From Entomortierella parvispora E1425 (taxonomy: Eukaryota > Fungi > Mortierellomycota), in the NCBI GenBank assembly GCA_020891255.1, contig BQFW01000001.1, forward strand, positions 1,178,001 to 1,242,000: a stretch of DNA of 64,000 nucleotides. Direction: 5' to 3'. The first letter of the stretch is position 1, and each line of letters opens with the position of its first letter. Both the position numbers and the translations under genes were made by a program. This document shows, in pieces, positions 1 through 64,000 of this stretch. A model generated the notes under the pieces. It saw nothing but the letters and a program-made list of their open reading frames with translations. It did not search any database and was not told the origin of the DNA.

Positions 1-388
1 CCCTCTGATGCTGTTGGCGGCCATTCTGGGTCTGCCTGCGATCTTGATCTTGATGACGTCCCGCAAGGTGGTCTATGTTGGCTGGATGGGCATGTACCTG
101 ATCTCGCTCCCGATCTGGAACTTTGTCCTGCCCGTGTATGCCTTCTGGCACTTTGATGACTTTACGTGGGGTCAGACCAGAAAGGTCCAAGGCGAGGGAG
201 AAGGAGGCAAGGCGGACAGCCACGGCAGCAAAGAGGGAGAGTTTGATTCGAGCAAGATTGTCATGAAGAAATGGTGCGAGTTTGAGCGGGAGAAGAGGAT
301 CAAACTGGGCCTGACGAACGGTATCACGGGCTGGTATCAACCCATTTCTTCTCTAGTGAACGAGCAACAGCAATACCAACAACAATAG
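1..388 (+). CDS. Chitin synthase, C-terminal end (5'-truncated by the window); Chs3/class IV-like
   Basis: Reading frame open from the window edge to TAG at 388. It contains [36 protein letters not shown], matching the conserved chitin synthase C-terminal 'YxFWHFDDFSWGxTR' motif. Confidence 0.9.
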
Positions 389-949
389 TAGAATAGAACC
401 CCCTCTTACCCTCAAAAAAACAAGGATCCGAGAGACGTCCATAGTGTAGCCGACTCTTTTTCTCCTTGTCCTTTCTCATTCACATCCTCACCTAATAGAT
501 CTTTTTTCATATTCAAGACCAAAAAAAAATCGACAACTTTTGACGACGTAGCAACAATGGCGCGTAGGGCTAGGTGAAAAGGGTGTTGGCGCTGAACTGT
601 AGGCCCTAAGCGAGAGGCAGAGCTGCCTCCTTCATGGTTTCAGGAAGAGCAATTATTGCCACATTGAGGTGGTTGTACAGCCGTTGAACGAACAGGACCA
701 CATGGATGTTTTCTGCCTGTCTGCAGGAAACAGAGCCACCAAAATTGCCACAGCAAGCAGGGGACTGGGGTTTGTCAGAGGGGAGAAAAGAGATAATGTA
801 GGTCGAAGGAAGCACTGGTCACAGAGGTGAGAGCTTTGCTCCATGGTTTCTTAGTCCAGGGGTCGGGCAATCAATGCCTGAGCAAAGAAGCGTCATTTTT
901 TTTTTATTGTTTCTCAGCCAAAGAAAAAATGATATCGTGTTGACAATAG

Positions 950-3110
950 TTAGAGTACTGTGGGTCGTGTGTCGTAGTTGGGAAAGGGAGGGCTTGCCGG
1001 TCTTTGATACTGGTGCTGCAAGTTTGTCTGTTGCATTGAATGCCAGTGTTGTTCTTGGTGTTGTTGTTGAGGTGGGGCAACAGCAGACATGGACGAGGGC
1101 CATGGCTGAGTGAACTGCTGGAAAGAGGAGGAGTTGTGGGCCGCAGGTGGTGATGGGCCTGCATCGAAACCGCTTCTCGAGGGGTTCCAAGGCTGTCGGA
1201 GCAGGGCCGAGTCTCGTGCGCGCGGGAGTTGTGCAAGAACAAAACTTTGGTGCTCTCGGAATTGAGCCCCCAAAAGCTGTGATTGCCGTTCATGTTCTCG
1301 AGGGGAAATGGCCTCCAGGGCCGCTGCTACACCTGCCTTGACCACGTCGGCCGGATCGATAGGCATGGACGATTTTTCCTTCTGCATCCACTCGTCTGGA
1401 TTCCGGCCGTGGGACATGTACGACTGGGATGTGGTCGACCCTCGCCATTTCTGTCTCTCTTGCTCAAGAAACCCGGTCCTCATCGGTGTAGTCTCGAAAT
1501 CTCGAGATCCGTACGGAGACACAGCTCCATCTCCTTCGTGATGGTCCGTGCTGGACCATCCTTTAGTTTGAAATATAGGTTCAAGCCAATGTGCTCGCTT
1601 ACGACGGTAGAAGAACCCGGCGCCCATGGCTGTCAAAAGCAGAACTGCTCCCGCAATAGCACCACCGATGATTGCAGCTTGGTTGTGAGATCCACCATTT
1701 CTGCCACCATTCGGATCCAAGGTCTCGCCAGCAATTGGGATGGATGTGTCGCTTCTTCTGCGACCGGTGCTAGTCGTTACACTGACGCTGATTGTGGTAG
1801 GTGTTTTTAGCCAAGACGGTTTATATTCGTTCACGAATGTGTTGGCCTTGAGATCGAAAAGGAGGACGAGAGGCGCTACTGTGTATTCATCAACGCGACC
1901 TCCCCAATTGATCAGCGTGTCGTTAACTATAGTGCAGGCACTTTCATATCGAGGTTGAGAAGCAGAAGGACCTTGAGTCCAAGTCATAGTGGGCACGTCC
2001 AAGATCCATAATTCGCCCGTAAGCAACAAATTTGTTTCCAATCGCCCCCCAAATACAACGATCTTTGTTCCGTCTTCGTCTAATGCCATGATGAAAAATG
2101 AGCAGAGTTAGTCCATTAATGCAGAGCTTCATCCAAACAGTACTGTAAAGTGGATGAAGGTGACTCACTGGGTTCCATGCAGTGGCCGATTCTATTCGTT
2201 GGTTGTGGTCCTTGTGTCAACTGTGAAAATCAGATATGAATGAATCTTTGCATTTTTCACAAGAAAAAAAAAATAAAATAGAAAGAGCTCTGATCTTGCC
2301 TACCAGCGTTCTCCATGTGTTGTTTGCCGGTATGAATTCAATCAACTCAAGGTTTACTGGCGTCCCATACGTGCCATTCACAGATCGACCCGAGTACAGG
2401 AGGCTTTTCCGATAAGCCGAGTAGGCAACCGAATAATGTGCCCATCTCCCAAATGTCGACCCGATGTTTTCTGCTACTGTGCCAGCTGGGATAGGCACAG
2501 AGCTTATGATCGTATTCGCTACCATATCAAAGGAATACATATACTGCATGTTCTTAATCCCTATGTCACCCTCAGCCATATAGACCAGTCCAGTATCTCG
2601 ATCTTGAGCCGACAAGTAATCCAAGCGTGGCATGCTATCCGCCCTAAGTGTTACCAGCGTCCAAGCGTTCTGGACCGAGTTGTATCGAAGCTGATTCCTC
2701 CCAAATGTATTGAGATATTTTCCGTCCAACGAGACAGCCATGTACATGTACATGTACACGTCATCCAGGCTGTGTTGAAGCATCGACAAATTGGGCGGAC
2801 TGAGATTAGTCCAGACTGGCTTGCTGGCATTCCAAGTAGCAGTAAGATCCAAGGCAATGAACTGATTAATATATGAGGGCGTTGGATAGCCGGATGAATC
2901 AACAGAGTCTGTTGACATTCCGCCTAGGATAAGAAACTGTGTCTTTGTTGTTGCGGATACTGGCGAGTATGTTGAAAGATACTGGCCCTTCATCGGCGGA
3001 TATTGCGCAGAAACGGACACGTTGAATGGCACTAGCATCATTAGGATGATAGAGATCCATGAAAGATGGGCTACGCCAAACTGGTGCCGAGGCTCCCTGC
3101 AAACAGACAT
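950..3110 (-). CDS. K1: Kelch-like beta-propeller single-pass membrane protein (intact, ~662 aa)
   Basis: Exons 3110-2304, 2220-2169 (52 nt) and 2079-950, with GT-AG introns; 1989 nt in frame. Signal-like LSWISIILMMLVPFNVSVSA-Q; Kelch-type blades (FLILGG, IVVFGG..LWILDVPTMTWTQG, LINWGG); TM AAIIGGAIAGAVLLLTAMGAGFFY-RRKR; tail ends PPFPNYDTRPTVL. Start codon is uncertain. Confidence 0.85.
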
Positions 3111-3773
3111 TCTTGAGTGGACTTGTAGCAACCGTGCTCCTCTCAGTGTGTTAACAGAGATTCTCGTTTCAGGTGAAGGGATACGTTCCTCCAGCTGAAG
3201 AATGTTCAATTTTTTTGTGGTGGTCGGAGGAATTAGTGTCTTTACGTATTGAGAAGTGGGATGTGGTGGGAAAAGTGAAGCGGACCAGAGAGATGGAGTG
3301 GAGAGAAGGAAAAGTAGAGGCTTGATCCGCAACAAGAAGAAAAAGGCGGCTCTGCCGAGTCACTGACTCTCGCTCTCCCTCATTCCCAGGGCGTCCTCAC
3401 TTCCTGTGTGGTTTCTCCTATCCTGGACACGAAGACGTTGAGCGCTGAGATTTCTGTGCTGCTGTGCAACCTACTGTTTCGTGTTTTTTTTTGTTTTGTT
3501 TTTTTTTTCTGCTTTTCTGAGCATTTTTTTTTGCATGCATGCCCTATCCACCAGGCGTGTTTCCTTCATCTCTTCTCAACGCCATGAAATCAGAACGGAG
3601 GAAAGAGATAACACCCATACACACACGCAAAGAAAAATGGTACGTTCTGGCGTAGGTTTATTTCATCTCGTCATCATATTCTACTTTTGAGAGAGAACAA
3701 CATGCGCCAGTTGTGCTTGGAAGACCAGGATTTTTCTCTTCAAGATTTTATTTTCTCATAGCGGTGTTTCTCC

Positions 3774-5306
3774 TTAGGGCTGAGTGCTGTAGTTGAGAGG
3801 CGGTGGTGAACTGACTGGTCCTTGCTGATCTGGATGCACTTGTAATTTTTGCAGAAGCTGAAGTTGCTGGTGAAGTTGCTGCTGTTGCAAGTGCAACAGT
3901 TGGACCGATTGTCGGTACAGCTCTTCTTGTTGGTCTCGTTGAGGCAATGCTAAAGGAGAGACGGGTGAAGACCATTGCTGACCTTGGCACTGAGATGGCT
4001 GCTGGAAAGAGGAAGGAGTGGGGGGGACATCCGATGGCGCCACGATGCCAAAACTGTTCCAGGCCAGATCGGAGGGGTTCAAAGACTGTGGGAAAAGAGC
4101 CGAGTCTTGTACGTTCTGGATGTCTGTTTGAATACCTCTTTGGCGCTCTCGGAAACTAACCTCCAAAATCTGCAGCTGAAGCTCGCGCTCTCGAGGGGAA
4201 AGGGCACTTGCTTCCAGAGCAACCGCTACACCTGCCTTGAATGCGTTGGCCGGATCGATGGACATGGCCGCTTTTACCATCTGCATCCACTCGTCCGAGT
4301 TCCCTCCGCGAGACATGAACGGCTGGGATGCGGCAGAGCCTCGCCATTTCTGTCTCTCTTGTTCAAGGAATTCGGCCCTCATCGGTATGGCCTCCGAGTC
4401 AAGCCCAGTGTATTTAAATCCCAAAGAAAAATCTCTGCTGTCCCCAGTGCTGGACCATCCTTGAAAGATAGGCTTGCGTCTCTGTGCCTGCTTTCGACGG
4501 TAGAAGATAAGCCCGGCGCCAATAGCTATCAAGAGCATGGCTGCTCCTGCTGCCCCGACACCGACGACTGCAGCTTCGATGTGAAAGCTGTCTTTGTTAG
4601 AGCTGTTCGGATCCGGCGTCTCGCTGGCATTGGGAGCTGACGTGCCACTTCTACTACCGGTGGCGCTGCTGGCAGCTGGATTGATGCCAGTTGTGGCGGT
4701 GGATGTATTAGACCAAGTGGGTCTGTATTCGTTTACGAATGTGTTGGTCTTGAGGTCAAACAGTATAACGGGATATGCCACTGTATTTTTGCCCACGAGA
4801 CCTCCCCAGTTGATCAACATATTGTTAACTATAGTACAAGAACCCTTGGATCGAGGTTGAAGAGCAGACGGGCCTTGAGTCCAAGTCATAGTGGGCACGT
4901 CCAAGAACCACAGTTCGCTCGTAGGCAAAAAATCGGTAGTGTTGGCAGTCTCCAACTCCCCTCCGAATACAACGATCTTTGTTCCATCTTCGTCTAACAT
5001 TGTAAAATGAAGTCAATGAATTGGTATCCCATCCAACATTGTTGTGAAGGGGTTCTAAATGACTTACTGGATACCATGCAGTGACCTATTCTGTTTCTGG
5101 GTTGTTCTCCTTGTGCGAACTGTAGAATTAGACATGTATTCATGTATTTATCAAGTGTGCTTGGAACCCTATTCGCTCTACCAACAGATCGACCGGAGTA
5201 CAGAAGGCTTTTCCGATAAGTTGAGTAGACGGCCGAGTACACGTCCCACGCCGCAAATGGCGTCTCTATTTCATCCGGTAAAGTGCCCGATGGGATAGCG
5301 ACAGTG
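3774..5306 (-). pseudogene. K2: Kelch membrane-protein paralogue lacking its 5' ~two-thirds of exon 1 (fused to K3)
   Basis: Exon 3 (4993-3774) is open, with DEDGTKIVVFGG, a TM and ...PPPLNYSTQP*. Micro-exon 5119-5068 (FAQGEQPRNRIGHCMVS). Only VAIPSG...YSAVYSTYRKSLLYSGRS of exon 1 remains (~5306-5170), with no signal peptide and no intron-1 donor. Confidence 0.75.
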
Positions 5307-7005
5307 AGATTTCTAGATCCATAAAGAGATAATGTTCCTTCTCCATCATGGTCTCCGATAGCGGACCATCCTTGAGGCTGAAAGATAGGTTTACGACTAT
5401 GAGATCGCTTGCGGTGATAGAGGAAGAACCCGGCGCCAATGGCTATCAAGACCGATACCGCTCCTGCTGCACCACCACCAATGATTACAGCTTGGTTGTG
5501 AAGGTCATCATCGCTGCCAGCGTTCGGATCCAGGGTCTTACTAGCAATTGGGATGGCTGTGTGGCCTCTAATACCAACGGTACTCGTGGCTGAGCTGGTA
5601 CTGCTAGTGGTAGTGGATGTATCAGACCAAGTCGGTTTGTATTCGTCTACAAACTTATTCTTCGTGAGGTCGAAAAGGAGAATGAGAGGTGCCTCTACAC
5701 CAAAGTCCATTGTACCTCCCGAAACGATCAGGGCGTCATCAGCTATAGTGCAAACGCTGTATGCTCGAGGTCGAGGAGCAGGAGGGCCTTGGGTCCAAGT
5801 CATGGTAGGTACGTCCAAGATCCATAAATCTTGCCCGAGCACTCTATTTGTAAGATTGCCAGTATCCAACTGCCCTCCAAATACAACAACTTTTGTCCCG
5901 TCTTCGTCTGATACCATAATGAGAAAGAAGAACCGAGGCGTAAAAGTAGAGTTAGTGAAGGGCTTATTGATACTAGCTGTATATTTCACTTTGAAGAAAG
6001 TGGCGGACTCATTGGATGCTATGCAGGGAGATTCTCTGTTTCTTGGTCCTTGTCCTTGCACCAACTTTAAAAAAAATGGAATAAATGTTGGCATCTCAAC
6101 TTTCAAAAAAGAAAAAAAAAATGCAGAATGGCTCAGATATGCTTACCGGTCTTCCCCAGGTATTATTCTCGGGAATGAGTTCTGTCAACTCAAGTGGTCT
6201 TGGAGTCAAAGCCTCGCCAAGACGTTGGCCACTCAAAAACAGAAGACTCTTTCGATGAGATAAGTAAACAGGCGTACATAAATTCAACCAGCTTCCTGGC
6301 GCCATGCCGGCTGGGATGACTGCATTTCTCAGAAACTTATTTTCGACAAGATCAAATGAATGAATGCGCTGGTTATCATCCCCATCTCGAGCCCATTCTA
6401 ATAGCCATACCAGTCCAGTGTCTCGATCTTGAACTGTGTCATAACCGTGTGATCGTAGGCCATCGACCGTATCAGGCACTCCAGTCCAAGTTTTCTGGGT
6501 GAAGTCATATCGGAGGCCATTACTCCCATTCAGCTGCAGCTGCCCTCCAAATGTGTGGAGATATCTTCCATCCCGAGAGGCAGCCAAACACCCAAGAATC
6601 AGAATGACATTGAGGTCACTGTTTCAATATTTTGGTTGCTCCGACATTAGTCCAGACGGGTTTACTTGCGTTCCAGGCAGTGGTAAGGTCCAAGGCAATG
6701 ACTTGGACTAGATTCTCAGAATAGTCTTGAGGTGATTGGCCTATTGCGCTGGCTGAATTGCGTCCCTGGCTGCCTAGAATGAGAAACTGCGTTTTTGTAC
6801 TTGTGGATGCAGCCCAGTATGTAACGACATACTGGTCCTTTGATGGAGGATATTGCGCAGAAACCAAAACGCTGAATGACGTCAACATCAAGATGATGGC
6901 CAAACCATCGGAGACAGACCACAATAGGGTGGCATCGACGGTCCCTGCGAACTGATGCTCTTTCCTGCACCTGCGGGAATCGTGCTGCTTGTAGAGTGTC
7001 TTCAT
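5307..7005 (-). pseudogene. K3: Kelch membrane-protein paralogue, frameshifted and 3'-truncated
   Basis: Exon 1 (7005-6147) is 859 nt, with a +1 frameshift near 6620-6640 between ORFs 6616-7005 and 6096-6587. Micro-exon 6064-6013 has its donor mutated GT->AT (atgagt versus gtgagt in K1). Exon 3 starts at 5907 and is cut after ...LSLYGSRNL at ~5307. Confidence 0.75.
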
Positions 7006-7609
7006 TAGCCCTCATTTTATGTATCGGACTGCGTTGCCACAACTGAGACTTTGGAAATGTACTCAGGAAAGAGGGGGCGTTCTGACCATCAGTCAATGCG
7101 GAGCAGCGCCTGGGATGAAGTGGTGAAGTGAACAAGAGGACAAGGTGGAAAGAGCACTTGAGAGGCGGAGAGAAGTAAAAGAGGAAGAGAGGTTCATATT
7201 TCCAGAGAGGAGAAGAAAAGATGACTCTACCGAGGCGCCAGCCCTCTCCATTCCCAGGATTTTTTCGTCTCTTGGGTGTGGTTTATTTTCTCTTGAGAGT
7301 GAACACTTTTTTTTTTATTGACTGAACACGGTGCCATTGAGCACTTTCAACTTTCTGAGCACAATCATTGTTGTTTGCGTGCCCTACACATCAGAGGTGT
7401 TTCCTGCATATTTCCCAACGCCGTCAGGTTTACACAAAGAGGTAAAAAAAATAAAAGTTTGTACCGTTCGAGTTCATGGTACGTTTTTGGTTTTCTTGCT
7501 TTTATTCTGTTTTGGCGCATGCTCGAAGAGAGGACATGTTGCACCCGATGCTCTTATCACGCTTTCATTCTCTTCCTGCTTGATTTCCCATGAGTATCGT
7601 TTGTCTTCA

Positions 7610-8205
7610 AGCCCAATGTTTATGATTGAGAGGAGGCCGACTAACTGGTCCTTGCTGAGTTTGCTGAATCTGGAATGGTCGCGAAAACTGCTCTTGCTGG
7701 CGCTGCTGCTGCTGCGAAAGTTGCAGCTACTGCAGGTTCAAGAGTTGCATCGATTGGCGGTGACGCTCTTCCCGATGTTGTTGCTAAGGTGGAACCACAG
7801 TGAGGAGAGGTGACGATTGCTGGACGTGATGCTGAGATGCTGTGATTGAATAAAACTCTGACGATCTCGGAACTTGGACTCTAGGATCCACATCCGCAGC
7901 TTTCGCTCTCGAGGGGATAGGGTGCTTGATTCCAGAACTGAAGCTGCACCTGCCTTGAGTACGTTGTTGATTGACAGACATGACCCTCTCTCCGTCTGCT
8001 CCCACTCGTTCGTTCGGGTTCCCTCCATGAGCTGTGAATGACTGGGATGTGGCAGAATGTGGCAGATACTCGCCATGTCTGCCTCTCTTGCTTAAGAAAT
8101 TCGTCCCTCATCGTCATGATCTACGGTTTGGGACTGGCGTACTTGGATCCAAGAGCGCAATCTCTAGATCTGTAGAAAATGGAGGGTTTTCTCCGTCAGA
8201 AATTC
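7610..8205 (-). pseudogene. K4: remnant of Kelch-receptor cytoplasmic tail (copy A)
   Basis: Frame-broken matches to family motifs: SRDCALGSKY..MRDEFLKQERQTWR, KAGAASVLESSTLSPRERKLRMWILESKFRDRQSFIQ, QQGPVSRPPLNH. No TM or propeller lies upstream. Confidence 0.75.
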
Positions 8206-9060
8206 GCCTGGACCAATGGTTTGGGGTGGTCATGTGGAAAATGCGAACGAGGGCGCGTCGAACGAGGGCGCGTTGAGCTGGTGCGAGCAATGGATATGGA
8301 TCTGGTATGACGTGGATGCGTCAGTTCAGGGACGAAGGGGGAGAACGGAAGGAGAAGGGCGGGTGTGAGCAACGGGGATGGTGGATAAAAGGGGGATCTT
8401 GAGAGTCTTTAGACAAAGGCCTGTAGGGAAGAGGGTAGAGAGGGAAACGAGAAAGGAACTGCAGATCTTGCGGTCTCAAGAAGCGGGTCAATGTTGAAGC
8501 GACGGCGTTAGGGGAGATGTGACCATGGATCCTGACGGTCTGAAGCGAGAATGTGTATCGGGAGTAGGAAGATTATCAGTGGAAACGACGAGGGCACTGA
8601 CGGAAAAGTAACCAAGGCGGGACACAGAAGTTGCCTTTGTTCCAAGGACTAAAGTTCAGAAAAACGGCCGATGAGTGATGACACGTTCACAGGTAGCATC
8701 TCGTCCATGCAGCCTTGATGTCAACACTGAGCAGAGCTGAATGCCCATAGCGTTGAAGATGGTCTGCACGAAGGTGTTGGATTTAGCGAAAAAGGGCCAT
8801 CTACCTTCTCTTAATTTCGCCCCTTTTTAAGGGCTCTGGATCCAAGTGTTCGAAGCTTGAATAGACCAATAGAGCTCAGGACGTCGCCGCGGATTGTGAA
8901 GTCACCCACAAAAGTAATCGGCAATTACCAACTCTTGCTCAATCTGTTGGCGAAGGGCTCATGGGTGTTGACACAAGTGACCAAGTCGCTGAGGACGATC
9001 GTCGGCTTTAGTTACCCTATTGACGAAGAGCATCATGGAAATTGAAATTGGCATTCAGAT
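8205..9060 (-). mobile_element. Possible degenerate non-LTR retroelement 3' fragment replacing the 5' part of K4 (also at ~11905-12690)
   Basis: Stop-interrupted frame containing LH(N/D)PRRRPELY in both copies. This is reminiscent of the 'LxxRRPDLY' motif before the C-terminal zinc knuckle of fungal L1/Tx1-like ORF2. No RT motif was seen. Confidence 0.25.
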
Positions 9061-9825
9061 CGCCGCTTGGAGGAGGAGGAGGAGGAGGAGGAGGAGGAAG
9101 ACCAACCACCGACCTGTACCAGATCCAGAGGTGGTTAGGTGTAGGTCAGCGAAGACAGAGCGCCGGTTCTTGCCAAACCGACTGTGAAGCATGATTGGCA
9201 GTATCCAAACCGCCGATTCGCGCCAGGTCCAGAGATCTACACAGACAACTGGTGAGCGACCAGTGAATCAAGAGACAGTCTCCGCTGCCGACTGTTTGGG
9301 CGAGGACAAGGGCAAGAACAAAAGACCGGTCTTGCCGATCCCTCCGTTTTTTCTCCTGAGCCATCTTCCCTGTCAAGTTTCTCTTCCAATGCCGTCGAGG
9401 CTGCGAGGCTGGGCAGTGACAAGTTTCCGGTTGTTCTGTCCTCGTCTCCTGTTGGGTTGTCCAGCCAGCTCCAGCGACATGTGACTGCAGCAGTAAAAGT
9501 CAACCGGGATGCAGAAAACAAGGGCTGATAAGAAGAACAAGGGCAGAGAATTGCCAGGGCAGGGCAAAAAAAAGATGAGGCCGAAAGAGACAAAAAAGGA
9601 GAAACACGACGGATGCTGGTTTAAAAAGGAGAGGGTCGTGGGAAGAGAGGGGGACGCCAAAAAAAAAAGGAGTCCAAAAAGGAGTCCAAAAAAAAAAAAC
9701 CACAAGCTCCAAGAAGTTTCTGTCCTGGTGTTCCTCTGGTTTATGTTCTCTCCTGAAGTTCCCCAGTTGTTTTCTCTCTGCATGCCCGATCAATGTGTGT
9801 GGTTTCCTTTTCGACCCTACACGCA

Positions 9826-9831
9826 TATAAA
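9826..9831 (+). promoter_or_regulatory. Candidate TATA box of peptide gene P1
   Basis: TATAAG, positionally conserved with TATATAAAG at 13302-13310 in copy B. Followed by a conserved 5'-UTR containing a probable intron (9964 GTATGT..CAG 10060). Confidence 0.55.
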
Positions 9832-10079
9832 GAGGCAGTGAAGAGTCCTGTTCAAACACACATCTATCCCACTCCAAAACTCAGGAATCGCTCAGCTCTC
9901 TCAGCACACACAACTGTCAGAAAAACTACTTACATCGCTGTTCTACCCTGCACTTAAAGCAACGTATGTGCCTTCACTCGATCTTAGGTACCACATTTCA
10001 CGTCTTTAATTATCCTATTTCTAATACCTACCTCTCTCTCATCCCTATTTGATTCGCCAGCAGAATCCTTCAATAGAAC

Positions 10080-10316
10080 ATGAAGTCACTGAGCACCGTC
10101 TTTGCCGTACTGCTGGTTTCGTTGAGCTTCAGTGCATGCGCTTCAGCTAAACTTTCTGCAGGGGCATGTCACAAAGGGTACTGCTGGGCATACTGTGGTC
10201 TAGAGCTTGTCAACGTCAAGGCATGGTGCTATACTGGAGTGGGCAAATACCAGACGTGCAGCAATGATAGACAGTGCGGTGGTTTGCCATGCTATGGTTA
10301 CTGCGGCATACTGTAG
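10080..10316 (+). CDS. P1: small secreted 8-Cys peptide (78 aa), Tha p 2-like
   Basis: Signal peptide MKSLSTVFAVLLVSLSFSACASA. Mature region ACHKGYCWAYCG...WCYTG..YQTCSNDRQC..LPCYGYC. Paralogue P2 conserves all 8 Cys plus W, Y, T and G. Confidence 0.9.
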   Translation: MKSLSTVFAVLLVSLSFSACASAKLSAGACHKGYCWAYCGLELVNVKAWCYTGVGKYQTCSNDRQCGGLPCYGYCGIL

Positions 10317-10514
10317 TGTTATTATACAGCCTTTCCCGTGATACCGTTCCTTGAGTATATCTCCAGCCTTCAAGCATTTATGGCCCTTCTTCTTAGCACA
10401 ACTTGTTGGTCCTATTTTGTAGAAGTGAAATTTCGCAACCCATTATTAAAAGGGTGTACAGGTCCTCGGATAATAGGCTTAACTCGTCATGCTATTCGAC
10501 TTGGCCAGCTAGAA

Positions 10515-10800
10515 ACAGAAACGCTGAATGACACTAACATCAGGATGATGGCAGCAAACCATCGGAGACAGATCGCAGTAGGATGGTATCGACGATCCTT
10601 GCGAACTAATGCTCCTTCCTGGACCTGCGGGAATCGCGTTGCTTGCAGAATTCTTTGTCAGCCCTCATGTTATGCATCGGACTGCGTTGCCACAACAGAG
10701 ACTTTGGAACTGTACTCAGGCAAAAGGAGGCGTTCTGACTATCAGCCATTGCGGAGCGGCGCCTGGGATGAAGTGGTGAAGTGAACAAGAGGACAGGGTA
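10515..10800 (-). pseudogene. 5' leader/signal-peptide fragment of a K3-like gene (copy B), with in-frame stop
   Basis: Homologous to 6860-7135. The frame ...QRDSRRSRKEH* stops where K3 reads RCRKEHQ. The rest of the gene is absent. Confidence 0.7.
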
Positions 10801-11279
10801 GAATGAGCACTTGAGAGGCGGAGAAAAGTAGAAGAGGAAGAGAGGTTCACATCTCCAGAGAGGAGAAGAAAAGTTGACTCTACCGAGGCACCAGCTCTCT
10901 CCTTTCCGAGGATTTTTTCATCTCTTGTGTGTGGTTTGTTTTCTCTTGACAGTGAACACGGAGCCGTTGAGCAATGGAGTTGGTGCTGCTATGCAACAAG
11001 GGGTCTGATTTTTTTTTCAACTTTCTGAGCACAATCATTGTTGTTTGCGTGCCCTACACATCAGAGGTGTTTCCTGCATATTTTCCCAACGCCGTCAGGT
11101 TTACACAAAGAGGTAAAAAAAAATAAAAGTTAGTGCCTCTCGTGTTCATAGTACGTTTGTGTTTTCCTTACTTTTATTCTGTTTTAGCGCATGCTCGAAG
11201 AGAGGACATGTTGCGCCCGATGCTCTTATCACGCTTCCATTCTCTTCCTGCTTGACTTTCCCATGAGTAGCGTTTGTCC

Positions 11280-11905
11280 TCAGAGCCAAAGGCTATGATT
11301 ACGAGGAGGCGGACTGACTGGTCAATGTTGAGCCTGCTGAACCTGCTGAGCCTGCTGAATCTGCTGAGCCTGCTGAATCTGTAATGGTTCCGAAAACTGC
11401 TCTTGGTGGCGCTACTGCTGATGCGAAAGTTGCAGCAACTGCAGGTTCAAGAGTTGCATCGATTGGTGGTGACGCTCTTCCTAATTTGTTGCTGAGGTAG
11501 AACCAGAGGGAGGAGAGGTGACGATTGCTGGACGTGATGCTGAGATGCTGTGATTGAATAAAACTCTGACGATCCCGGAACTTGGACTCTAGGATCTACA
11601 ACAGCAGCTTCCACTCTCGAGGGGATAGGGTGCTTGATTCCAGAACCGAAGCTGCACCTGCCTTGAGTACGTTGTTGATTGACAGACATGACCCTCCTTC
11701 CATCTGCTCCCACTCGTTCGTTCGGGTTCCCTCCATGAGCTGTGAATGACTGGGATGTGGCAGAATGTGGCAGATACTCGCCATGTCTACCTCTCTTGCT
11801 TAAGAAATTCGTCCCTCATCGTCATGATCTACGGTTTGGGACTGGCGTACTTGGATCCAAGAGCGCAATCTCTAGATCTGTAGAAATGGAGGTTCCTCTC
11901 CGTCA
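11280..11905 (-). pseudogene. K5: remnant of Kelch-receptor cytoplasmic tail (copy B)
   Basis: Near-copy of 7610-8205: KAGAASVLESSTLSPREWKLLL and QQAQH*PVSPPPRNH. Confidence 0.75.
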
Positions 11906-13301
11906 GTAATTCGCCTGAACGTTACTTCAAGCACTGAACAAAATGGTTTAGGGTGGCCATGTGGAAAATACGAACGAGGGCGTCGAACGAGGGCGCGTCG
12001 AGATGGTGCGAGCGATGGATATGGATCTGGTACGATATGAGTGCGTCAGTCCAAGGACGGAGGGAAAGGGCGGGTGCAAGCAACGGGGATGGTGGATAAA
12101 GGGGAGCTTGAGGGTAGAGAGGGAAACGACAAAGGAACTGGAGATCTTGCGGTCTCAAGAAGCGGGCCAATGTTGAAGCGAGGACCTCACGAAAAAAAAG
12201 TTATTATGGGAGATGTGACCATGGATCCCGACAGTCTGAAGCGAGAATGTTTATCGGGGAGTAGGAAAATTATCAGTGGAAGCGACGAGGGCACTGATGG
12301 ACGAGTGCCCAAAGGCGGGACCAGAAGTTGCCTTCGTTCTATTTCTATCAACAAAAAACAAGAGATATTTAGATTCTCCGAGGACTAAAGTTCAGAAAAC
12401 CAGCCGATGAGTGATGACACGTTCACAAGCAGCGTCTCGTCCATGCACCCTTGATGTCAACACTGAACAGAACCCCATAGTGTTGAAGATGGCCTACACC
12501 AAAGTGTTGGATTTAGCGAAAAGGGTACATCCACTTTCTCTTAATTTTGCCGCTTTCTAAGGGCTCCGGATCCAAGCGTACGAAGCTTGAAAAGACCAAT
12601 AGAGCTCAGGACGTCGCCGCGGATCGTGAAGTCGCCCACAGAAGTAATCAGCAATTAAATACCAACTCCTACTCAGTCTGTGGGCGGAGAAGGAGGAGTA
12701 GGAGGAGGAGGAGGAGGAAAGACGGGGATTGGAGTGGCGGCGGCAGTGGTGCAAATCTGCCAGCATCATCAAAAATAACTCTAGCAAAGGATTGTACTAA
12801 AAGTCAAAAGGGATGCCGAAAAAGCAAGGGCCGGCACAAATGGGGGCAGAGAAAAGTAAGGGAAGAGAAGATGCAAAGATCCATGGCAGGGACAAATGGG
12901 GCAGAGAAAAGCAAGGGGAGAGAAGAGCCTGGGAAGCAAAAAAACCAAAAATAATGAGGATGGTGGCCGTAAGAGAAAAGACTGCAGAATATCTAAGAGG
13001 CACCGATCTAGGAGTGGTTAGCCCCTCCTCCTTCTTGTTTCGCCAACTTTCGGCAAGTTCGGATTGGCTGTGAAGATGGTGATGCAGAGAAAACAGAGAA
13101 ACACGACGGATGGGTTGAAAAAAGGGGCGAGCACCCGGGAAAACAGAGAAACGAAAAAATATGGCGCAGAAAAGATGAGGCCACAAGCTCCACAGTGGTT
13201 TTCTCTCCTGGTTTTCCTCGTTCATGTCCTCCCCCGAATTTCCTCTAGTTTCTTTGCATGGCCGATCGATTTGTGTAGTTTCATTTTCGACCCTATTCAC
13301 G

Positions 13302-13310
13302 TATATAAAG
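13302..13310 (+). promoter_or_regulatory. Candidate TATA box of peptide gene P2
   Basis: TATATAAAG ~250 nt upstream of ATG 13561. Probable 5'-UTR intron 13446 (GTAGGC) to 13541 (CAG), at the same position as in P1. Confidence 0.6.
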
Positions 13311-13560
13311 AAGCAGTGTAGACTCCTGCTCAAACACACATCTGAACCTACTCCAAAACTCAGGAATCGCAACAATTCTCTCAGCACTCACACAACTGTC
13401 AGAAGAACTATTGAAATCACTGTTCCAGTCTCCACTTCTAGCAACGTAGGCTACTTTCACTCGTATCTTGGCTTGGTACAATATTTTACCTCTTCGATTA
13501 TCCTATCTCTAACATATATCTCCCTCACATCCATTCGCCAGTAGAATCCTTCAACAGAAC

Positions 13561-13788
13561 ATGAAGTCACTGAGCATGGTTTTTGCCCTACTGCTGGCCT
13601 CGTTAAGCTTCAGCGCATGCATAGAAGCTGCAAAGGGATGTAGCCGTAGTGGGCACTGCTGGGCAAACTGCGGAACCACGCCTGCCGAATGGTGCTATAC
13701 TGGAGAATACGATTCCTACAAGTTCTGCAAAAACTCTGAAGATTGCCGGGATGATTTGCCATGCGTTGGTCGATGTGGTCAACTTTAG
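13561..13788 (+). CDS. P2: small secreted 8-Cys peptide (75 aa), Tha p 2-like
   Basis: Signal MKSLSMVFALLLASLSFSACIEA. Mature GCSRSGHCWANCG..EWCYTG..YKFCKNSEDC..LPCVGRC. Same Cys scaffold as P1. Confidence 0.9.
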   Translation: MKSLSMVFALLLASLSFSACIEAAKGCSRSGHCWANCGTTPAEWCYTGEYDSYKFCKNSEDCRDDLPCVGRCGQL

Positions 13789-14675
13789 ATTATCCTTCAT
13801 ATATCCAGCAGCCTTTCGTACACACCTCGAGTTTCATAGCCCTTTTTCATAGCGCACACACTTGTTGGCCCTATTTTCTGGAAAGCAAATACCGCAATCA
13901 ATTAAAAGAACCCTCTTCAATTTTTTTGATGCACAGGTCGTATGTAAACGATGAAGAAGAGCCAGAAAACTGATTACACCCCCCCCCCCCCAAAAAAAAA
14001 AGACTTTTTATTATCACTGATCTTTACACCCTTTGGATTTTTATGATGATACAGACGTTTAATAGTGTCGTTCGAACCTGAGTCCTATGGTGGGCACCAA
14101 CCGCTATAGTTGGAGTGAGTTAAAGGTCTCTATTTTTGGTAATGGATGAGTGTATTCATCGCTAAAACGCGTACCTTTCATATTTTTTTCTATTCGTCAT
14201 TTTCAAAGCCTATAAAGGCTGTAATATCTCTGACTCTTTTTTTGGACGTTACCAGTGTGTCCAGGCTCAGGCGTCGAGGCTGCGACCGCCAAAGCTCCAA
14301 AGTCTCGACCTGGTCATTCTCCTTGTCCAAGTTCTCGTGTGAATGCCCTCACACCATCAAGGCATTAGGTGCTATCTTGCTGCAGACATTCGTAACATCT
14401 ATAATACCCACAACCCACAAAGAGGATTTTCTTTAAAAAAAAAAAAAAAAAAAAAGAGGGAACTGTTTGCAATATTCATGGCTTTATTCTGCTTTGGCGC
14501 ATGCTTTGAGAGAGGACACATTGCGCCGGATGCGCTTAAATGATGTCTCCATACTCTTCTAACAGGCCCTCAGTTTGACTGCTCCTGCAGTGGCGTTTTG
14601 TCCTCAGGGTCGAGTATTATAGTTGACAGGAGGTGGACTGGCCAGTCGGTGCTGAGCTTGTTAGACCGGTCCCTG

Positions 14676-16945
14676 TTACAAAAGATATTGCTCTTGTTGA
14701 AATTGCTGCTTTTGCAGAAAATGTTGCTCTTGCAAGTGCATCAGCTGCATCGACTGTCGGTGCTGGTCGCCCTGATGTTGTTGTGGAGGAGAGGTCACCG
14801 GAGAGAGGGGTGTCGACCATTGCTGGCCTTGATACTCAGCTGGAGCCTGGCATTGGTGAGCTGGAGCCTGGCCCTGGTACTGGGATGAAGATTGGAAAGG
14901 GGAAGGGTTGATGGCAACAGCCAATGGTGCCCCGGTGCCAAAACTGTTCCGGGCCACACCAGAAGAGTTTAGCGACTGTCGGAAGAGGGCCGACTCTCGT
15001 GCGTTCTGACTCTCTGCTTGGATAAAACTCTGACGTTCTCGGAAACCTGCCTCTAAGATTTGCAATTGACGCTCGCGCTCTTTAGGGGAAATGGCTATTG
15101 CCTCCAGAGCAGCTGCTGCACCAGCCCTGAATGCATCGGCCGGATCGATGGATGAAGCTGCCTTCTCCATCGAAATCTGATCGTATGGGCTACCGCCAGG
15201 GGACATGTACCCCTGGGATGTGGTTGAGCCGCGCCACTTCTGTCTCTCTTGTTCAAGGAACTCGGCCCTCATGGGAATGGTCTCGGAGTTGAGACTATTG
15301 TATCGGGATCTTTTTTCGTAAGAAGAGAGAGTCTCATCCCCATCTTGATCCCCCATGCTGGACCATGCTCTTGATTGGCAGTAGAAACAGAACCCAGCAG
15401 CCACGGCTGACAATAACAAGATCGCTCCTGCAGCACCGCCACCGATGATGGCAAGTTGGTTGTGAGAGCCATCTTTGATATCACTGTTCATATCCAGGTT
15501 TCCGTTCATCGCGGGGGTGGATGTACCAGTTCCAGCACTACTCGCACTGGTGGCTGCGTTGGTGGTTTTGGTGGACGTGTCAGGCCAGGTCGGTTTGTAC
15601 TGATCCACGAATGTGTTTGTCTTGAGGTCGAAAAGGAGAATGGGAGGCGAATTTGTATCCACGCCATTGGAGCCTCCCCAATTGATTAACGTATCGTTAA
15701 CTATCGCACATGCACTTCCAATTCGAGGCTGAGGGGCAGAAGGACCCTGGGTCCAGGACATCGTAGGCACGTCCAAGATCCATAGATCGCTCAACATCGA
15801 ACCTGCTCCTTTGGGACCGTATAACCGTCCTCCCAATACAACCACCTTTGTTCCATCTTCAGCTGATGTCATGAATAAAGAGAGAAGACATGGGACCAGA
15901 GTTAAACAACTGACGCAAAAACACATCTTCACGAATCGCATCGAAGGCAATATTGGACTCACTAGAAGCCATGCAGTGATCTATTCTATGACTTGGTCCG
16001 TGTCCTTGTTGTTTCAACTGGTTTTTTTTTTTAAAAAAAAAAGAAAAGAAAAGTTGGCATCCTATGCTCTCCCCACAAGAAAAAAGGTGTCCAGATTGTA
16101 CTTACCAGCGTCCTCCAGGCATTGCTTGCGGGAACGAACTCTGCCAGCGCAGATGATCCTGCTCTCACAGGGACGCTCAAATACAGAAGGCTCCTCCGGT
16201 AAGCAGAATAGACAGCCGAATACCATGGAGAAGTCACAGGCGTAGGAATGGTCGAAACACCCACAATGTTATTTTTGGCGATATCATAGGTGTACACATG
16301 CTGCACTGCACTTTCGCCTTTCTGGAATTCCGCCAGGTACACCACTCCTGTCTCTCGATCTTGGGCTGCTCTGTAGCTGGTGTTCAACAGGCTGCTCGGC
16401 CCAGACGCGGCCATTGTCCAAGTTTGGCCGGCTAACGTGTATTGGAAGCCAAGTGTTTGAGATCTATCCTGAAACCCTCCAAACGTGTTAAGATATTTTC
16501 CATCCAACGAGATGGTTAAAGATCCCCCACGAAAACTGTAAAGATTGATCTCTTCGTTTAGATATCTCGGCGGTCCGATATTAGTCCAGGCTGGTTGGCT
16601 AACATTCCAGGCAGCGGTGAGGTCCAAGGCTATGAACTGATTGATCGGTGTAGCAGCTGTTACCCTACTTGCGCCGTCTGGAACCACTATTTTTGCTCCT
16701 CCCAGAATGAAAAACTGTGTCTTAGAAGTTACAGAAAGGGCTCCAAACGTTGTAACATACAAGTTTGTTGCCGGTGGAGACTGTGCAGTAACCAAGACGT
16801 CGAACGAAGATATCATCAGCATGATGGCAACAATGAACCAAACACAGGATGCGGGTGGACGATCCTGATGGCCTCTGCAGGCTGTTTTTCTTTCCCAGAT
16901 CAGTGGGAATTGTGTACCCGGTAAGGTATTATCAAAGGTCCCCAT
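14676..16945 (-). CDS. K6: Kelch membrane-protein paralogue with nonsense-truncated C-terminus (~693 aa)
   Basis: Exons 16945-16106, 16017-15963 (55 nt) and 15862-14676; 2082 nt in frame. TAA at 14676-78 and again at 14661-63 precede the still-readable ancestral end ...SPPPVNYNTRP*(14604). Confidence 0.8.
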
Positions 16946-17540
16946 GTCAGGCAACGGTCGCTGTCCGTCCAATCGGTTTTCTCAATCGTATCGGATGCGA
17001 GGAGGAGGGAGGCTCGATGCTTGTTTGAACAGGAATGTGAGGGGAAAACTGGAGTGGGCGGGAAGTAGGATGAGAGGAAAACGTAAAGAAAACAAGAAGC
17101 CGAGCAAAGGAGAAAGACAGGTTCACCATCCCAGTTCTGCCCTGCTCCTCTTGTTCCCCGGGTTTCCAACCGCTTCTTGAATGGTTTCCTTCGTTGCTGA
17201 ACACGAAGCGTTGAGCATTGAGAGCTTGCGCTGCTGTGCAACCCAGAGTTTCTTTTTTTTTCTCTTTTCAACTTTTTGTGCGCAATCTTTGTTGCTGGAA
17301 AACCTCAATCACTTGAAGCGTCTCCTTCCTCTCAACTCAACGCCATCTAGCTGAAGCAAGCTCGAGGGGTACAAGGAATATAGACTACATACATGCAGGA
17401 CAACACATGCCCAGATAAAAGTCGTCAACGTCTGCTGCTTTTTATTTGATGCGATGGGCGTTCTTTTGAGAACTGAAGGGTGGCGCCTAACGCGTGAGAA
17501 AGACACGTCCAATCCATTCGATGTGCTAGAGGCACTTTTG

Positions 17541-19046
17541 TTACAAGGGTCGAGTGTTATAATTGAGGGGAGGAGGGGGACTAACCAGTCCGTGCTGGGC
17601 TTGTTGGACCTGCAATTGCTGCAAAAGATGTTGTTCTTGTTGTCGTTGCTGTTGCTGCAGAAGCTGTTGCTCTTGCAAGTGCATCAGTTGCATCGACTGT
17701 CGGTGCTGGTCGCCCTGATGCTGTTGTGGAAGAGAGGTCGCTGGGGAGAGGGGTATCGACCATCGCTGGCCTTGGTACTGAGCTTGAGCCTGGCCTTGGT
17801 GAGCTGGAGCCTGGCCCTGGTACTGGGATGAAGACTGGAAAGAGGAAGGGTTGATGGCAACAGCCAATGGTGCCCCTGTGCCAAAACTGTTCCGCGCCAC
17901 ACCAGAAGAGTTCAAGGACTGTCGGAAGAGGGCCGACTCTCGTTCGTTCTGACTCTCTGCTTGAATAAAACTCTGACGTTCTCGGAAACCTGCCTCTAAG
18001 ATCTGCAATTGAAGCTCGCGCTCTCGAGGGGAAATGGCAATTGCCTCCAGAGCCGCCGCAGCGCCAGCCTTGAACGCGTCGGCCGGGTCGATGGATGAGG
18101 CTGTCTTCTCCATCGACATCCGATCGTATGGGCTACCACCGGAGGACATGTACCCCTGGGGTGTGGTCGAGCCGCGCCACTTCTGTCTCTCTTGTTCAAG
18201 GAACTCGGCTCTCATAGGAATGGTCTCGGAGTTGAGACTATTGTATCGGGATCTTTTTTCGTAGGAAGAGAGAGTCTCATCCCCATCTTGATCCCCGGTG
18301 CTGGACCATTCTCTTGATTGAAAGGCAGGCCTGCGTGTGCGTGTTCGCTTTCGTCGGTAGAAAAAGAACCCAGCACCCGCGGCTGACAATAGCAAGACAG
18401 CTCCTGCGGCACCGCCACCGATGATTGCAGTTTGGTTGTTTGAGCTGTCTTTGACATCACTGCTCATGTCCAGGTTTCCGCTCATCGTGGGGGTGGGCGT
18501 AACAGTTCCAGTACTGCTCGTACTGGTGGCTGCGCTGGTGGTTTTGGTGGACGTGTCAGGCCAGGTCGGTTTGTACTGATCCACGAATGTGTTTGTCTTG
18601 AGGTCGAAAAGGAGGATGGGAAGCGACTCCGCAGGAACACCATTGAAGCCTCCCCAATTGATCAACGTATCGTTAACTATAGTACAGGCACTCCCGTATC
18701 GAGGCTCTGGGGCAGGAGGGCCTTGCGTCCAGGACATAGAGGGAACGTCTAAGATCCATAGCTCGTTTGTATACGTTGCATCTATTGAGTTGATAGTGGG
18801 CAGTCCCCCGCCAAATACAACGACCTTTGTTCCATCTTCGTCTGATGTCAGGAAGCAAAAGCATATCCGTAGGAGTAGAGTTAGTCTATTGGTAACAGAA
18901 CGCCTTGCATGCATCGTCTTGACATAGCGATAGACTCACTGGATGCCACGCACGGGTAGACTTTGGCACTTGGTCCACCTTCTTGTACCGACTGGATATT
19001 TGTATAAAAGGAATAAAAGGTATTTAACCGTCTGTGCTCTTTTCAC

Positions 19047-19084
<38 letters not shown>

Positions 19085-19986
19085 AGAAAAAAAAATAAGG
19101 TCGAAGGAGCAAAGACTCTGCTTACCAGACTTGCCCAGGCATTACTCGTGGGAATGTATTCTGTCAGCACTAACGGGGTTGGTGTCTGATACTGAGTAGC
19201 ACCCAAATACAGAAAGCTCTTCCTGTATGCCGAGTAGACAACTGAACACAGCGGATTTATCATTGTCGACGAAAGTCCATGTGGTGTTGACACGACTGGG
19301 ATCAGCCAACCATCTGTGATGTTATTCTTTGCGATGTCAAAAGAATACATGTACTGCGTGAAATTCGCGTCTCCATTGAGCTCAGCTACGTACACTAGTC
19401 CCGTTTCTGGATCTTGGGCTGCTCTGAAAGTAGGATCAGACATGAAGTTTGTCTCCGCTGGCGACATAGTCCAAGTTTTATCGGCAAACGTGTATTGAAG
19501 GCTGATTGGAGATTCGGGTCCTGCATCTGTTAACCCTCCGAACGTATTGATATGTTTTCCGTCCAATGAGACGGCCAGCAAGCCGTCGATTAGGAGGATC
19601 TCGTGGCCTAGGTATCTAGGCGGAACAATATCAGCCCAGATTGGTTGGGTGGCATTCCAAGGAACGGTGAGGTCCAAGGCTATAAACTGATTGATCGGTG
19701 TAGACTCTGGGTGGCCATTTTTGTCCATAGAGACAGTAACTCCACCAAGGATGAAAAACTGTGTCTTTGAAGCTGTGGTCAAGGGTGCAGCTGTCACCAC
19801 ATACGGGGTTGCTGGTAGGGACTGTGCAGAAGCTGAGGTGCTGAATGACACTAGTATCAAGGTGCCGACAAGTAGCCACAAAAGACAAGCTGCGAAAGAA
19901 TCGTTTCGACGACCATTGTGAGCTGTTGTTCTTTCCGGGACCCGTGGGAACCGTGCCCCTGATAAGGTGTTTCCGAAGGTGCCCAT
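17541..19986 (-). CDS. K7: Kelch single-pass membrane protein (intact, ~737 aa)
   Basis: Exons 19986-19126, 18991-18940 and 18841-17541; 2214 nt in frame. Signal ...TLILVSFSTSASA-Q, TM IIGGGAAGAVLLLSAAGAGFFFY-RRKR, end PPPPLNYNTRPL. Confidence 0.9.
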
Positions 19987-20621
19987 TTCAAGTACAGGAG
20001 TCGTTCTTCGAATTCCTTGTCAATACTCTCTAATGCGAGGAGGAGCTGGTGCCGTCGGGTATAGGCAGAGGCACACTTGGAGGGAGGAAGTAAAGTGGGC
20101 GAGATGGCAAGGGGGGAAAGGTCTCAAAACAGCGATGGAATGGAGTGAAAAAGAAAAAGGAGATTTGCCAGTCCAGCAGAGTGAAGAAGCTGTCTTGGCC
20201 CAGGCCTTCCTCTCTCATTCCCTGACTGTAGTCATGTCCTGTTTGGTTTCTTTTGCACTGAACACGAAGCCGTTGAGCACAGAGAGTTTGTGCTGCTGTG
20301 CAACCTGGGATTTCTTTTGTGTTTTTTTTTCTTCGACTTTTTGAGCACAATCTCTGTTGCTTGCATGCCTCAATCACTTGAGGTACCTACATGTATCTTC
20401 TTCTCACCATGATGCCATCCAGTGGACGACGACAATGAACACAAGCTCTGAAAGAAATATACGTACAGTACAGTACAGTATATACAGTATAGAGCCGCTC
20501 ATGCGTTTGGTTTTTCGTATCAATAGCTCTGCTTGAAGTCTCACAGATAATGCATGAAAGACACTTCCATCCTACGACAGGAAATATTCTTTATTTACTT
20601 TTCATCGTGAAGATTCTGTCC

Positions 20622-22103
20622 CTAGGGTCGGGTGTTATAGTTGAGGGGGGGAGGGGGACTGGCCAGTCCTTGCTGAGCTTGCTGAACCTGTAATTGATGC
20701 AAAAGATGTTGTTCTTGCTGTTGTTGCTGTTGCTGCAGAAGCTGTTGCTCTTGCAAGTGCATCAGTTGCATCGACTGTCGGTGCTGGTCGCCCTGAAGCT
20801 GTTGTGGAAGAGAGGTCGCTGGAGAGAGGGGTGTCGACCATTGCTGGCCTTGGTACTGAGCTGGAGCCTGGCCCTGGTACTGGGATGAAGACTGGAAAGG
20901 GGAAGGGTTGATGGCAACAGCCAATGGTGCCCCTGTGCCAAAACTGTTCCGCGCCACACCAGAAGAGTTCAAGGACTGTCGGAAGAGGGCCGACTCTCGT
21001 TCGTTCTGACTCTCTGCTTGAATAAAACTCTGACGTTCTCGGAAACCTGCCTCTAAGATCTGCAATTGAAGCTCGCGCTCTCGAGGGGAAATGGCAATTG
21101 CCTCCAGAGCCGCCGCAGCGCCAGCCTTGAACGCGTCGGCCGGGTCGATGGATGAGGCTGTCTTCTCCATCGACATCCGATCGTATGGGCTACCACCGGA
21201 GGACATGTACCCCTGGGGTGTGGTCGAGCCGCGCCACTTCTGTCTCTCTTGTTCAAGGAACTCGGCTCTCATAGGAATGGTCTCGGAGTTGAGACTATTG
21301 TATCGGGATCTTTTTTCGTAGGAAGAGAGAGTCTCATCCCCATCTTGATCCCCGGTGCTGGACCATTCTCTTGATTGAAAGGCAGGCCTGCGTGTGCGTG
21401 TTCGCTTTCGTCGGTAGAAAAAGAACCCAGCACCCGCGGCTGACAATAGCAAGACAGCTCCTGCGGCACCGCCACCGATGATTGCAGTTTGGTTGTTTGA
21501 GCTGTCTTTGACATCACTGCTCATGTCCAGGTTTCCGCTCATCGTGGGGGTGGGCGTAACAGTTCCAGTACTGCTCGTACTGGTGGCTGCGCTGGTGGTT
21601 TTGGTGGACGTGTCAGGCCAGGTCGGTTTGTACTGATCCACGAATGTGTTTGTCTTGAGGTCGAAAAGGAGGATGGGAAGCGACTCCGCAGGAACACCAT
21701 TGAAGCCTCCCCAATTGATCAACGTATCGTTAACTATAGTACAGGCACTCCCGTATCGAGGCTCTGGGGCAGGAGGGCCTTGCGTCCAGGACATAGAGGG
21801 AACGTCTAAGATCCATAGCTCGTTTGTATACGTTGCATCTATTGAGTTGATAGTGGGCAGTCCCCCGCCAAATACAACGACCTTTGTTCCATCTTCGTCT
21901 GATGTCAGGAAGCAAAAGCATATCCGTAGGAGTAGAGTTAGTCTATTGGTAACAGAACGCCTTGCATGCATCGTCTTGACATAGCGATAGACTCACTGGA
22001 TGCCACGCACGGGTAGACTTTGGCACTTGGTCCACCTTCTTGTACCGACTGGATATTTGTATAAAAGGAATAAAAGGTATTTAACCGTCTGTGCTCTTTT
22101 CAC

Positions 22104-22141
<38 letters not shown>

Positions 22142-23051
22142 AGAAAAAAAATAAGGTCGAAGGAGCAAAGACTCTGCTTACCAGACTTGCCCAGGTACCG
22201 CTCGCGGGAATGTATTCTGTCAGCACTAACGGGGTTGGTGTCTGATACTGAGTAGCACCCAAATACAGAAAGCTTTTCCTGTATGCCGAGTGGACAACTG
22301 AACACCCCGGATTTATCATTGTCGACGAAAGTCCATGTGGTGTTGACACGACTGGGATCATCGATGCATCTGCAATAATGTTATTCTTTGGGATATCAAA
22401 AGAATACATGTACTGCACAACACTCGCGTTTCCATTGAGCTCAGCTACGTACACTAGCCCCGTCGCTGGATCTTGGACTGATATGAAAGTAGCATTAGGT
22501 ATGGCGCTTGCCTCCGCTGGCGACATAATCCAAGTTTTATCGGCAAACGTGTATTGAAGGCTGAATGGATATGTGGGTCCTTCGTCTCTAAACCCTCCAA
22601 ATGCATTGATATGTTTTCCGTCGAACGAGACGGCGAGCGAGCCGCCGTTTCCATTGGCTAGGAAGAGCTCTTGGTTTTGGTATCTAGGCGGACCAATATT
22701 AGTCCAGACTGGCTGGCTGGCATTCCAAGGAACGGTGAGATCCAAGGTGATAAACTGATCGATTGGTGATTGTTGGTTGCCATTTTTTTCCGGAGAGAAA
22801 ACAACTCCACCCAGGATGAAAAACTGTGTCTTTGAAGCTGTAGACAAGGCTCCAGCTGTCACCACATACGGGGTTGTTGGTAGAGACTGTGCAGAAGCTG
22901 AGGTAGTGAATGACACTAGTATCAAGGTGCTGACAAGTAGCCACAAAAGACAAGCTGCGAAAGAATCGTTTCGACGGCCATTGTGAGCTGTTGTTCTTTC
23001 CGGGACCCGTGGGAACCGTGCCCCTGAAAAGGTGTTTCTGAAGGTGCCCAT
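20622..23051 (-). CDS. K8: Kelch single-pass membrane protein (intact, ~732 aa)
   Basis: Exons 23051-22182, 22048-21997 and 21898-20622; 2199 nt in frame. Exon 3 is almost identical to that of K7. Confidence 0.9.
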
Positions 23052-23709
23052 TTCTTGTACAGGAGTCGTTCCTCGAATTCAGGCCTTGTCAATACTCTCT
23101 GATGCGAGGAGGAGCTGGTGCCGTCGGTTATAGGCAGAGGCACACTTGGAGGGAGGAAGTAAAGTGGGCGAGATGGCAAGGGGGGAAAGGTCTCAAAACA
23201 GCGATGGAATGGAGTGAAAAAGAAAAAGGAGATTTGCCAGTCCAGCAGAGTGAAGAAGCTGTCTTGGCCCAGGCCTTCCTCTCTCATTCCCTGACTGTAG
23301 TCATGTCCTGTTTGGTTTCTTTTGCACTGAACACGAAGCCGTTGAGCACAGAGAGTTTGTGCTGCTGTGCAACCTGGGATTTCTTTTGTGTTTTTTTTTC
23401 TTCGACTTTTTGAGCACAATCTCTGTTGCTTGCATGCTTCAATCACTTGAGGTACCTACATGTATCTTCTTCTCACCATGATGCCATCCAGTGGACGACG
23501 ACAATGAACACAAGCTCTGAAAGAAGTACACGTATGTAAAGTACAGTACAGTACTGTACAGTACAGTACAACAGTATAGAGCCGCTCGTGCGTTTGGTTT
23601 TTCGAATCAATAACTCTGCTTGAAGTCTCACAGATAATGCATGAAAGACACTTCCATCCTACGACAGGAAATATTCTTTATTTTACTTTTCATCGTGAAG
23701 ATTCTGTCC

Positions 23710-26151
23710 TTAGGGTCGGGTGTTATAGTTGAGGGGGGGAGGGGGACTGGCCAGTCCTTGCTGAGCTTGCTGAACCTGTAATTGATGCAAAAGATGTTGT
23801 TCTTGCTGTTGTTGCTGTTGCTGCAAAAGCTGTTGCTCTTGCAAGTGCATCAGTTGCATCGACTGTCGGTGCTGGTCGCCCTGATGCTGTTGTGGAAGAG
23901 AGGTCACTGGAGAGAGGGGTGTCGACCATCGCTGGCCTTGGTACTGAGCTTGAGCCTGGCCTTGGTGAGCTGGAGCCTGGCCCTGGTGCTGGGATGAAGA
24001 CTTGAAAGGGGAAGGGTTGATGGCAACAGCCAATGGTGCCCCTGTGCCAAAACTGTTCCGGGTCACACCAGAAGAGTTTAGCGACTGTCGGAAGAGGGCC
24101 GACTCTCGTGCGTTCTGACTCTCTGCCTGAATAAAACTCTGACGCTCTCGGAAACCTGCCTCTAAGATCTGCAATTGAAGCTCGCGCTCTCGAGGGGAAA
24201 TGGCACTTGCCTCCAGAGCAGCCGCAGCGCCAGCCTTGAACGCGTCGGCCGGATCGATGGATGAGGCTGTCTTCTTCACCGACATCCGATCGTATGGGCT
24301 ACCGCCCTGGGATATGTACCCCTGGGATGTGGTTGAGCCTCGCCACTTCTGTCTCTCTTGTTCAAGGAACTCGGCCCTCATGGGAATGGTCTCGGAGTTG
24401 AAACTAGCGTATCTGGCTCTTTTTTCGTAGGAAGAGAGAGCCTCATCCCCATCGTGATCCCCGGTACTGGACCATTCTCTTGATTGAAACAGAGGCCTGC
24501 GTCTGCGTGTTCGCTTTCGTCGGTAGAAAAAGAATCCGGCACCTGCGGCTGACAATAACAAGACAGCTCCTGCGGCGCCGCCGCCGATGATTGTAGTTTG
24601 GTTGTTTGGGCTGTCTTTGTTGTCGCTGTTCATGTCCAGATTTCCGCTCATCGTGGGGGTGGATGTAGCAGTTTCAGTACTGCCCGCACTGGTGACTGCG
24701 CTGGTGGTTTTGGTGGACGTGTCAGGCCAGGTCGGCTTGTACTGATCCACGAATGTGTTTGTCTTGAGGTCGAAAAGTAGGATGGGAAGCGACTCCGTAG
24801 CAACACCATTGAAGCCTCCCCAATTGATCAACGTATCGTTAACTATAGTACAGGCACTTCCGAATCGAGGCTCAGGGGCAGGAGGGCCTCGCCTCCAGGA
24901 CATTGAGGTAACATCCAAGATCCATAGCTCATTTGTAAAAACTGGGCGTGATGCGTTGATATGGAGCAGTCGCCCGCCAAATAAGACGATCTTTGTTCCA
25001 TCTTCGTCTGACGTCATGAAGCAAAAAGAATATCCGTAGGAGTAGAGTTAGTCAATTGGTAACAGAACGTCTTACAGTCTCGTCTTGACATAGCGATAGA
25101 CTCACTGGATGCCATGCATGAGGCGGTCCTGGCACTTGGTCCACTTCCTTGTATCAACTGGATATTTGTAATAAAAGAAATAAAAGTAAGCACCAGTGAT
25201 CTTTCCATCAAAAAAAAAAAGGAAAAAAAAAAAAGAGAGAGAAAAAAATAAGGTCGAACGAGCAAAGACTCTGCTTACCAGACTTGCCCAGGTATCACTC
25301 GCGGGAATGTATTCTGTCAGCACCAATGGACGTGGTGTCGTAAGCAGAGTAGTATCCAAATACAGAAAACTCTTCCTGTGTGCCGTGTAGACAACTGAAC
25401 ACTCCGGATTTATCATTGTCGATGAAAGTCCCTGTGGTGTTGACGATGGGATCATCAAAACAGCTGCGATGTTATTCTTTGCGATATCAAAAGAATACAT
25501 GTCCTGTGTGAATCTCCCCCACGCGTCCCAACCGAACTGAGCTACGTACGCTAGCCCTGTCGCTGGATCTTGGACCGCTGTGAAAGCACCAATTGGTACG
25601 GTGCTTGCCTTGGTTGGCGACAAAGTCCAAGTTTTATCAGCAAACGTGTATTGAAAGCTCGTTGAATTTAAGGGTCCTACTCTTCCTAACCCTCCAAATG
25701 CATTGATATGTTTTCCGTCCAACGAGACGACCAGCGAGCCGGGGATTTGCCTAAGCAGGACAAGCTCTTGGTTTTGGTATCTAGGTGGACCAATATTAGT
25801 CCAGACTGGTTGGCTGGCGTTCCAGGGAAGAGTGAGGTCCAAGGCGATAAACTGATTGATCGGTGTAGGCTCTAGGTAGCCATTTTTATCCATAGAGAAA
25901 GCAAATCCACCCAGGATGAAAAACTGTGTCTTTGAAGCTGTAGACAAGGGTACAGCTGTCACCACATACGGGGTTGTTGGAAGAGACTGTGCAGAAGCTG
26001 AGGCGCTGAATGACACTAGTATCAAGGTGCTGACAAGTAGCCACGAAAGATAGGCTGCGAGAGAATCGTTTCGACGGCCATTGTGAGCTGTTGTTCTTTC
26101 CGGGACTCGTGGGAACCGTGCCCCTGAAAAGGTGTTTCTGAAGGTGCCCAT
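23710..26151 (-). CDS. K9: Kelch single-pass membrane protein (intact, ~740 aa)
   Basis: Exons 26151-25279, 25157-25106 and 25007-23710; 2223 nt in frame. Same architecture as K7 and K8. Confidence 0.9.
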
Positions 26152-26825
26152 TTCTTGTACAGGAGTCGTTCCTCGAATTCAGGCCTTGTCAATACTCTCT
26201 GGTGCGAGGAGGAGCTGGTGCCGTCGGTTATAGGCAGAGGCACACTCGTAGGGAGGAAATAAAGTGGGCGAGAGGGCAAGGGAGGAAATGTCTCAAAGCA
26301 GCGATGGAATGGAGTGAAAAACGAAAGAGAGAGAGGTCGTCTGTCCAGCAGAGTGAAGAAAGTGTCTTGGTCCCGGTATTTCTCTCTCATTCCCTGACTG
26401 TGCTCATGTTCTGTTTGGTTTCTTTTGCCTTGAACACGAAGCCGCTGGGCACAGAGAGTTTGTGATGCTGTGCAACATGGGGTTTCTTTGTGTTTTTCTT
26501 TTTTTTCCTTTCAACTTTCTGAGCACTATCTTTGTTGCCTGCATGTCTCAATCACCAGAAACGCTGTCCTCCCCCTCCCCCTCAACCCAATGCCATCGAG
26601 GTTGTGAGCGAACACCAGAGTTGGAAAATACGTACGTATAGTACAGTACAAGCACTGTTCCAACGCCAACACCCGACTCTTTTTATTGTGGGTAAATGAG
26701 GGACTTTTTTTGGGAAAGATAAAGTTGTGTCTACGCACGCGTAGACAACGCGTTCGCCCTTTTCTGGTAGGCCATCTATTTTTTTTTTTTTTTTTTTTTT
26801 TTTGGCTGGTTGCCGGAAATGACCT

Positions 26826-29181
26826 TTATCCCCTGGGTCGAGTGCTGTAATTGAGAGGGGGTGGACTGACTGGTCCTTGTGGGGTTTGTTGTATGAGGGA
26901 TTGCTGTTGCTGTTGCTGTTGCTGCTGACTCCATGGTTGACGCGGCGGTTCTGGTTGTGGTTGTTGTTGTATTGTCATTGAAGAGACAGGCGAAGGCCAC
27001 TGCTGTTGCTCGTATCGAGGCGAGAACGATTGTTGCTGATATTGTTGCTGCTGATAGGGCAGCTGGTTCACCAAGGTCGATGGTGTGCCCACAAGACTGC
27101 TTGTGGTTGTCCGTACAGAGTCTGGAGAGTTCAAAACAGAGTCCCGTGGCTGCTGTTTAGGATCGTGAGCGGATGGAGAATTTGCCGCGGCCGCTAGTCC
27201 AGTACCGAACCCATTGGTGAAACCCGTAGCGATTCTGGCATTCTCCTTTTGCATCCATTCATCCTTGTCTCCTGTTGTGACTGGGTACGGTCGTGATGGA
27301 TTCGAGCCCCGCCACCATTGTTTTTCCTCTTCATGAAACTCTTCCTTCATCGGCACGACCTCTGGACCAGATTCGCCATGTCTATAAGATGGAACGAAGC
27401 CAAGCAATGCTGTCTCTAGTCGGGGCGCAGTGGACTGGCTATAGGATCCATCAACCTCTGCGTTTTTTCCTTGACCATCACTGCCACTGCCACGATCCGG
27501 ATCTTTTGCCTGGAAGACCGCCTTCCACCGAAGAGGCCGTTTCCTGCGGTAGAAAAAGAACCCGGCGCCAATGATGGCAGCTAGAATGACCACGCTGGCG
27601 ATGCTGCCACCAATGACAGCCCCCTTGTTCTTGCTACCCCCTGTCGATGAGGTATCGGTGCTGTTGTGTCCATCTCCTCCAGTCGGCTTGGGCAGTGGCA
27701 AGGTCTTTGGTGGTGGTGTAGGTTTGTACTCTGTGATAAACTTGTTGGTCTTGAGGCTGTAAAGGAGTAAATCGACTGGCTGAGGATACAAACCATTGTA
27801 GCCTCCCCAATTGATCAGTGTATCGTTCATGATGGTGCAGGCACTTCCAGCACGAGCCTGAGAGGCAGCGGGACCTTGGGTCCAAGTCATAGACGGCACA
27901 TCAAGGACCCAAAGATCGTTTGCAAACACCCCGGTGTCGAGAGCTCCTCCAAGAACAACAATTTTGGTTCCGCCGGCATCTATACGGAGTGGATGCCATA
28001 TCCATTTTAAGGTCGGTCCGTCAGTCCTTCATTCAGTCCATCGCCGTATTTTCTTTTCTATGAAAGGTCCTTTTGAACGGAGAGGAGAAGGAGAGCACGA
28101 AAGGGAGATACTTACTGGTCACCATGCACTGGAGTGCTCTATGACTGGGTCCTGTTCCCTGTGTGTTCTATGATAATACATTTCATTTCTTGCAAGATTA
28201 GATGAAAGATCTCTAAATACATTTTTTTTTTTTTTTTTTTAAAAAAAAAGTCTCTTCTTACCGCTATCGACCAGGTATTGGTCGCAGGCACATACTCGGT
28301 GATCAAGCCTGGCACTGGACTCGTATCGTTGACTATACTCTGGCCACCGTAGAACAACAGACTCTGCCTATAGGACGTATACACCACCGAGTAATAACCC
28401 GTTCGGTCAGGCCACAAGGCCACCGTGCTGCCGGGTATCAGGGCCGGAATCGTCAAGTTTTTGACAATCGAGTCCGAATCGAAATCATAGACCAGCAGAC
28501 TGTTGTAGGTCGAGTTGCCGTATCCACCCGGCAGATACACCAAACCCGTATCCGTATCCTGAGCCACCTGGCGATCATACACGTTCGGGGCGGTGGCCAT
28601 GATGCTCGAGGCCGTCCAGGTCCCGGTCGCAAACGTGTACCGATACGACAGCACTTTACTTAAAAAGTTGGAGCCAAACGTGTTGAGGTACTTTCCATCC
28701 TGGGAGAGGACGATCGAAGGCGCGGCCAGAGTCGGTCCTGCGATGGCCATGGTGGGATCCGCAGGTCCTACGCCAGCACTCCCGTTCGATTTTAAGGCCG
28801 CCCACACGGGCCGACTGGCATTCCATGGGACGGTGAGATCCAAGGCATCAACTGATTTGCAAACGGAGCGGTGCTGCTAATGCTAAAGTTGGAAGCGGTC
28901 ACCACGAATCCGTTCATGATGATGAGCTTGGTTTTGGTGCTGACAGATCCGGGTATAACCGTTGTTTGATAAGAACCCGTGGATGGAGGAGCTACCTGTG
29001 CATAACCGCCCGAGAACTGCAGCGACAACAGAAAAACAAAGAACCACACGAGCGAGGTAACAGAGATCAAGCGACGGTGGCGTTGTGGCGGTTGGACAAG
29101 AGTTGTGAGAGAGGTAGCCGTCATTTTCAAGGATGATGCTGTGAGTGGAGACCTTGAAAGGGATTGGCGAGGATCACTCAT
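26826..29181 (-). pseudogene. K10: divergent Kelch membrane-protein paralogue with a single 1-bp frameshift
   Basis: Exons 29181-28262 (920 nt), 28167-28116 and 27979-26826. 'cag ttg at- gcc ttg gat ctc' at ~28857 lacks one base of the conserved NQ(F/L)IALDLT motif. Otherwise open; ends PPPLNYSTRPRG. Could be a sequencing error. Confidence 0.7.
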
Positions 29182-29832
29182 CTCTTGCAAGGAGGAGGGG
29201 GAAGAAGGAGGAAGGGACAAGAAGAGTCGACGAGATGCACTGCCGACTGGAACAATAAAAGGACAGGAAACAAAAAAGGGTGTGTGCGTGCGTTTGTGCT
29301 CTTTTGCTGTACTTGTGCAGGGGAATATCGCCGTGAATGAATGGGGCGGAAAGCAGAGAGGCGGCTTTTTCTTGTTTTTCTTGTTTTTTTTTTCTTTCTG
29401 TGCGACATGGCGCCCAATTTTGAATTCGCGCTACTCTTTCCCCCATGACCACATACCCCAAAATGGTGGTTCGATATTGTTGTTTTCGCGCTCAGGTACA
29501 CTCCGAGGACCAGGACCGAGGTGGACCGGAAGAATTGGTGAACAGGTCATTTCAAGAAGAGGAAAAACTTTGTACTTTTGCTTTTTGTAGGAATATGTAT
29601 GTAGAAGCCACCGACTTTTGTGTGTATTTCATTCTGCTTTATTCATCGCGTCAAGGATGCTAATCTATCAGCGAGTTGGAGGACTCTGAATCGATCCTCG
29701 CCACTCGGCCGCATGCAAACAAATAATAAAAGACGTGATTTTTTCTTCTTTTTGTTTTGGACGCGTGCACTGATTGGCCCATATCCTTGCGGAACGAAAT
29801 GGACGCGCACATCAGGAGAAAGGCATCAAGAC

Positions 29833-32800
29833 TCAGTAGAAACTGTCATGGCTACCTCCTGCTGAACGGGGTCGGGTATTCTGGTTGAGCAGAGGCGGAC
29901 TGGACAGACCTCGCTGCTGCTCACGTAGTTCTTGCAACTCGAGCTGGCGCATCTGGAGCTGGATCTGTTGTTGCTGCAATTGCATATGCTTGATCAATTG
30001 CTGACGCTGATCCTCTTGCTGCTGTTGTTGTTGCAACGTTGAAATAGTGGACGGTGATAGCGGTGCTGTGAACAATGGCTGTGAATGATATCGTGGCGGT
30101 GCGGCCATTTGTTGCTGTTGAAGTTGTTGTTGCAATTGCTGCTGCTGCTGCTGTTGTTGTTGCTGGTATAATTGCAATTGCAACTGCTTTTGCAGCCTGA
30201 GCTTTTCCTCCTCCTGCTGCTGCTTCTTGAGCTTTTCCTCTTGTTGTTGTTGCTGCTGCAAGACTAACCGTTGTTGCTGGAGTTTCTCTTGATGCTGCTG
30301 TTGCAAGATCAACCGTTGCTGGTGTTGCTGTTGAAGCTTCTCTTGCTGCTGCTGTTGCTTGAGCTTCTCTAGTTGCCGTTTCTGCTGCTGGAGCAACTGC
30401 TGCTGCTGTTGTTGTTGGAGAAGCTGTTGTTGCTGCTGTAATTGCTGCTGCTGCTGCTGTTGTTGCAATTGCTGCTGATGTTGAATCTGCTGAGAAGTCA
30501 TTTGTTGGTAGACAGTCGGGGGCGTACTCGAATGGGACGAGACCATCCTGGATTTGGAAGATTCAGGAGAGCCTTTGGACGTGGCCGCCTGGGATTCTCG
30601 CAACATTATCACATCTCGATCGCGCTGTTGCAGCAAGATCATGTTTTGCTGTTCTCGGATTTGAGTCTCCAAGAGCTGCATCTGCAGTTCTCGCTCTCTT
30701 GGCGTCATGGTGCTGGTGGCAGCCGCGGCTGCTGCCCCGGCCTTGAAGGCCTTGGCAGGGTCAATGTAGAGCCGATCATTGTCCATCTGGTACCATTCTT
30801 CATGGTCCCCGCGCGTGGTCGCCGTCAGAATTGGCTGTGAGACCACTCTTCGGCTATCTTGGGAGTAAAACTTTGTGGACATGGCAATCTGAGGCTCTGG
30901 ACTGAGCTCCTCCTGTCGATAGGCTGGCAAGAACCCAAGGATCGCGGTGTCAAGCCGAGGGGGAGGGGAAGCTGAAAAATGGGACCCGGCTCCAGCAGAG
31001 CCAAGAGAACCAGCCAACAGGCCTTGAGGTGAGTCCTTTTCATACCCAATGAAGCCGTCGTCCTCTGACTGGTCATTTCGGTCATAAAGAGTACTGCCCG
31101 CCGTTGAAAGGACTCTTGATTTCCTGGGGAGAGCAGCGGCGGCGGTCTGTTTCCTCCGCCGACGTCGGCAAAGCAGAATCGAGCAAACAATCGCGACCAA
31201 AACAACAGCACCACCAGCACTCCCGCCAATAATGGCTCCAGCATTTAGCATGCCAGACTGACTAGAGGACGTGCTGGGAGAGTTGACGGGAGGTGGGGGT
31301 AGTTGAACATTGGATGGAGCGTAGTTGGTAACGAATGCATTGGTGAGAAAGTCAAAAATAACGATGGTGGTGTTTTGAGGGTCACTGCCACTAAAGCCGC
31401 CCCAGTTGATCAGGGTGTTGTTGACAAAGGTGCACACACTGCCGGCTCGTGGTTCAGGCGCAGTAGGACCCTGGGTCCAAGTCATGGTGGCCACATCCAA
31501 GACCCAAAGATCGGCCGCATATGCGTTACCGGCCAATATTCCTCCAAAGACGACTACTTTTGTTCCGTTATCATCTTCATACAAAAATAAAAAAGAAAGA
31601 GTTACTCAATCAGTCCAACCATGAAAAAAGAACTTTCGTGGGTACCAGTTCATCGCCATCCATCTCCAGAATGTATGCCCTTCGCCCCCAGTTCCTCAAA
31701 CTTTTTGATGTCCGCAAAGTCACACAGAGCTCTTTGTGGTTTTGTGTTTTGCCGTTGAGTTGCATTTTTCATGCACTGAAAGAGAATGACTCTGGACCAG
31801 GGGGAAGAAGGAACTTACTGGCTGCCATGCACATGCTGTTTCGAAGACTCGGTCCCCCACCCTGGACAACCTATGATAGCAAACCAAAAAAAAAAAAAAG
31901 TTAATCGTCAAAGTGTCGTTCCTCCCTTCCTCCCCCTTCTCCCAAAAATGCATGCAGGAAAAAACATGTCAAATTTCCTTACGGGTGTACCCCACGTATT
32001 GTTGCTCGGGACGTATTCCGTGAGGAGGTTTGGAGAGGCTGCAATGAGACTGATATTCGAAGGGACCCCGCCCCAGTAAAGAAAGCTGTTTCGAACCGCC
32101 GTGTAGATAACGCCATAGCCTAGTCGTTCTGTCAGATAAGGGTATGTTTGTCCTGGACCCAACGTGGTGGTGATGAGCAGATTCGAAACAATGTTGTCCG
32201 TGACGAAATCGTACACCATAAAAGTGTTGTCCTTGGTTTGAAACCCTCCCGCGAGATACACATATCCATTCGCCGGGTCCTCCACAGCCTGTACGCCAGT
32301 CTTGTTGACTAAGGGCGCCGTCACCTGGGAAGGTGCCCAGATGCCGGTTTCGAACGTGTACCGGTACGAGAGATGTGAGCTCAGATTGTTGGCCCCAAAA
32401 GTGTTGAGATATTGTCCATCTGGAGAGAGGGCCATGGTCGCCATCATGAGTTTTGGACCTCCTGCGCTCAAGGCCGCGTCTGGAGCAGATCCGTTGGCTG
32501 GACCCGTCCCGAGTCGAGTCCAGACAGGGGACGTGTTGACCCAAGGCACCGTGAGGTTCAAAGAGATCAGTTGACTAATGACAGGTCCATTCTTTGCGGT
32601 CGAGTTGTTGATGGCCATTCCGCCCATGATAACAAACTGGGTCTTTGTCCGGATGGCGGAAGCATATGTTGTTACCGAGTAGGGAATTTGTGCAGCCGAT
32701 ACTGTGAGACCTGTGAGTGCTATTGAGGAGAGGAGGGCCACCACGATCCAAGAGAGAAAAAACATGGGTGCTAGTTGCAGTCCATGGCTGCGTCGACTAT

Positions 32801-32870
32801 GAACTGCTGTCGAGATAATCGCTGCCCTTTTTGACCTCGACCCTTCCTGTGCTGGATGATATTCAGTCAT
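29833..32870 (-). CDS. K11: divergent Kelch single-pass membrane protein with long polyQ tail (intact, ~893 aa)
   Basis: Exons 32870-31983, 31870-31819 and 31574-29833; 2682 nt in frame. Signal FFLSWIVVALLSSIALTGLTVSAA-Q, TM AIIGGSAGGAVVLVAIVCSILLC-RRRRRK, conserved IDPAKAFKAGAAAAA..PRERELQMQLLE, ~170-aa Q-rich tract. Confidence 0.9.
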
Positions 32871-33911
32871 CTGTCGGTAATCCGTTGGATGCAGGAGGGG
32901 AGGGGGGGAAAACAAGAAAGTGTTGAGACGTAGGAGTGATGCACAAGGAGGGGAAAGAGGAAGGGGGAAAGGGGTGGAGGAAAGGGGAGAGGCGCAAGGA
33001 AGCACAAGATGCCCATCCACACACAAAGAAGAAAGAGAAAAAGAGAACAGGGACCAAGGAAAAAGGCGCAACAACGGCTCTGGGGGTGCGTGCGTTGTTT
33101 GCGCGGGGGGTTTTTTTTCTCTTTTCTCTTTGGGAGAGCGATGCGCTGATTGGATACCACATGCCGCCTCTGTCCTCAGGCACAGGCACCCCTGTGCAAC
33201 ATTGGGATTTCTGTGTTGTTGTGTTTTCTTTCTCTTTTCGCTTTCTTGCCGGCCAGCTGTCAAGCACGCCAACAAAAAGGTGCCGGAAAAAGAATACGTC
33301 CCTTCACCGAGTCCAGCCTGCGAATTCAACCTGGCAGTATCCAAGGGGGGAGCTGCCCCATCAAAAAGTCCTTCAGCTGCTCTCTAACAATAAGACCAGG
33401 TACTCGTCATCGGCACATTTTTCAGACAGCTCAATGTGGTTTTTTCAAAAGAGTAATTTTTTTTGAGGTCAGTGTGCGAGAGCACCCAAAGGGGAACGAA
33501 AAAAAGCGGTTGGGGGCAGAGCGTCAGCAGTTCCACTTCCACGCCGATACTGCGTCTCTCGTCATAGACCTCCGCTGAACCTCGTCCGCGTCTCTGTCGA
33601 GTCCCCCGAGCGTTTAGCCGCCTTCCCAGTGCCCGTTCCCCCAATGGGTATCAGCAAAGCCAACAGTGATAGAGTACAAATTAGCCGGTTTATTATGGTG
33701 AGTGCAAAAAAGTGCAATTAATACAATTACAGAGGAGAGGTTGAAAGTTGGCCTGCTCTTGATGAGGTGCAAGTGATGCATCCAAACAAGGAGTCAACGG
33801 GGCGATCTGTGCGATGTATGCGGGTACCCTCATCTGCAGGGGCTGAGGACACAAAGGCTGCACAGAAGCGCGTAATCAAATAAAAATACAGTATCGAGAT
33901 CGAGCGTCCTT

Positions 33912-36900
33912 CTACGTCGATTTCGGTGCACGCGGGTTATTAGAGTCCATTTCGGAGAGGTCCAGGTGGGACGGCTGTGCAAGTTGCAGGCTGCCCAGAC
34001 CCATCGCGGTCCTCCTAGAGGCTCCCGTTGGGGACGAGGCTCCAATCGCAGGCGATGTTGCGGCGGAGACATTGGCAGAGGCAGAAGCCGAGGGGGCACC
34101 AGATCCAGAGGTCGACATTCTTGGAGAGAATGCTGTCGTCGGTGAAGGAACGTCGATGATGGTCTCCCTCTGGTGGTAGTGGTGCTGGACCTGTCGGCCA
34201 TGCTGTTGACGGCCCGACGAAGAGTTTGTAGGGCCAGCGGGACGGTTACCACTGCCACCGAATCGCGAAAGGAAAGACTCTTTGACTTCCTTTTCATCCA
34301 CACGCTTGTCTTCCTCATCATCATCGTCATCATCATCGTCATCGTCATCATCATGCCGATCAATGCTACCGCGACGCATGGCCCACCTTCCTCCCGTCTC
34401 ATATCCGAACCGAGGGTTCTCGTTTGCATCCAAGACATCATCGTCAGGGTCTCCAAAGATCATGTTGAAGAAGGCACCAGCTGTTCCACGCGACTGAGTT
34501 TTGCGTGTAGGCGACGGCAATGTTGCAGGCGTGACGGCAGATGGCCCTGTGCCGGCTGTGGCAGCGTTGCCAATTGGGTCTGTGGATGTTGCGGTTGAAG
34601 GGCCTGCTTGAGCTGTGGCTGAATGGGTGGGAACCGCAGTCCCAGCGGCACTACTGGACGAAGGAACGGCAACGCCTGCAGAGCCCGGAGGATAAAACGT
34701 CATATCTCGGATCCCACCAGAGCGTCCTGCTCCTGTCAAAGAGTGTCCATGGTGATGACTGATAGTATGTCTATGGTGCATGAATGGGCCTGCGAACATA
34801 GTCGATCGGACAGTCAACGGAGTTGCGTTCGAGACATTAGTGTTTGACGTGTCGTGAACAAAGGAAACTCGAGGACTTTGGGTCGGAGATGTTGAGGGTA
34901 GGACGACGCTGCTCCTGTTATGATGAATGGGTTGTCGGACGCTCAAGAACGGGGAAGGAGCCGTTGCATGGGGAGTTGTGGGTGTAGACGCTGTTGGAGA
35001 TGGCGCATCACCAACTTCAGAGGGTAGAGGTGCCGGAGGCATCGAAACGCTACGCTTGAATCGTGTGTTTGCGACGGGTCCTCCAGTACTGACAATGTGC
35101 TCCTCCTGTGCAAGTGTCGGCGAGAACTGGAAGGTACTCTTAGGTGACGTTGGAGAAAAGATGCGAATGCTGGAGAGTGAGGCAGAGTGACTCATGGGTG
35201 TCGCGCGAAGAGGCATGGGAGAAAGACCCCCTTGCTGCTGACGACCATGGTCATCCACAACCAGAGTGGTCCTGTCCCCAGATTGGCTCCTGCGGGTCGC
35301 CAAGGACGGTATAGCAGCAATCTCATCTGTGGTAAAAAACCTTCTCTCCCCGACCCCTGCTGACGTGGGACCAAGCGGGGGTGAGTCTGAGAGACATCCC
35401 TGCCAGTTGGAGGGCGAAGGATGAGAGTGGACACCACCTCCGTTATCAAAGTTGGATCCAATCGTGTTCCTGCGAGTTGGATGGTGTTCCTTGCTCAGAT
35501 GCGGGCTTTGCAGCAGCCTTTGATGTTGAAGTGCGGCCTCATTCTCGCTCTCCTGGACTCTAAACTCAAGCTTCTGCGAGGTAGCCGAGCTGTTGAGAGA
35601 AAAGTCAATTTCAACAGTGTCATCCAAATCCCAGTGCTCGTAGAGAGGATTCTTGGGCAACCACATCTTCCTGTTGAGAGGCTTGAGCAAGGCCGGATGA
35701 ATGTACGTTTCGAAGTCTGAGGTCCTGTCTTGATAGGTCAACTTCGAAGGGGTATGTTCAAAGTGGGACGCAAGAGGATGACAAGACATTCCCGAGTTAC
35801 GGACACCAAAGTTTTCGAGATAAAATCCGTCTTCATCCAAGAAACCTCCAGAATAGCGAACTTGCTCTTCCTCTCTGTCGCCCTCCATTATCTCGTCTAC
35901 TCCTTCTTCTACGGACGCGCTCAGCACTGGCTTGCCGTCTTCAACTGTAAAGAGCTTGATCTCTTTTGTAGAGCTGTCGTTGGAAAGGGGCGAGGGTTCA
36001 ATATCATCGCGAGTATGGATCTTGAGTGAAAGAGACGGCTTTGACGAGTTGTTCATCTTTCCATCGCGTAAACTATCAACCATTCGAGAAACGCTCATAC
36101 CGAGTCCTGTCGATCCAGCAAGATAGTCCCCGCTCGTAGACATTATTTCAATCTGATCAACACGCGGTTTCTCAGAATCGGCAGTACCAGCTTCGGGAAG
36201 AGTCGGCTTTGTATCCATCTTGTCACTATGTTCGTCCGCAGCAAGTTTTTCGTAACGATCCGACTGTGAGGAATGTCGAAGGGTTGTGAAAGGGCCACCA
36301 TAGTCAGAGTCGGTCATCGAGCCTACGGTGATTCCTCCGCTTGAGAAGGCAGTCGATTTTCCTCCTTCGTCTTTGGACCCCTGTTCATGAGACTTTTCGC
36401 TCAACTGTTCAGTGCTTCCTCCATGTCGACGTCGAAGTCCAGAATCCATGTAGACGCTGGATCGGGCGGAGGCGCTTCCATTCGGCGTGGGGATTTCATT
36501 CATGGCGCATGATGACTCGTTGTCAAAATTGCGCAAACCCGTATCCAAAGGGAGAAACTTTGTCCTTGACTTGAAGAGATCGCTACACAGGATCTTGAAG
36601 TACGTTGTGAACCCCAAGAGGGCCACAATAAAAAAGCCTCCGACCAATGCCTGCTTGAGCCACAGCACACCAATCATGGTGATCTGAAAGATGAGAAGGC
36701 CGTCGGTCGTGTACTGGAACACATGTCGGAAGAACTTGCCACTGCTCTCGTACTTGCGGATATAACAATATGCAAATTGGTACTTGAATACCAAGAGTGC
36801 GAAAGCAAAGTATGGTACGGCTGCGATCAGGATGAGCGGACTAATAACAGAGTAGATGAATGTGATAACCAGCGCAAGGATGTTTTGCGGGTAGTAGTAG

Positions 36901-39511
36901 TAGTACTGAAAACACCAAGGGGTTGTCGCACGCTGAAGGGATCGAGGAGTAGGCGTGAGTTTGCGTGCTGTGACAAAAGAGTGAATGACCAGTTGCGCCC
37001 ACACTTGAACCAGCTCCAAGGAATGAGTACAGGTGTTGAAGACGATGTAAAAGATGAAAAAAGTCGATCCTGCAGGCAAACTGGCAGCGAGAAGCGTGAA
37101 AATGTTTGTTGGCTGTTGGATAAGAGTGATAATCGACTTTAGGATAGCTGTCCCGATCATGAAGACAAACAGAACGTTGAATATGAGGAAGTGGTAGTAT
37201 CGTCGGAAGACATTGCCTTCCAGCGCCGAGTGCGATACTGGTAGCTCTTGCTTGGAGATTTCTATTGGTTTGCGGAAACTGGTTAATGCAATGTCTAGCT
37301 GGAGCGGTGCGGAGGAGTCGAACCACGTGACAGCGTTGTTTCGCCTTCATTGTTGCGAATATGCGACAACTTTGTTCTAATTCTTCTGATCACCATTATC
37401 AAGTCATCAAGTGCCATGGTTCTTTGGTCTCTCTCTGGTTCACTTACCAAGGATAATCACCGGGGCTAGAGCCAAAAAGATTGTGACAAACACAATTGGC
37501 AGGACGTTTTGAAGCAGAGACTGGATCAACGGCGATGCCTCCAGGATGGGCTTTAAGAAAGTAAATCTGGCGGACAAGGCACCAAGCGAGGTGAGAAGCA
37601 AGAACGAAGACGTTGGAAAAATCCAAAAGATGATCAACACCCTAGAGGCAGTAAGCAATTGCAGAGAGTACTGGTTAGTGTGTGGTCTATATTACGGGGC
37701 TGTCTTTTGTTCCGCAGAGTGGCAAAATGGCAAAATGGCAAAAGCTTACCAAATGCTCAAGTTCACCACCACGGAGCGAGAGAACCGGTTACGAAAGCTG
37801 GCAGTCAGATTGCTCCACAGGACATCTCTAGGCTCCATTGCTGGTCGGACACTCAATCCTTGAGGTCGAGAGTCGATCTTGGCTTGCGCGCAAAGTTGGG
37901 CCGAAAGATGGTGCTTGAAGGTCACAAACCCAAACGATGTAGACTTGTATCGCAACGATCCATCTCTGAGCTCTCCCACTTTTCGATCCAACTTGTTGTA
38001 TTTTTTGACAAAGTATTCGATGGACTCGACCCGATCGCCAGCTTTGAATCGGGTTTGAGGTCGTGTTGGTTGATACTTGTCAAAGGCGTGGCGATCCAAA
38101 GATGCGAGAACGTTCCAGATGGTGATGGGTGGTGGATTCAGGGACAAGCATGAACCCATTGGATCGACATCCTCCTGTCCATTGACATATATATCGATAA
38201 TGTCCGAGTGATGTGAGAGGGCCGACAATGGGATATTGAGCTGAGGCTGAGACTGACTCTGAGTTGGTAGTCTCTTGTGCGCAAAGATGGACTTGCGGAC
38301 CTTATTGAATCGCTTTTTGTCAGCGTAGAGGTCCTGAGCTATCTTTTCCAGTGTTGTCACGTCGACACTCTGGATGCCGAGGGAGTCTCTTTTGTGGGGT
38401 TGCAGGAGAGACTGATCCATGGTTATTGTCGCCGGCGCGGTGTACATAAACTTTCCGTGCTTGATGCTGTCCAAGACCGACCTAGCGAGTTCGATATGAG
38501 CCTTTTCCAGCATGTTGAGTGCACTCTCCCGTCGATCTATCTTTTGGCTCAGGCGTCCACAATGCTGGACCACAGTTGCAGTCTCGACGGGTCCCATCTT
38601 CAAAGATTCAAAGTATTGCTTCAGAGCAGCGTCTGACCGGAGGTTAGAGGGGAGTCGGCTGATAAAGATGGACCTCTCCGCGATTTCTCCTTGCCGAATC
38701 CGCTGCAGGGTGTACTCGCGTCGTAGATCCATCCATTGCCAGTAATTTTTGAAGAGGAGAAACATCCAGCTGATGGTGACCATGTAGGTCAAAAATACGT
38801 GAGCCCAAAGAACGTTCGAGTCGTCTGGTACGTTTGAAATGCTCATCCGTGGGACTTCGGAGACCTGATGACTGGCTGTGTAGTGAATGGGCAAAAGAAT
38901 GACGCCGACGACGATCGCGTTGAAGACACAGAACTGCAGACACATCTTGAGGAAGCGGAGGAACATGACGGCATCTAGTCCCACGTTCGTTATATAGAAC
39001 TCTTCTGGTATCTTTATGGTTGGCTTTATCCATCCCAGAAACTTGAGTGACATGGGCGGGGATGGGTTGCTGCAAAACAGTTTCAAGAAGTAGGCGGAGT
39101 TAGCGAGAACGTTCATTTGTGTCTCCTGCGCACATCGGACCACCGTTTGGCTCTGTTGCCTTTGGGCGAAACTTGTGATAATGACATTTGTCGGTGTGGC
39201 GCACAATATGCAGCAGCCAATGATCATCCGGCAGAATCTCAGTGCCGTCATGCATTCTGGACAACAGCCCTTTGCGGCCCTCGTTTGGAGAACGAGGGCT
39301 GAAGTTGGCGGGAACAAGAGAGAGGGAAGAGGGTCTTTTGGGCTTACACTTTTAGACGACATCGGGGTGAATAGAGGTACTGGAGTGTCTTTTTCCTCCG
39401 GTTCCATTCAAAAATGCCAACGCAGACCACACTGATGCCAGCGCTTAGGCCGATCTGAGCGACCAGCCCGTTAAAAGTGGGTACAAGATATCGAGTAGAG
39501 TAATCCGTCAT
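33912..39511 (-). CDS. OSCA/TMEM63/CSC1-family calcium-permeable stress-gated channel (~1675 aa)
   Basis: Exons 39511-39348, 39069-37750, 37641-37448 and 37261-33912; 5028 nt in frame. Motifs YLYSPR, GWIKP, GLDAVMFLRFL, VILLPIHY, FGFVTF, AMEPRDVLWSNL, ISPLIL..YF..LVFKYQFAYCY, HPAL. Confidence 0.95.
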
Positions 39512-41212
39512 GCTGTCGACTGATGATGGGCGCCAGGCGACGTCGACAGCGAAGGTAAGGTCCGAGAGAGTTGGGCGCCGAGATGAAAAAGTCTGTGCGT
39601 GAGGGTTGACAGGAGAAGGAGGAAGGAGGAAGAAGTATCGAATATAGGTAGGATAGCGGGAACCACTCAGAAGAAATGCGAGCAATCAGCGAGCATGCAA
39701 AGAAGGATCGACGACTTGTTCAGGAATGAAATGCAATGGTGCTCAAGGGACTCTTTCAGAGCAGAGAGAGAGAGAGAGATACAGGGACGAGGACGGTGGA
39801 ATGGAGAGCGATAGAGAGAGAGAGGGTGCGATAGAGAGAGAGGGTGCGATAGAAACGAGATGGGATGGGAGTCCTCCAGGGTGAGTACAGACTGGGATGG
39901 AAGCAAGCAAGGAAGAAAGGAAGGCAGGATGGATGGATGCTGGAATGGACTGAATGATGTCTGCAGATGAAGCGAATGCCTTTGTCGACCGAGAGACGAA
40001 GACGAAAGAGAAGGGAGAGAAGTGAGAGAGGGAGGGTGAAGGAACAATGAAGTGAAGGTGAGAGATGCACACCATGGACCATGGACAATGGACAATGGAG
40101 GTGGCAGACAACAGGGACACAAAAAAAAGAAAAAGAAAAAAAAAAAAAAAAAAAAAAGAGGCTATTCCTGACAAGGGTGTTATGTGTGCCATCCAATCCA
40201 ATCCATCAAAGCCTGTTTGTGTTTGGTCGGACAAGAGAGACGCCTGAGGGACGAGCGCCCTGGAGGCAGGCACACACATATTTTTGTGTATACTATACTA
40301 TGCACCCAGCCAGTGAGAAACAGCACGGCACACACGGCACACACGGACAGCTGGCTTGCAACTGCCTCTTTGGTCACCCACCGAACCCCCTTCCCTTCCC
40401 TTCCCTTCCCTTCCCTTCCTGCGCTCGCTGTCAGCGGCTTGCTTGTGTCCCCCTCTGCTCTCCCTTCGTCTATCCCTCCTGCGTCCTCTACTCTTTCTCT
40501 CTTTCTTTCTCTCTTTCTCTCTCTCTCTCCCCCCTCCCCCTTCGTTGTAAGCTCCGCTTTATTTTCTGCTCCTGGTGGCTATATCCCTGAACCCTTGACA
40601 GCTCTTTCTGGATCTGCAGTGGGAGGCTCATTGCTGGAAAACACACCTGTCCGGTCAGATTCATGAGATGGAAGACATGGACCATTGGTTATCAGTCTCC
40701 TTTTTTCCCCCCTCCTCCTTTTCATGATCAGGGTCATGGCAAACTCATGGTCACACCTATGTTACCGAGGCATGACCACTGGGCTAACCTCTCCCAGGCC
40801 AGGCTTTGAGTTTATTATCTGTTTTTGGTGGCGCCATGCTTTGCGGGAACTGAGCTGTAGTCATGTTTTGAAAATAAAGATAGCCGTTGGCACTAGGTTC
40901 TCTTTTCAATGCCTGATAATACACAGCTGGACGAGAAGCTCTTCAATTGACACAAAGAAAACCTTGGTGCCTGGCTGCTTCGACAAGTGAAACCCTGCAG
41001 GACGTCTGTCCTGTTCAGGTTAAGGGGCGCCAATGTTTTCATTTTGCCACCAATCCAATCTCGTACAAGCGGCATGGACCAATTGCAACATCCATTCCCA
41101 TTCATTCATTCAGTTGTTTCCATTGTCCGTACGAGCATCCATTGGTGTCTTGAATACATTCTTGAGCCCACCTTCTCTGCGACGACCATCATACCAAAAA
41201 GTGCGGATAGCA

Positions 41213-44577
<3,365 letters not shown>

Positions 44578-44628
44578 CGCTGAACTCTAGACAATAAAAC
44601 ACGCTCCATCTCCATCATTGCCTCCTAT

Positions 44629-44934
44629 TCACGTCTCCGTAGTTGAGGTAATTGTATTGATTTCATTCTTTGAAGGACCAGCCTTCTTGCACTTGAGTTC
44701 GAATTGAGGCTGAGTTCGAAGCTGAATAAGGTTGCCACCAGAAACAGAGAGCGACCCAACTCGTCTTCTTTTGCAGTGCAGTTCTAAGGCGTTGACTTTT
44801 TTTCCTTCTTGAATAGCTAGATAATAATGCTCAAGTAGTCCAGAGCACCGTCGCCAATGCTCGAAAGCCGGACAAGAGCATGAAGAAAGGAGACGGTAGT
44901 CTACTCCTTTTCTTGGAGGTGCCATGAGAATCAT
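44629..44934 (-). mobile_element. Possible decayed SWIM-zinc-finger (MULE-type) transposase fragment
   Basis: CSCPAFEHWRRCSGLL resembles the SWIM CxC-xn-CxH motif with the His lost. It is isolated and adjacent to other TE debris. Confidence 0.3.
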
Positions 44935-45572
44935 CTTTTTTTTTTTTTTATAGAGGCGAAAGAGAACAAGAACAGGGACACAGAGGGTATCGCCAATCGA
45001 CTCTGTAGCAAGCTACAGACATCTGGAGTCTGCAAAGGCTACCAACCGATCGATTCGGGCATGAAAACCTTCTTGTGCCAAGGGTGAGGATTTGGCCATC
45101 CGATTTATATCAGGCAAATACTAACATTGATTCAGTTTAGAGGAACCACCATGCCGGCTCTAGAGCCAACGTGGATGTTGATGGAACACCAATGACAAGC
45201 ACGAATGCTGGTAAGACGCTTTTTCTTTTTGGTGGGTTGGGACGTGCTCAGACCTCACTCTTCAGTCTTCAATTATATCTCGTTTGCCTTAGTCACCTCT
45301 ACTTTCTCTACCAGATTCATTAGCAACACAACCATGTTTTCTGTTGTTCATTCGGATGCACAAAAGTTAATCAAGGCAAAACAGCCGAGAGCAAGCCATC
45401 GCTAAATTGCGCACTGCAAAAGAAATAAAAGAGTCTGCTTATTTTAAAGACAACAGCTCCACCATTCCTCTTCTTCTCTCTATCAGCTCAACCTCCCTTC
45501 CCCCTCTCCTCCTCCTCCTCGCTCTTCTTCCTTATCCCCTACGGGTGGCGTCACATCAGATGGCGATGGTCT

Positions 45573-46023
45573 TCAAGAGGAGACCGCCCTTTCAGATAAA
45601 CGGATCTCCCGTGAGAAAGGAACGTCCACAGTAGCTGCAGTGTTTTCTATGGGATAGGCATACGACCTCAATGACGCGCGTCTGTCCTTCCTTGGCCGCT
45701 CTGGAAAGTGGTGCAGCTCTTTCACGTTTTGTTGAAACCGCTCAATGTCATCTGGGTTTGATTCGCGTGCTCGTTTCTGCAATTTTCTTCTTGTGAGGTT
45801 CAGGTCTCTTCGTAGGGCACGGCAAACGGTGGGGGTTGAGGTGTCTTGTAGCTGTGGAAATTGTTGCTGGATGGCCCCCTGTAGCTCCTCAAGGATGAAG
45901 CAAGGGTGGTTCTTGATGTAAGACTCGACGAAAGCCAACACCTCTGGTGGCCATCGAGAAGAGCTTTTGCGCGTATGTTCAATGTGAACGTTCCCTGTCT
46001 TGTTGAAATGATCTGTCCATTTC

Positions 46024-46060
<37 letters not shown>

Positions 46061-46241
46061 GAGTAAGAAAAAAAAAAAGAGAGAAACGCGCGAGGGACGC
46101 GACTCAACAATGCGACTTACGGGACCATTTCGTGATCGTGTGTTGCGAAATGCCTAGCAGCCCTGATACAGCAGACCTGGGCAGGGCCATTATATTGTAG
46201 AGCTTAATGGCGCACCAGCGAGTATCGTCTGAATAGGTCAT
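45573..46241 (-). mobile_element. Degenerate Tc1/mariner (IS630-like) transposase with one intron
   Basis: Exon 46241-46121 (MTYSDDTRWCAIKLY..SGLLGISQHTITKW, HTH-like). GT-AG intron 46120-46013 with a long poly-T tract. Exon 46012-45573 (HFNKTGNV..WPPEVLAFVESYIKNHPCFILEELQ..STPTVCRALRRDLNLTRRKLQKRARE). The expected first-Asp 'FxDE(T/S)' segment is missing before KDRRASLRSYA. No TIRs were identified. Confidence 0.75.
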
Positions 46242-47383
46242 TGGGGATGTGGGTGATGCGGGGTGATGCGGTTGAGAGAAGCAATGTGCACGCTACTCAT
46301 CTTTTTACGCTCTCTGACTGCGTAGAAATTTGATAATATACTAAACACAATTACACGATAAACGAATGCCAGGTAAAATACGAACATACTCACGCTCTTT
46401 CGAACAAGACGCAGAAACTCCATGTCATTTCAGTTCCAAAACGCACCCAGCGCTTTGTCAAGACAGACCGCTCTTACAAAAGATACGAGATTTTCAAACT
46501 TCTTTGGTGGGACTAGATGACTTGCACCATAGAACGACAAAGGCATTCATATCAGTCCAAATAAGCACGCGATGATCAAGTCTTTGATGTAGTTCTAGAG
46601 TGAATTGGCGCAATATATAATGACACGTATTTGGCCCCACCTTTGTCCCCACAAACATTCCAGACCTCACACCCAAAGCTATGTGTTGATTTCATTGCTT
46701 CTCTTCAGAGAGCGACAGCTTGTAAACCGATGTCGAGCTATGACCTTAAGGATAATGCTTCGGAGTGATCCCGTGCAAAGCGCTTCGTGGATCCATTTTC
46801 TTCCCATGACTTAGTCATGGAGCCGTCAGCGCCTTCCATCTTGTGAAAGGTCTGCCTCCTTGCGCTTTAATCCGAATCGAGACTGAACGTCTGGTAGAGC
46901 AAGGTTGCCATCCAAAACAGAGCGCGCGCGCGCGCGTTTTTTTTTTTTGCTTTCAACTTGTTCCCTCCAGCTGGGCGTACAACTTCTTTGAAGAGTTGAC
47001 TACTTATCTCCTAGTCTCTCTTGATATTGTCTAGATCATGCTCGTAAAATCAAGACTGTAGCCGTCGCCGAGGGTCAAACAGCCTGGCTGCAGTATGAAC
47101 AAAATCAACATACCTCAAGAATCAATCTCGAATTTCTCAACCTTCCACCTCTCTGTGGCCATGATCACCAGAGATACATCCTTTGCATTTGGACTGGGAA
47201 AAAACCTTCATCAGGGTCCCGTCTTCGAGTCCAGTCCATGTCCTGACGAAAACGAATAAACATTTGGAAAGCGTCAAGCGACTGACCTCTGAAGATGCGA
47301 AAGAATTTCATGATAAATATCGTCGATTGTTCGAAGGGTTCAAAATGGTATCATTTAATATATATATTTCTTTTCAGGTCCTT

Positions 47384-48925
47384 TTACAGCTTGAACTCGC
47401 CGTTCTTTCCCTTGGTCATGATCTCTTCCAAGAATCGGCAATAAGTCTCTGTCTGCTCACCGGGGAGAGCATGGCCGGATCCTTCAAAGATGACCATCTT
47501 GCATTGCAACTCCTTTTGCAAGTGGTAGGATCCCGAAGGGCGAACGAAATTGTCGACAGTGCCGGTGACGACCAAGACGGGCAATCCTGATTCACGGATC
47601 TGGGCCAGTCGCTTGGAGTTGACGTGGTGGAAGAGAGCCGCGTAGGATTGAGCAATGTTGGCATGGAGTGGTTGCAAGGGAGTGTTCTTGAATCTCTTGA
47701 TCAAGCTCTAGTAGACAGTGGGATAATGCAGTTTGCCGATGTGAGTGTCATCCTTTTTGCACTCAAGTCTCAAGGTCCTACAGAAGCCTCTCCTAGTGTT
47801 TGCGTTTGTTGGTGATCGGAGAAAGTGGGCATGCAAATAGATCAACTTACGGAATAGACCATCTCGCGGTTGCTGGCGAAAGACGAGTTCTTGGGACTCT
47901 TTTCGAGCCATGCCTGTTTTTCATACATGTAAATTAAAAAAAAGGAAACGCACGTGCGTGAGCATCGATCACAAACGGAAATTCTTTCTCTCGATCACTC
48001 CCGGGCCATGGTGCTGAACGGAGCTTGAACGTGCGCGTCCGTCAGCCGAGCAAACAATCAGCCACAAAAAAAGTGAACCAGCAACCGTATGGACCTGGCT
48101 GTTCGTTCTCCTTCTGTTTGGCAAAAAGGACTTACGACAGGGTAGAGGGTCTCAGCAATGAGCTTTATGCGGGCCTCTGGACTCTTGACCAGGATCACGC
48201 GTGACAAGAACGAGATCGTAACGAGCTGAGGAGGCGAGCGTCCAGCGTTGGTGGAGGTCAGGACCAAAGAGGCGAATCTCTTTGGGTCTGCCAAGACCAA
48301 CTCAAGCGAGATCATTCCTCCCATTGACACGCCTGCCACATGAATGTCCTTCTTCCAGTCCAGAGCATCCAGCAAGTCCAGAGTATCCTGAGCCATCTGG
48401 GATGTTCTGCTCGTCAGAGAGAGAGAGAGAGAAGAGTATTAGTATTGTTTGCCTTCTCGAGCATCAATTGAGAGAGGAACAAAGATTGCAGCAGCCAATT
48501 ATCAAGGCGAAAAAGGTGGCAACAAGAAAAGATAATCGACAGGGCAGGTGGAACGTACGAGTAAAGGCCTTTGGGCGCGTCTGAGAAACCAATGCCTCGG
48601 TTATCAAAAAAGACAGTAGTGTACTCGGGGTTCTTGGAAAAGTGCTCTACCTGTGAATAAGAGAATGGGAAGAAGGTAAAGGAAATGAGCAAACATTGGT
48701 TCTCGTTGCCATCCTTTTCAGCCAATGCGAAATGAATGACTCCACGACTCTAGAGGGGTTGTTCCATACCACTGGCTCCCATGCGCTTCCAGGCGAGTTG
48801 AGACCCATGATGAGAAGGAGCTTGCGAGGACCTGAGCCGGTCTTTTCGTAGTAGAGCTTGAGGGGCTTTCCACGGCTGACGCCCACTTCAACATGGCCCT
48901 TCTCACGAGCAACAGAAGATGTCAT
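47384..48925 (-). CDS. Alpha/beta-fold hydrolase (~301 aa)
   Basis: Exons 48925-48770, 48650-48559, 48406-48136, 47913-47851 and 47707-47384; 906 nt in frame. Motifs LLLIMGL, FDNRGIGFS, GVSMGG nucleophile elbow, GTVD acid, GSGH catalytic His. Confidence 0.92.
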
Positions 48926-49216
48926 TGTGTATAAGTAAGAGGAGGGGGGGATAAATGAATTGAAATGCAAAAAAAGAAGGAAAAAATAAAGAGAATGCAA
49001 AGAGGAATGGAAAAGAGTGGAGGAAAGAGCTCTGGGCGGAAGGCAAAGCCCTGGACAAAAAAAAAAAAAAAGTCTGATCACAGAAAGCAAATGTGCCTGT
49101 GCTTGGTCATCAATTGGACGTCCCACGGACAAATCTTGCCCGATCCGATTTTTTTCTTTTTTTTCTTTTTTTATTATTATTCTTTTGCTATATCCCTTGT
49201 CGTCCCTGGACGGGTA

Positions 49217-50352
49217 TCAGCTGTTGAACAACCGGGTCCACAGTCGTCCGTGAATTCCTGAACAGATATCGCCTACCAAGAACGTCTGGGCTGCATCCTC
49301 AATCTTAAGATCTGCCGTCTTTGCATCAATAAATCGAGCCTTGGACTGTGCCCGGGTCATGATGTGTTGAGCCTGGAATGGTCCCAGAAGTGCGAGTCGA
49401 ATGGCTGATGATAAAAGTGTTCGTGCATGCAGGTGCAGATGTAGGTACCGCGTCGTAGCTATTTTTTTTTAGTCCGTGGTCAGATACTTAGATGAAAATG
49501 ACGGCATTTGAACAAAAAGCAGACGACGGATCAAAAAACAGGGGCCCCCTTACCAAGATCAAATCCCAAAAGCCGTGCCATCATTGAAAATGCGATCGGG
49601 TAATGTCCAGCAAGTTCCTCTGACCGCAACATGGCCTTGAACGGTTTCAAGATCCTGATATTGGCTCCTAGCGCCACTCCGTCCTCATCCTCTTCTTCAT
49701 CCTGTGCACTCCCGGTTTTATACTGATCGGCAAAACATTTGACGCCCATCATGATCATACCATCGCCCTGTTTCCTCGACGCTGCGTTCTGGATGGCATT
49801 GTTCATAAACACGTCGTATTCCCGATCCACATTCGCGATCCGCTTCAACACACTCCGCATGGCCTTGGACTTTCCTTTCTCCGTCTTCAACTCGAACGCG
49901 TCCCGGATAGTCCATTGATCGACCAGATTCCAGACCTCGGTCACGAACGGTAGATTCGTATAACCGCAGGCGTGTACGGACCAATGGATGTAGGCTTCAA
50001 TCTGCTGCACGGATTTCGAGTCGTTGGGGTGCAGCTTTGCAAACGCTTCCAATCCGTTCGAAGCAATAAATCCACCTGTGGGCAAAGCAGAGTCGAGAAA
50101 TTGCCAGAGTAACCAGGATGGGGTCGAGACCTGAGTTTGACTGGAAGTGGCTGCTGGTGCTGGGACTGTGGAGAGTAGTGTTGCTGCGTCCGGAGGAAGT
50201 GCCTCTGAAATTAGAGATGGGTCGGGGTTGATGAATGAAGGCCCGTCCAAAATGGAGCCATTAGCTGGAATGGCCATGATGGGCTGTGCTCCTCCTTTCT
50301 GTCCTGCGGGAGTGGCTAGCTCTGAGGGCGGTGGCGACATGGGTGTGTCCAT
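49217..50352 (-). CDS. ureF: Urease accessory protein UreF (~346 aa)
   Basis: Exons 50352-49554 and 49458-49217; 1041 nt in frame. WLLWQFLDSALPTGGFIASNGLE, GHYPIAF, SAIRLALLGPFQAQ and the C-terminal RLFNS* are UreF hallmarks. Confidence 0.93.
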
Positions 50353-50492
50353 GCTGGATGTCTGTTGAGAGAATGTGGATGAGGTGCAAAAAGGGTGAAG
50401 AATAGATAGATAGGCAGACGCGGGCAGGAGTCGCACATCACATGAAAGCCAATCCTGCGGAATAAAATAGTTTTTATTCAACGTTAATCTTC

Positions 50493-52772
50493 CTAGGCGG
50501 AATAGCCATCCTCATCACTGTTGTTCGATGGATCTTCGTGGCTTTCGTACGCGGGTTCGTCGCTCTCGTATACTGCTGGCTCTTCACTCTCACTTTCGTG
50601 CGGTGGTTCATCGCTTTCAATTTCGTACGCTGGTGCATCACTCTCGCTCTCATACTCAGGTTCATCACTTTCGTACACTGGCTCTTCACTCTCGCTCTCG
50701 TATACTGGCTCTTCACTCTCGCTCTCGTATACTGGCTCATCGCTTTCACTTTCGTACACTGGCGCTTCACTCTCGCTCTCGTACACTTGTTCATCACTCT
50801 CGTATGCTGGCTCGTCAATGTCGCTAGGTGGTTCATCTTCGCTTTGCACCAGGCCCATATCAATATCGCTCCCTTCGTCAAGATCCAGGTCGTTATCGTC
50901 ATCCTCCTCCTCCTCGAGATTGTCAAGATCCAATTCATCATCGACCTCCGCCTCAATTTCACCAAGGTCCATATCATCATCTCCCTCAATGTCCTCGCCT
51001 TCATCGAGATCGCTCATACCAATGTCATTTGCGTCATACGCTCCATAATAAGACGCAGCGTCGTCTTCATGCGAATCCATATCGTGCTCGTCTTCGTGCG
51101 AATCCATGTCGTGCTCGTCCTCGCTGTGTAGTTCCGGTACATCTATTACTCTCGGGCGATTGCGTAGTTGCTGATTTCCCGCCAGTCGGTATTCTTCCAT
51201 GGTAAGAGGGTCCGTCTTGCATTCGATTGTCAAGCTCTTGTTGACTGCCCTTACGTCCTCAACGAGTTTGGAATTTTGTTCAATCCTTCCTTCCAGTACC
51301 AGCTCATACAAGGTCGGAATCCGTGTACCAAGCCAAATAATCACTCTGGTCTGCTCCTTGTTGCAGGCGATCGTCAGATGTTCCAAACACTTTAGAGAGT
51401 CGATACAGGATTTTCCCAGTTCAAACAGCTTGGCATTGGTCCCCACACGAGACAAGTTCAGTTCCCGCATTCGAGGGAACTTTTGAAGTTGTCTGTACAA
51501 GTTTGTCAGAGTCGAGTTCCAAGCCGTTTGATTCGCATTTTTTGTATCCTTGTCCATATCAGAGAGTCGAGTTTCCAGGGAAGAGCTTCCAAACGACAGA
51601 ACTTCGATCCGACTGCTTAACCAAGGTTCATCAAAGATATCCATAGTGACGCTGTTGCAGTTGGACACATTGAGGTTCTCCAAGTTGGGACAGGACCGGA
51701 CAATACTCTTGACCCCTTCAGAAGAGACATGACTAGATCGCTCCAAAGAAAGATATTTGAGACGAGTTGCTCGGGCCGCAGGAGTGGAAAGCTTCAACAA
51801 GACCGAGTTGTTTGCCCGGGTATTTTCAAATTGAACATGAGTCAAGAGGGGATTGGCCTCGACAATGGCGGTCAGATCCATGGCCAGGAGACTTTCACAG
51901 TTGTTAAGTACGATTGTCGTCAACTGGCCCTTGCACTTGGCGGCAAATCCAGAAAGGCCCGAGCTCGAGATGTTTGGATAGCTGTCGAGATAAAGTGCTG
52001 TCAGCTGGGGTAACTTCTCCGCCATCTGAGTCAGCAGCACCTCTCTGATCTCTTCTTGAGGCATCAAGTCGATACAATTGGTGGCGTTGAACGACAAGAG
52101 ATTCGGGGCCAGGTCAGACTCCAGGAGGGCACTAACGACTGTGTCAAAGGCGGACAGCGATAGACGCAGGCACCGAACTTTGGTCATACCAGAGAAAAAG
52201 TCCTTGGTGGCTTCTTTGGTGATATGGATTCTCGAAAGACCAAGAGACTCCAGCTGCGAACCAAGTAGATCGTTGATGACTCGAAAGATCGCCGCGGTAG
52301 TTTGAGCAGGCGCTGGTTTCGAGAGCCTCAGGGTCAAATGCTTCAGCCTCGGGGTCAACTGTAGGATCCGAGTCAGCTCTATGGGCACGACCATATGCAT
52401 GGACATGTCGCATTGGAGTTGTATTTGAAGAGAGTGCACCCGAGCGCCGTGCTTGTGGAGTTCCTGGAGAAAGGTTTGGGTGACCTCTGGGAACAAGACT
52501 TGTCGCCAAAGGGAATTGAGGGAGCATTGGTACCATAATCGAGACACGAGCAGACATCGGCGCACCTGCCGCCTGTCGACGAATGAGAGGATATTACTGA
52601 GAACTTCTGGAATGGCGAGCGGTGATTGCTCGAGATCGTTTTGCTTTGATGGCTGACTGGGTTTGTTGTTGAGCCACAAGTCCAGGCCTTGGCCTAACTT
52701 GGACGGCGAGGAGGCTGTATGCGAGGAATTCGGCTTCGCCTTGGGCAAGCCAGAGGGGTTAGCCTTTTTCAT
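50493..52772 (-). CDS. F-box/leucine-rich-repeat (RNI-like) protein with acidic repetitive C-terminus
   Basis: Single ORF. F-box-like PLAIPEVLSNILSFVDRRQVRRCLLVSRLW, multiple LxxLxLxxC repeats, D/E-rich tail. ATG taken at MKKANPS. Confidence 0.88.
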   Translation of the reverse strand: MKKANPSGLPKAKPNSSHTASSPSKLGQGLDLWLNNKPSQPSKQNDLEQSPLAIPEVLSNILSFVDRRQVRRCLLVSRLWYQCSLNSLWRQVLFPEVTQTFLQELHKHGARVHSLQIQLQCDMSMHMVVPIELTRILQLTPRLKHLTLRLSKPAPAQTTAAIFRVINDLLGSQLESLGLSRIHITKEATKDFFSGMTKVRCLRLSLSAFDTVVSALLESDLAPNLLSFNATNCIDLMPQEEIREVLLTQMAEKLPQLTALYLDSYPNISSSGLSGFAAKCKGQLTTIVLNNCESLLAMDLTAIVEANPLLTHVQFENTRANNSVLLKLSTPAARATRLKYLSLERSSHVSSEGVKSIVRSCPNLENLNVSNCNSVTMDIFDEPWLSSRIEVLSFGSSSLETRLSDMDKDTKNANQTAWNSTLTNLYRQLQKFPRMRELNLSRVGTNAKLFELGKSCIDSLKCLEHLTIACNKEQTRVIIWLGTRIPTLYELVLEGRIEQNSKLVEDVRAVNKSLTIECKTDPLTMEEYRLAGNQQLRNRPRVIDVPELHSEDEHDMDSHEDEHDMDSHEDDAASYYGAYDANDIGMSDLDEGEDIEGDDDMDLGEIEAEVDDELDLDNLEEEEDDDNDLDLDEGSDIDMGLVQSEDEPPSDIDEPAYESDEQVYESESEAPVYESESDEPVYESESEEPVYESESEEPVYESDEPEYESESDAPAYEIESDEPPHESESEEPAVYESDEPAYESHEDPSNNSDEDGYSA
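50539..50820 (-). repeat. Coding tandem repeat, ~11 units of (E/A)PxYES(D|ESE), 21/27 nt
   Basis: Protein reads EPAYESDEQVYESESEAPVYESESDEPVYESESEEPVYESESEEPVYESDEPEYESES... Confidence 0.9.
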
Positions 52773-53070
52773 GATGCAGCAAGGAAGAATTGGCCAACGG
52801 GGGGAATGGACGGCCAATGGATGGATGAATGGATGGTGGGTGGTGGAGAGTTGGGAATTGATTTGGCTGATTCCCAGCCAAAATGGCTCGCGTGGGAGAC
52901 GCGCCCCGTAATGTCCACAGGGAAAACGCGCTCTGAAAAAGGCTGCCTTTCATGGCCATGGCGCCTGAGATAAAAGGATGGGGCGTTGTGGTTACCTCTC
53001 ACCCCTCTTCCTCCTCTCTCCAAGTCCTTCTACCACATCTTTCACTCTTCATCCATAGTCCTGCCCCTCT

Positions 53071-54864
53071 ATGCCAGTCCTTGCTGACGACCAACCATCT
53101 CCACAACTGTCGTCAAGGCTCAGTTGTGCCAGTTTGATCGGTGGCCTGTCGTCTCATGTTTATCATGAAAGCTGCCAGCGCGTTTCCGTGGTGGTCTGCA
53201 AGGCTGGTGATCACACCAAAGCGCCGACTTGCGACACTTCATGCCAAGAGTACCCAGATCGTGCAAAGGAGCCGTCGACCCAGCCCCACGATATCCTTGA
53301 CGAGATTTTCACAGAAGAGTTCAATCCTGGCCATCCATCCATGGCTTCCTCCATTGAAGTCTCCTCAGAGGATGAACTGAACACAGTTGCAGCCATTGAG
53401 GTGGACCCTAGCCGCCCAAGGAAGTATCAAAGCCTGGTCGGCAACGAGATGGGAAAGGGAAAACGACGACAAAGGCGCAAGAAGACAAAATCCACAACCA
53501 TCGGTCGCTTTGAAGTCTCGCGTGAATACTTTACTTCCTCCTCAACCACTCCTGGAGGGGGCTCCCGGAATATGAGCGACCATTCTCAGTCTCGAAATGG
53601 ATCTTCCAGGGACAAGGAAGTCCATATCAGCAAGAGAAAGGACGAATGGATCCGAATGCTCGACTTTTCCATGACTCGATACGCGAGCCCTTCGTGTTCG
53701 TCAGCACAAGACATTGGTGAGCTTTCTGGGGGGAATTTGGCAGACCTTCGGCAGGACGGTGATGTCTTATTCGTAGGAAAAGGTACGGGTAGATCACAGC
53801 ACGGACATTCCAAGCCTGAAGACCCCGATCGTCCTTGTAACAATGCTTTTGCGACCACACGTCCAATAGTAACGGCCCCGGTGGCCATCCCCAAGCCTTT
53901 TCTTCGCATGATTCCCAGCAGTGTCGAAAGTTCATGGACAACGGACGAGGACGCGCCGAGTCTGGGATCCCTTGGCTCTTTGGATCCTCAAGTCCCCAAT
54001 AACAGCTACGATGAGTTTGGATCCAGCTCCAGCTCTTTTGCTCTCTTCAACCAGCATTCGGCACACCCCCCGACTTTCAGGCCATTGATCGACTTTGATG
54101 AAGTGGTCGCCTCCAGAAGACCAGACTGGATCGCTTCTCGTCGAGCCTCCATCTCGCCAGCGGAGTCGACGTCCTCTTCTTCCTCCTCGTCTCCCATACG
54201 GCGTTCATCGGGATTGATAGAGACGTCGCTCGAGGCAACGTGGCGCGCCTTTGACTCTCATATTCAACCCTCCATCCTACTGACATCAGCAGAGGCAGAG
54301 ATTCTGCCAGTGGACCCCGAAACTCGACTTGCCAACAACTCGGGGGATTCTTCGTTGCCTTATTACAACAGAGTCGCCACAGCAATGCCACTCGTCTCGT
54401 CTCCGCAGCAGCGACTGCCCTCTCGATGGTTAGGGGCAAGACTGGAGGAAAGAACAAACCTGCCCCTCTGGTCTCATTCCCCACTCACGCTGACGCAGTG
54501 CTTCACCTCCCGTTCAAACTCCTTCAGCTCGAGCACAAAGGCCGTCTTGGTCACTGACACCTCAGCGACCACTGCAGCTACAATGACACATTCGCGCCCG
54601 ACGATGACCAGTTCTCTGGCACAGGCACTGGCCAAACTCACCTCTTCTGCTGCTGCCGCTTCGAGAGAGGACGACTCATCATCGGAACCAGAGTTTCCAT
54701 ACGAGGGACCGACTTTGCAGCCAAAGTTGCGATCCATTCGAGCAAAGGTGCCAGTCGTCACCTACGTGCCTGAAGAGTTTTATCCAGAGTTTGCAGCCGT
54801 GATGGATGAAGGGATCATATCTTGGTCTGGCCAGTCATGTCAGGACTCGATGCATCATATCTGA
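53071..54864 (+). CDS. Hypothetical Ser/Thr-rich, largely disordered protein (597 aa ORF)
   Basis: Long single ORF divergent from the F-box gene, with basic patch KGKRRQRRKKTK. No recognised domain; the true start may be downstream (e.g. 53341). Confidence 0.7.
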   Translation: MPVLADDQPSPQLSSRLSCASLIGGLSSHVYHESCQRVSVVVCKAGDHTKAPTCDTSCQEYPDRAKEPSTQPHDILDEIFTEEFNPGHPSMASSIEVSSEDELNTVAAIEVDPSRPRKYQSLVGNEMGKGKRRQRRKKTKSTTIGRFEVSREYFTSSSTTPGGGSRNMSDHSQSRNGSSRDKEVHISKRKDEWIRMLDFSMTRYASPSCSSAQDIGELSGGNLADLRQDGDVLFVGKGTGRSQHGHSKPEDPDRPCNNAFATTRPIVTAPVAIPKPFLRMIPSSVESSWTTDEDAPSLGSLGSLDPQVPNNSYDEFGSSSSSFALFNQHSAHPPTFRPLIDFDEVVASRRPDWIASRRASISPAESTSSSSSSSPIRRSSGLIETSLEATWRAFDSHIQPSILLTSAEAEILPVDPETRLANNSGDSSLPYYNRVATAMPLVSSPQQRLPSRWLGARLEERTNLPLWSHSPLTLTQCFTSRSNSFSSSTKAVLVTDTSATTAATMTHSRPTMTSSLAQALAKLTSSAAAASREDDSSSEPEFPYEGPTLQPKLRSIRAKVPVVTYVPEEFYPEFAAVMDEGIISWSGQSCQDSMHHI

Positions 54865-55079
54865 TTTGTTTTTAGTTTGAAATTGGCTGCTACTTTTGTC
54901 CTTCAAGGACCTCACCCTCAAACATGAAATTCAACAGAAAGGAGAAATGACGGATGGAAAAACTTCAATAGAGATGAAATACAAAATGAATACATGAATT
55001 TTTAATAGATTATGGTATCGACACAAGCTTACATCACCGAGAGAGGGAGGGGAAGGAGGGAGGATTATTATCGTGGATT

Positions 55080-56807
55080 CTAAACTTGTGTATGGTCCTG
55101 CGGCGTGGTAATCGTCGCAGATGAATGGGGCTGTTGAGTGTTGGAAGAGTTGCTTGACTCTTGTTCTAGAGGCTGTTGTGTTGGGTCCGAAAGCTGTAAT
55201 GGGTGGTGTTGATCTTGTTCGTGGGAACTATCAACGGTGTTGGTCGATTCATGGACTAGTTCAGGCTGCGGCTGATGCTGTTGCTCCTGGTTCTGTCTTA
55301 CTGCTGCTGTTTCTGTTGCTATTGCTGCAGATCCCGAAGGCAGAGGCTCCGAAACTGGCGGCATCAAGATCGAGTTTCGGTCTCTGTACACTGGCAAATC
55401 ACCTCCATCGTGATACATAGGTGGAGGCTCAATCTCTGGCATCACAGCGGGACCTCCTTCTTGTCCCCCGGGCGTGGTCTGTCCTGCAGCGCCGCCTCCC
55501 CATCGCCATCGCCGGGCAAAGATCAAATGAGACCGGTTGTGGTCATTGCCGACTAGGAGTGAACTCTCGTTGCCTTCAGATTCTGTCAACGAGACTACCC
55601 TCATCTCGCGCGATTCCCGAGTTGAAGTTGGTTGAAGACCATGATGGACTCCATCGTCGTCCTGTTGTCCGTCTGGATCCGAAGGTGATTTCCTCCGGCG
55701 GCCACAACTGGTCAGCCTTTGCCAAAGGCCTTCCTTGGTGCCGGTCGATCCTCCTCCCATGTATGCATGATGACGCCGGCCGCTGTTCGGATCCAGTCCA
55801 TCCCGCAGGGCTGCCATCCGTTTCGACCGCTTTTTTCGGTAATGCCACAGTCCTAAGCCTACTCCAACGATCAGGATCAAGGAGCAGATTCCAATCAACA
55901 AGCCCTGAATCAGCTTCTCCTTGGGGTCCTGATATCCATTTCCGTCATCACTCGGGTCTGGAACGGTCGAGTTTGGATTCCAGCACAGACCGTATCCGTT
56001 AGCACTCGCCTGCTTCTTGCACTCAAATGGGGCCTCGCACTGCATCGCCAGGGCTTCATTACAGGTCTTGAGGAAGCAAGCATTCTCAACCTGGTATTCC
56101 CAGGCCTGGCAGGTGGGCGGGCTGGAATACTCATTTTGGATATTCCCCACGCCCGCACAAGACTCTGTGTAGCGAACCACGCTTTGATTTGTGGTGGTGG
56201 AGATGTATCCAAAGAGGGAAAAGTAGCTTCCTGCGAGACAATTGGAGCTGCTGTTGCGCTGCACGTTTTGATCCATAGAGTCGATCGAGTTTGGCAAAGG
56301 CAGATAGGTGCTAGCATAGCAAAGTTGATTCGCAGCACAGTTCACAGGGTTGGAGCTCGGGGGTGTTCCATCTCCGTCTACGCACGGGTTGGTCGAGTTG
56401 TTGCAGAGGAGCGTCAAGGGAATGCATTGTGTGTTTTGATAGCAGGTCTGCCCACTGGCGGGAGAGAGGCAATCCTTGCACCGTTTGGTGACCACGGGCG
56501 GAAGAGCACTTGGTGCAGGGGACCCAGCAACGGTTTTGGTTACTGCAGACGAGGTGACGACTCCTCCACCTCCGCCACCTGCCCCTGGCGGTGGTTTCAC
56601 TGTTGGTTTGGTTGCAGGGCGTGTGGTTGTTGTGGCAGCCAAGGTGCTTGTGTGGGGGACAAGGCTGGGACCAGTGGCTGTTGGGAGACCGGCTCTGTCA
56701 TCCCTTGAGATTTGAGCATGGGCCACTGGAGGAATGAGAGATGAAAAGACGAGGAGAAACAGGATGGACGCTGGGACCAGGGCCAGACGGCGTCCACATG
56801 GGCGCAT
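55080..56807 (-). CDS. Orphan type I membrane protein with Cys-rich ectodomain (575 aa)
   Basis: Signal ...FLLVFSSLIPPVAHA-Q, T/P-rich stalk, 16 Cys in the ectodomain, TM LIQGLLIGICSLILIVGVGLGLWHY-RKKRSKR, cytosolic PPPMY and LPVY motifs. Confidence 0.85.
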   Translation of the reverse strand: MRPCGRRLALVPASILFLLVFSSLIPPVAHAQISRDDRAGLPTATGPSLVPHTSTLAATTTTRPATKPTVKPPPGAGGGGGGVVTSSAVTKTVAGSPAPSALPPVVTKRCKDCLSPASGQTCYQNTQCIPLTLLCNNSTNPCVDGDGTPPSSNPVNCAANQLCYASTYLPLPNSIDSMDQNVQRNSSSNCLAGSYFSLFGYISTTTNQSVVRYTESCAGVGNIQNEYSSPPTCQAWEYQVENACFLKTCNEALAMQCEAPFECKKQASANGYGLCWNPNSTVPDPSDDGNGYQDPKEKLIQGLLIGICSLILIVGVGLGLWHYRKKRSKRMAALRDGLDPNSGRRHHAYMGGGSTGTKEGLWQRLTSCGRRRKSPSDPDGQQDDDGVHHGLQPTSTRESREMRVVSLTESEGNESSLLVGNDHNRSHLIFARRWRWGGGAAGQTTPGGQEGGPAVMPEIEPPPMYHDGGDLPVYRDRNSILMPPVSEPLPSGSAAIATETAAVRQNQEQQHQPQPELVHESTNTVDSSHEQDQHHPLQLSDPTQQPLEQESSNSSNTQQPHSSATITTPQDHTQV

Positions 56808-57681
56808 TGTGAGAATGAGACGGCAGCAATGGCGCCAGGGTGAATGAATGGAAAGAAGGGGATGAGTGCGATGAGGGAGAGTTCAGGGAGAGTCCAGGAG
56901 GATGCGTGGAGAAAGAAGAGATGGCGAAGAGGGGGACACAGTAAGGAAAGGCAAGGGGACAAGCTGGCAGAGAAGGAACAAAAAAAAAGAAAAAGACAAC
57001 AGAAAACAGAAAACGAGGGCGATTGGGCGCAGAGCAACGGACAACGCAGGACAACGCAGGACGATGAAAGTCAAAATGGACGGCTAAGAATACCCCCTGT
57101 GGCGAGACCAGACCTGGCCCTGGAGGAGAGGCGAGGGCCAGGAGCGAGACGGAGGGATGCAGCCACTGCTGCGATGGACACAATAGAAGAGAAAGAAGGA
57201 ACAACAATGACAGAGAGAGAGGGAGAGGGAGAGGGAGAGGGAGAGGGAGAGGGAGGATAGGGCAAACCACGACCATCATTCATGAGTCCATCCATCCATC
57301 CATCCATCCATCCAGCCAGCCAGCCAGCCATCCGTTCATTCAAGTGCAAATGATGTCCATGTGCCAAAAAAACCTCTTGCCCGAGCTTATATTTTCTGGC
57401 TCTGAAAATTCAGTTCCACTCAGTCGCTTTCAGCCATGCCCGTTCGTCTCCGCCCGCTCTATGCGTGTGCGGTCCAGGTGACAGAGCGAGTGTTTTTTCG
57501 TATTATTGCCGCATTTGTTGATGTTCTTGGTTGCGGTTGTTGTCCATCTTTCCTTTCTTTGTGTCCTGGGAAAACGATCCATTGCTCTCGAACTTCTATG
57601 TTCACGCCAGGGATCACTCTGAGCATCTCCACAATCTGATCTCGCCCCTCGTCTTTGTTTGCCTTCTTCTTCTTGTGCTCT

Positions 57682-58929
57682 CTACAATGAGGCCTTTTCC
57701 AGCCCTGCGCCACTCACCACGCGCTTGACCACCAACTCTCGGATCTCTTGCTCGCTCAAGCCGGCCTCCTTCAAAATGGCCGCTGATTGGCCTCCTACCT
57801 CCAAAAACACGTCTGCATTCTCCTCCTTCTGCGGCACTGCCAATCCAGGGGTTCTCAATAGCTTGGGCGCGGGTGCAGGCGTAGGCATTGAGTAATAGTC
57901 GAGCACAGGGGTCACACAGGCATCCGTTTGATCAAAGACCTTGACCCATTCCTCCTGCGACTTTTCCGAAAACAGCTTTGTAAATAAGGCCTTCATCTTT
58001 GGCCACGATGCTGCATCCATTTGCTCCGGCAATTGGTCCTTGGTCTCATCTAATCCCAGTCCTTTGAGCAACAATTGATAAAACTCGACCTCGATCGCAC
58101 CCACGGCCATCCACAATCCGTCTTTGGTCTTGTAACAGTCGTAAAAAGGTGCTCCTCCATCCAATTGACCAGTGCCCCGAGGGGTCTGGAAGAGGGCCCC
58201 GGCCTTGTTCATGTTGTAGACAAAAGAGCCGATATAGTTGACACCGTCGATCATTGCTGCATCGACCACTTGACCCTTTCCAGATTTGGTTCGTTCCTGA
58301 AGAGCCAAGAGAACTCCGAGAGCGCACATCAATCCTCCGCCAGCGAAATCTGCCAGGAGGTTGATGGGGAATGCGGGTTTGTCATCGTGCTTTCCTAGGG
58401 TCTAAGCAACGTCAGGGATGCGTGTTTTACTTGTTAGTCAGCCACGATACAAAAAAAAAAAAAATAGGCGCAGAAGCGAGAAGGCGCGCCTTCCCACACG
58501 CGTGTGACACAACATCCTTACGTTCAAGACGCCTGAAATAGCGAGGTAGTTGATATCATGACCGGCCATCTTTGCATAGTGCCCTTGTTGTCCAAAACCC
58601 GTCATTCTGGCATAGACCAACCGAGGGTTCCGCTTTAAAAGAACATCGGGTCCCAACCCCAAGCGTTCCATCACACCGGGTCGGAAGGGCTCAATCACAA
58701 CATCGGCCTTTTCACAGAGGCGGATCAGGGTCTCGATCCCCTGGGGGGACTTGAGGTTCAAGGCAATGGAGCGTTTGTTGGCAGCGAGAACGTCCAGGTT
58801 CATGACGGCTGTGGAACGGTCGACCCGGATCACGTCTGCTCCGAAATCTGCGAGGATCTTGCCTGCAAAAGGAGCAGGCGCGAGGCCAGCAATCTCGATG
58901 ACCTTGAGTCCAGCAAGCGGAGTTGTCAT
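57682..58929 (-). CDS. Alpha-methylacyl-CoA racemase / CaiB-BaiF family III CoA-transferase (~375 aa)
   Basis: Exons 58929-58522 and 58401-57682; 1128 nt in frame. Motifs PLAGLKVIEIAGLAPAPFAGKILADFGADVIRVD, EPFRPGVMERLG, AGHDINYLA, NLLADFAGGG, LDGGAPFY; ends KASL. Confidence 0.95.
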
Positions 58930-59418
58930 TTAAGGAAGATGATTGGATTTATGGTAAGATGAGAAATGGACGCCGAGGTATGAAATGTGCAACGCGTAAA
59001 GATGACGAATAAAAGAGAGATTGAAGATGGGGTTGGGAATGGGAAAGAATGTAGGAATGCGAGGAATGCGGAGACAAAGAACTGGAGTAATGAGCAGCGG
59101 CCGGGTTGAAGATTAAGCAATCAATGCATCCAAACAGTCTCCGGCTCGGATGCAAGTGTCAGTTCGGGGTGGGTTTACGATGTCACTGGTGTAACCACAG
59201 GTGACATGCACAAAGGAACTTTTTTCACGCGTTGTTCAAGGTGACTTGATCCCTCGTGCCTACATATCAACCTTCTCTGTTGCTCTCTTGTTCCTGTCTT
59301 CGTCCTGAGTATCTCTATTCAGACAACCGTTCCATCTCTAACTGTCTGCTCGGACCTTTGTCCATTCCCACGATGTAGATATCGTTCCTTCTGCACTCCC
59401 CTTTGTTTTTGTCTGCTC

Positions 59419-60249
59419 ATGGACAACTCTCCTTGGACCGGCAATTCTCCGTCCGCACAACCTATCATGGGCTTTGAGTGGTCTCGCAACTCGATTCCTC
59501 GACCTGTTAATCTCCAAGGCGCTTTACAGGCTGCGCCTCACCATCACTACGGCAACGGATGTGGCGCGAACGGTGGGCCATTGCTTCACAACCAGCCCTC
59601 GCCTTCATCCATCCCTCCAAGTCACCCAGCTCGGATGGGGTTGAATGATCAAAGTCTAGGCGGTGGCGGTGTCCATAGTGCGGATGCTGTGGCGTTCAAC
59701 GCAAGCCAGCTACACCAACATCAACAGCGGCAGCCACATCATCATCAACAGCAGCAACAGCAGCAACAACAGCAACAACAACGGCACCAAGAAAACATGC
59801 CTGCGCGTGTTGGGATCTTATCATCCCCTCCTGAGGAGTTTCATCATCACCAGCATATGCATCCTGGACAACAGCAACTTCCTCAAGGCCATTCTCCCTA
59901 TAGCCAAAGCCATATTCACGGACATGAATTTTCTGAGGGACAACAACAGCTCCAGCAGCAGCAGCTCCAGAAGTCTTTCCGGTATCCGGTTTTATCTACT
60001 GTCCATTACTATCCTGAGGCACCCCAACAAGAAGCACATGAACACAGTCGCGCACACAGCGGAGGCCATGTTGGGCAGCCATATGGATATTCTCAAGATA
60101 ACCTGTCGTCCTTCACGCCACCCCCTTCAGCTCCAATTCCGACCCACGACTTGCCACCTCTTCGTGCCCGCCTCACAAACACCATCTGGGAGGATGAACG
60201 TATTTTGTTATCAGGTCGATGTTAAAGGCGCATGCGGCTTGACACGCAG
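59419..60249 (+). pseudogene. APSES (StuA/Phd1/Efg1-like) transcription factor, frameshifted and truncated at the start of the DNA-binding domain
   Basis: Q/H-rich N-terminus followed by RARLTNTIWEDE, then after a frame shift CYQVDVKGAC, matching the APSES start '[27 protein letters not shown]'. GTAAGC donor at 60250. The downstream NGTKLLNV exon was not found in the window. Confidence 0.65.
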
Positions 60250-61451
60250 GTAAGCCTCGCGCCCATGGCTGTGGCTTAGAGGCAAATCCACGACACGAGC
60301 TCGCGTCACCTCAGATGCTCCTGCAAGATTGTTCCCTTCCATGCGACGCCAAGTATAATCAAGGTAAATACACATCATATTTGTTCATTCGGCACATGCA
60401 ACATTGAACTCCTTGTGAATATATGCTATTCATAATTCCGAGAAAGGTGGTGGAGGATGTTGGATTTGGCACACAATGTCAAAACCCGCCCATGGACAGA
60501 GTGCTTTAGTCATCAAGTATGCTGAGCCATCCCGGGTAGCCATTCTGATGCTCCTGCCACGCATGCTGTCTTTTCGCAGAGCGAACGCATGCGTTCCGCA
60601 AGCAGTTTGTTTTTCACTCTCACTGAGCGTACCTCTGCATCATTTGTATGGTTGGAACCGCTGTCCCATTCGCTGGCAAGTCCGTGAGTCATGGAAGCCT
60701 TTGCATTCACACCCGAACGAGCAGTTCGCACAGCTTACAATGGCGACGCACAACGCTTGCCAATATTCGAATGACTCCTTGTTCAGAACCCTACTTATGC
60801 CCCAGAGGCCGTGATTGATTAATTGTTTTGCCTGCACGCTCTCAAGCATTCTACGCTCTGCTTCTTTGAATAAGGTTGCTAATTCTGCCATAACGGCGAG
60901 TTTCTTTATCTGCATGCTGTAGGAAAACTTTCTGGCCACACGGAAGATTTCCTTGGTCAGGTCAATTGATCAGAAGAGGCGCGCTACCTCAATGGTAATT
61001 TCATGTCAATAATGACTGCTAGATAACTTCGATCCATCTGATGAGGCTCTGAGCAAGATTAAACGTCCCCTGCGGTAGAAGAAAAGTGGAATCAAAGTCA
61101 GTCTCCCCTAACTCCACTGAACTCACCCATCCAATAGAGGTCTATGCCTCCTCAGTTGATACGAGGTGGAGAAAAGACAAGTAATCCAAAAAAAAAAAAA
61201 TGAGCAGGAAGAAGGATTTAAAGTGGATATGGATTTTGCTGGGTAATTGGGTCAACAGGACAGCAACGATAGCATACAGCGCCGCGCAACTGCCATCGGA
61301 TCCTTTCTTGGTTTCTCACTTTATTCATGGAATTTAAAAAATATGGCTGGATAGCCTGCATCAAGCGAAACCTGTTCCACGGCCTGTCTCTTCCATTGCC
61401 TGTCCATCCCACCCCAGGTAAAGTATGTATTTACTCCATGCCCAAGCGCAG

Positions 61452-62089
61452 GACTGGTTTGACCGTCTGGACGCCAGGGGAACGGTGCTGGCTTCAGCGC
61501 GCTTTCCCAGCTAAGTCTCATATCGCTATCCTGCTAGAATGAGATGCAGCCATGACGTTCTGATGCTTTCAAAAGGGGTGCTCCCTGCCAGGCAACCATA
61601 GCAGAGGTTACCTGTCAGGATCAGTATGCCCAGCCAGTCATTGTGTGAGACGCACTCTTTGTACAGTTCTGGTGAGACCGTTTGTACAGGTTTGGTGAGA
61701 CCGTCTGGACGCCAGGGTAACGGTGCTGACTTCAGCGCGGTTTCCCAGCTAAGTCTCATATCGCTATCCTGCTAGAATGAGATGCAGCCATGACGTTCTG
61801 AAGCTTTCAAAAGGGGTGCTCCCTGCCAGCTACCATGGCAGAGGTTACCTGTCAGGCTTAGCATGCCCTGCCAGCCAAGTTGTGACGTACTCTTTGTACA
61901 GGTCTGGTGAGACCGTTTGGACGTCAGGGGAACGGTGTTGACATTCAGCGCGCTTTCCCAGCCTAAGTCTCATATCGCTATCCTGCTAGAATGAGATGCA
62001 GCCATGTCGTCCTAATGCTTTCAAAAGGGTGTCTGCCTGCCAGGCAACCATAGCAGAGGTTACCTGTCAGGATCAGTGTGCCCAGCCAG
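61452..62089. repeat. Three-copy tandem repeat, units ~238, ~212 and partial ~180 bp
   Basis: Units start at 61461, 61699 and 61911 (gaccgt(c/t)tggacg). All share ctaagtctcatatcgctatcctgctagaatgagatgcagccatg (~61511, ~61749, ~61963). Confidence 0.9.
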
Positions 62090-62665
62090 ACAGGAAACTT
62101 ATCTATGCTGTTTTTGTAAATGAAATCGGGCATTCATTATACCTTTTTTCATCCATTCTACACATAGGACCGAACGTTGATTATCATTACTCCGTGTCGA
62201 CCAAGACTCCGCTGTGGCGCCAACGTGTCGTAGGACTCCGACACCTAGTTTCTCTCCGAAGAAAGTCCTCAACATATGCCACAAGCCAGTTATTACTACC
62301 TACTGAGACTTCTCTATCTCGATCGATTTTTCACTCCATGGTTTTCCATCACATTTGAATGAAATATGGCATGGAGATAGCGCTCGCCAAGGGCTACCTG
62401 CCGGTACCAATTTCGCCATGAGTATCTTGAGCAAAAAAAGAAATATCAATTCAGACTTTATTTCTGGTGCACCATGCTGCCCCTTCATCCTCTTCCAGAC
62501 CAAGTGACAGTGCGGCTTGAGCCATCGTTCACGTATGAACACTGAGCAGAATAAAAAATAGAGGAGAAACTAACGCTCTGAGTTGCAGATGATGGAAGGA
62601 GGCGGCACGTCCAATTAGAAAACTGGCTAAAGGAATTCGTTTGATCTTGCATGGGCATGACACCG

Positions 62666-62815
62666 CTAGTGACACATGCGGCATACGAAGGGGATCTTGA
62701 AGTGGCCAGGGCAACACTTAAGTCTATACATGCCGTCCCTTCTGGAGATGGGAATTGAACTGGCTGCGGCGAAGCTCAAAAGAAAAGCAAGCATAATCAA
62801 GCGTGTGAACGTCAT
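62666..62815 (-). CDS. Possible small secreted peptide, or first exon of a decayed secreted-protein gene
   Basis: MTFTRLIMLAFLLSFAAASSIPISRR-DG looks like signal plus dibasic propeptide. It is followed either by MYRLKCCPGHFKIPFVCRMCH* or by an intron (GCATGT/GTATAG). Confidence 0.35.
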   Translation of the reverse strand: MTFTRLIMLAFLLSFAAASSIPISRRDGMYRLKCCPGHFKIPFVCRMCH

Positions 62816-64000
62816 TTTTAATATGATGGAAACAGGAAGTCGAGATGGGTTTTGACAGAAGAGATTCTGGCAAGATACAACATGCAAGTGTTATTTATGT
62901 GAATCAGCATTTGAGTTCCACATTGGAATGTTGTACAGCATCTCCTACCACCACCTCTTATTGTCCCCTGTCCCTTACCTCTTACTGTCCTTCATGTCTT
63001 ACTGTTCTCCGTCCTTTACTCTTCTCTAACTCTTACTCCATAGCTGCGATGGAACTAGGGTGAAGAAATCGATGCTGGGAGGAGAGAAAGAGCCGACATC
63101 GAACCCTTTTCTTCTACACTCCCCTCTCTTTTTTTTTTGGTATCTCTTTTTTCGACATCCGTCCTCTTCTTTCAACATCCCATCTTTTCATTGGCATCTC
63201 TCCCCTTTCACCCTTTTCTCTCTACCCCTCTCTGACCTTCCTTCTTTGATCCGTCTCCTTGAGTTTTATCTCTACACTTCCATGACATTTTTTGTGTACT
63301 TCCTCCTCTTAGTTCTTTTTTGCTGTCCCTCTCCTGATATCCCATCTCTTGATGTCAATGATGTTATTCATTGGTGTGTCTGAATCCTTTGCTGTCTCCA
63401 ATCCCATCCCTTGCACACTACGATTTCTTTTGAAAAAATGCAATTACCACCAACACCAACATAAAATTCGCTTTCTTCATCCAAGTACCACTTCAAAGCC
63501 AGGATGCATCCGTCTTTAAAAGTTGCAGAGGAACAATGTACCATGGTTCAGAGCCCCCCCTTTTTTTTTGTCAAACAATGTCTGTGCCTGTGTGCCGCGC
63601 CAGGATGCGAAAAAAAAAAAAATGGACCAGAAGACGGGAAGGACGTGCTCGCCAGATCACAGACTTTGTTCAATGCCAGAAAACAACCAGTGGCTGAACG
63701 ACGGATGGTTTGAAGGCTTAAAAAGTCGCCACAATTTTACTGAACAAACGCGGTTTGACTAGGGTTGGGGTGATGGGGATAACTCATTCTCGTGTATGAG
63801 CTCAGACCCCTCTTGGACAAGTAGAGAAAACGACATGAACAACAAGAGTGAATGCAGTTTTTTTTTTATCCGCTGGAGGCAAGCCTCATCGGGTTGTCAT
63901 GACCTAGTTCCGATCGACACAGAGGTTGGCACAGACACTATCCATCCTCATTCTTCTAGTCAACTTTGTCCTTGATCAATTCCAAGCTGGAGGGTCGCAA

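Follow-up and report, generated by a model that had tools for sequence, protein, structure and literature searches.

A tandem array of predicted Kelch-propeller membrane protein genes, with a lineage-specific expansion, in Entomortierella parvispora

Introduction

The yeast cell-wall sensors Wsc1-3, Mid2 and Mtl1 are built from a signal peptide, a head, a Ser/Thr-rich stalk, a single transmembrane (TM) helix and a non-enzymatic tail, and housekeeping wall sensors are usually few and stable. Attractin and MEGF8 are animal type I membrane proteins in which a propeller stands among CUB, EGF, PSI and C-lectin modules, and whose tail carries a MASRPF-type motif. Kelch propellers are also present in KLHDC2/3/10, Keap1/KLHL12 and the plant specifier proteins (ESP/TFP/NSP), all of which are cytosolic substrate receptors or enzyme cofactors. 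A literature search for characterised fungal membrane proteins with a Kelch ectodomain found nothing relevant. Few soil fungi are commoner than the Mortierellaceae, many of which host endobacteria; to our knowledge, little has been established on how they perceive partners, enemies or their own wall.

Here, we describe an array of Kelch-propeller genes in a 64,000-nucleotide stretch (the window) of contig BQFW01000001.1 from E. parvispora E1425. The overall layout of the predicted proteins is like that of these sensors, but the head is a Kelch domain rather than WSC, sequence similarity is lacking, and the genes evolve fast and occur in many copies; Pfam gave no WSC or Mid2 match, and membership of those families was rejected. 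An extracellular Kelch propeller, a single membrane pass and a short non-catalytic tail recall attractin, attractin-like 1 and MEGF8, and the model PF24981 (Beta-prop_ATRN-LZTR1) reaches 59 bits in one array member (copy I), with attractin-like 1 among the Foldseek matches. However, the array proteins are far smaller, have a mucin-like stalk and an unrelated tail, and are devoid of CUB, EGF, PSI, C-lectin and laminin-EGF modules; membership was rejected because only the propeller Pfam model matches and the MASRPF-type motif is absent from the tail alignment. The nearest solved structures, those of the KLHDC2/3/10, Keap1/KLHL12 and specifier-protein propellers, have the same six-bladed fold at 13-18% identity, but belong to proteins with neither signal peptide nor TM helix.

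Results

Layout of the array

With the spliced 732-aa product of copy D as the tblastn query, positions 950-32870 of the window resolve into nine gene-like copies and two tail remnants. The 11 same-strand copies in 32 kb counted in the first-pass annotation thus stand as 11 elements, all on the minus strand, of which nine are gene-like. These elements, and two further genes nested among them, are as follows (window positions).

29833..32870, minus strand: copy A, intact, 893 aa; exons 32870-31983, 31870-31819, 31574-29833
about 26826..29181, minus strand: copy B, three-exon structure retained, exon 1 frameshift
23710..26151, minus strand: copy C (EMPS_00320), intact, 740 aa; exons 26151-25279, 25157-25106, 25007-23710
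20622..23051, minus strand: copy D (EMPS_00319), intact, 732 aa, the reference copy; exons 23051-22182, 22048-21997, 21898-20622
17541..19986, minus strand: copy E (EMPS_00318), intact, 737 aa
14676..16945, minus strand: copy F (EMPS_00317), damaged; homology runs on to 14607
13561..13788, plus strand: paralogue of the 8-Cys peptide gene EMPS_00316, 52% amino acid identity
11548..11918, minus strand: tail-only remnant with stops, within duplicated cassette 2 (tblastn)
10080..10316, plus strand: EMPS_00316, a secreted 8-Cys peptide gene nested in the array
7840..8147, minus strand: tail-only remnant, within duplicated cassette 1 (tblastn)
about 5264..7005, minus strand: copy G, pseudogene
about 3774..5260, minus strand: copy H, 5'-truncated and fused to G; G and H are jointly annotated as EMPS_00315
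950..3110, minus strand: copy I (EMPS_00314), intact; exons 3110-2304, 2220-2169, 2079-950

The elements are copies of a gene with three exons, and the start codons from F through E and D to C lie 3041, 3065 and 3100 bp apart, in agreement with the period of about 3.0-3.1 kb noted earlier. The earlier count of five intact copies also holds: these are A, C, D, E and I, the last with 662 aa if Met 3110 is the start. Copy A, the most diverged paralogue, ends in an extended coiled-coil tail rich in Q. Genes for a chitin synthase and an RSN1_7TM/CSC1-type channel flank the cluster.

Copies B, F, G and H are each damaged differently. Relative to its orthologue X2 on the related metagenomic contig L003, in which exon 1 is uninterrupted, copy B has a 1-nt frameshift near 28830 and is probably a pseudogene unless this is a residual assembly error; it could be a Nanopore or Pilon error. 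In copy F an 11-codon in-frame deletion has removed the RRKR stop-transfer sequence, and premature stops lie near the C-terminus. In copy G, exon 1 is interrupted by a stop and frameshifts, the intron 2 donor reads AT in place of GT, and the gene is cut off at about residue 520; copy H retains the last ~45 codons of exon 1 together with exon 3. Pseudogenes at several stages of damage are therefore present, as the first-pass annotation had described; its full feature set, ascribed there to every copy, holds for the intact ones only, because B, F, G and H are damaged.

Assembly and transcription

The source contig comes from a 409x Nanopore assembly (PMC8759367). Illumina DNA contigs show a k-mer depth of about 90-130 where exon 1 is copy-specific, rising to about 200 in the sequence that D and E share without differences. 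As far as tested by this depth and the Nanopore assembly, the array is not an assembly artefact, the outcome that the first-pass annotation had named as fatal to it.

The array is transcribed, and C and D are correctly spliced, if run X2 – catalogued as 'DNA?' and taken as RNA-seq from its behaviour alone – is read as such. Its coverage is confined to exons, and its spliced contigs confirm both introns in each of the two copies, with joints exactly at 21898>21997, 22048>22182, 25007>25106 and 25157>25279 and with GT..AG introns on the minus strand. None of the runs listed for copy C is catalogued as RNA, and other runs under the same species label contained 0.00-0.01 of the gene D words in a comparison made without a control gene.

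Predicted protein architecture

From N- to C-terminus, the intact products consist of a signal peptide, a six-bladed Kelch propeller, a Ser/Thr-rich stalk, one TM helix, an RRKR stop-transfer sequence and a cytoplasmic tail, and are predicted to be type I membrane glycoproteins. Given the long region that precedes it, the hydrophobic N-terminal segment could instead act as a signal anchor and remain uncleaved. The ectodomain is about 350 aa long, with N-glycosylation sequons and two conserved Cys; the Gly/Ala-rich TM helix and the stop-transfer sequence were read directly from the sequence.

Pfam matches of copy D all lie above their cut-offs (Kelch_6 at 36.9 bits against 25.3, Kelch_2 at 27.1 against 21.3 and PF24681 at 54.2 against 50), and PF24681 reaches 76.4 bits in copy I. 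Six blade signatures of the 'hhhhGG' type are present in the sequence. An AF2 model of the copy D ectodomain (residues 50-405), built on a 67-row alignment, has a pLDDT of 85.3, a pTM of 0.89 and 28 strands, and its top Foldseek matches are six-bladed Kelch domains (E about 1e-13, probability 1.00). A full-length model from a 5-row alignment had a pLDDT of 35.6 and was discarded in favour of the ectodomain model. Both motif scores above curated cut-offs and the propeller fold thus place the proteins in the Kelch beta-propeller superfamily, and Pfam, AF2 and sequence features together bear out the earlier description of single-pass, receptor-like Kelch-propeller proteins with a conserved non-enzymatic tail.

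Some copies carry the UniRef label 'Galactose oxidase', and Kelch_3/4 was formerly described as the 'galactose oxidase central domain', which would make the array proteins membrane-bound copper radical oxidases of the galactose/glyoxal oxidase type (AA5). However, the propeller has six blades rather than the seven of copper radical oxidases, and Glyoxal_oxid_N (PF07250) and DUF1929 (PF09118) give no match even at E<=1. Copper radical oxidases also have a Cys-Tyr cofactor, His/Tyr copper ligands and a DUF1929 domain at the C-terminus. Across 67 family members of the array proteins the invariant or near-invariant ectodomain residues are only G, W, P, L, D, Q and R, a single Tyr and a pair of Cys, with no His, and the lone Tyr (residue 201 of D, Y152 in the model) is separated from both Cys. 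Oxidases are also absent among the 50 best Foldseek and the 60 best PDB sequence matches. We consider an oxidase identity effectively refuted and leave it almost no probability; the enzyme-family assignment that the first-pass annotation had listed against itself is excluded for galactose/glyoxal oxidases.

Relatives of the ectodomain and of the tail

The proteins had been called orphans, and a word-index search with exon 3, which returned same-genome copies only, seemed to agree; an exhaustive profile search overturned this. At E<1e-30, HMMER with the ectodomain and TM segment finds 203 protein clusters, a number that grows to 960 at E<1e-10, and every named match that was looked up is from Mortierellaceae. 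A TM-like segment follows the propeller in 132 of 145 matches, and matches span profile positions of about 40-480, covering the homologous propeller and the stalk and TM helix that follow it at about residue 350-450. The propeller and TM module therefore belongs to a very large Mortierellaceae family. Among its members are KAG0216516.1 (Mortierella sp. GBA30), KAF9567711.1 (M. alpina) and, from the same genome, EMPS_09768 and EMPS_03884. Relatives labelled 'Kelch repeat-containing / Galactose oxidase' share the homologous propeller, stalk, TM helix and stop-transfer sequence (E 1e-92 to 1e-33) and are often in tandem as well (three copies in L001; fused multi-TM gene models), but their tails are unrelated, many ending in NP[HQ] where those of this array end in SPPPLNYxTRP.

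Comparable architectures in other fungal phyla are also suggested. The best structural match in reviewed UniProt is ARB_01230 (D4AYG1) of Trichophyton benhamiae, a 668-aa protein with an N-terminal Kelch propeller of similar size (Foldseek E 2.6e-14, 21% identity, query-normalised TM-score 0.66); it differs in coming from Ascomycota, in having no tail similarity and in having no assigned function.

The cytoplasmic tail, 260-420 aa long and devoid of enzymatic domains, combines helical motifs that are conserved (PMRAEFLEQERQKWRGS, IDPAxAFKAG and SPRERELQxQxLE), a Q-rich helix and the C-terminal sequence noted above, and can be aligned over A, B, C-I and both species. With profile searching, one of the checks proposed at first pass, and a tail-only protein database search, the tail was recovered from this array and from the related metagenomic contig L003 but from no other source; Pfam and a PDB profile search at E<=10, queried with the tail alone, likewise gave no match beyond the cluster. 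P0137 appeared to be a full-length profile match, and pairwise BLASTP against D showed no real tail homology. By these searches the tail appears to be the sole clade-restricted part of the protein.

Orthology, expansion and gene conversion

Contig L003 contains only three genes of this kind, X1, X2 and X3, beside the same chitin synthase gene, over which it shares 83% nucleotide identity with this genome. Phylogenetically, A groups with X1, and B with X2, each at 100/100 support, and X3 forms one clade with C-I (93/92). A and B are thus old paralogues with 1:1 orthologues in the related species, and the C-I block arose by tandem duplication in the E. parvispora lineage. A stable 1:1 locus, which the first-pass annotation had set against its own proposal, is accordingly found for A and B across the two species and not for C-I.

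Recent paralogues show a mosaic of identity. D and E have zero nucleotide differences from exon 2 to codon ~640, yet exon 1 dS is about 0.17; within exon 1 a block of about 0.8 kb has a D/E identity of 79-88% between flanks that are 99-100% identical. Over the greater part of the 3' end and flank the C/D identity is 98-100%, against a D/E identity of 46-73% there. A pattern of this kind is typical of gene conversion, and the C-I block is undergoing reshuffling by unequal crossover and gene conversion and is partly decaying. No closer donor than D for the divergent exon 1 block of E was found in the protein database. The proposal of birth-and-death evolution fits well with these observations: tandem paralogues, lineage-specific copy number, pseudogenes, mosaic conversion, and orthologues beside a species-specific clade are all present.

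Among C, D and E, dN/dS is 0.82-0.96 in the ectodomain versus 0.23-0.39 in the tail (Fisher p 0.002-0.06), and tail values overall are 0.14-0.39, supporting faster evolution of the ectodomain as estimated from these codon comparisons. Ectodomain dN/dS is about 1 in young copies versus 0.34-0.47 in older comparisons. Because the ratio is about 1 and not above 1, relaxed constraint and diversifying selection account for the ectodomain equally well. Sites that vary among C, D and E showed no enrichment in predicted loops (loop-versus-strand test, p 0.3-0.6).

Discussion

We favour the view that this is a genuine, transcribed tandem cluster encoding Kelch-head type I surface proteins, in which a diversifying ligand-binding part is joined to a constrained tail, and put the probability of this explanation as a whole at roughly 0.6. 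The most likely function is that of a ligand-binding cell-surface sensor or adhesion family. The overall picture would be a Kelch head on a Wsc/Mid2-like stalk, followed by the TM helix and tail: the proteins would be located at the cell surface, where the propeller may bind an extracellular ligand (a wall polymer, a glycan or a protein) with a specificity that would diversify between copies, and the constrained tail could pass on occupancy or mechanical load, either to partners in the cytosol or to endocytosis.

A function in wall integrity or mechanosensing comparable to that of Wsc1-3 and Mid2 is unlikely; in this reading the propeller would be anchored in the wall, an O-mannosylated stalk would be a spring and a Rho-GEF would be recruited by the tail. 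The layout does match, from the signal peptide through the head, Ser/Thr stalk and single TM helix to the short non-catalytic tail, and both flanking genes, for chitin synthase and the CSC1-type channel, would suit such a role, but this neighbourhood is possibly coincidental, there is no WSC domain, and the tail is unlike anything solved. Moreover, ten-copy arrays with decaying members and a near-neutral head would be abnormal for housekeeping sensors. Rather unlikely, too, is an unremarkable segmental duplication, in which unequal crossover amplified an ordinary membrane gene, redundant copies are drifting to pseudogenes, and an ectodomain ratio of about 1 has no cause beyond relaxed constraint. 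In its favour, damage affects four of the nine gene-like copies, two remnants accompany them, the related species has the single gene X3 in place of C-I, and dN/dS is higher in young copies than in older comparisons; set against this, purifying selection still acts on the tails of young copies (dN/dS 0.2-0.4), transcripts of C and D are correctly spliced, and arrays of the family recur in other Mortierellaceae.

An immune or allorecognition role is speculation, and we think it improbable that the array is a non-self recognition repertoire with a hypervariable exon 1 block whose diversity is maintained by selection, whether directed at bacteria, mycoparasites, nematodes or the Mycoavidus endobacterium, or serving allorecognition and mating-type-like compatibility. 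Such a repertoire would account for the lineage-specific copy number and pseudogenes, the diverged exon 1 block between near-identical flanks with no closer database donor for that of E, and the near-neutral ectodomain over a constrained tail, and the host strain naturally carries an endobacterium (PMC8759367). However, dN/dS is not above 1, and dS is high in the exon 1 block too, so that older sequence together with homogenisation of the flanks suffices for the pattern there. The variable sites are not enriched in loops, A and B are kept as 1:1 orthologues, a Pfam search found no death, TIR, NACHT, HET or kinase module, and the hundreds of relatives across Mortierellaceae argue for a more general cell-surface role. 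In a more specific and very improbable form, C-I would be a somatically invariant, fast-evolving non-self receptor repertoire. Selection would diversify the exon 1 propeller block while conversion homogenises promoter, stalk, TM helix and tail; targets would be endobacteria like Mycoavidus, mycoparasites, or conspecific hyphae or gametangia. Cognate ligands might be supplied by the secreted 8-Cys peptides, both of them nested in the array and diverging fast. If true, this would be a kinase-less, NLR-less fungal receptor-ligand recognition locus.

The cluster documents well how a known domain architecture has expanded in one lineage; it is not a demonstrated new signalling system, and its analysis corrects misleading 'galactose oxidase' annotations. 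It draws attention to an abundant uncharacterised family – a Kelch propeller, a mucin-like stalk and a single TM helix – that is expressed and quick to duplicate and decay, and pairs a fast-evolving outside with a constrained, clade-specific inside. For a fungal repertoire of surface receptors the family thus offers a concrete candidate that is amenable to study.

Organization and reality of the array

The window lies on contig BQFW01000001 of Entomortierella parvispora E1425 (Mortierellomycota), whose genome was assembled from Nanopore data at 409x and polished with Illumina reads (PMC8759367). In window coordinates, all long ORFs within 950-33344 lie on the minus strand. Searching the window by tblastn with the product of reference copy D revealed nine gene-like copies – lettered A to I in order of transcription and annotated as EMPS_00314 to EMPS_00321 – and two tail-only remnants, confirming the tandem Kelch array (950-32870) proposed in a first-pass annotation. 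All full-length copies share the same layout of exon 1, an exon 2 of 52-55 nt, and exon 3, and successive start codons from F through E and D to C are spaced by 3041, 3065 and 3100 bp, in agreement with the ~3 kb period claimed there. Its description of five intact copies accompanied by graded decay is likewise correct.

Copy D: exons 23051-22182, 22048-21997 and 21898-20622, minus strand, product of 732 aa
Intact copies: A, 893 aa; C, 740 aa; D, 732 aa; E, 737 aa; I, 662 aa (with Met 3110 as start)

Among the damaged copies, exon 1 of B is shifted by a 1-nt frameshift relative to its orthologue, and in F an in-frame deletion has removed the RRKR stop-transfer and premature stops are present. 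G has a stop, frameshifts and a GT>AT change at a splice donor, and breaks off at about residue 520; H is 5′-truncated and fused to G. Several models in the GCA_020891255.1 annotation are faulty (950-29200): EMPS_00315 chimerically fuses G exon 3 with H, EMPS_00314 begins at an internal Met, EMPS_00317 omits exon 2, and the frameshift in B leaves EMPS_00321 without its N-terminus.

Contigs from sequencing run X1 (DNA of the same sample) span the C-D region. In this run, k-mer depth rises from about 90-130 in copy-specific exon 1 to about 200 where D matches E exactly, as expected from two separate copies. Run X2, catalogued as 'DNA?', covers only gene bodies in the region examined (20500-26300), with none over 23022-23797, and has joints that match the predicted introns of C and D exactly (GT..AG, minus strand). 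Run X1 lacks these spliced joints; hence both C and D are transcribed, and their splicing follows the gene models. Run X2 thus behaves as RNA-seq and probably corresponds to the RNA library described with the published genome. A poly-T stretch some 35 bases long lies in intron 1 of both D and E (22100-22140 and 19050-19085) and may be prone to slippage or mis-assembly; its counterpart in C is shorter and interrupted.

Two paralogous ORFs for secreted 8-Cys peptides (52% aa identity) lie antisense within the array:

10080-10316, plus strand, 8-Cys peptide ORF
13561-13788, plus strand, 8-Cys peptide ORF

The peptides match no Pfam family and were not found on L003, a related 13-kb metagenomic contig. 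Each ORF, like each of the two tail remnants, sits in one copy of a duplicated cassette about 3.6 kb long. This composite cassette combines the 5′ end of a receptor with a tail remnant, unrelated DNA and a peptide gene, and is tandemly duplicated at 79-82% nucleotide identity (6947-8955 with 10601-12689, and 9700-10139 with 13181-13620).

Protein architecture

Kelch families are the only Pfam families to exceed their cut-offs. AlphaFold2 modelling of residues 50-405 with a 67-row family alignment gave a pLDDT of 85.3 and a pTM of 0.89, and the closest solved structures, by both fold and sequence profile, are six-bladed Kelch domains (ESP/TFP, KLHDC2/3/10, Keap1 and KLHL12). Six blade signatures are present (FFILGG, INAFGG, LVYVAE, FLYLGA, VVVFGG and LINWGG). 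Ectodomain residues conserved across 67 relatives are G, W, P, L, D, Q, R, one Tyr and two Cys; no His is conserved among them, and the glyoxal oxidase N-terminal and DUF1929 domains are unmatched in Pfam, so the automatic name 'Galactose oxidase' is wrong.

The propeller is followed by a Ser/Thr-rich stalk, the helix AIIGGGAAGAVLLLSAAGAGFFFY, RRKRTRTRR, and a tail in which helices are predicted and one segment is Q-rich. The positive-inside rule and the 3-12 N-x-S/T sequons per ectodomain both fit a predicted type I orientation.

The tails of A, B, C-I and the three Kelch genes of L003 (X1-X3) can be aligned, and share the motifs E-x-x-PM-x-x-x-F, W-x-Q-x-[ED]-N, IDPAxAFKAG and SPRERELQxQxLExx[FI]RExQ, and C-terminal SPPPLN[YQ]xTRP. 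Matches to the tail (residues about 480-645) were found only in the array and one metagenomic relative, and none among solved structures. The constraint on these motifs argues for specific, putative cytosolic partners. The array tails end in SPPPLNYxTRP, whereas Mortierellaceae relatives have NP[HQ] in the last 25 residues in 22 of 145 proteins (P0008-P0152; shuffles have a mean of 1.95 and a maximum of 8), which looks like a family-wide C-terminal linear motif.

A large family with a lineage-specific expansion

An exhaustive search of 1.84 billion representatives with a profile of the copies gave 2971 matches at E<=1e-3, 960 at 1e-10 and 203 at 1e-30. Thirty of the best were looked up, and the 24 with a named source all belong to Mortierellaceae (Mortierella, Linnemannia, Podila, Gryganskiella and Entomortierella), three of them from the window or elsewhere in the E1425 genome; the other six are mostly metagenomic proteins. 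The proposal that these are orphan genes is thus not borne out. Matches typically span profile positions about 40-480 (propeller, stalk, TM helix and stop-transfer), and a TM-like segment follows the propeller in 132 of 145. Among reviewed entries the top match is ARB_01230 of Trichophyton benhamiae, and look-ups by feature and by structure suggest that Zoopagomycota, Basidiomycota, Ascomycota and Glomeromycotina have similar proteins.

Several over-long relative gene models have two to six TM segments, and Mortierella sp. GBA30 has three tandem members (L001:9758-16067) between isocitrate dehydrogenase and Argonaute genes. Together these indicate that tandem arrays are usual for the Mortierellaceae Kelch-TM family and, because the context of the GBA30 trio differs from that of the E. 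parvispora array, that they arise repeatedly.

The array is flanked by the following genes, those on L002 being in sequence extending past window base 1:

L002:12654-16530, chitin synthase
L002:17279-18763, F-box-like gene of 494 aa
L002:20177-22092, more distant Kelch-TM member
33915-37160, minus strand, RSN1_7TM (CSC1/OSCA-type channel) gene, opposite side of the array

The family therefore extends outside the interval originally reported. The chitin synthase and RSN1_7TM genes bracket the array with wall- and mechanosensing-related functions, which may be coincidence.

L003 carries the same chitin synthase (83% nucleotide identity) with only three Kelch genes beside it, and these share only 66-74% nucleotide identity with those of E. 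parvispora, compared to 83% for the neighbouring gene. A maximum-likelihood tree built on exon 3 places A with X1 and B with X2 (both 100/100), and unites X3 with all of C-I (93/92). A and B are thus old, stable 1:1 orthologues, and the C-I block (seven copies and two remnants) appears to be an expansion in the E. parvispora lineage, collapse in the L003 relative being less parsimonious.

Sequence divergence and possible function

Nei-Gojobori dN/dS values are as follows:

C, D and E among themselves: ectodomain 0.82-0.96 (sub-blocks up to 1.2), cytoplasmic part 0.23-0.39
Older pairs D-F and D-I: ectodomain 0.37-0.47, cytoplasmic part 0.18-0.25

Replacement changes are in excess in the ectodomain relative to the tail (Fisher p 0.002-0.06). 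D and E show no differences between exon 2 and codon 640 and 99-100% identity in their promoters, yet 79-88% identity in exon 1 (dS about 0.17); for most of the 3′ end and flank, identity is 98-100% between C and D but 46-73% between D and E. The protein database holds no donor nearer than D for the exon-1 block of E. Such mosaic identity is the hallmark of unequal crossover or gene conversion in which a divergent propeller block has been retained.

Both the structure and the evolution of the array, as described here, are well supported. As to function, a cell-surface ligand-binding sensor or adhesion family is the reading we favor (probability roughly 0.5-0.6), in which a Kelch head would be mounted on a Wsc/Mid2-like stalk, TM helix and tail. 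Wall-integrity sensing, a special case of this reading, is an unlikely one, and an immune or allorecognition repertoire, another special case, is more doubtful still: the mosaic pattern is compatible with selection for diversity without proving it, but a recognition role has no direct support, the overall ectodomain dN/dS among C, D and E is not above 1, and predicted loops show no enrichment of variable sites. Neutral redundant amplification, the null alternative, falls between these two and is also improbable.

The observation in the first-pass annotation holds, and its interpretation is borne out in part, as regards the receptor-like Kelch membrane proteins and their birth-and-death evolution. 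Rather than an orphan system, the array is an expressed, lineage-specific expansion, now partly decaying, within a large and uncharacterised family of fungal proteins.

Follow-up and report, generated by a model that had tools for sequence, protein, structure and literature searches.

The window, the whole stretch of 64,000 nucleotides analysed here, comes from Entomortierella parvispora and contains a tandem array of putative membrane-protein genes, of which K6, K7, K8 and K9 are members; small Cys-rich peptides are also encoded within the array. K7, K8 and K9 lie in tandem on the minus strand, each with an unbroken reading frame of more than 730 codons. The spliced translation of K7 is an exact match to the database protein P0001, and the translations of K8 and K9 are the database proteins P0002 and P0003. 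Exon 2 is a micro-exon of 52 nt. RNA contigs cross the joints 21898/21997 and 22048/22182 in K8, with GT..AG ends on the minus strand, and the joints 25007/25106 and 25157/25279 in K9, for which a spliced contig of 672 nt was also found. These contigs confirm the micro-exon and show that both K8 and K9 are expressed with correct splicing. On exon 1 of K7, no K7-specific RNA contig was seen, so this gene may be poorly expressed and partly relaxed.

Table 1. Genes and features of the K6-K9 array, in positions of the window.
Feature	Position	Strand	Details and basis
K6 (EMPS_00317), outgroup paralogue	14676..16945	-	dS by region
K7 (EMPS_00318), 737 aa	17541..19986	-	exons 19986-19126, 18991-18940, 18841-17541
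K8 (EMPS_00319), 732 aa	20622..23051	-	exons 23051-22182, 22048-21997, 21898-20622
K9 (EMPS_00320), 740 aa	23710..26151	-	exons 26151-25279, 25157-25106, 25007-23710
K7 variable block, codons 66-227, blades 1-3	19306..19791	-	loop omega 2.4; DNA contigs with 0 mismatches
K7 fast loop B1-C1	19746-19687	-	blade topology
K7 fast loop D1-A2	19626-19585	-	blade topology
K7 fast loop B2-C2	19536-19501	-	blade topology
K7 fast loop D2-A3	19464-19429	-	blade topology
K7 fast loop B3-C3	19380-19354	-	blade topology
K8 variable block, blades 1-3	22362..22856	-	DNA and RNA contigs with 0 mismatches
K9 variable block, blades 1-3	25456..25956	-	DNA and RNA contigs with 0 mismatches
Zero-difference tract of 1,261 bp, K7 side	17844..19094 (K8 side 20901-22151)	-	run analysis; collapsed DNA contigs at about double depth
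K8-to-K7 junction (K8 3' end, intergenic DNA, K7 promoter)	20060..20812	-	sequence comparison

The predicted order of parts in K6-K9 is an N-terminal signal or anchor segment, a six-bladed Kelch propeller, a Ser/Thr-rich stalk, a C-terminal TM helix and a Gln-rich tail. The hydrophobic segments come from a Kyte-Doolittle hydropathy scan only, with peaks at residues 30-48 (2.3) and 443-461 (1.8); the second is followed by the run RRKRTRTRR. Ser and Thr together make up 38-42% of the stalk. The predicted topology places the propeller outside the cytoplasm and the tail inside it. Pfam models were matched in exon 3, which encodes blades 5-6 (Kelch_6 at 39.4 bits, cut-off 25.3; Kelch_2 at 25.7, cut-off 21.3; Kelch_4 at 25.2, cut-off 21.6). 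Exon 1 taken alone (blades 1-4) gave no match above threshold, and no Pfam domain beyond the Kelch-type models was detected, neither NACHT/NB-ARC nor BTB. The AF2 model (pLDDT 87.2, pTM 0.88) has 24 main strands that form six blades, and the top 50 Foldseek matches in the PDB are nearly all Kelch propellers or Kelch-based designs, such as NS1-BP, Keap1, KLHL12 and KLHDC2 (E 1e-13 to 1e-10). By the Pfam cut-offs and the modelled fold, the propeller is assigned to the Kelch beta-propeller superfamily. The fold search returned generic Kelch domains only and gave no functional clue.

Like the propellers of Keap1 and the KLHL proteins, that of K6-K9 has six Kelch blades (Foldseek E about 1e-11 to 1e-13, TM 0.6-0.8), and the loop classes that build the Keap1 pocket are the variable ones in K7-K9. 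Sequence identity to these proteins is, however, 11-18%, and they are cytosolic BTB-BACK-Kelch ubiquitin-ligase adaptors, whereas in K6-K9 the propeller is predicted to be extracytoplasmic, a mucin-like stalk and a TM helix come after it, and there is no BTB domain. In the database, K6 and other members of the array are named galactose oxidase. They share Kelch-type blades with that enzyme and match weakly Kelch_3 and Kelch_4, the Pfam models called "galactose oxidase central domain". Galactose oxidase itself has seven blades, a copper site and additional domains, whereas the AF2 model shows six blades and the array proteins carry a TM segment and a stalk. The database name was transferred automatically and does not describe a function. 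Within the K7-K9 propeller the blades are not alike at the DNA level. Among 5.8 billion proteins, the only sequences more than 46% identical to the ectodomain were the array's own members, and within the window, blastn with the repeat unit gave no patch above 85% other than in K6-K9.

To describe the relationships among the copies, the four repeat units were aligned with MAFFT, sliding identity was computed, and identical runs were analysed. K7 and K8 do not differ at a single position over 1,261 bp. This tract takes in the 3' part of intron 1 (after a poly-T run), the micro-exon, all of intron 2 and some three quarters of exon 3, so that its coding part specifies blades 5-6 of the propeller, the stalk, the TM segment and most of the tail. 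A second tract without differences covers 321 bp of the promoter (20368-20060 = 23437-23129), and identity continues at 99% to about 20424. Between these two tracts (about 970 bp, or 997 columns) there are 100 substitutions and 20 gap columns. The K7/K8 identity profile runs through 100, 95, 81, 72, 88, 95 and 100%, with its lowest values, 72-88%, at 19300-19800 and the peak of divergence at blades 1-2. After exon 1 the two proteins are 98% identical. The earlier note had described a hypervariable block between near-identical flanks in all three genes; this description fits K7 and K8 but not K9, whose flanks are 75-98% identical to those of K7/K8, apart from short tracts shared with K8 (23101-23008 = 26201-26108 and 20737-20623 = 23825-23711). 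The 5'UTR and N-terminus of K8 are closer to K9 than to K7. Barring a small indel patch, the K8-to-K7 junction is 96-100% identical to the K9-to-K8 junction (23130-23900) over about 770 bp.

Synonymous divergence follows the same division. Between K7 and K8, block dS is 0.20, and the region of blades 5-6, stalk and TM segment has a dS of 0. For K6 against K7-K9 it is 0.20-0.25 in the tail and 1.0-1.2, a saturated value, in the ectodomain block (K6-K7: 0.25 and 1.0, respectively). The half that encodes the TM segment and the tail has been homogenised even with K6. GC3 goes from 0.46-0.49 in the block to 0.54-0.58 across the stalk, TM segment and tail, a small rise that is confounded by the Gln-rich composition.

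In the block, amino-acid identity is 65-66% in each of the three pairs of K7, K8 and K9, and the quoted peptides and in-frame indels that had first drawn attention to it are present in the alignment. Block dS is 0.20-0.27. A synonymous divergence of about 0.2 matches the age at which K7, K8 and K9 separated, and the copies lie roughly equidistant there. It had been argued that coding DNA diverging more than the neighbouring non-coding DNA is a sign of selection. This argument fails: dS in the block is as high as that between K9 and K7/K8 elsewhere (0.17-0.22) and in the flanks of K7/K8 it is 0, indicating that the contrast arises mainly from mosaic ancestry. The block is an older segment that missed homogenisation, and its flanks in K7/K8 are young, the product of a recent unequal crossover or conversion. 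The block's informative sites are star-like (42:39:29) and clustered along the sequence (permutation p=0.012), and their patterns show segmental exchange both around the block and within it. Directed hypermutation, either RIP-like (C-to-T) or DGR-like (adenine bias), was ruled out by a mixed spectrum with kappa of about 3.

Selection was assessed on three informative sequences (K7, K8 and K9) from one strain, with faces of the propeller assigned by blade topology and the DSSP strands of the AF2 model. Across the block, dN/dS is close to 1 (about 0.8-0.95 by NG86 and 1.1-1.4 by ML). For the B-C and D-A loops, a class defined after the earlier note had singled out those loops, partitioned ML gives an omega of 2.3-2.4, and the LRT against omega=1 is 7.5-8.5 (p=0.004-0.006) under three codon-frequency models. 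The strands of the block have an omega of 0.8-0.9 and the opposite-face loops one of 0.24-0.27, which is below 1 at p of about 0.01. When indel-adjacent codons were left out, loop omega was 3.8 (p=0.0008), and in a parametric bootstrap the observed loop LRT was reached in 2 of 300 replicates. The Biopython implementations of NG86, LWL85, YN00 and ML all gave the same direction. M2a fitted better than M1a, with 2dlnL of 9.7 in the block and 19.8 in the exon-1 ectodomain, and placed about 20% of sites at omega 4-5. In all, 72 residues were counted as variable. Residues are variable at 44 of 67 positions in the B-C and D-A loops, 20 of 60 in strands and 6 of 32 in opposite loops, and all indels fall within the fast loops. 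One-sided count tests on the loops were weaker, with a marginal p=0.045 for K7-K8 and no significance for K7-K9 (p=0.13) or K8-K9 (p=0.44). Branch omegas of 1.7 (K7), 1.2 (K8) and 1.0 (K9) do not differ significantly. Between 12 and 23 loop codons per pair carry two or three differences, so multi-nucleotide mutations or short imported patches could inflate omega.

On the modelled propeller, these results support a concentration of block replacements on one face, that of the B-C and D-A loops, with an omega of about 2.4 that is significantly above 1. In Keap1, D-A and B-C loops build the ligand pocket (PMC12314335). The changes had been placed in the loops after the GG motifs; these, the B-C loops, do vary, but they are not alone, as the D-A loops vary too. 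The scaffold is conserved, and strands (omega about 0.85) and opposite-face loops (about 0.25) are constrained. Positive selection and/or segmental exchange on a ligand-binding face, as the earlier note proposed, keeps the support of the loop omega and of the informative sites, and loses that of the coding/non-coding contrast. The same note held that selection would be contradicted by a block dN/dS of at most 1, elevated synonymous divergence and scattered variable sites. Half of this picture was found: the NG86 ratio is at most 1 and dS is elevated, but the sites are not scattered and the loop class lies above neutrality.

We consider it probable that the best explanation is a mosaic array in which the block was spared from homogenisation while one propeller face came under diversifying selection. 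A very recent event, unequal crossover and/or regional gene conversion, equalised the K9-to-K8 and K8-to-K7 junctions and the bodies of K7 and K8 from intron 1 on, and the segment from the 5'UTR through exon 1 escaped it. The B-C and D-A loops may then form a recognition surface under diversifying selection, in which case each paralogue would bind a different ligand or ligand variant. Exchanges reaching blades 1-3 may be blocked by the sequence divergence itself or purged by selection, and concerted evolution may keep the signalling half uniform.

The main competitor is that the block is simply an old, unconverted segment under relaxed constraint, in which loops drift neutrally in redundant young paralogues and an omega above 1 reflects noise, multi-nucleotide mutation or misalignment. 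The elevated block dS, equal to that between K9 and K7/K8 elsewhere, agrees with this, as do the NG86 block omega (0.82-0.95), the two non-significant count tests, the numerous multi-difference codons, the fairly high strand omega and the lack of an RNA contig on K7 exon 1; moreover, B-C and D-A loops are the parts least conserved across the Kelch propeller family (alignment A1). Joint ML nevertheless rejects neutral loops, and does so more strongly without indel-adjacent codons, M2a is better than M1a, the opposite-face loops are under clear purifying selection, and the frames are intact in genes of which K8 and K9 are transcribed and correctly spliced. We regard neutral drift as rather unlikely. 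An assembly or polishing artefact behind the flank identity or the block divergence is far less credible still. The assembly was built from Nanopore reads, with polishing by Nanopolish and Pilon (PMC8759367), a step that is able to homogenise near-identical repeats. Yet contigs made from the Illumina DNA run alone reproduce the blocks of K7, K8 and K9 without a mismatch, at a depth of about 67-94, the tracts shared by K7 and K8 appear as single contigs at about 140-154, as for two identical copies, and RNA contigs are likewise exact over the blocks of K8 and K9. Since the contigs agree perfectly and the blocks have about half the depth of the shared tracts, such an artefact can be practically dismissed.

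A further possibility concerns the origin of K7 and K8, which could be former alleles of one locus, with identical flanks, that diverged deeply only around exon 1 under long-term balancing selection and were captured in tandem. They would have come to lie side by side when, in a heterozygous meiosis, the 3' end of K9 crossed over unequally with that of the ancestral gene. This single event would cover both junctions of about 770 bp, the identity of the 3' ends of K8 and K9 and that of the K7 and K8 bodies. The peak-shaped profile at blades 1-2 would fit a balanced polymorphism eroded by recombination, and no donor for either block is present in the assembly-derived protein set. However, nested conversion tracts between old paralogues give the same profile, and the evidence comes from one strain. 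The K9-like 5'UTR and N-terminus of K8 also count against allele capture, which would need an additional exchange. A search of metagenomes for alleles or close relatives found none. Taken together, we see allele capture as distinctly improbable.

The preferred reading, a spared block with selection on one face, has parallels in other systems. In the clustered protocadherin genes of vertebrates, the 3' coding part, comprising the membrane-proximal ectodomain, TM and cytoplasmic regions, is described as more than 99% alike through regional gene conversion, synonymous sites included, and the N-terminal ectodomain (EC1-EC3) as spared conversion and under diversity-enhancing positive selection (PMC1852091, citing Noonan 2004; Wu 2005). 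K6-K9 resemble them in being tandem paralogues that encode putative single-pass surface proteins, with dS of 0-0.25 in the tail and TM segment versus 0.2-1.2 in blades 1-3 and a loop omega of 2.4. They differ in being fungal, in having a Kelch propeller instead of cadherin repeats and in that each gene has its own three exons without shared constant exons. The GC3 signature of conversion in K7-K9 is weak, and nothing in K6-K9 points to homophilic binding or stochastic promoter choice. In Podospora anserina, the HNWD genes for non-self recognition, including het-d and het-e, combine a beta-propeller recognition surface under positive diversifying selection with concerted evolution among members (PMC1805685). 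They too are a fungal family that exchanges sequence among members and has a propeller under diversifying selection. By contrast, HNWD proteins are cytosolic, NLR-type and carry WD40 repeats, whereas the Kelch propeller of K6-K9 is predicted to be extracellular and accompanied by a TM helix. Exchange in HNWD hits the repeats and supplies diversity, whereas in the K genes it homogenises the part not involved in recognition; K7-K9 also have no RIP-like mutation bias. No relevant work on Kelch-ectodomain receptors of fungi or of Mortierella turned up in a literature search. Like clustered protocadherins, K7-K9 pair regional homogenisation with diversifying selection; they add a solid new case, from a fungal family that is uncharacterised, and not a new mechanism.

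To our knowledge, cell-surface recognition in early-diverging fungi is almost unexplored, including how Mortierellaceae sense endobacteria, neighbours and mates. By itself, the locus is a well-supported case of a familiar evolutionary pattern. The regime of a conserved tail and a diversifying head, found in animal protocadherins and plant receptor clusters, is here extended to a fungal family of a different fold. The array also offers a testable candidate: a set of expressed, lineage-specific membrane proteins with a Kelch ectodomain, whose putative ligand face bears the signature of a recognition surface. Candidate roles are recognition of microbes or partners, self/non-self recognition and wall sensing. 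One may go further and propose, as a long shot, that the array is a Mortierellaceae recognition system for self/non-self, mating or microbial partners, with the exon-1 block as a balanced, hyper-polymorphic specificity determinant and K7 and K8 as captured alleles. We know of no allorecognition or immune-receptor-like surface system in early-diverging fungi. If K7 and K8 were indeed captured specificity alleles, the array would work like a cell-surface allorecognition or immune-receptor locus in such a fungus.

An alignment of the repeat units of K6 to K9, tandem minus-strand genes for membrane proteins with a predicted Kelch propeller ectodomain, bore out for K7 and K8 the variable exon-1 block between near-identical flanks that the earlier note had described. 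It did not do so for K9, whose flanks are 75-97% identical. K7 and K8 differ nowhere over 1,261 bp and nowhere over 321 bp of promoter; the 997 alignment columns between these two tracts contain 100 substitutions and 20 gap columns, and identity reaches its minimum of 72% around 19600-19650. Within the block (K7 residues 66-227) amino-acid identity is 65-66% in all three pairs, against 98% between K7 and K8 after exon 1.

K8 and K9 have only short tracts in common: one lies in the 5'UTR and N-terminus, the other takes in the final 115 bp of CDS together with downstream DNA. Outside the block informative sites join K7 to K8 only, up to the 3' end, where they join K8 to K9 instead. The K9-to-K8 and K8-to-K7 junctions are 96-100% identical across ~770 bp. 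Together with the K7/K8 tracts, this means that a near-perfect duplication covers a whole repeat period of ~3.07 kb, with the exception of the part between 5'UTR and intron 1. As a single event, an unequal crossover within the 3' ends, by which K8 gained a K9-type 3' end, would be the simplest account; exon 1 would even so keep an ancestry of its own. Exactly where the 1,261-bp tract begins on its 5' side, intron 1 carries a long poly-T run, at which contigs break. Just 3' of this tract, in the Gln-rich tail, a repeated QGQA... motif has lost 21 bp in K8 alone, without a change of frame.

Coordinates of features of the Kelch array (window positions)
Feature	Positions	Strand
K7 (EMPS_00318) block	19306-19791	minus
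K8 (EMPS_00319) block	22362-22856	minus
K9 (EMPS_00320) block	25456-25956	minus
1,261-bp K7/K8 tract	19094-17844 = 22151-20901	
321-bp K7/K8 promoter tract	20368-20060 = 23437-23129	
K9-to-K8 / K8-to-K7 junction	23900-23130 / 20812-20060	
Poly-T run, intron 1	19037-19100, 22094-22156	
K8 21-bp deletion vs K7	~20880-20900 vs 17823-17843	
Divergent K7 5'UTR	20036-20086	
K7 exon-1 region	19092-20000	
K6 (EMPS_00317) omitted micro-exon	15963-16017	minus
K6 start, database / MGTF...	16822 / 16945	minus
Lone tail remnants	7840-8147, 11548-11918	minus
C-terminal motif, K7, K8, K9	17541-17700, 20622-20740, 23710-23830	

The rate tests compare three sequences of one strain, in which multi-difference codons are frequent. 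By NG86, the block has dS of 0.20-0.27, dN of 0.19-0.22 and omega of 0.82-0.95; in the K7/K8 flanks dS and dN are both 0, and K9 differs from K7/K8 outside the block by a dS of 0.17-0.22. Since block dS is close to this un-homogenised background, the block is not faster at silent sites; it is older than the K7/K8 flanks. The contrast between coding and non-coding DNA, which the earlier note took to point to positive selection and/or segmental exchange, does not attest faster coding change here: it arose because the flanks of an older segment were recently homogenised or duplicated. Informative sites within the block split almost evenly among the three topologies (42:39:29) and cluster along the sequence (permutation p=0.012), which points to a star-like age and to the exchange of short patches. 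K6, the outgroup paralogue, repeats this mosaic regime at greater depth, with a tail dS of 0.20-0.25 and a block dS of 1.0-1.2 to K7-K9. With one genome, K7 and K8 may be either old paralogues or captured alleles, and exchange may be kept out of blades 1-3 either by selection or simply by divergence.

The family numbers at least 1,530 proteins; given an alignment of 70 sequences drawn from it, AlphaFold2 returned a confident six-bladed propeller (pLDDT 87, pTM 0.88) similar to solved Kelch domains. In this model the block forms blades 1-3 and the remainder of exon 1 blade 4; the micro-exon codes for the D4-A5 loop and strand A5, and exon 3 starts within blade 5. The database label 'galactose oxidase' is not supported, since the modelled propeller is six-bladed. 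Four-stranded meander blades expose their A-B and C-D loops on one face and their B-C and D-A loops on the opposite one. The ligand pocket of Keap1 is built of D-A and B-C loops (PMC12314335).

Across blades 1-3, variable residues make up 44/67 in B-C/D-A loops, 20/60 in strands and 6/32 in A-B/C-D loops, and all indels fall within B-C/D-A loops. Allowing for kappa of ~3, ML and YN00 gave a block omega of 1.1-1.4, and M2a was better than M1a (2dlnL 9.7 for the block, 19.8 for the exon-1 ectodomain), with ~20% of codons at omega 4-5. The three-taxon tree has a single topology, so that joint ML on it is not misled by recombination; it gave omega of 2.3-2.4 for the B-C/D-A loops, a class defined post hoc (LRT vs omega=1 7.5-8.5, p=0.004-0.006 under F3x4, F1x4 and equal frequencies), 0.8-0.9 for strands and 0.24-0.27, significantly below 1, for opposite-face loops. 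Once codons three positions or fewer from an indel were removed, loop omega rose to 3.8 (p=0.0008), and in a parametric bootstrap at omega=1 the observed LRT was reached in 2/300 replicates. Independent Biopython estimators agreed (loops 1.05-4.3, scaffold 0.33-0.61); simple count tests were weaker (one-sided p 0.045, 0.13, 0.44). On a conserved fold, the loops of the putative ligand face take up amino-acid replacements and indels at a higher rate than silent changes. Between K7 and K9, blades 5-6 show the same tendency (loop omega 1.8, not significant), so that the variable face may reach beyond the block and have been erased there by K7/K8 homogenisation. N-glycosylation sequons are lost or gained in or beside the variable loops (K7 N208, N222; K8 N186, N208; K9 N162, N326), and are conserved in the C1-D1 loop (N110/111) and blade 6.

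The E1425 genome is a Nanopore assembly with Illumina polishing and one RNA library (PMC8759367). Illumina DNA contigs match the three blocks with 0 mismatches at depth 67-94, and the common K7/K8 tracts each come out as one contig, at depth 140-154. A second run, X2, behaves as RNA: its contigs omit exactly both introns of K8 and K9 (GT..AG, minus strand), which proves use of the micro-exon, and cover the K8 and K9 blocks (exon-1 depth ~15-44). No X2 contig falls on K7 exon 1, a hint of low expression rather than proof of absence, despite the K7/K8 identity across the 321-bp promoter tract. The K7 5'UTR departs from that of K8/K9 (90-93%).

The K7 exon-3 translation matched eight E. parvispora proteins, EMPS_00314 to 00321, all on one 2.94-Mb contig, and tblastn located, within the window, at least nine loci that are members of the family or remnants of such. 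Spliced models of K7-K9 (exon 1 861-873 nt, micro-exon 52 nt, last exon ~1.3 kb) reproduce the database proteins exactly. The K6 database model (635 aa) omits a 55-nt micro-exon with AG/GT borders, which keeps the frame and codes for the conserved G-P-S...H-C-M-A-S blade segment, and begins at a downstream ATG; with the micro-exon and the MGTF... start at 16945, which resembles that of K7-K9, the ORF is intact at 693 aa. Two lone remnants of the cytoplasmic-tail coding region, without a propeller part, lie between array members; in amino acids they are 42-53% identical to K7 residues 486-600. The C-terminal motif ...SPPPPLNYNTRP, which is conserved, ends K7, K8 and K9 and recurs in K10, K11 (further array members) and distant members.

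A literature search found no papers on this Kelch family. The evolutionary regime matches that of clustered protocadherins, where the variable exons have been homogenised to >99% in their 3' part, and where EC1-EC3 avoid conversion and are under positive selection (PMC1852091), and recalls the HNWD propeller genes of Podospora (PMC1805685). Neither is related to the array, whose fold is Kelch and whose domain is predicted to be extracytoplasmic. In our reading, the locus encodes a small set of putative surface receptors, in which the putative recognition face would diversify while stalk, TM segment and tail would be held uniform by concerted evolution.
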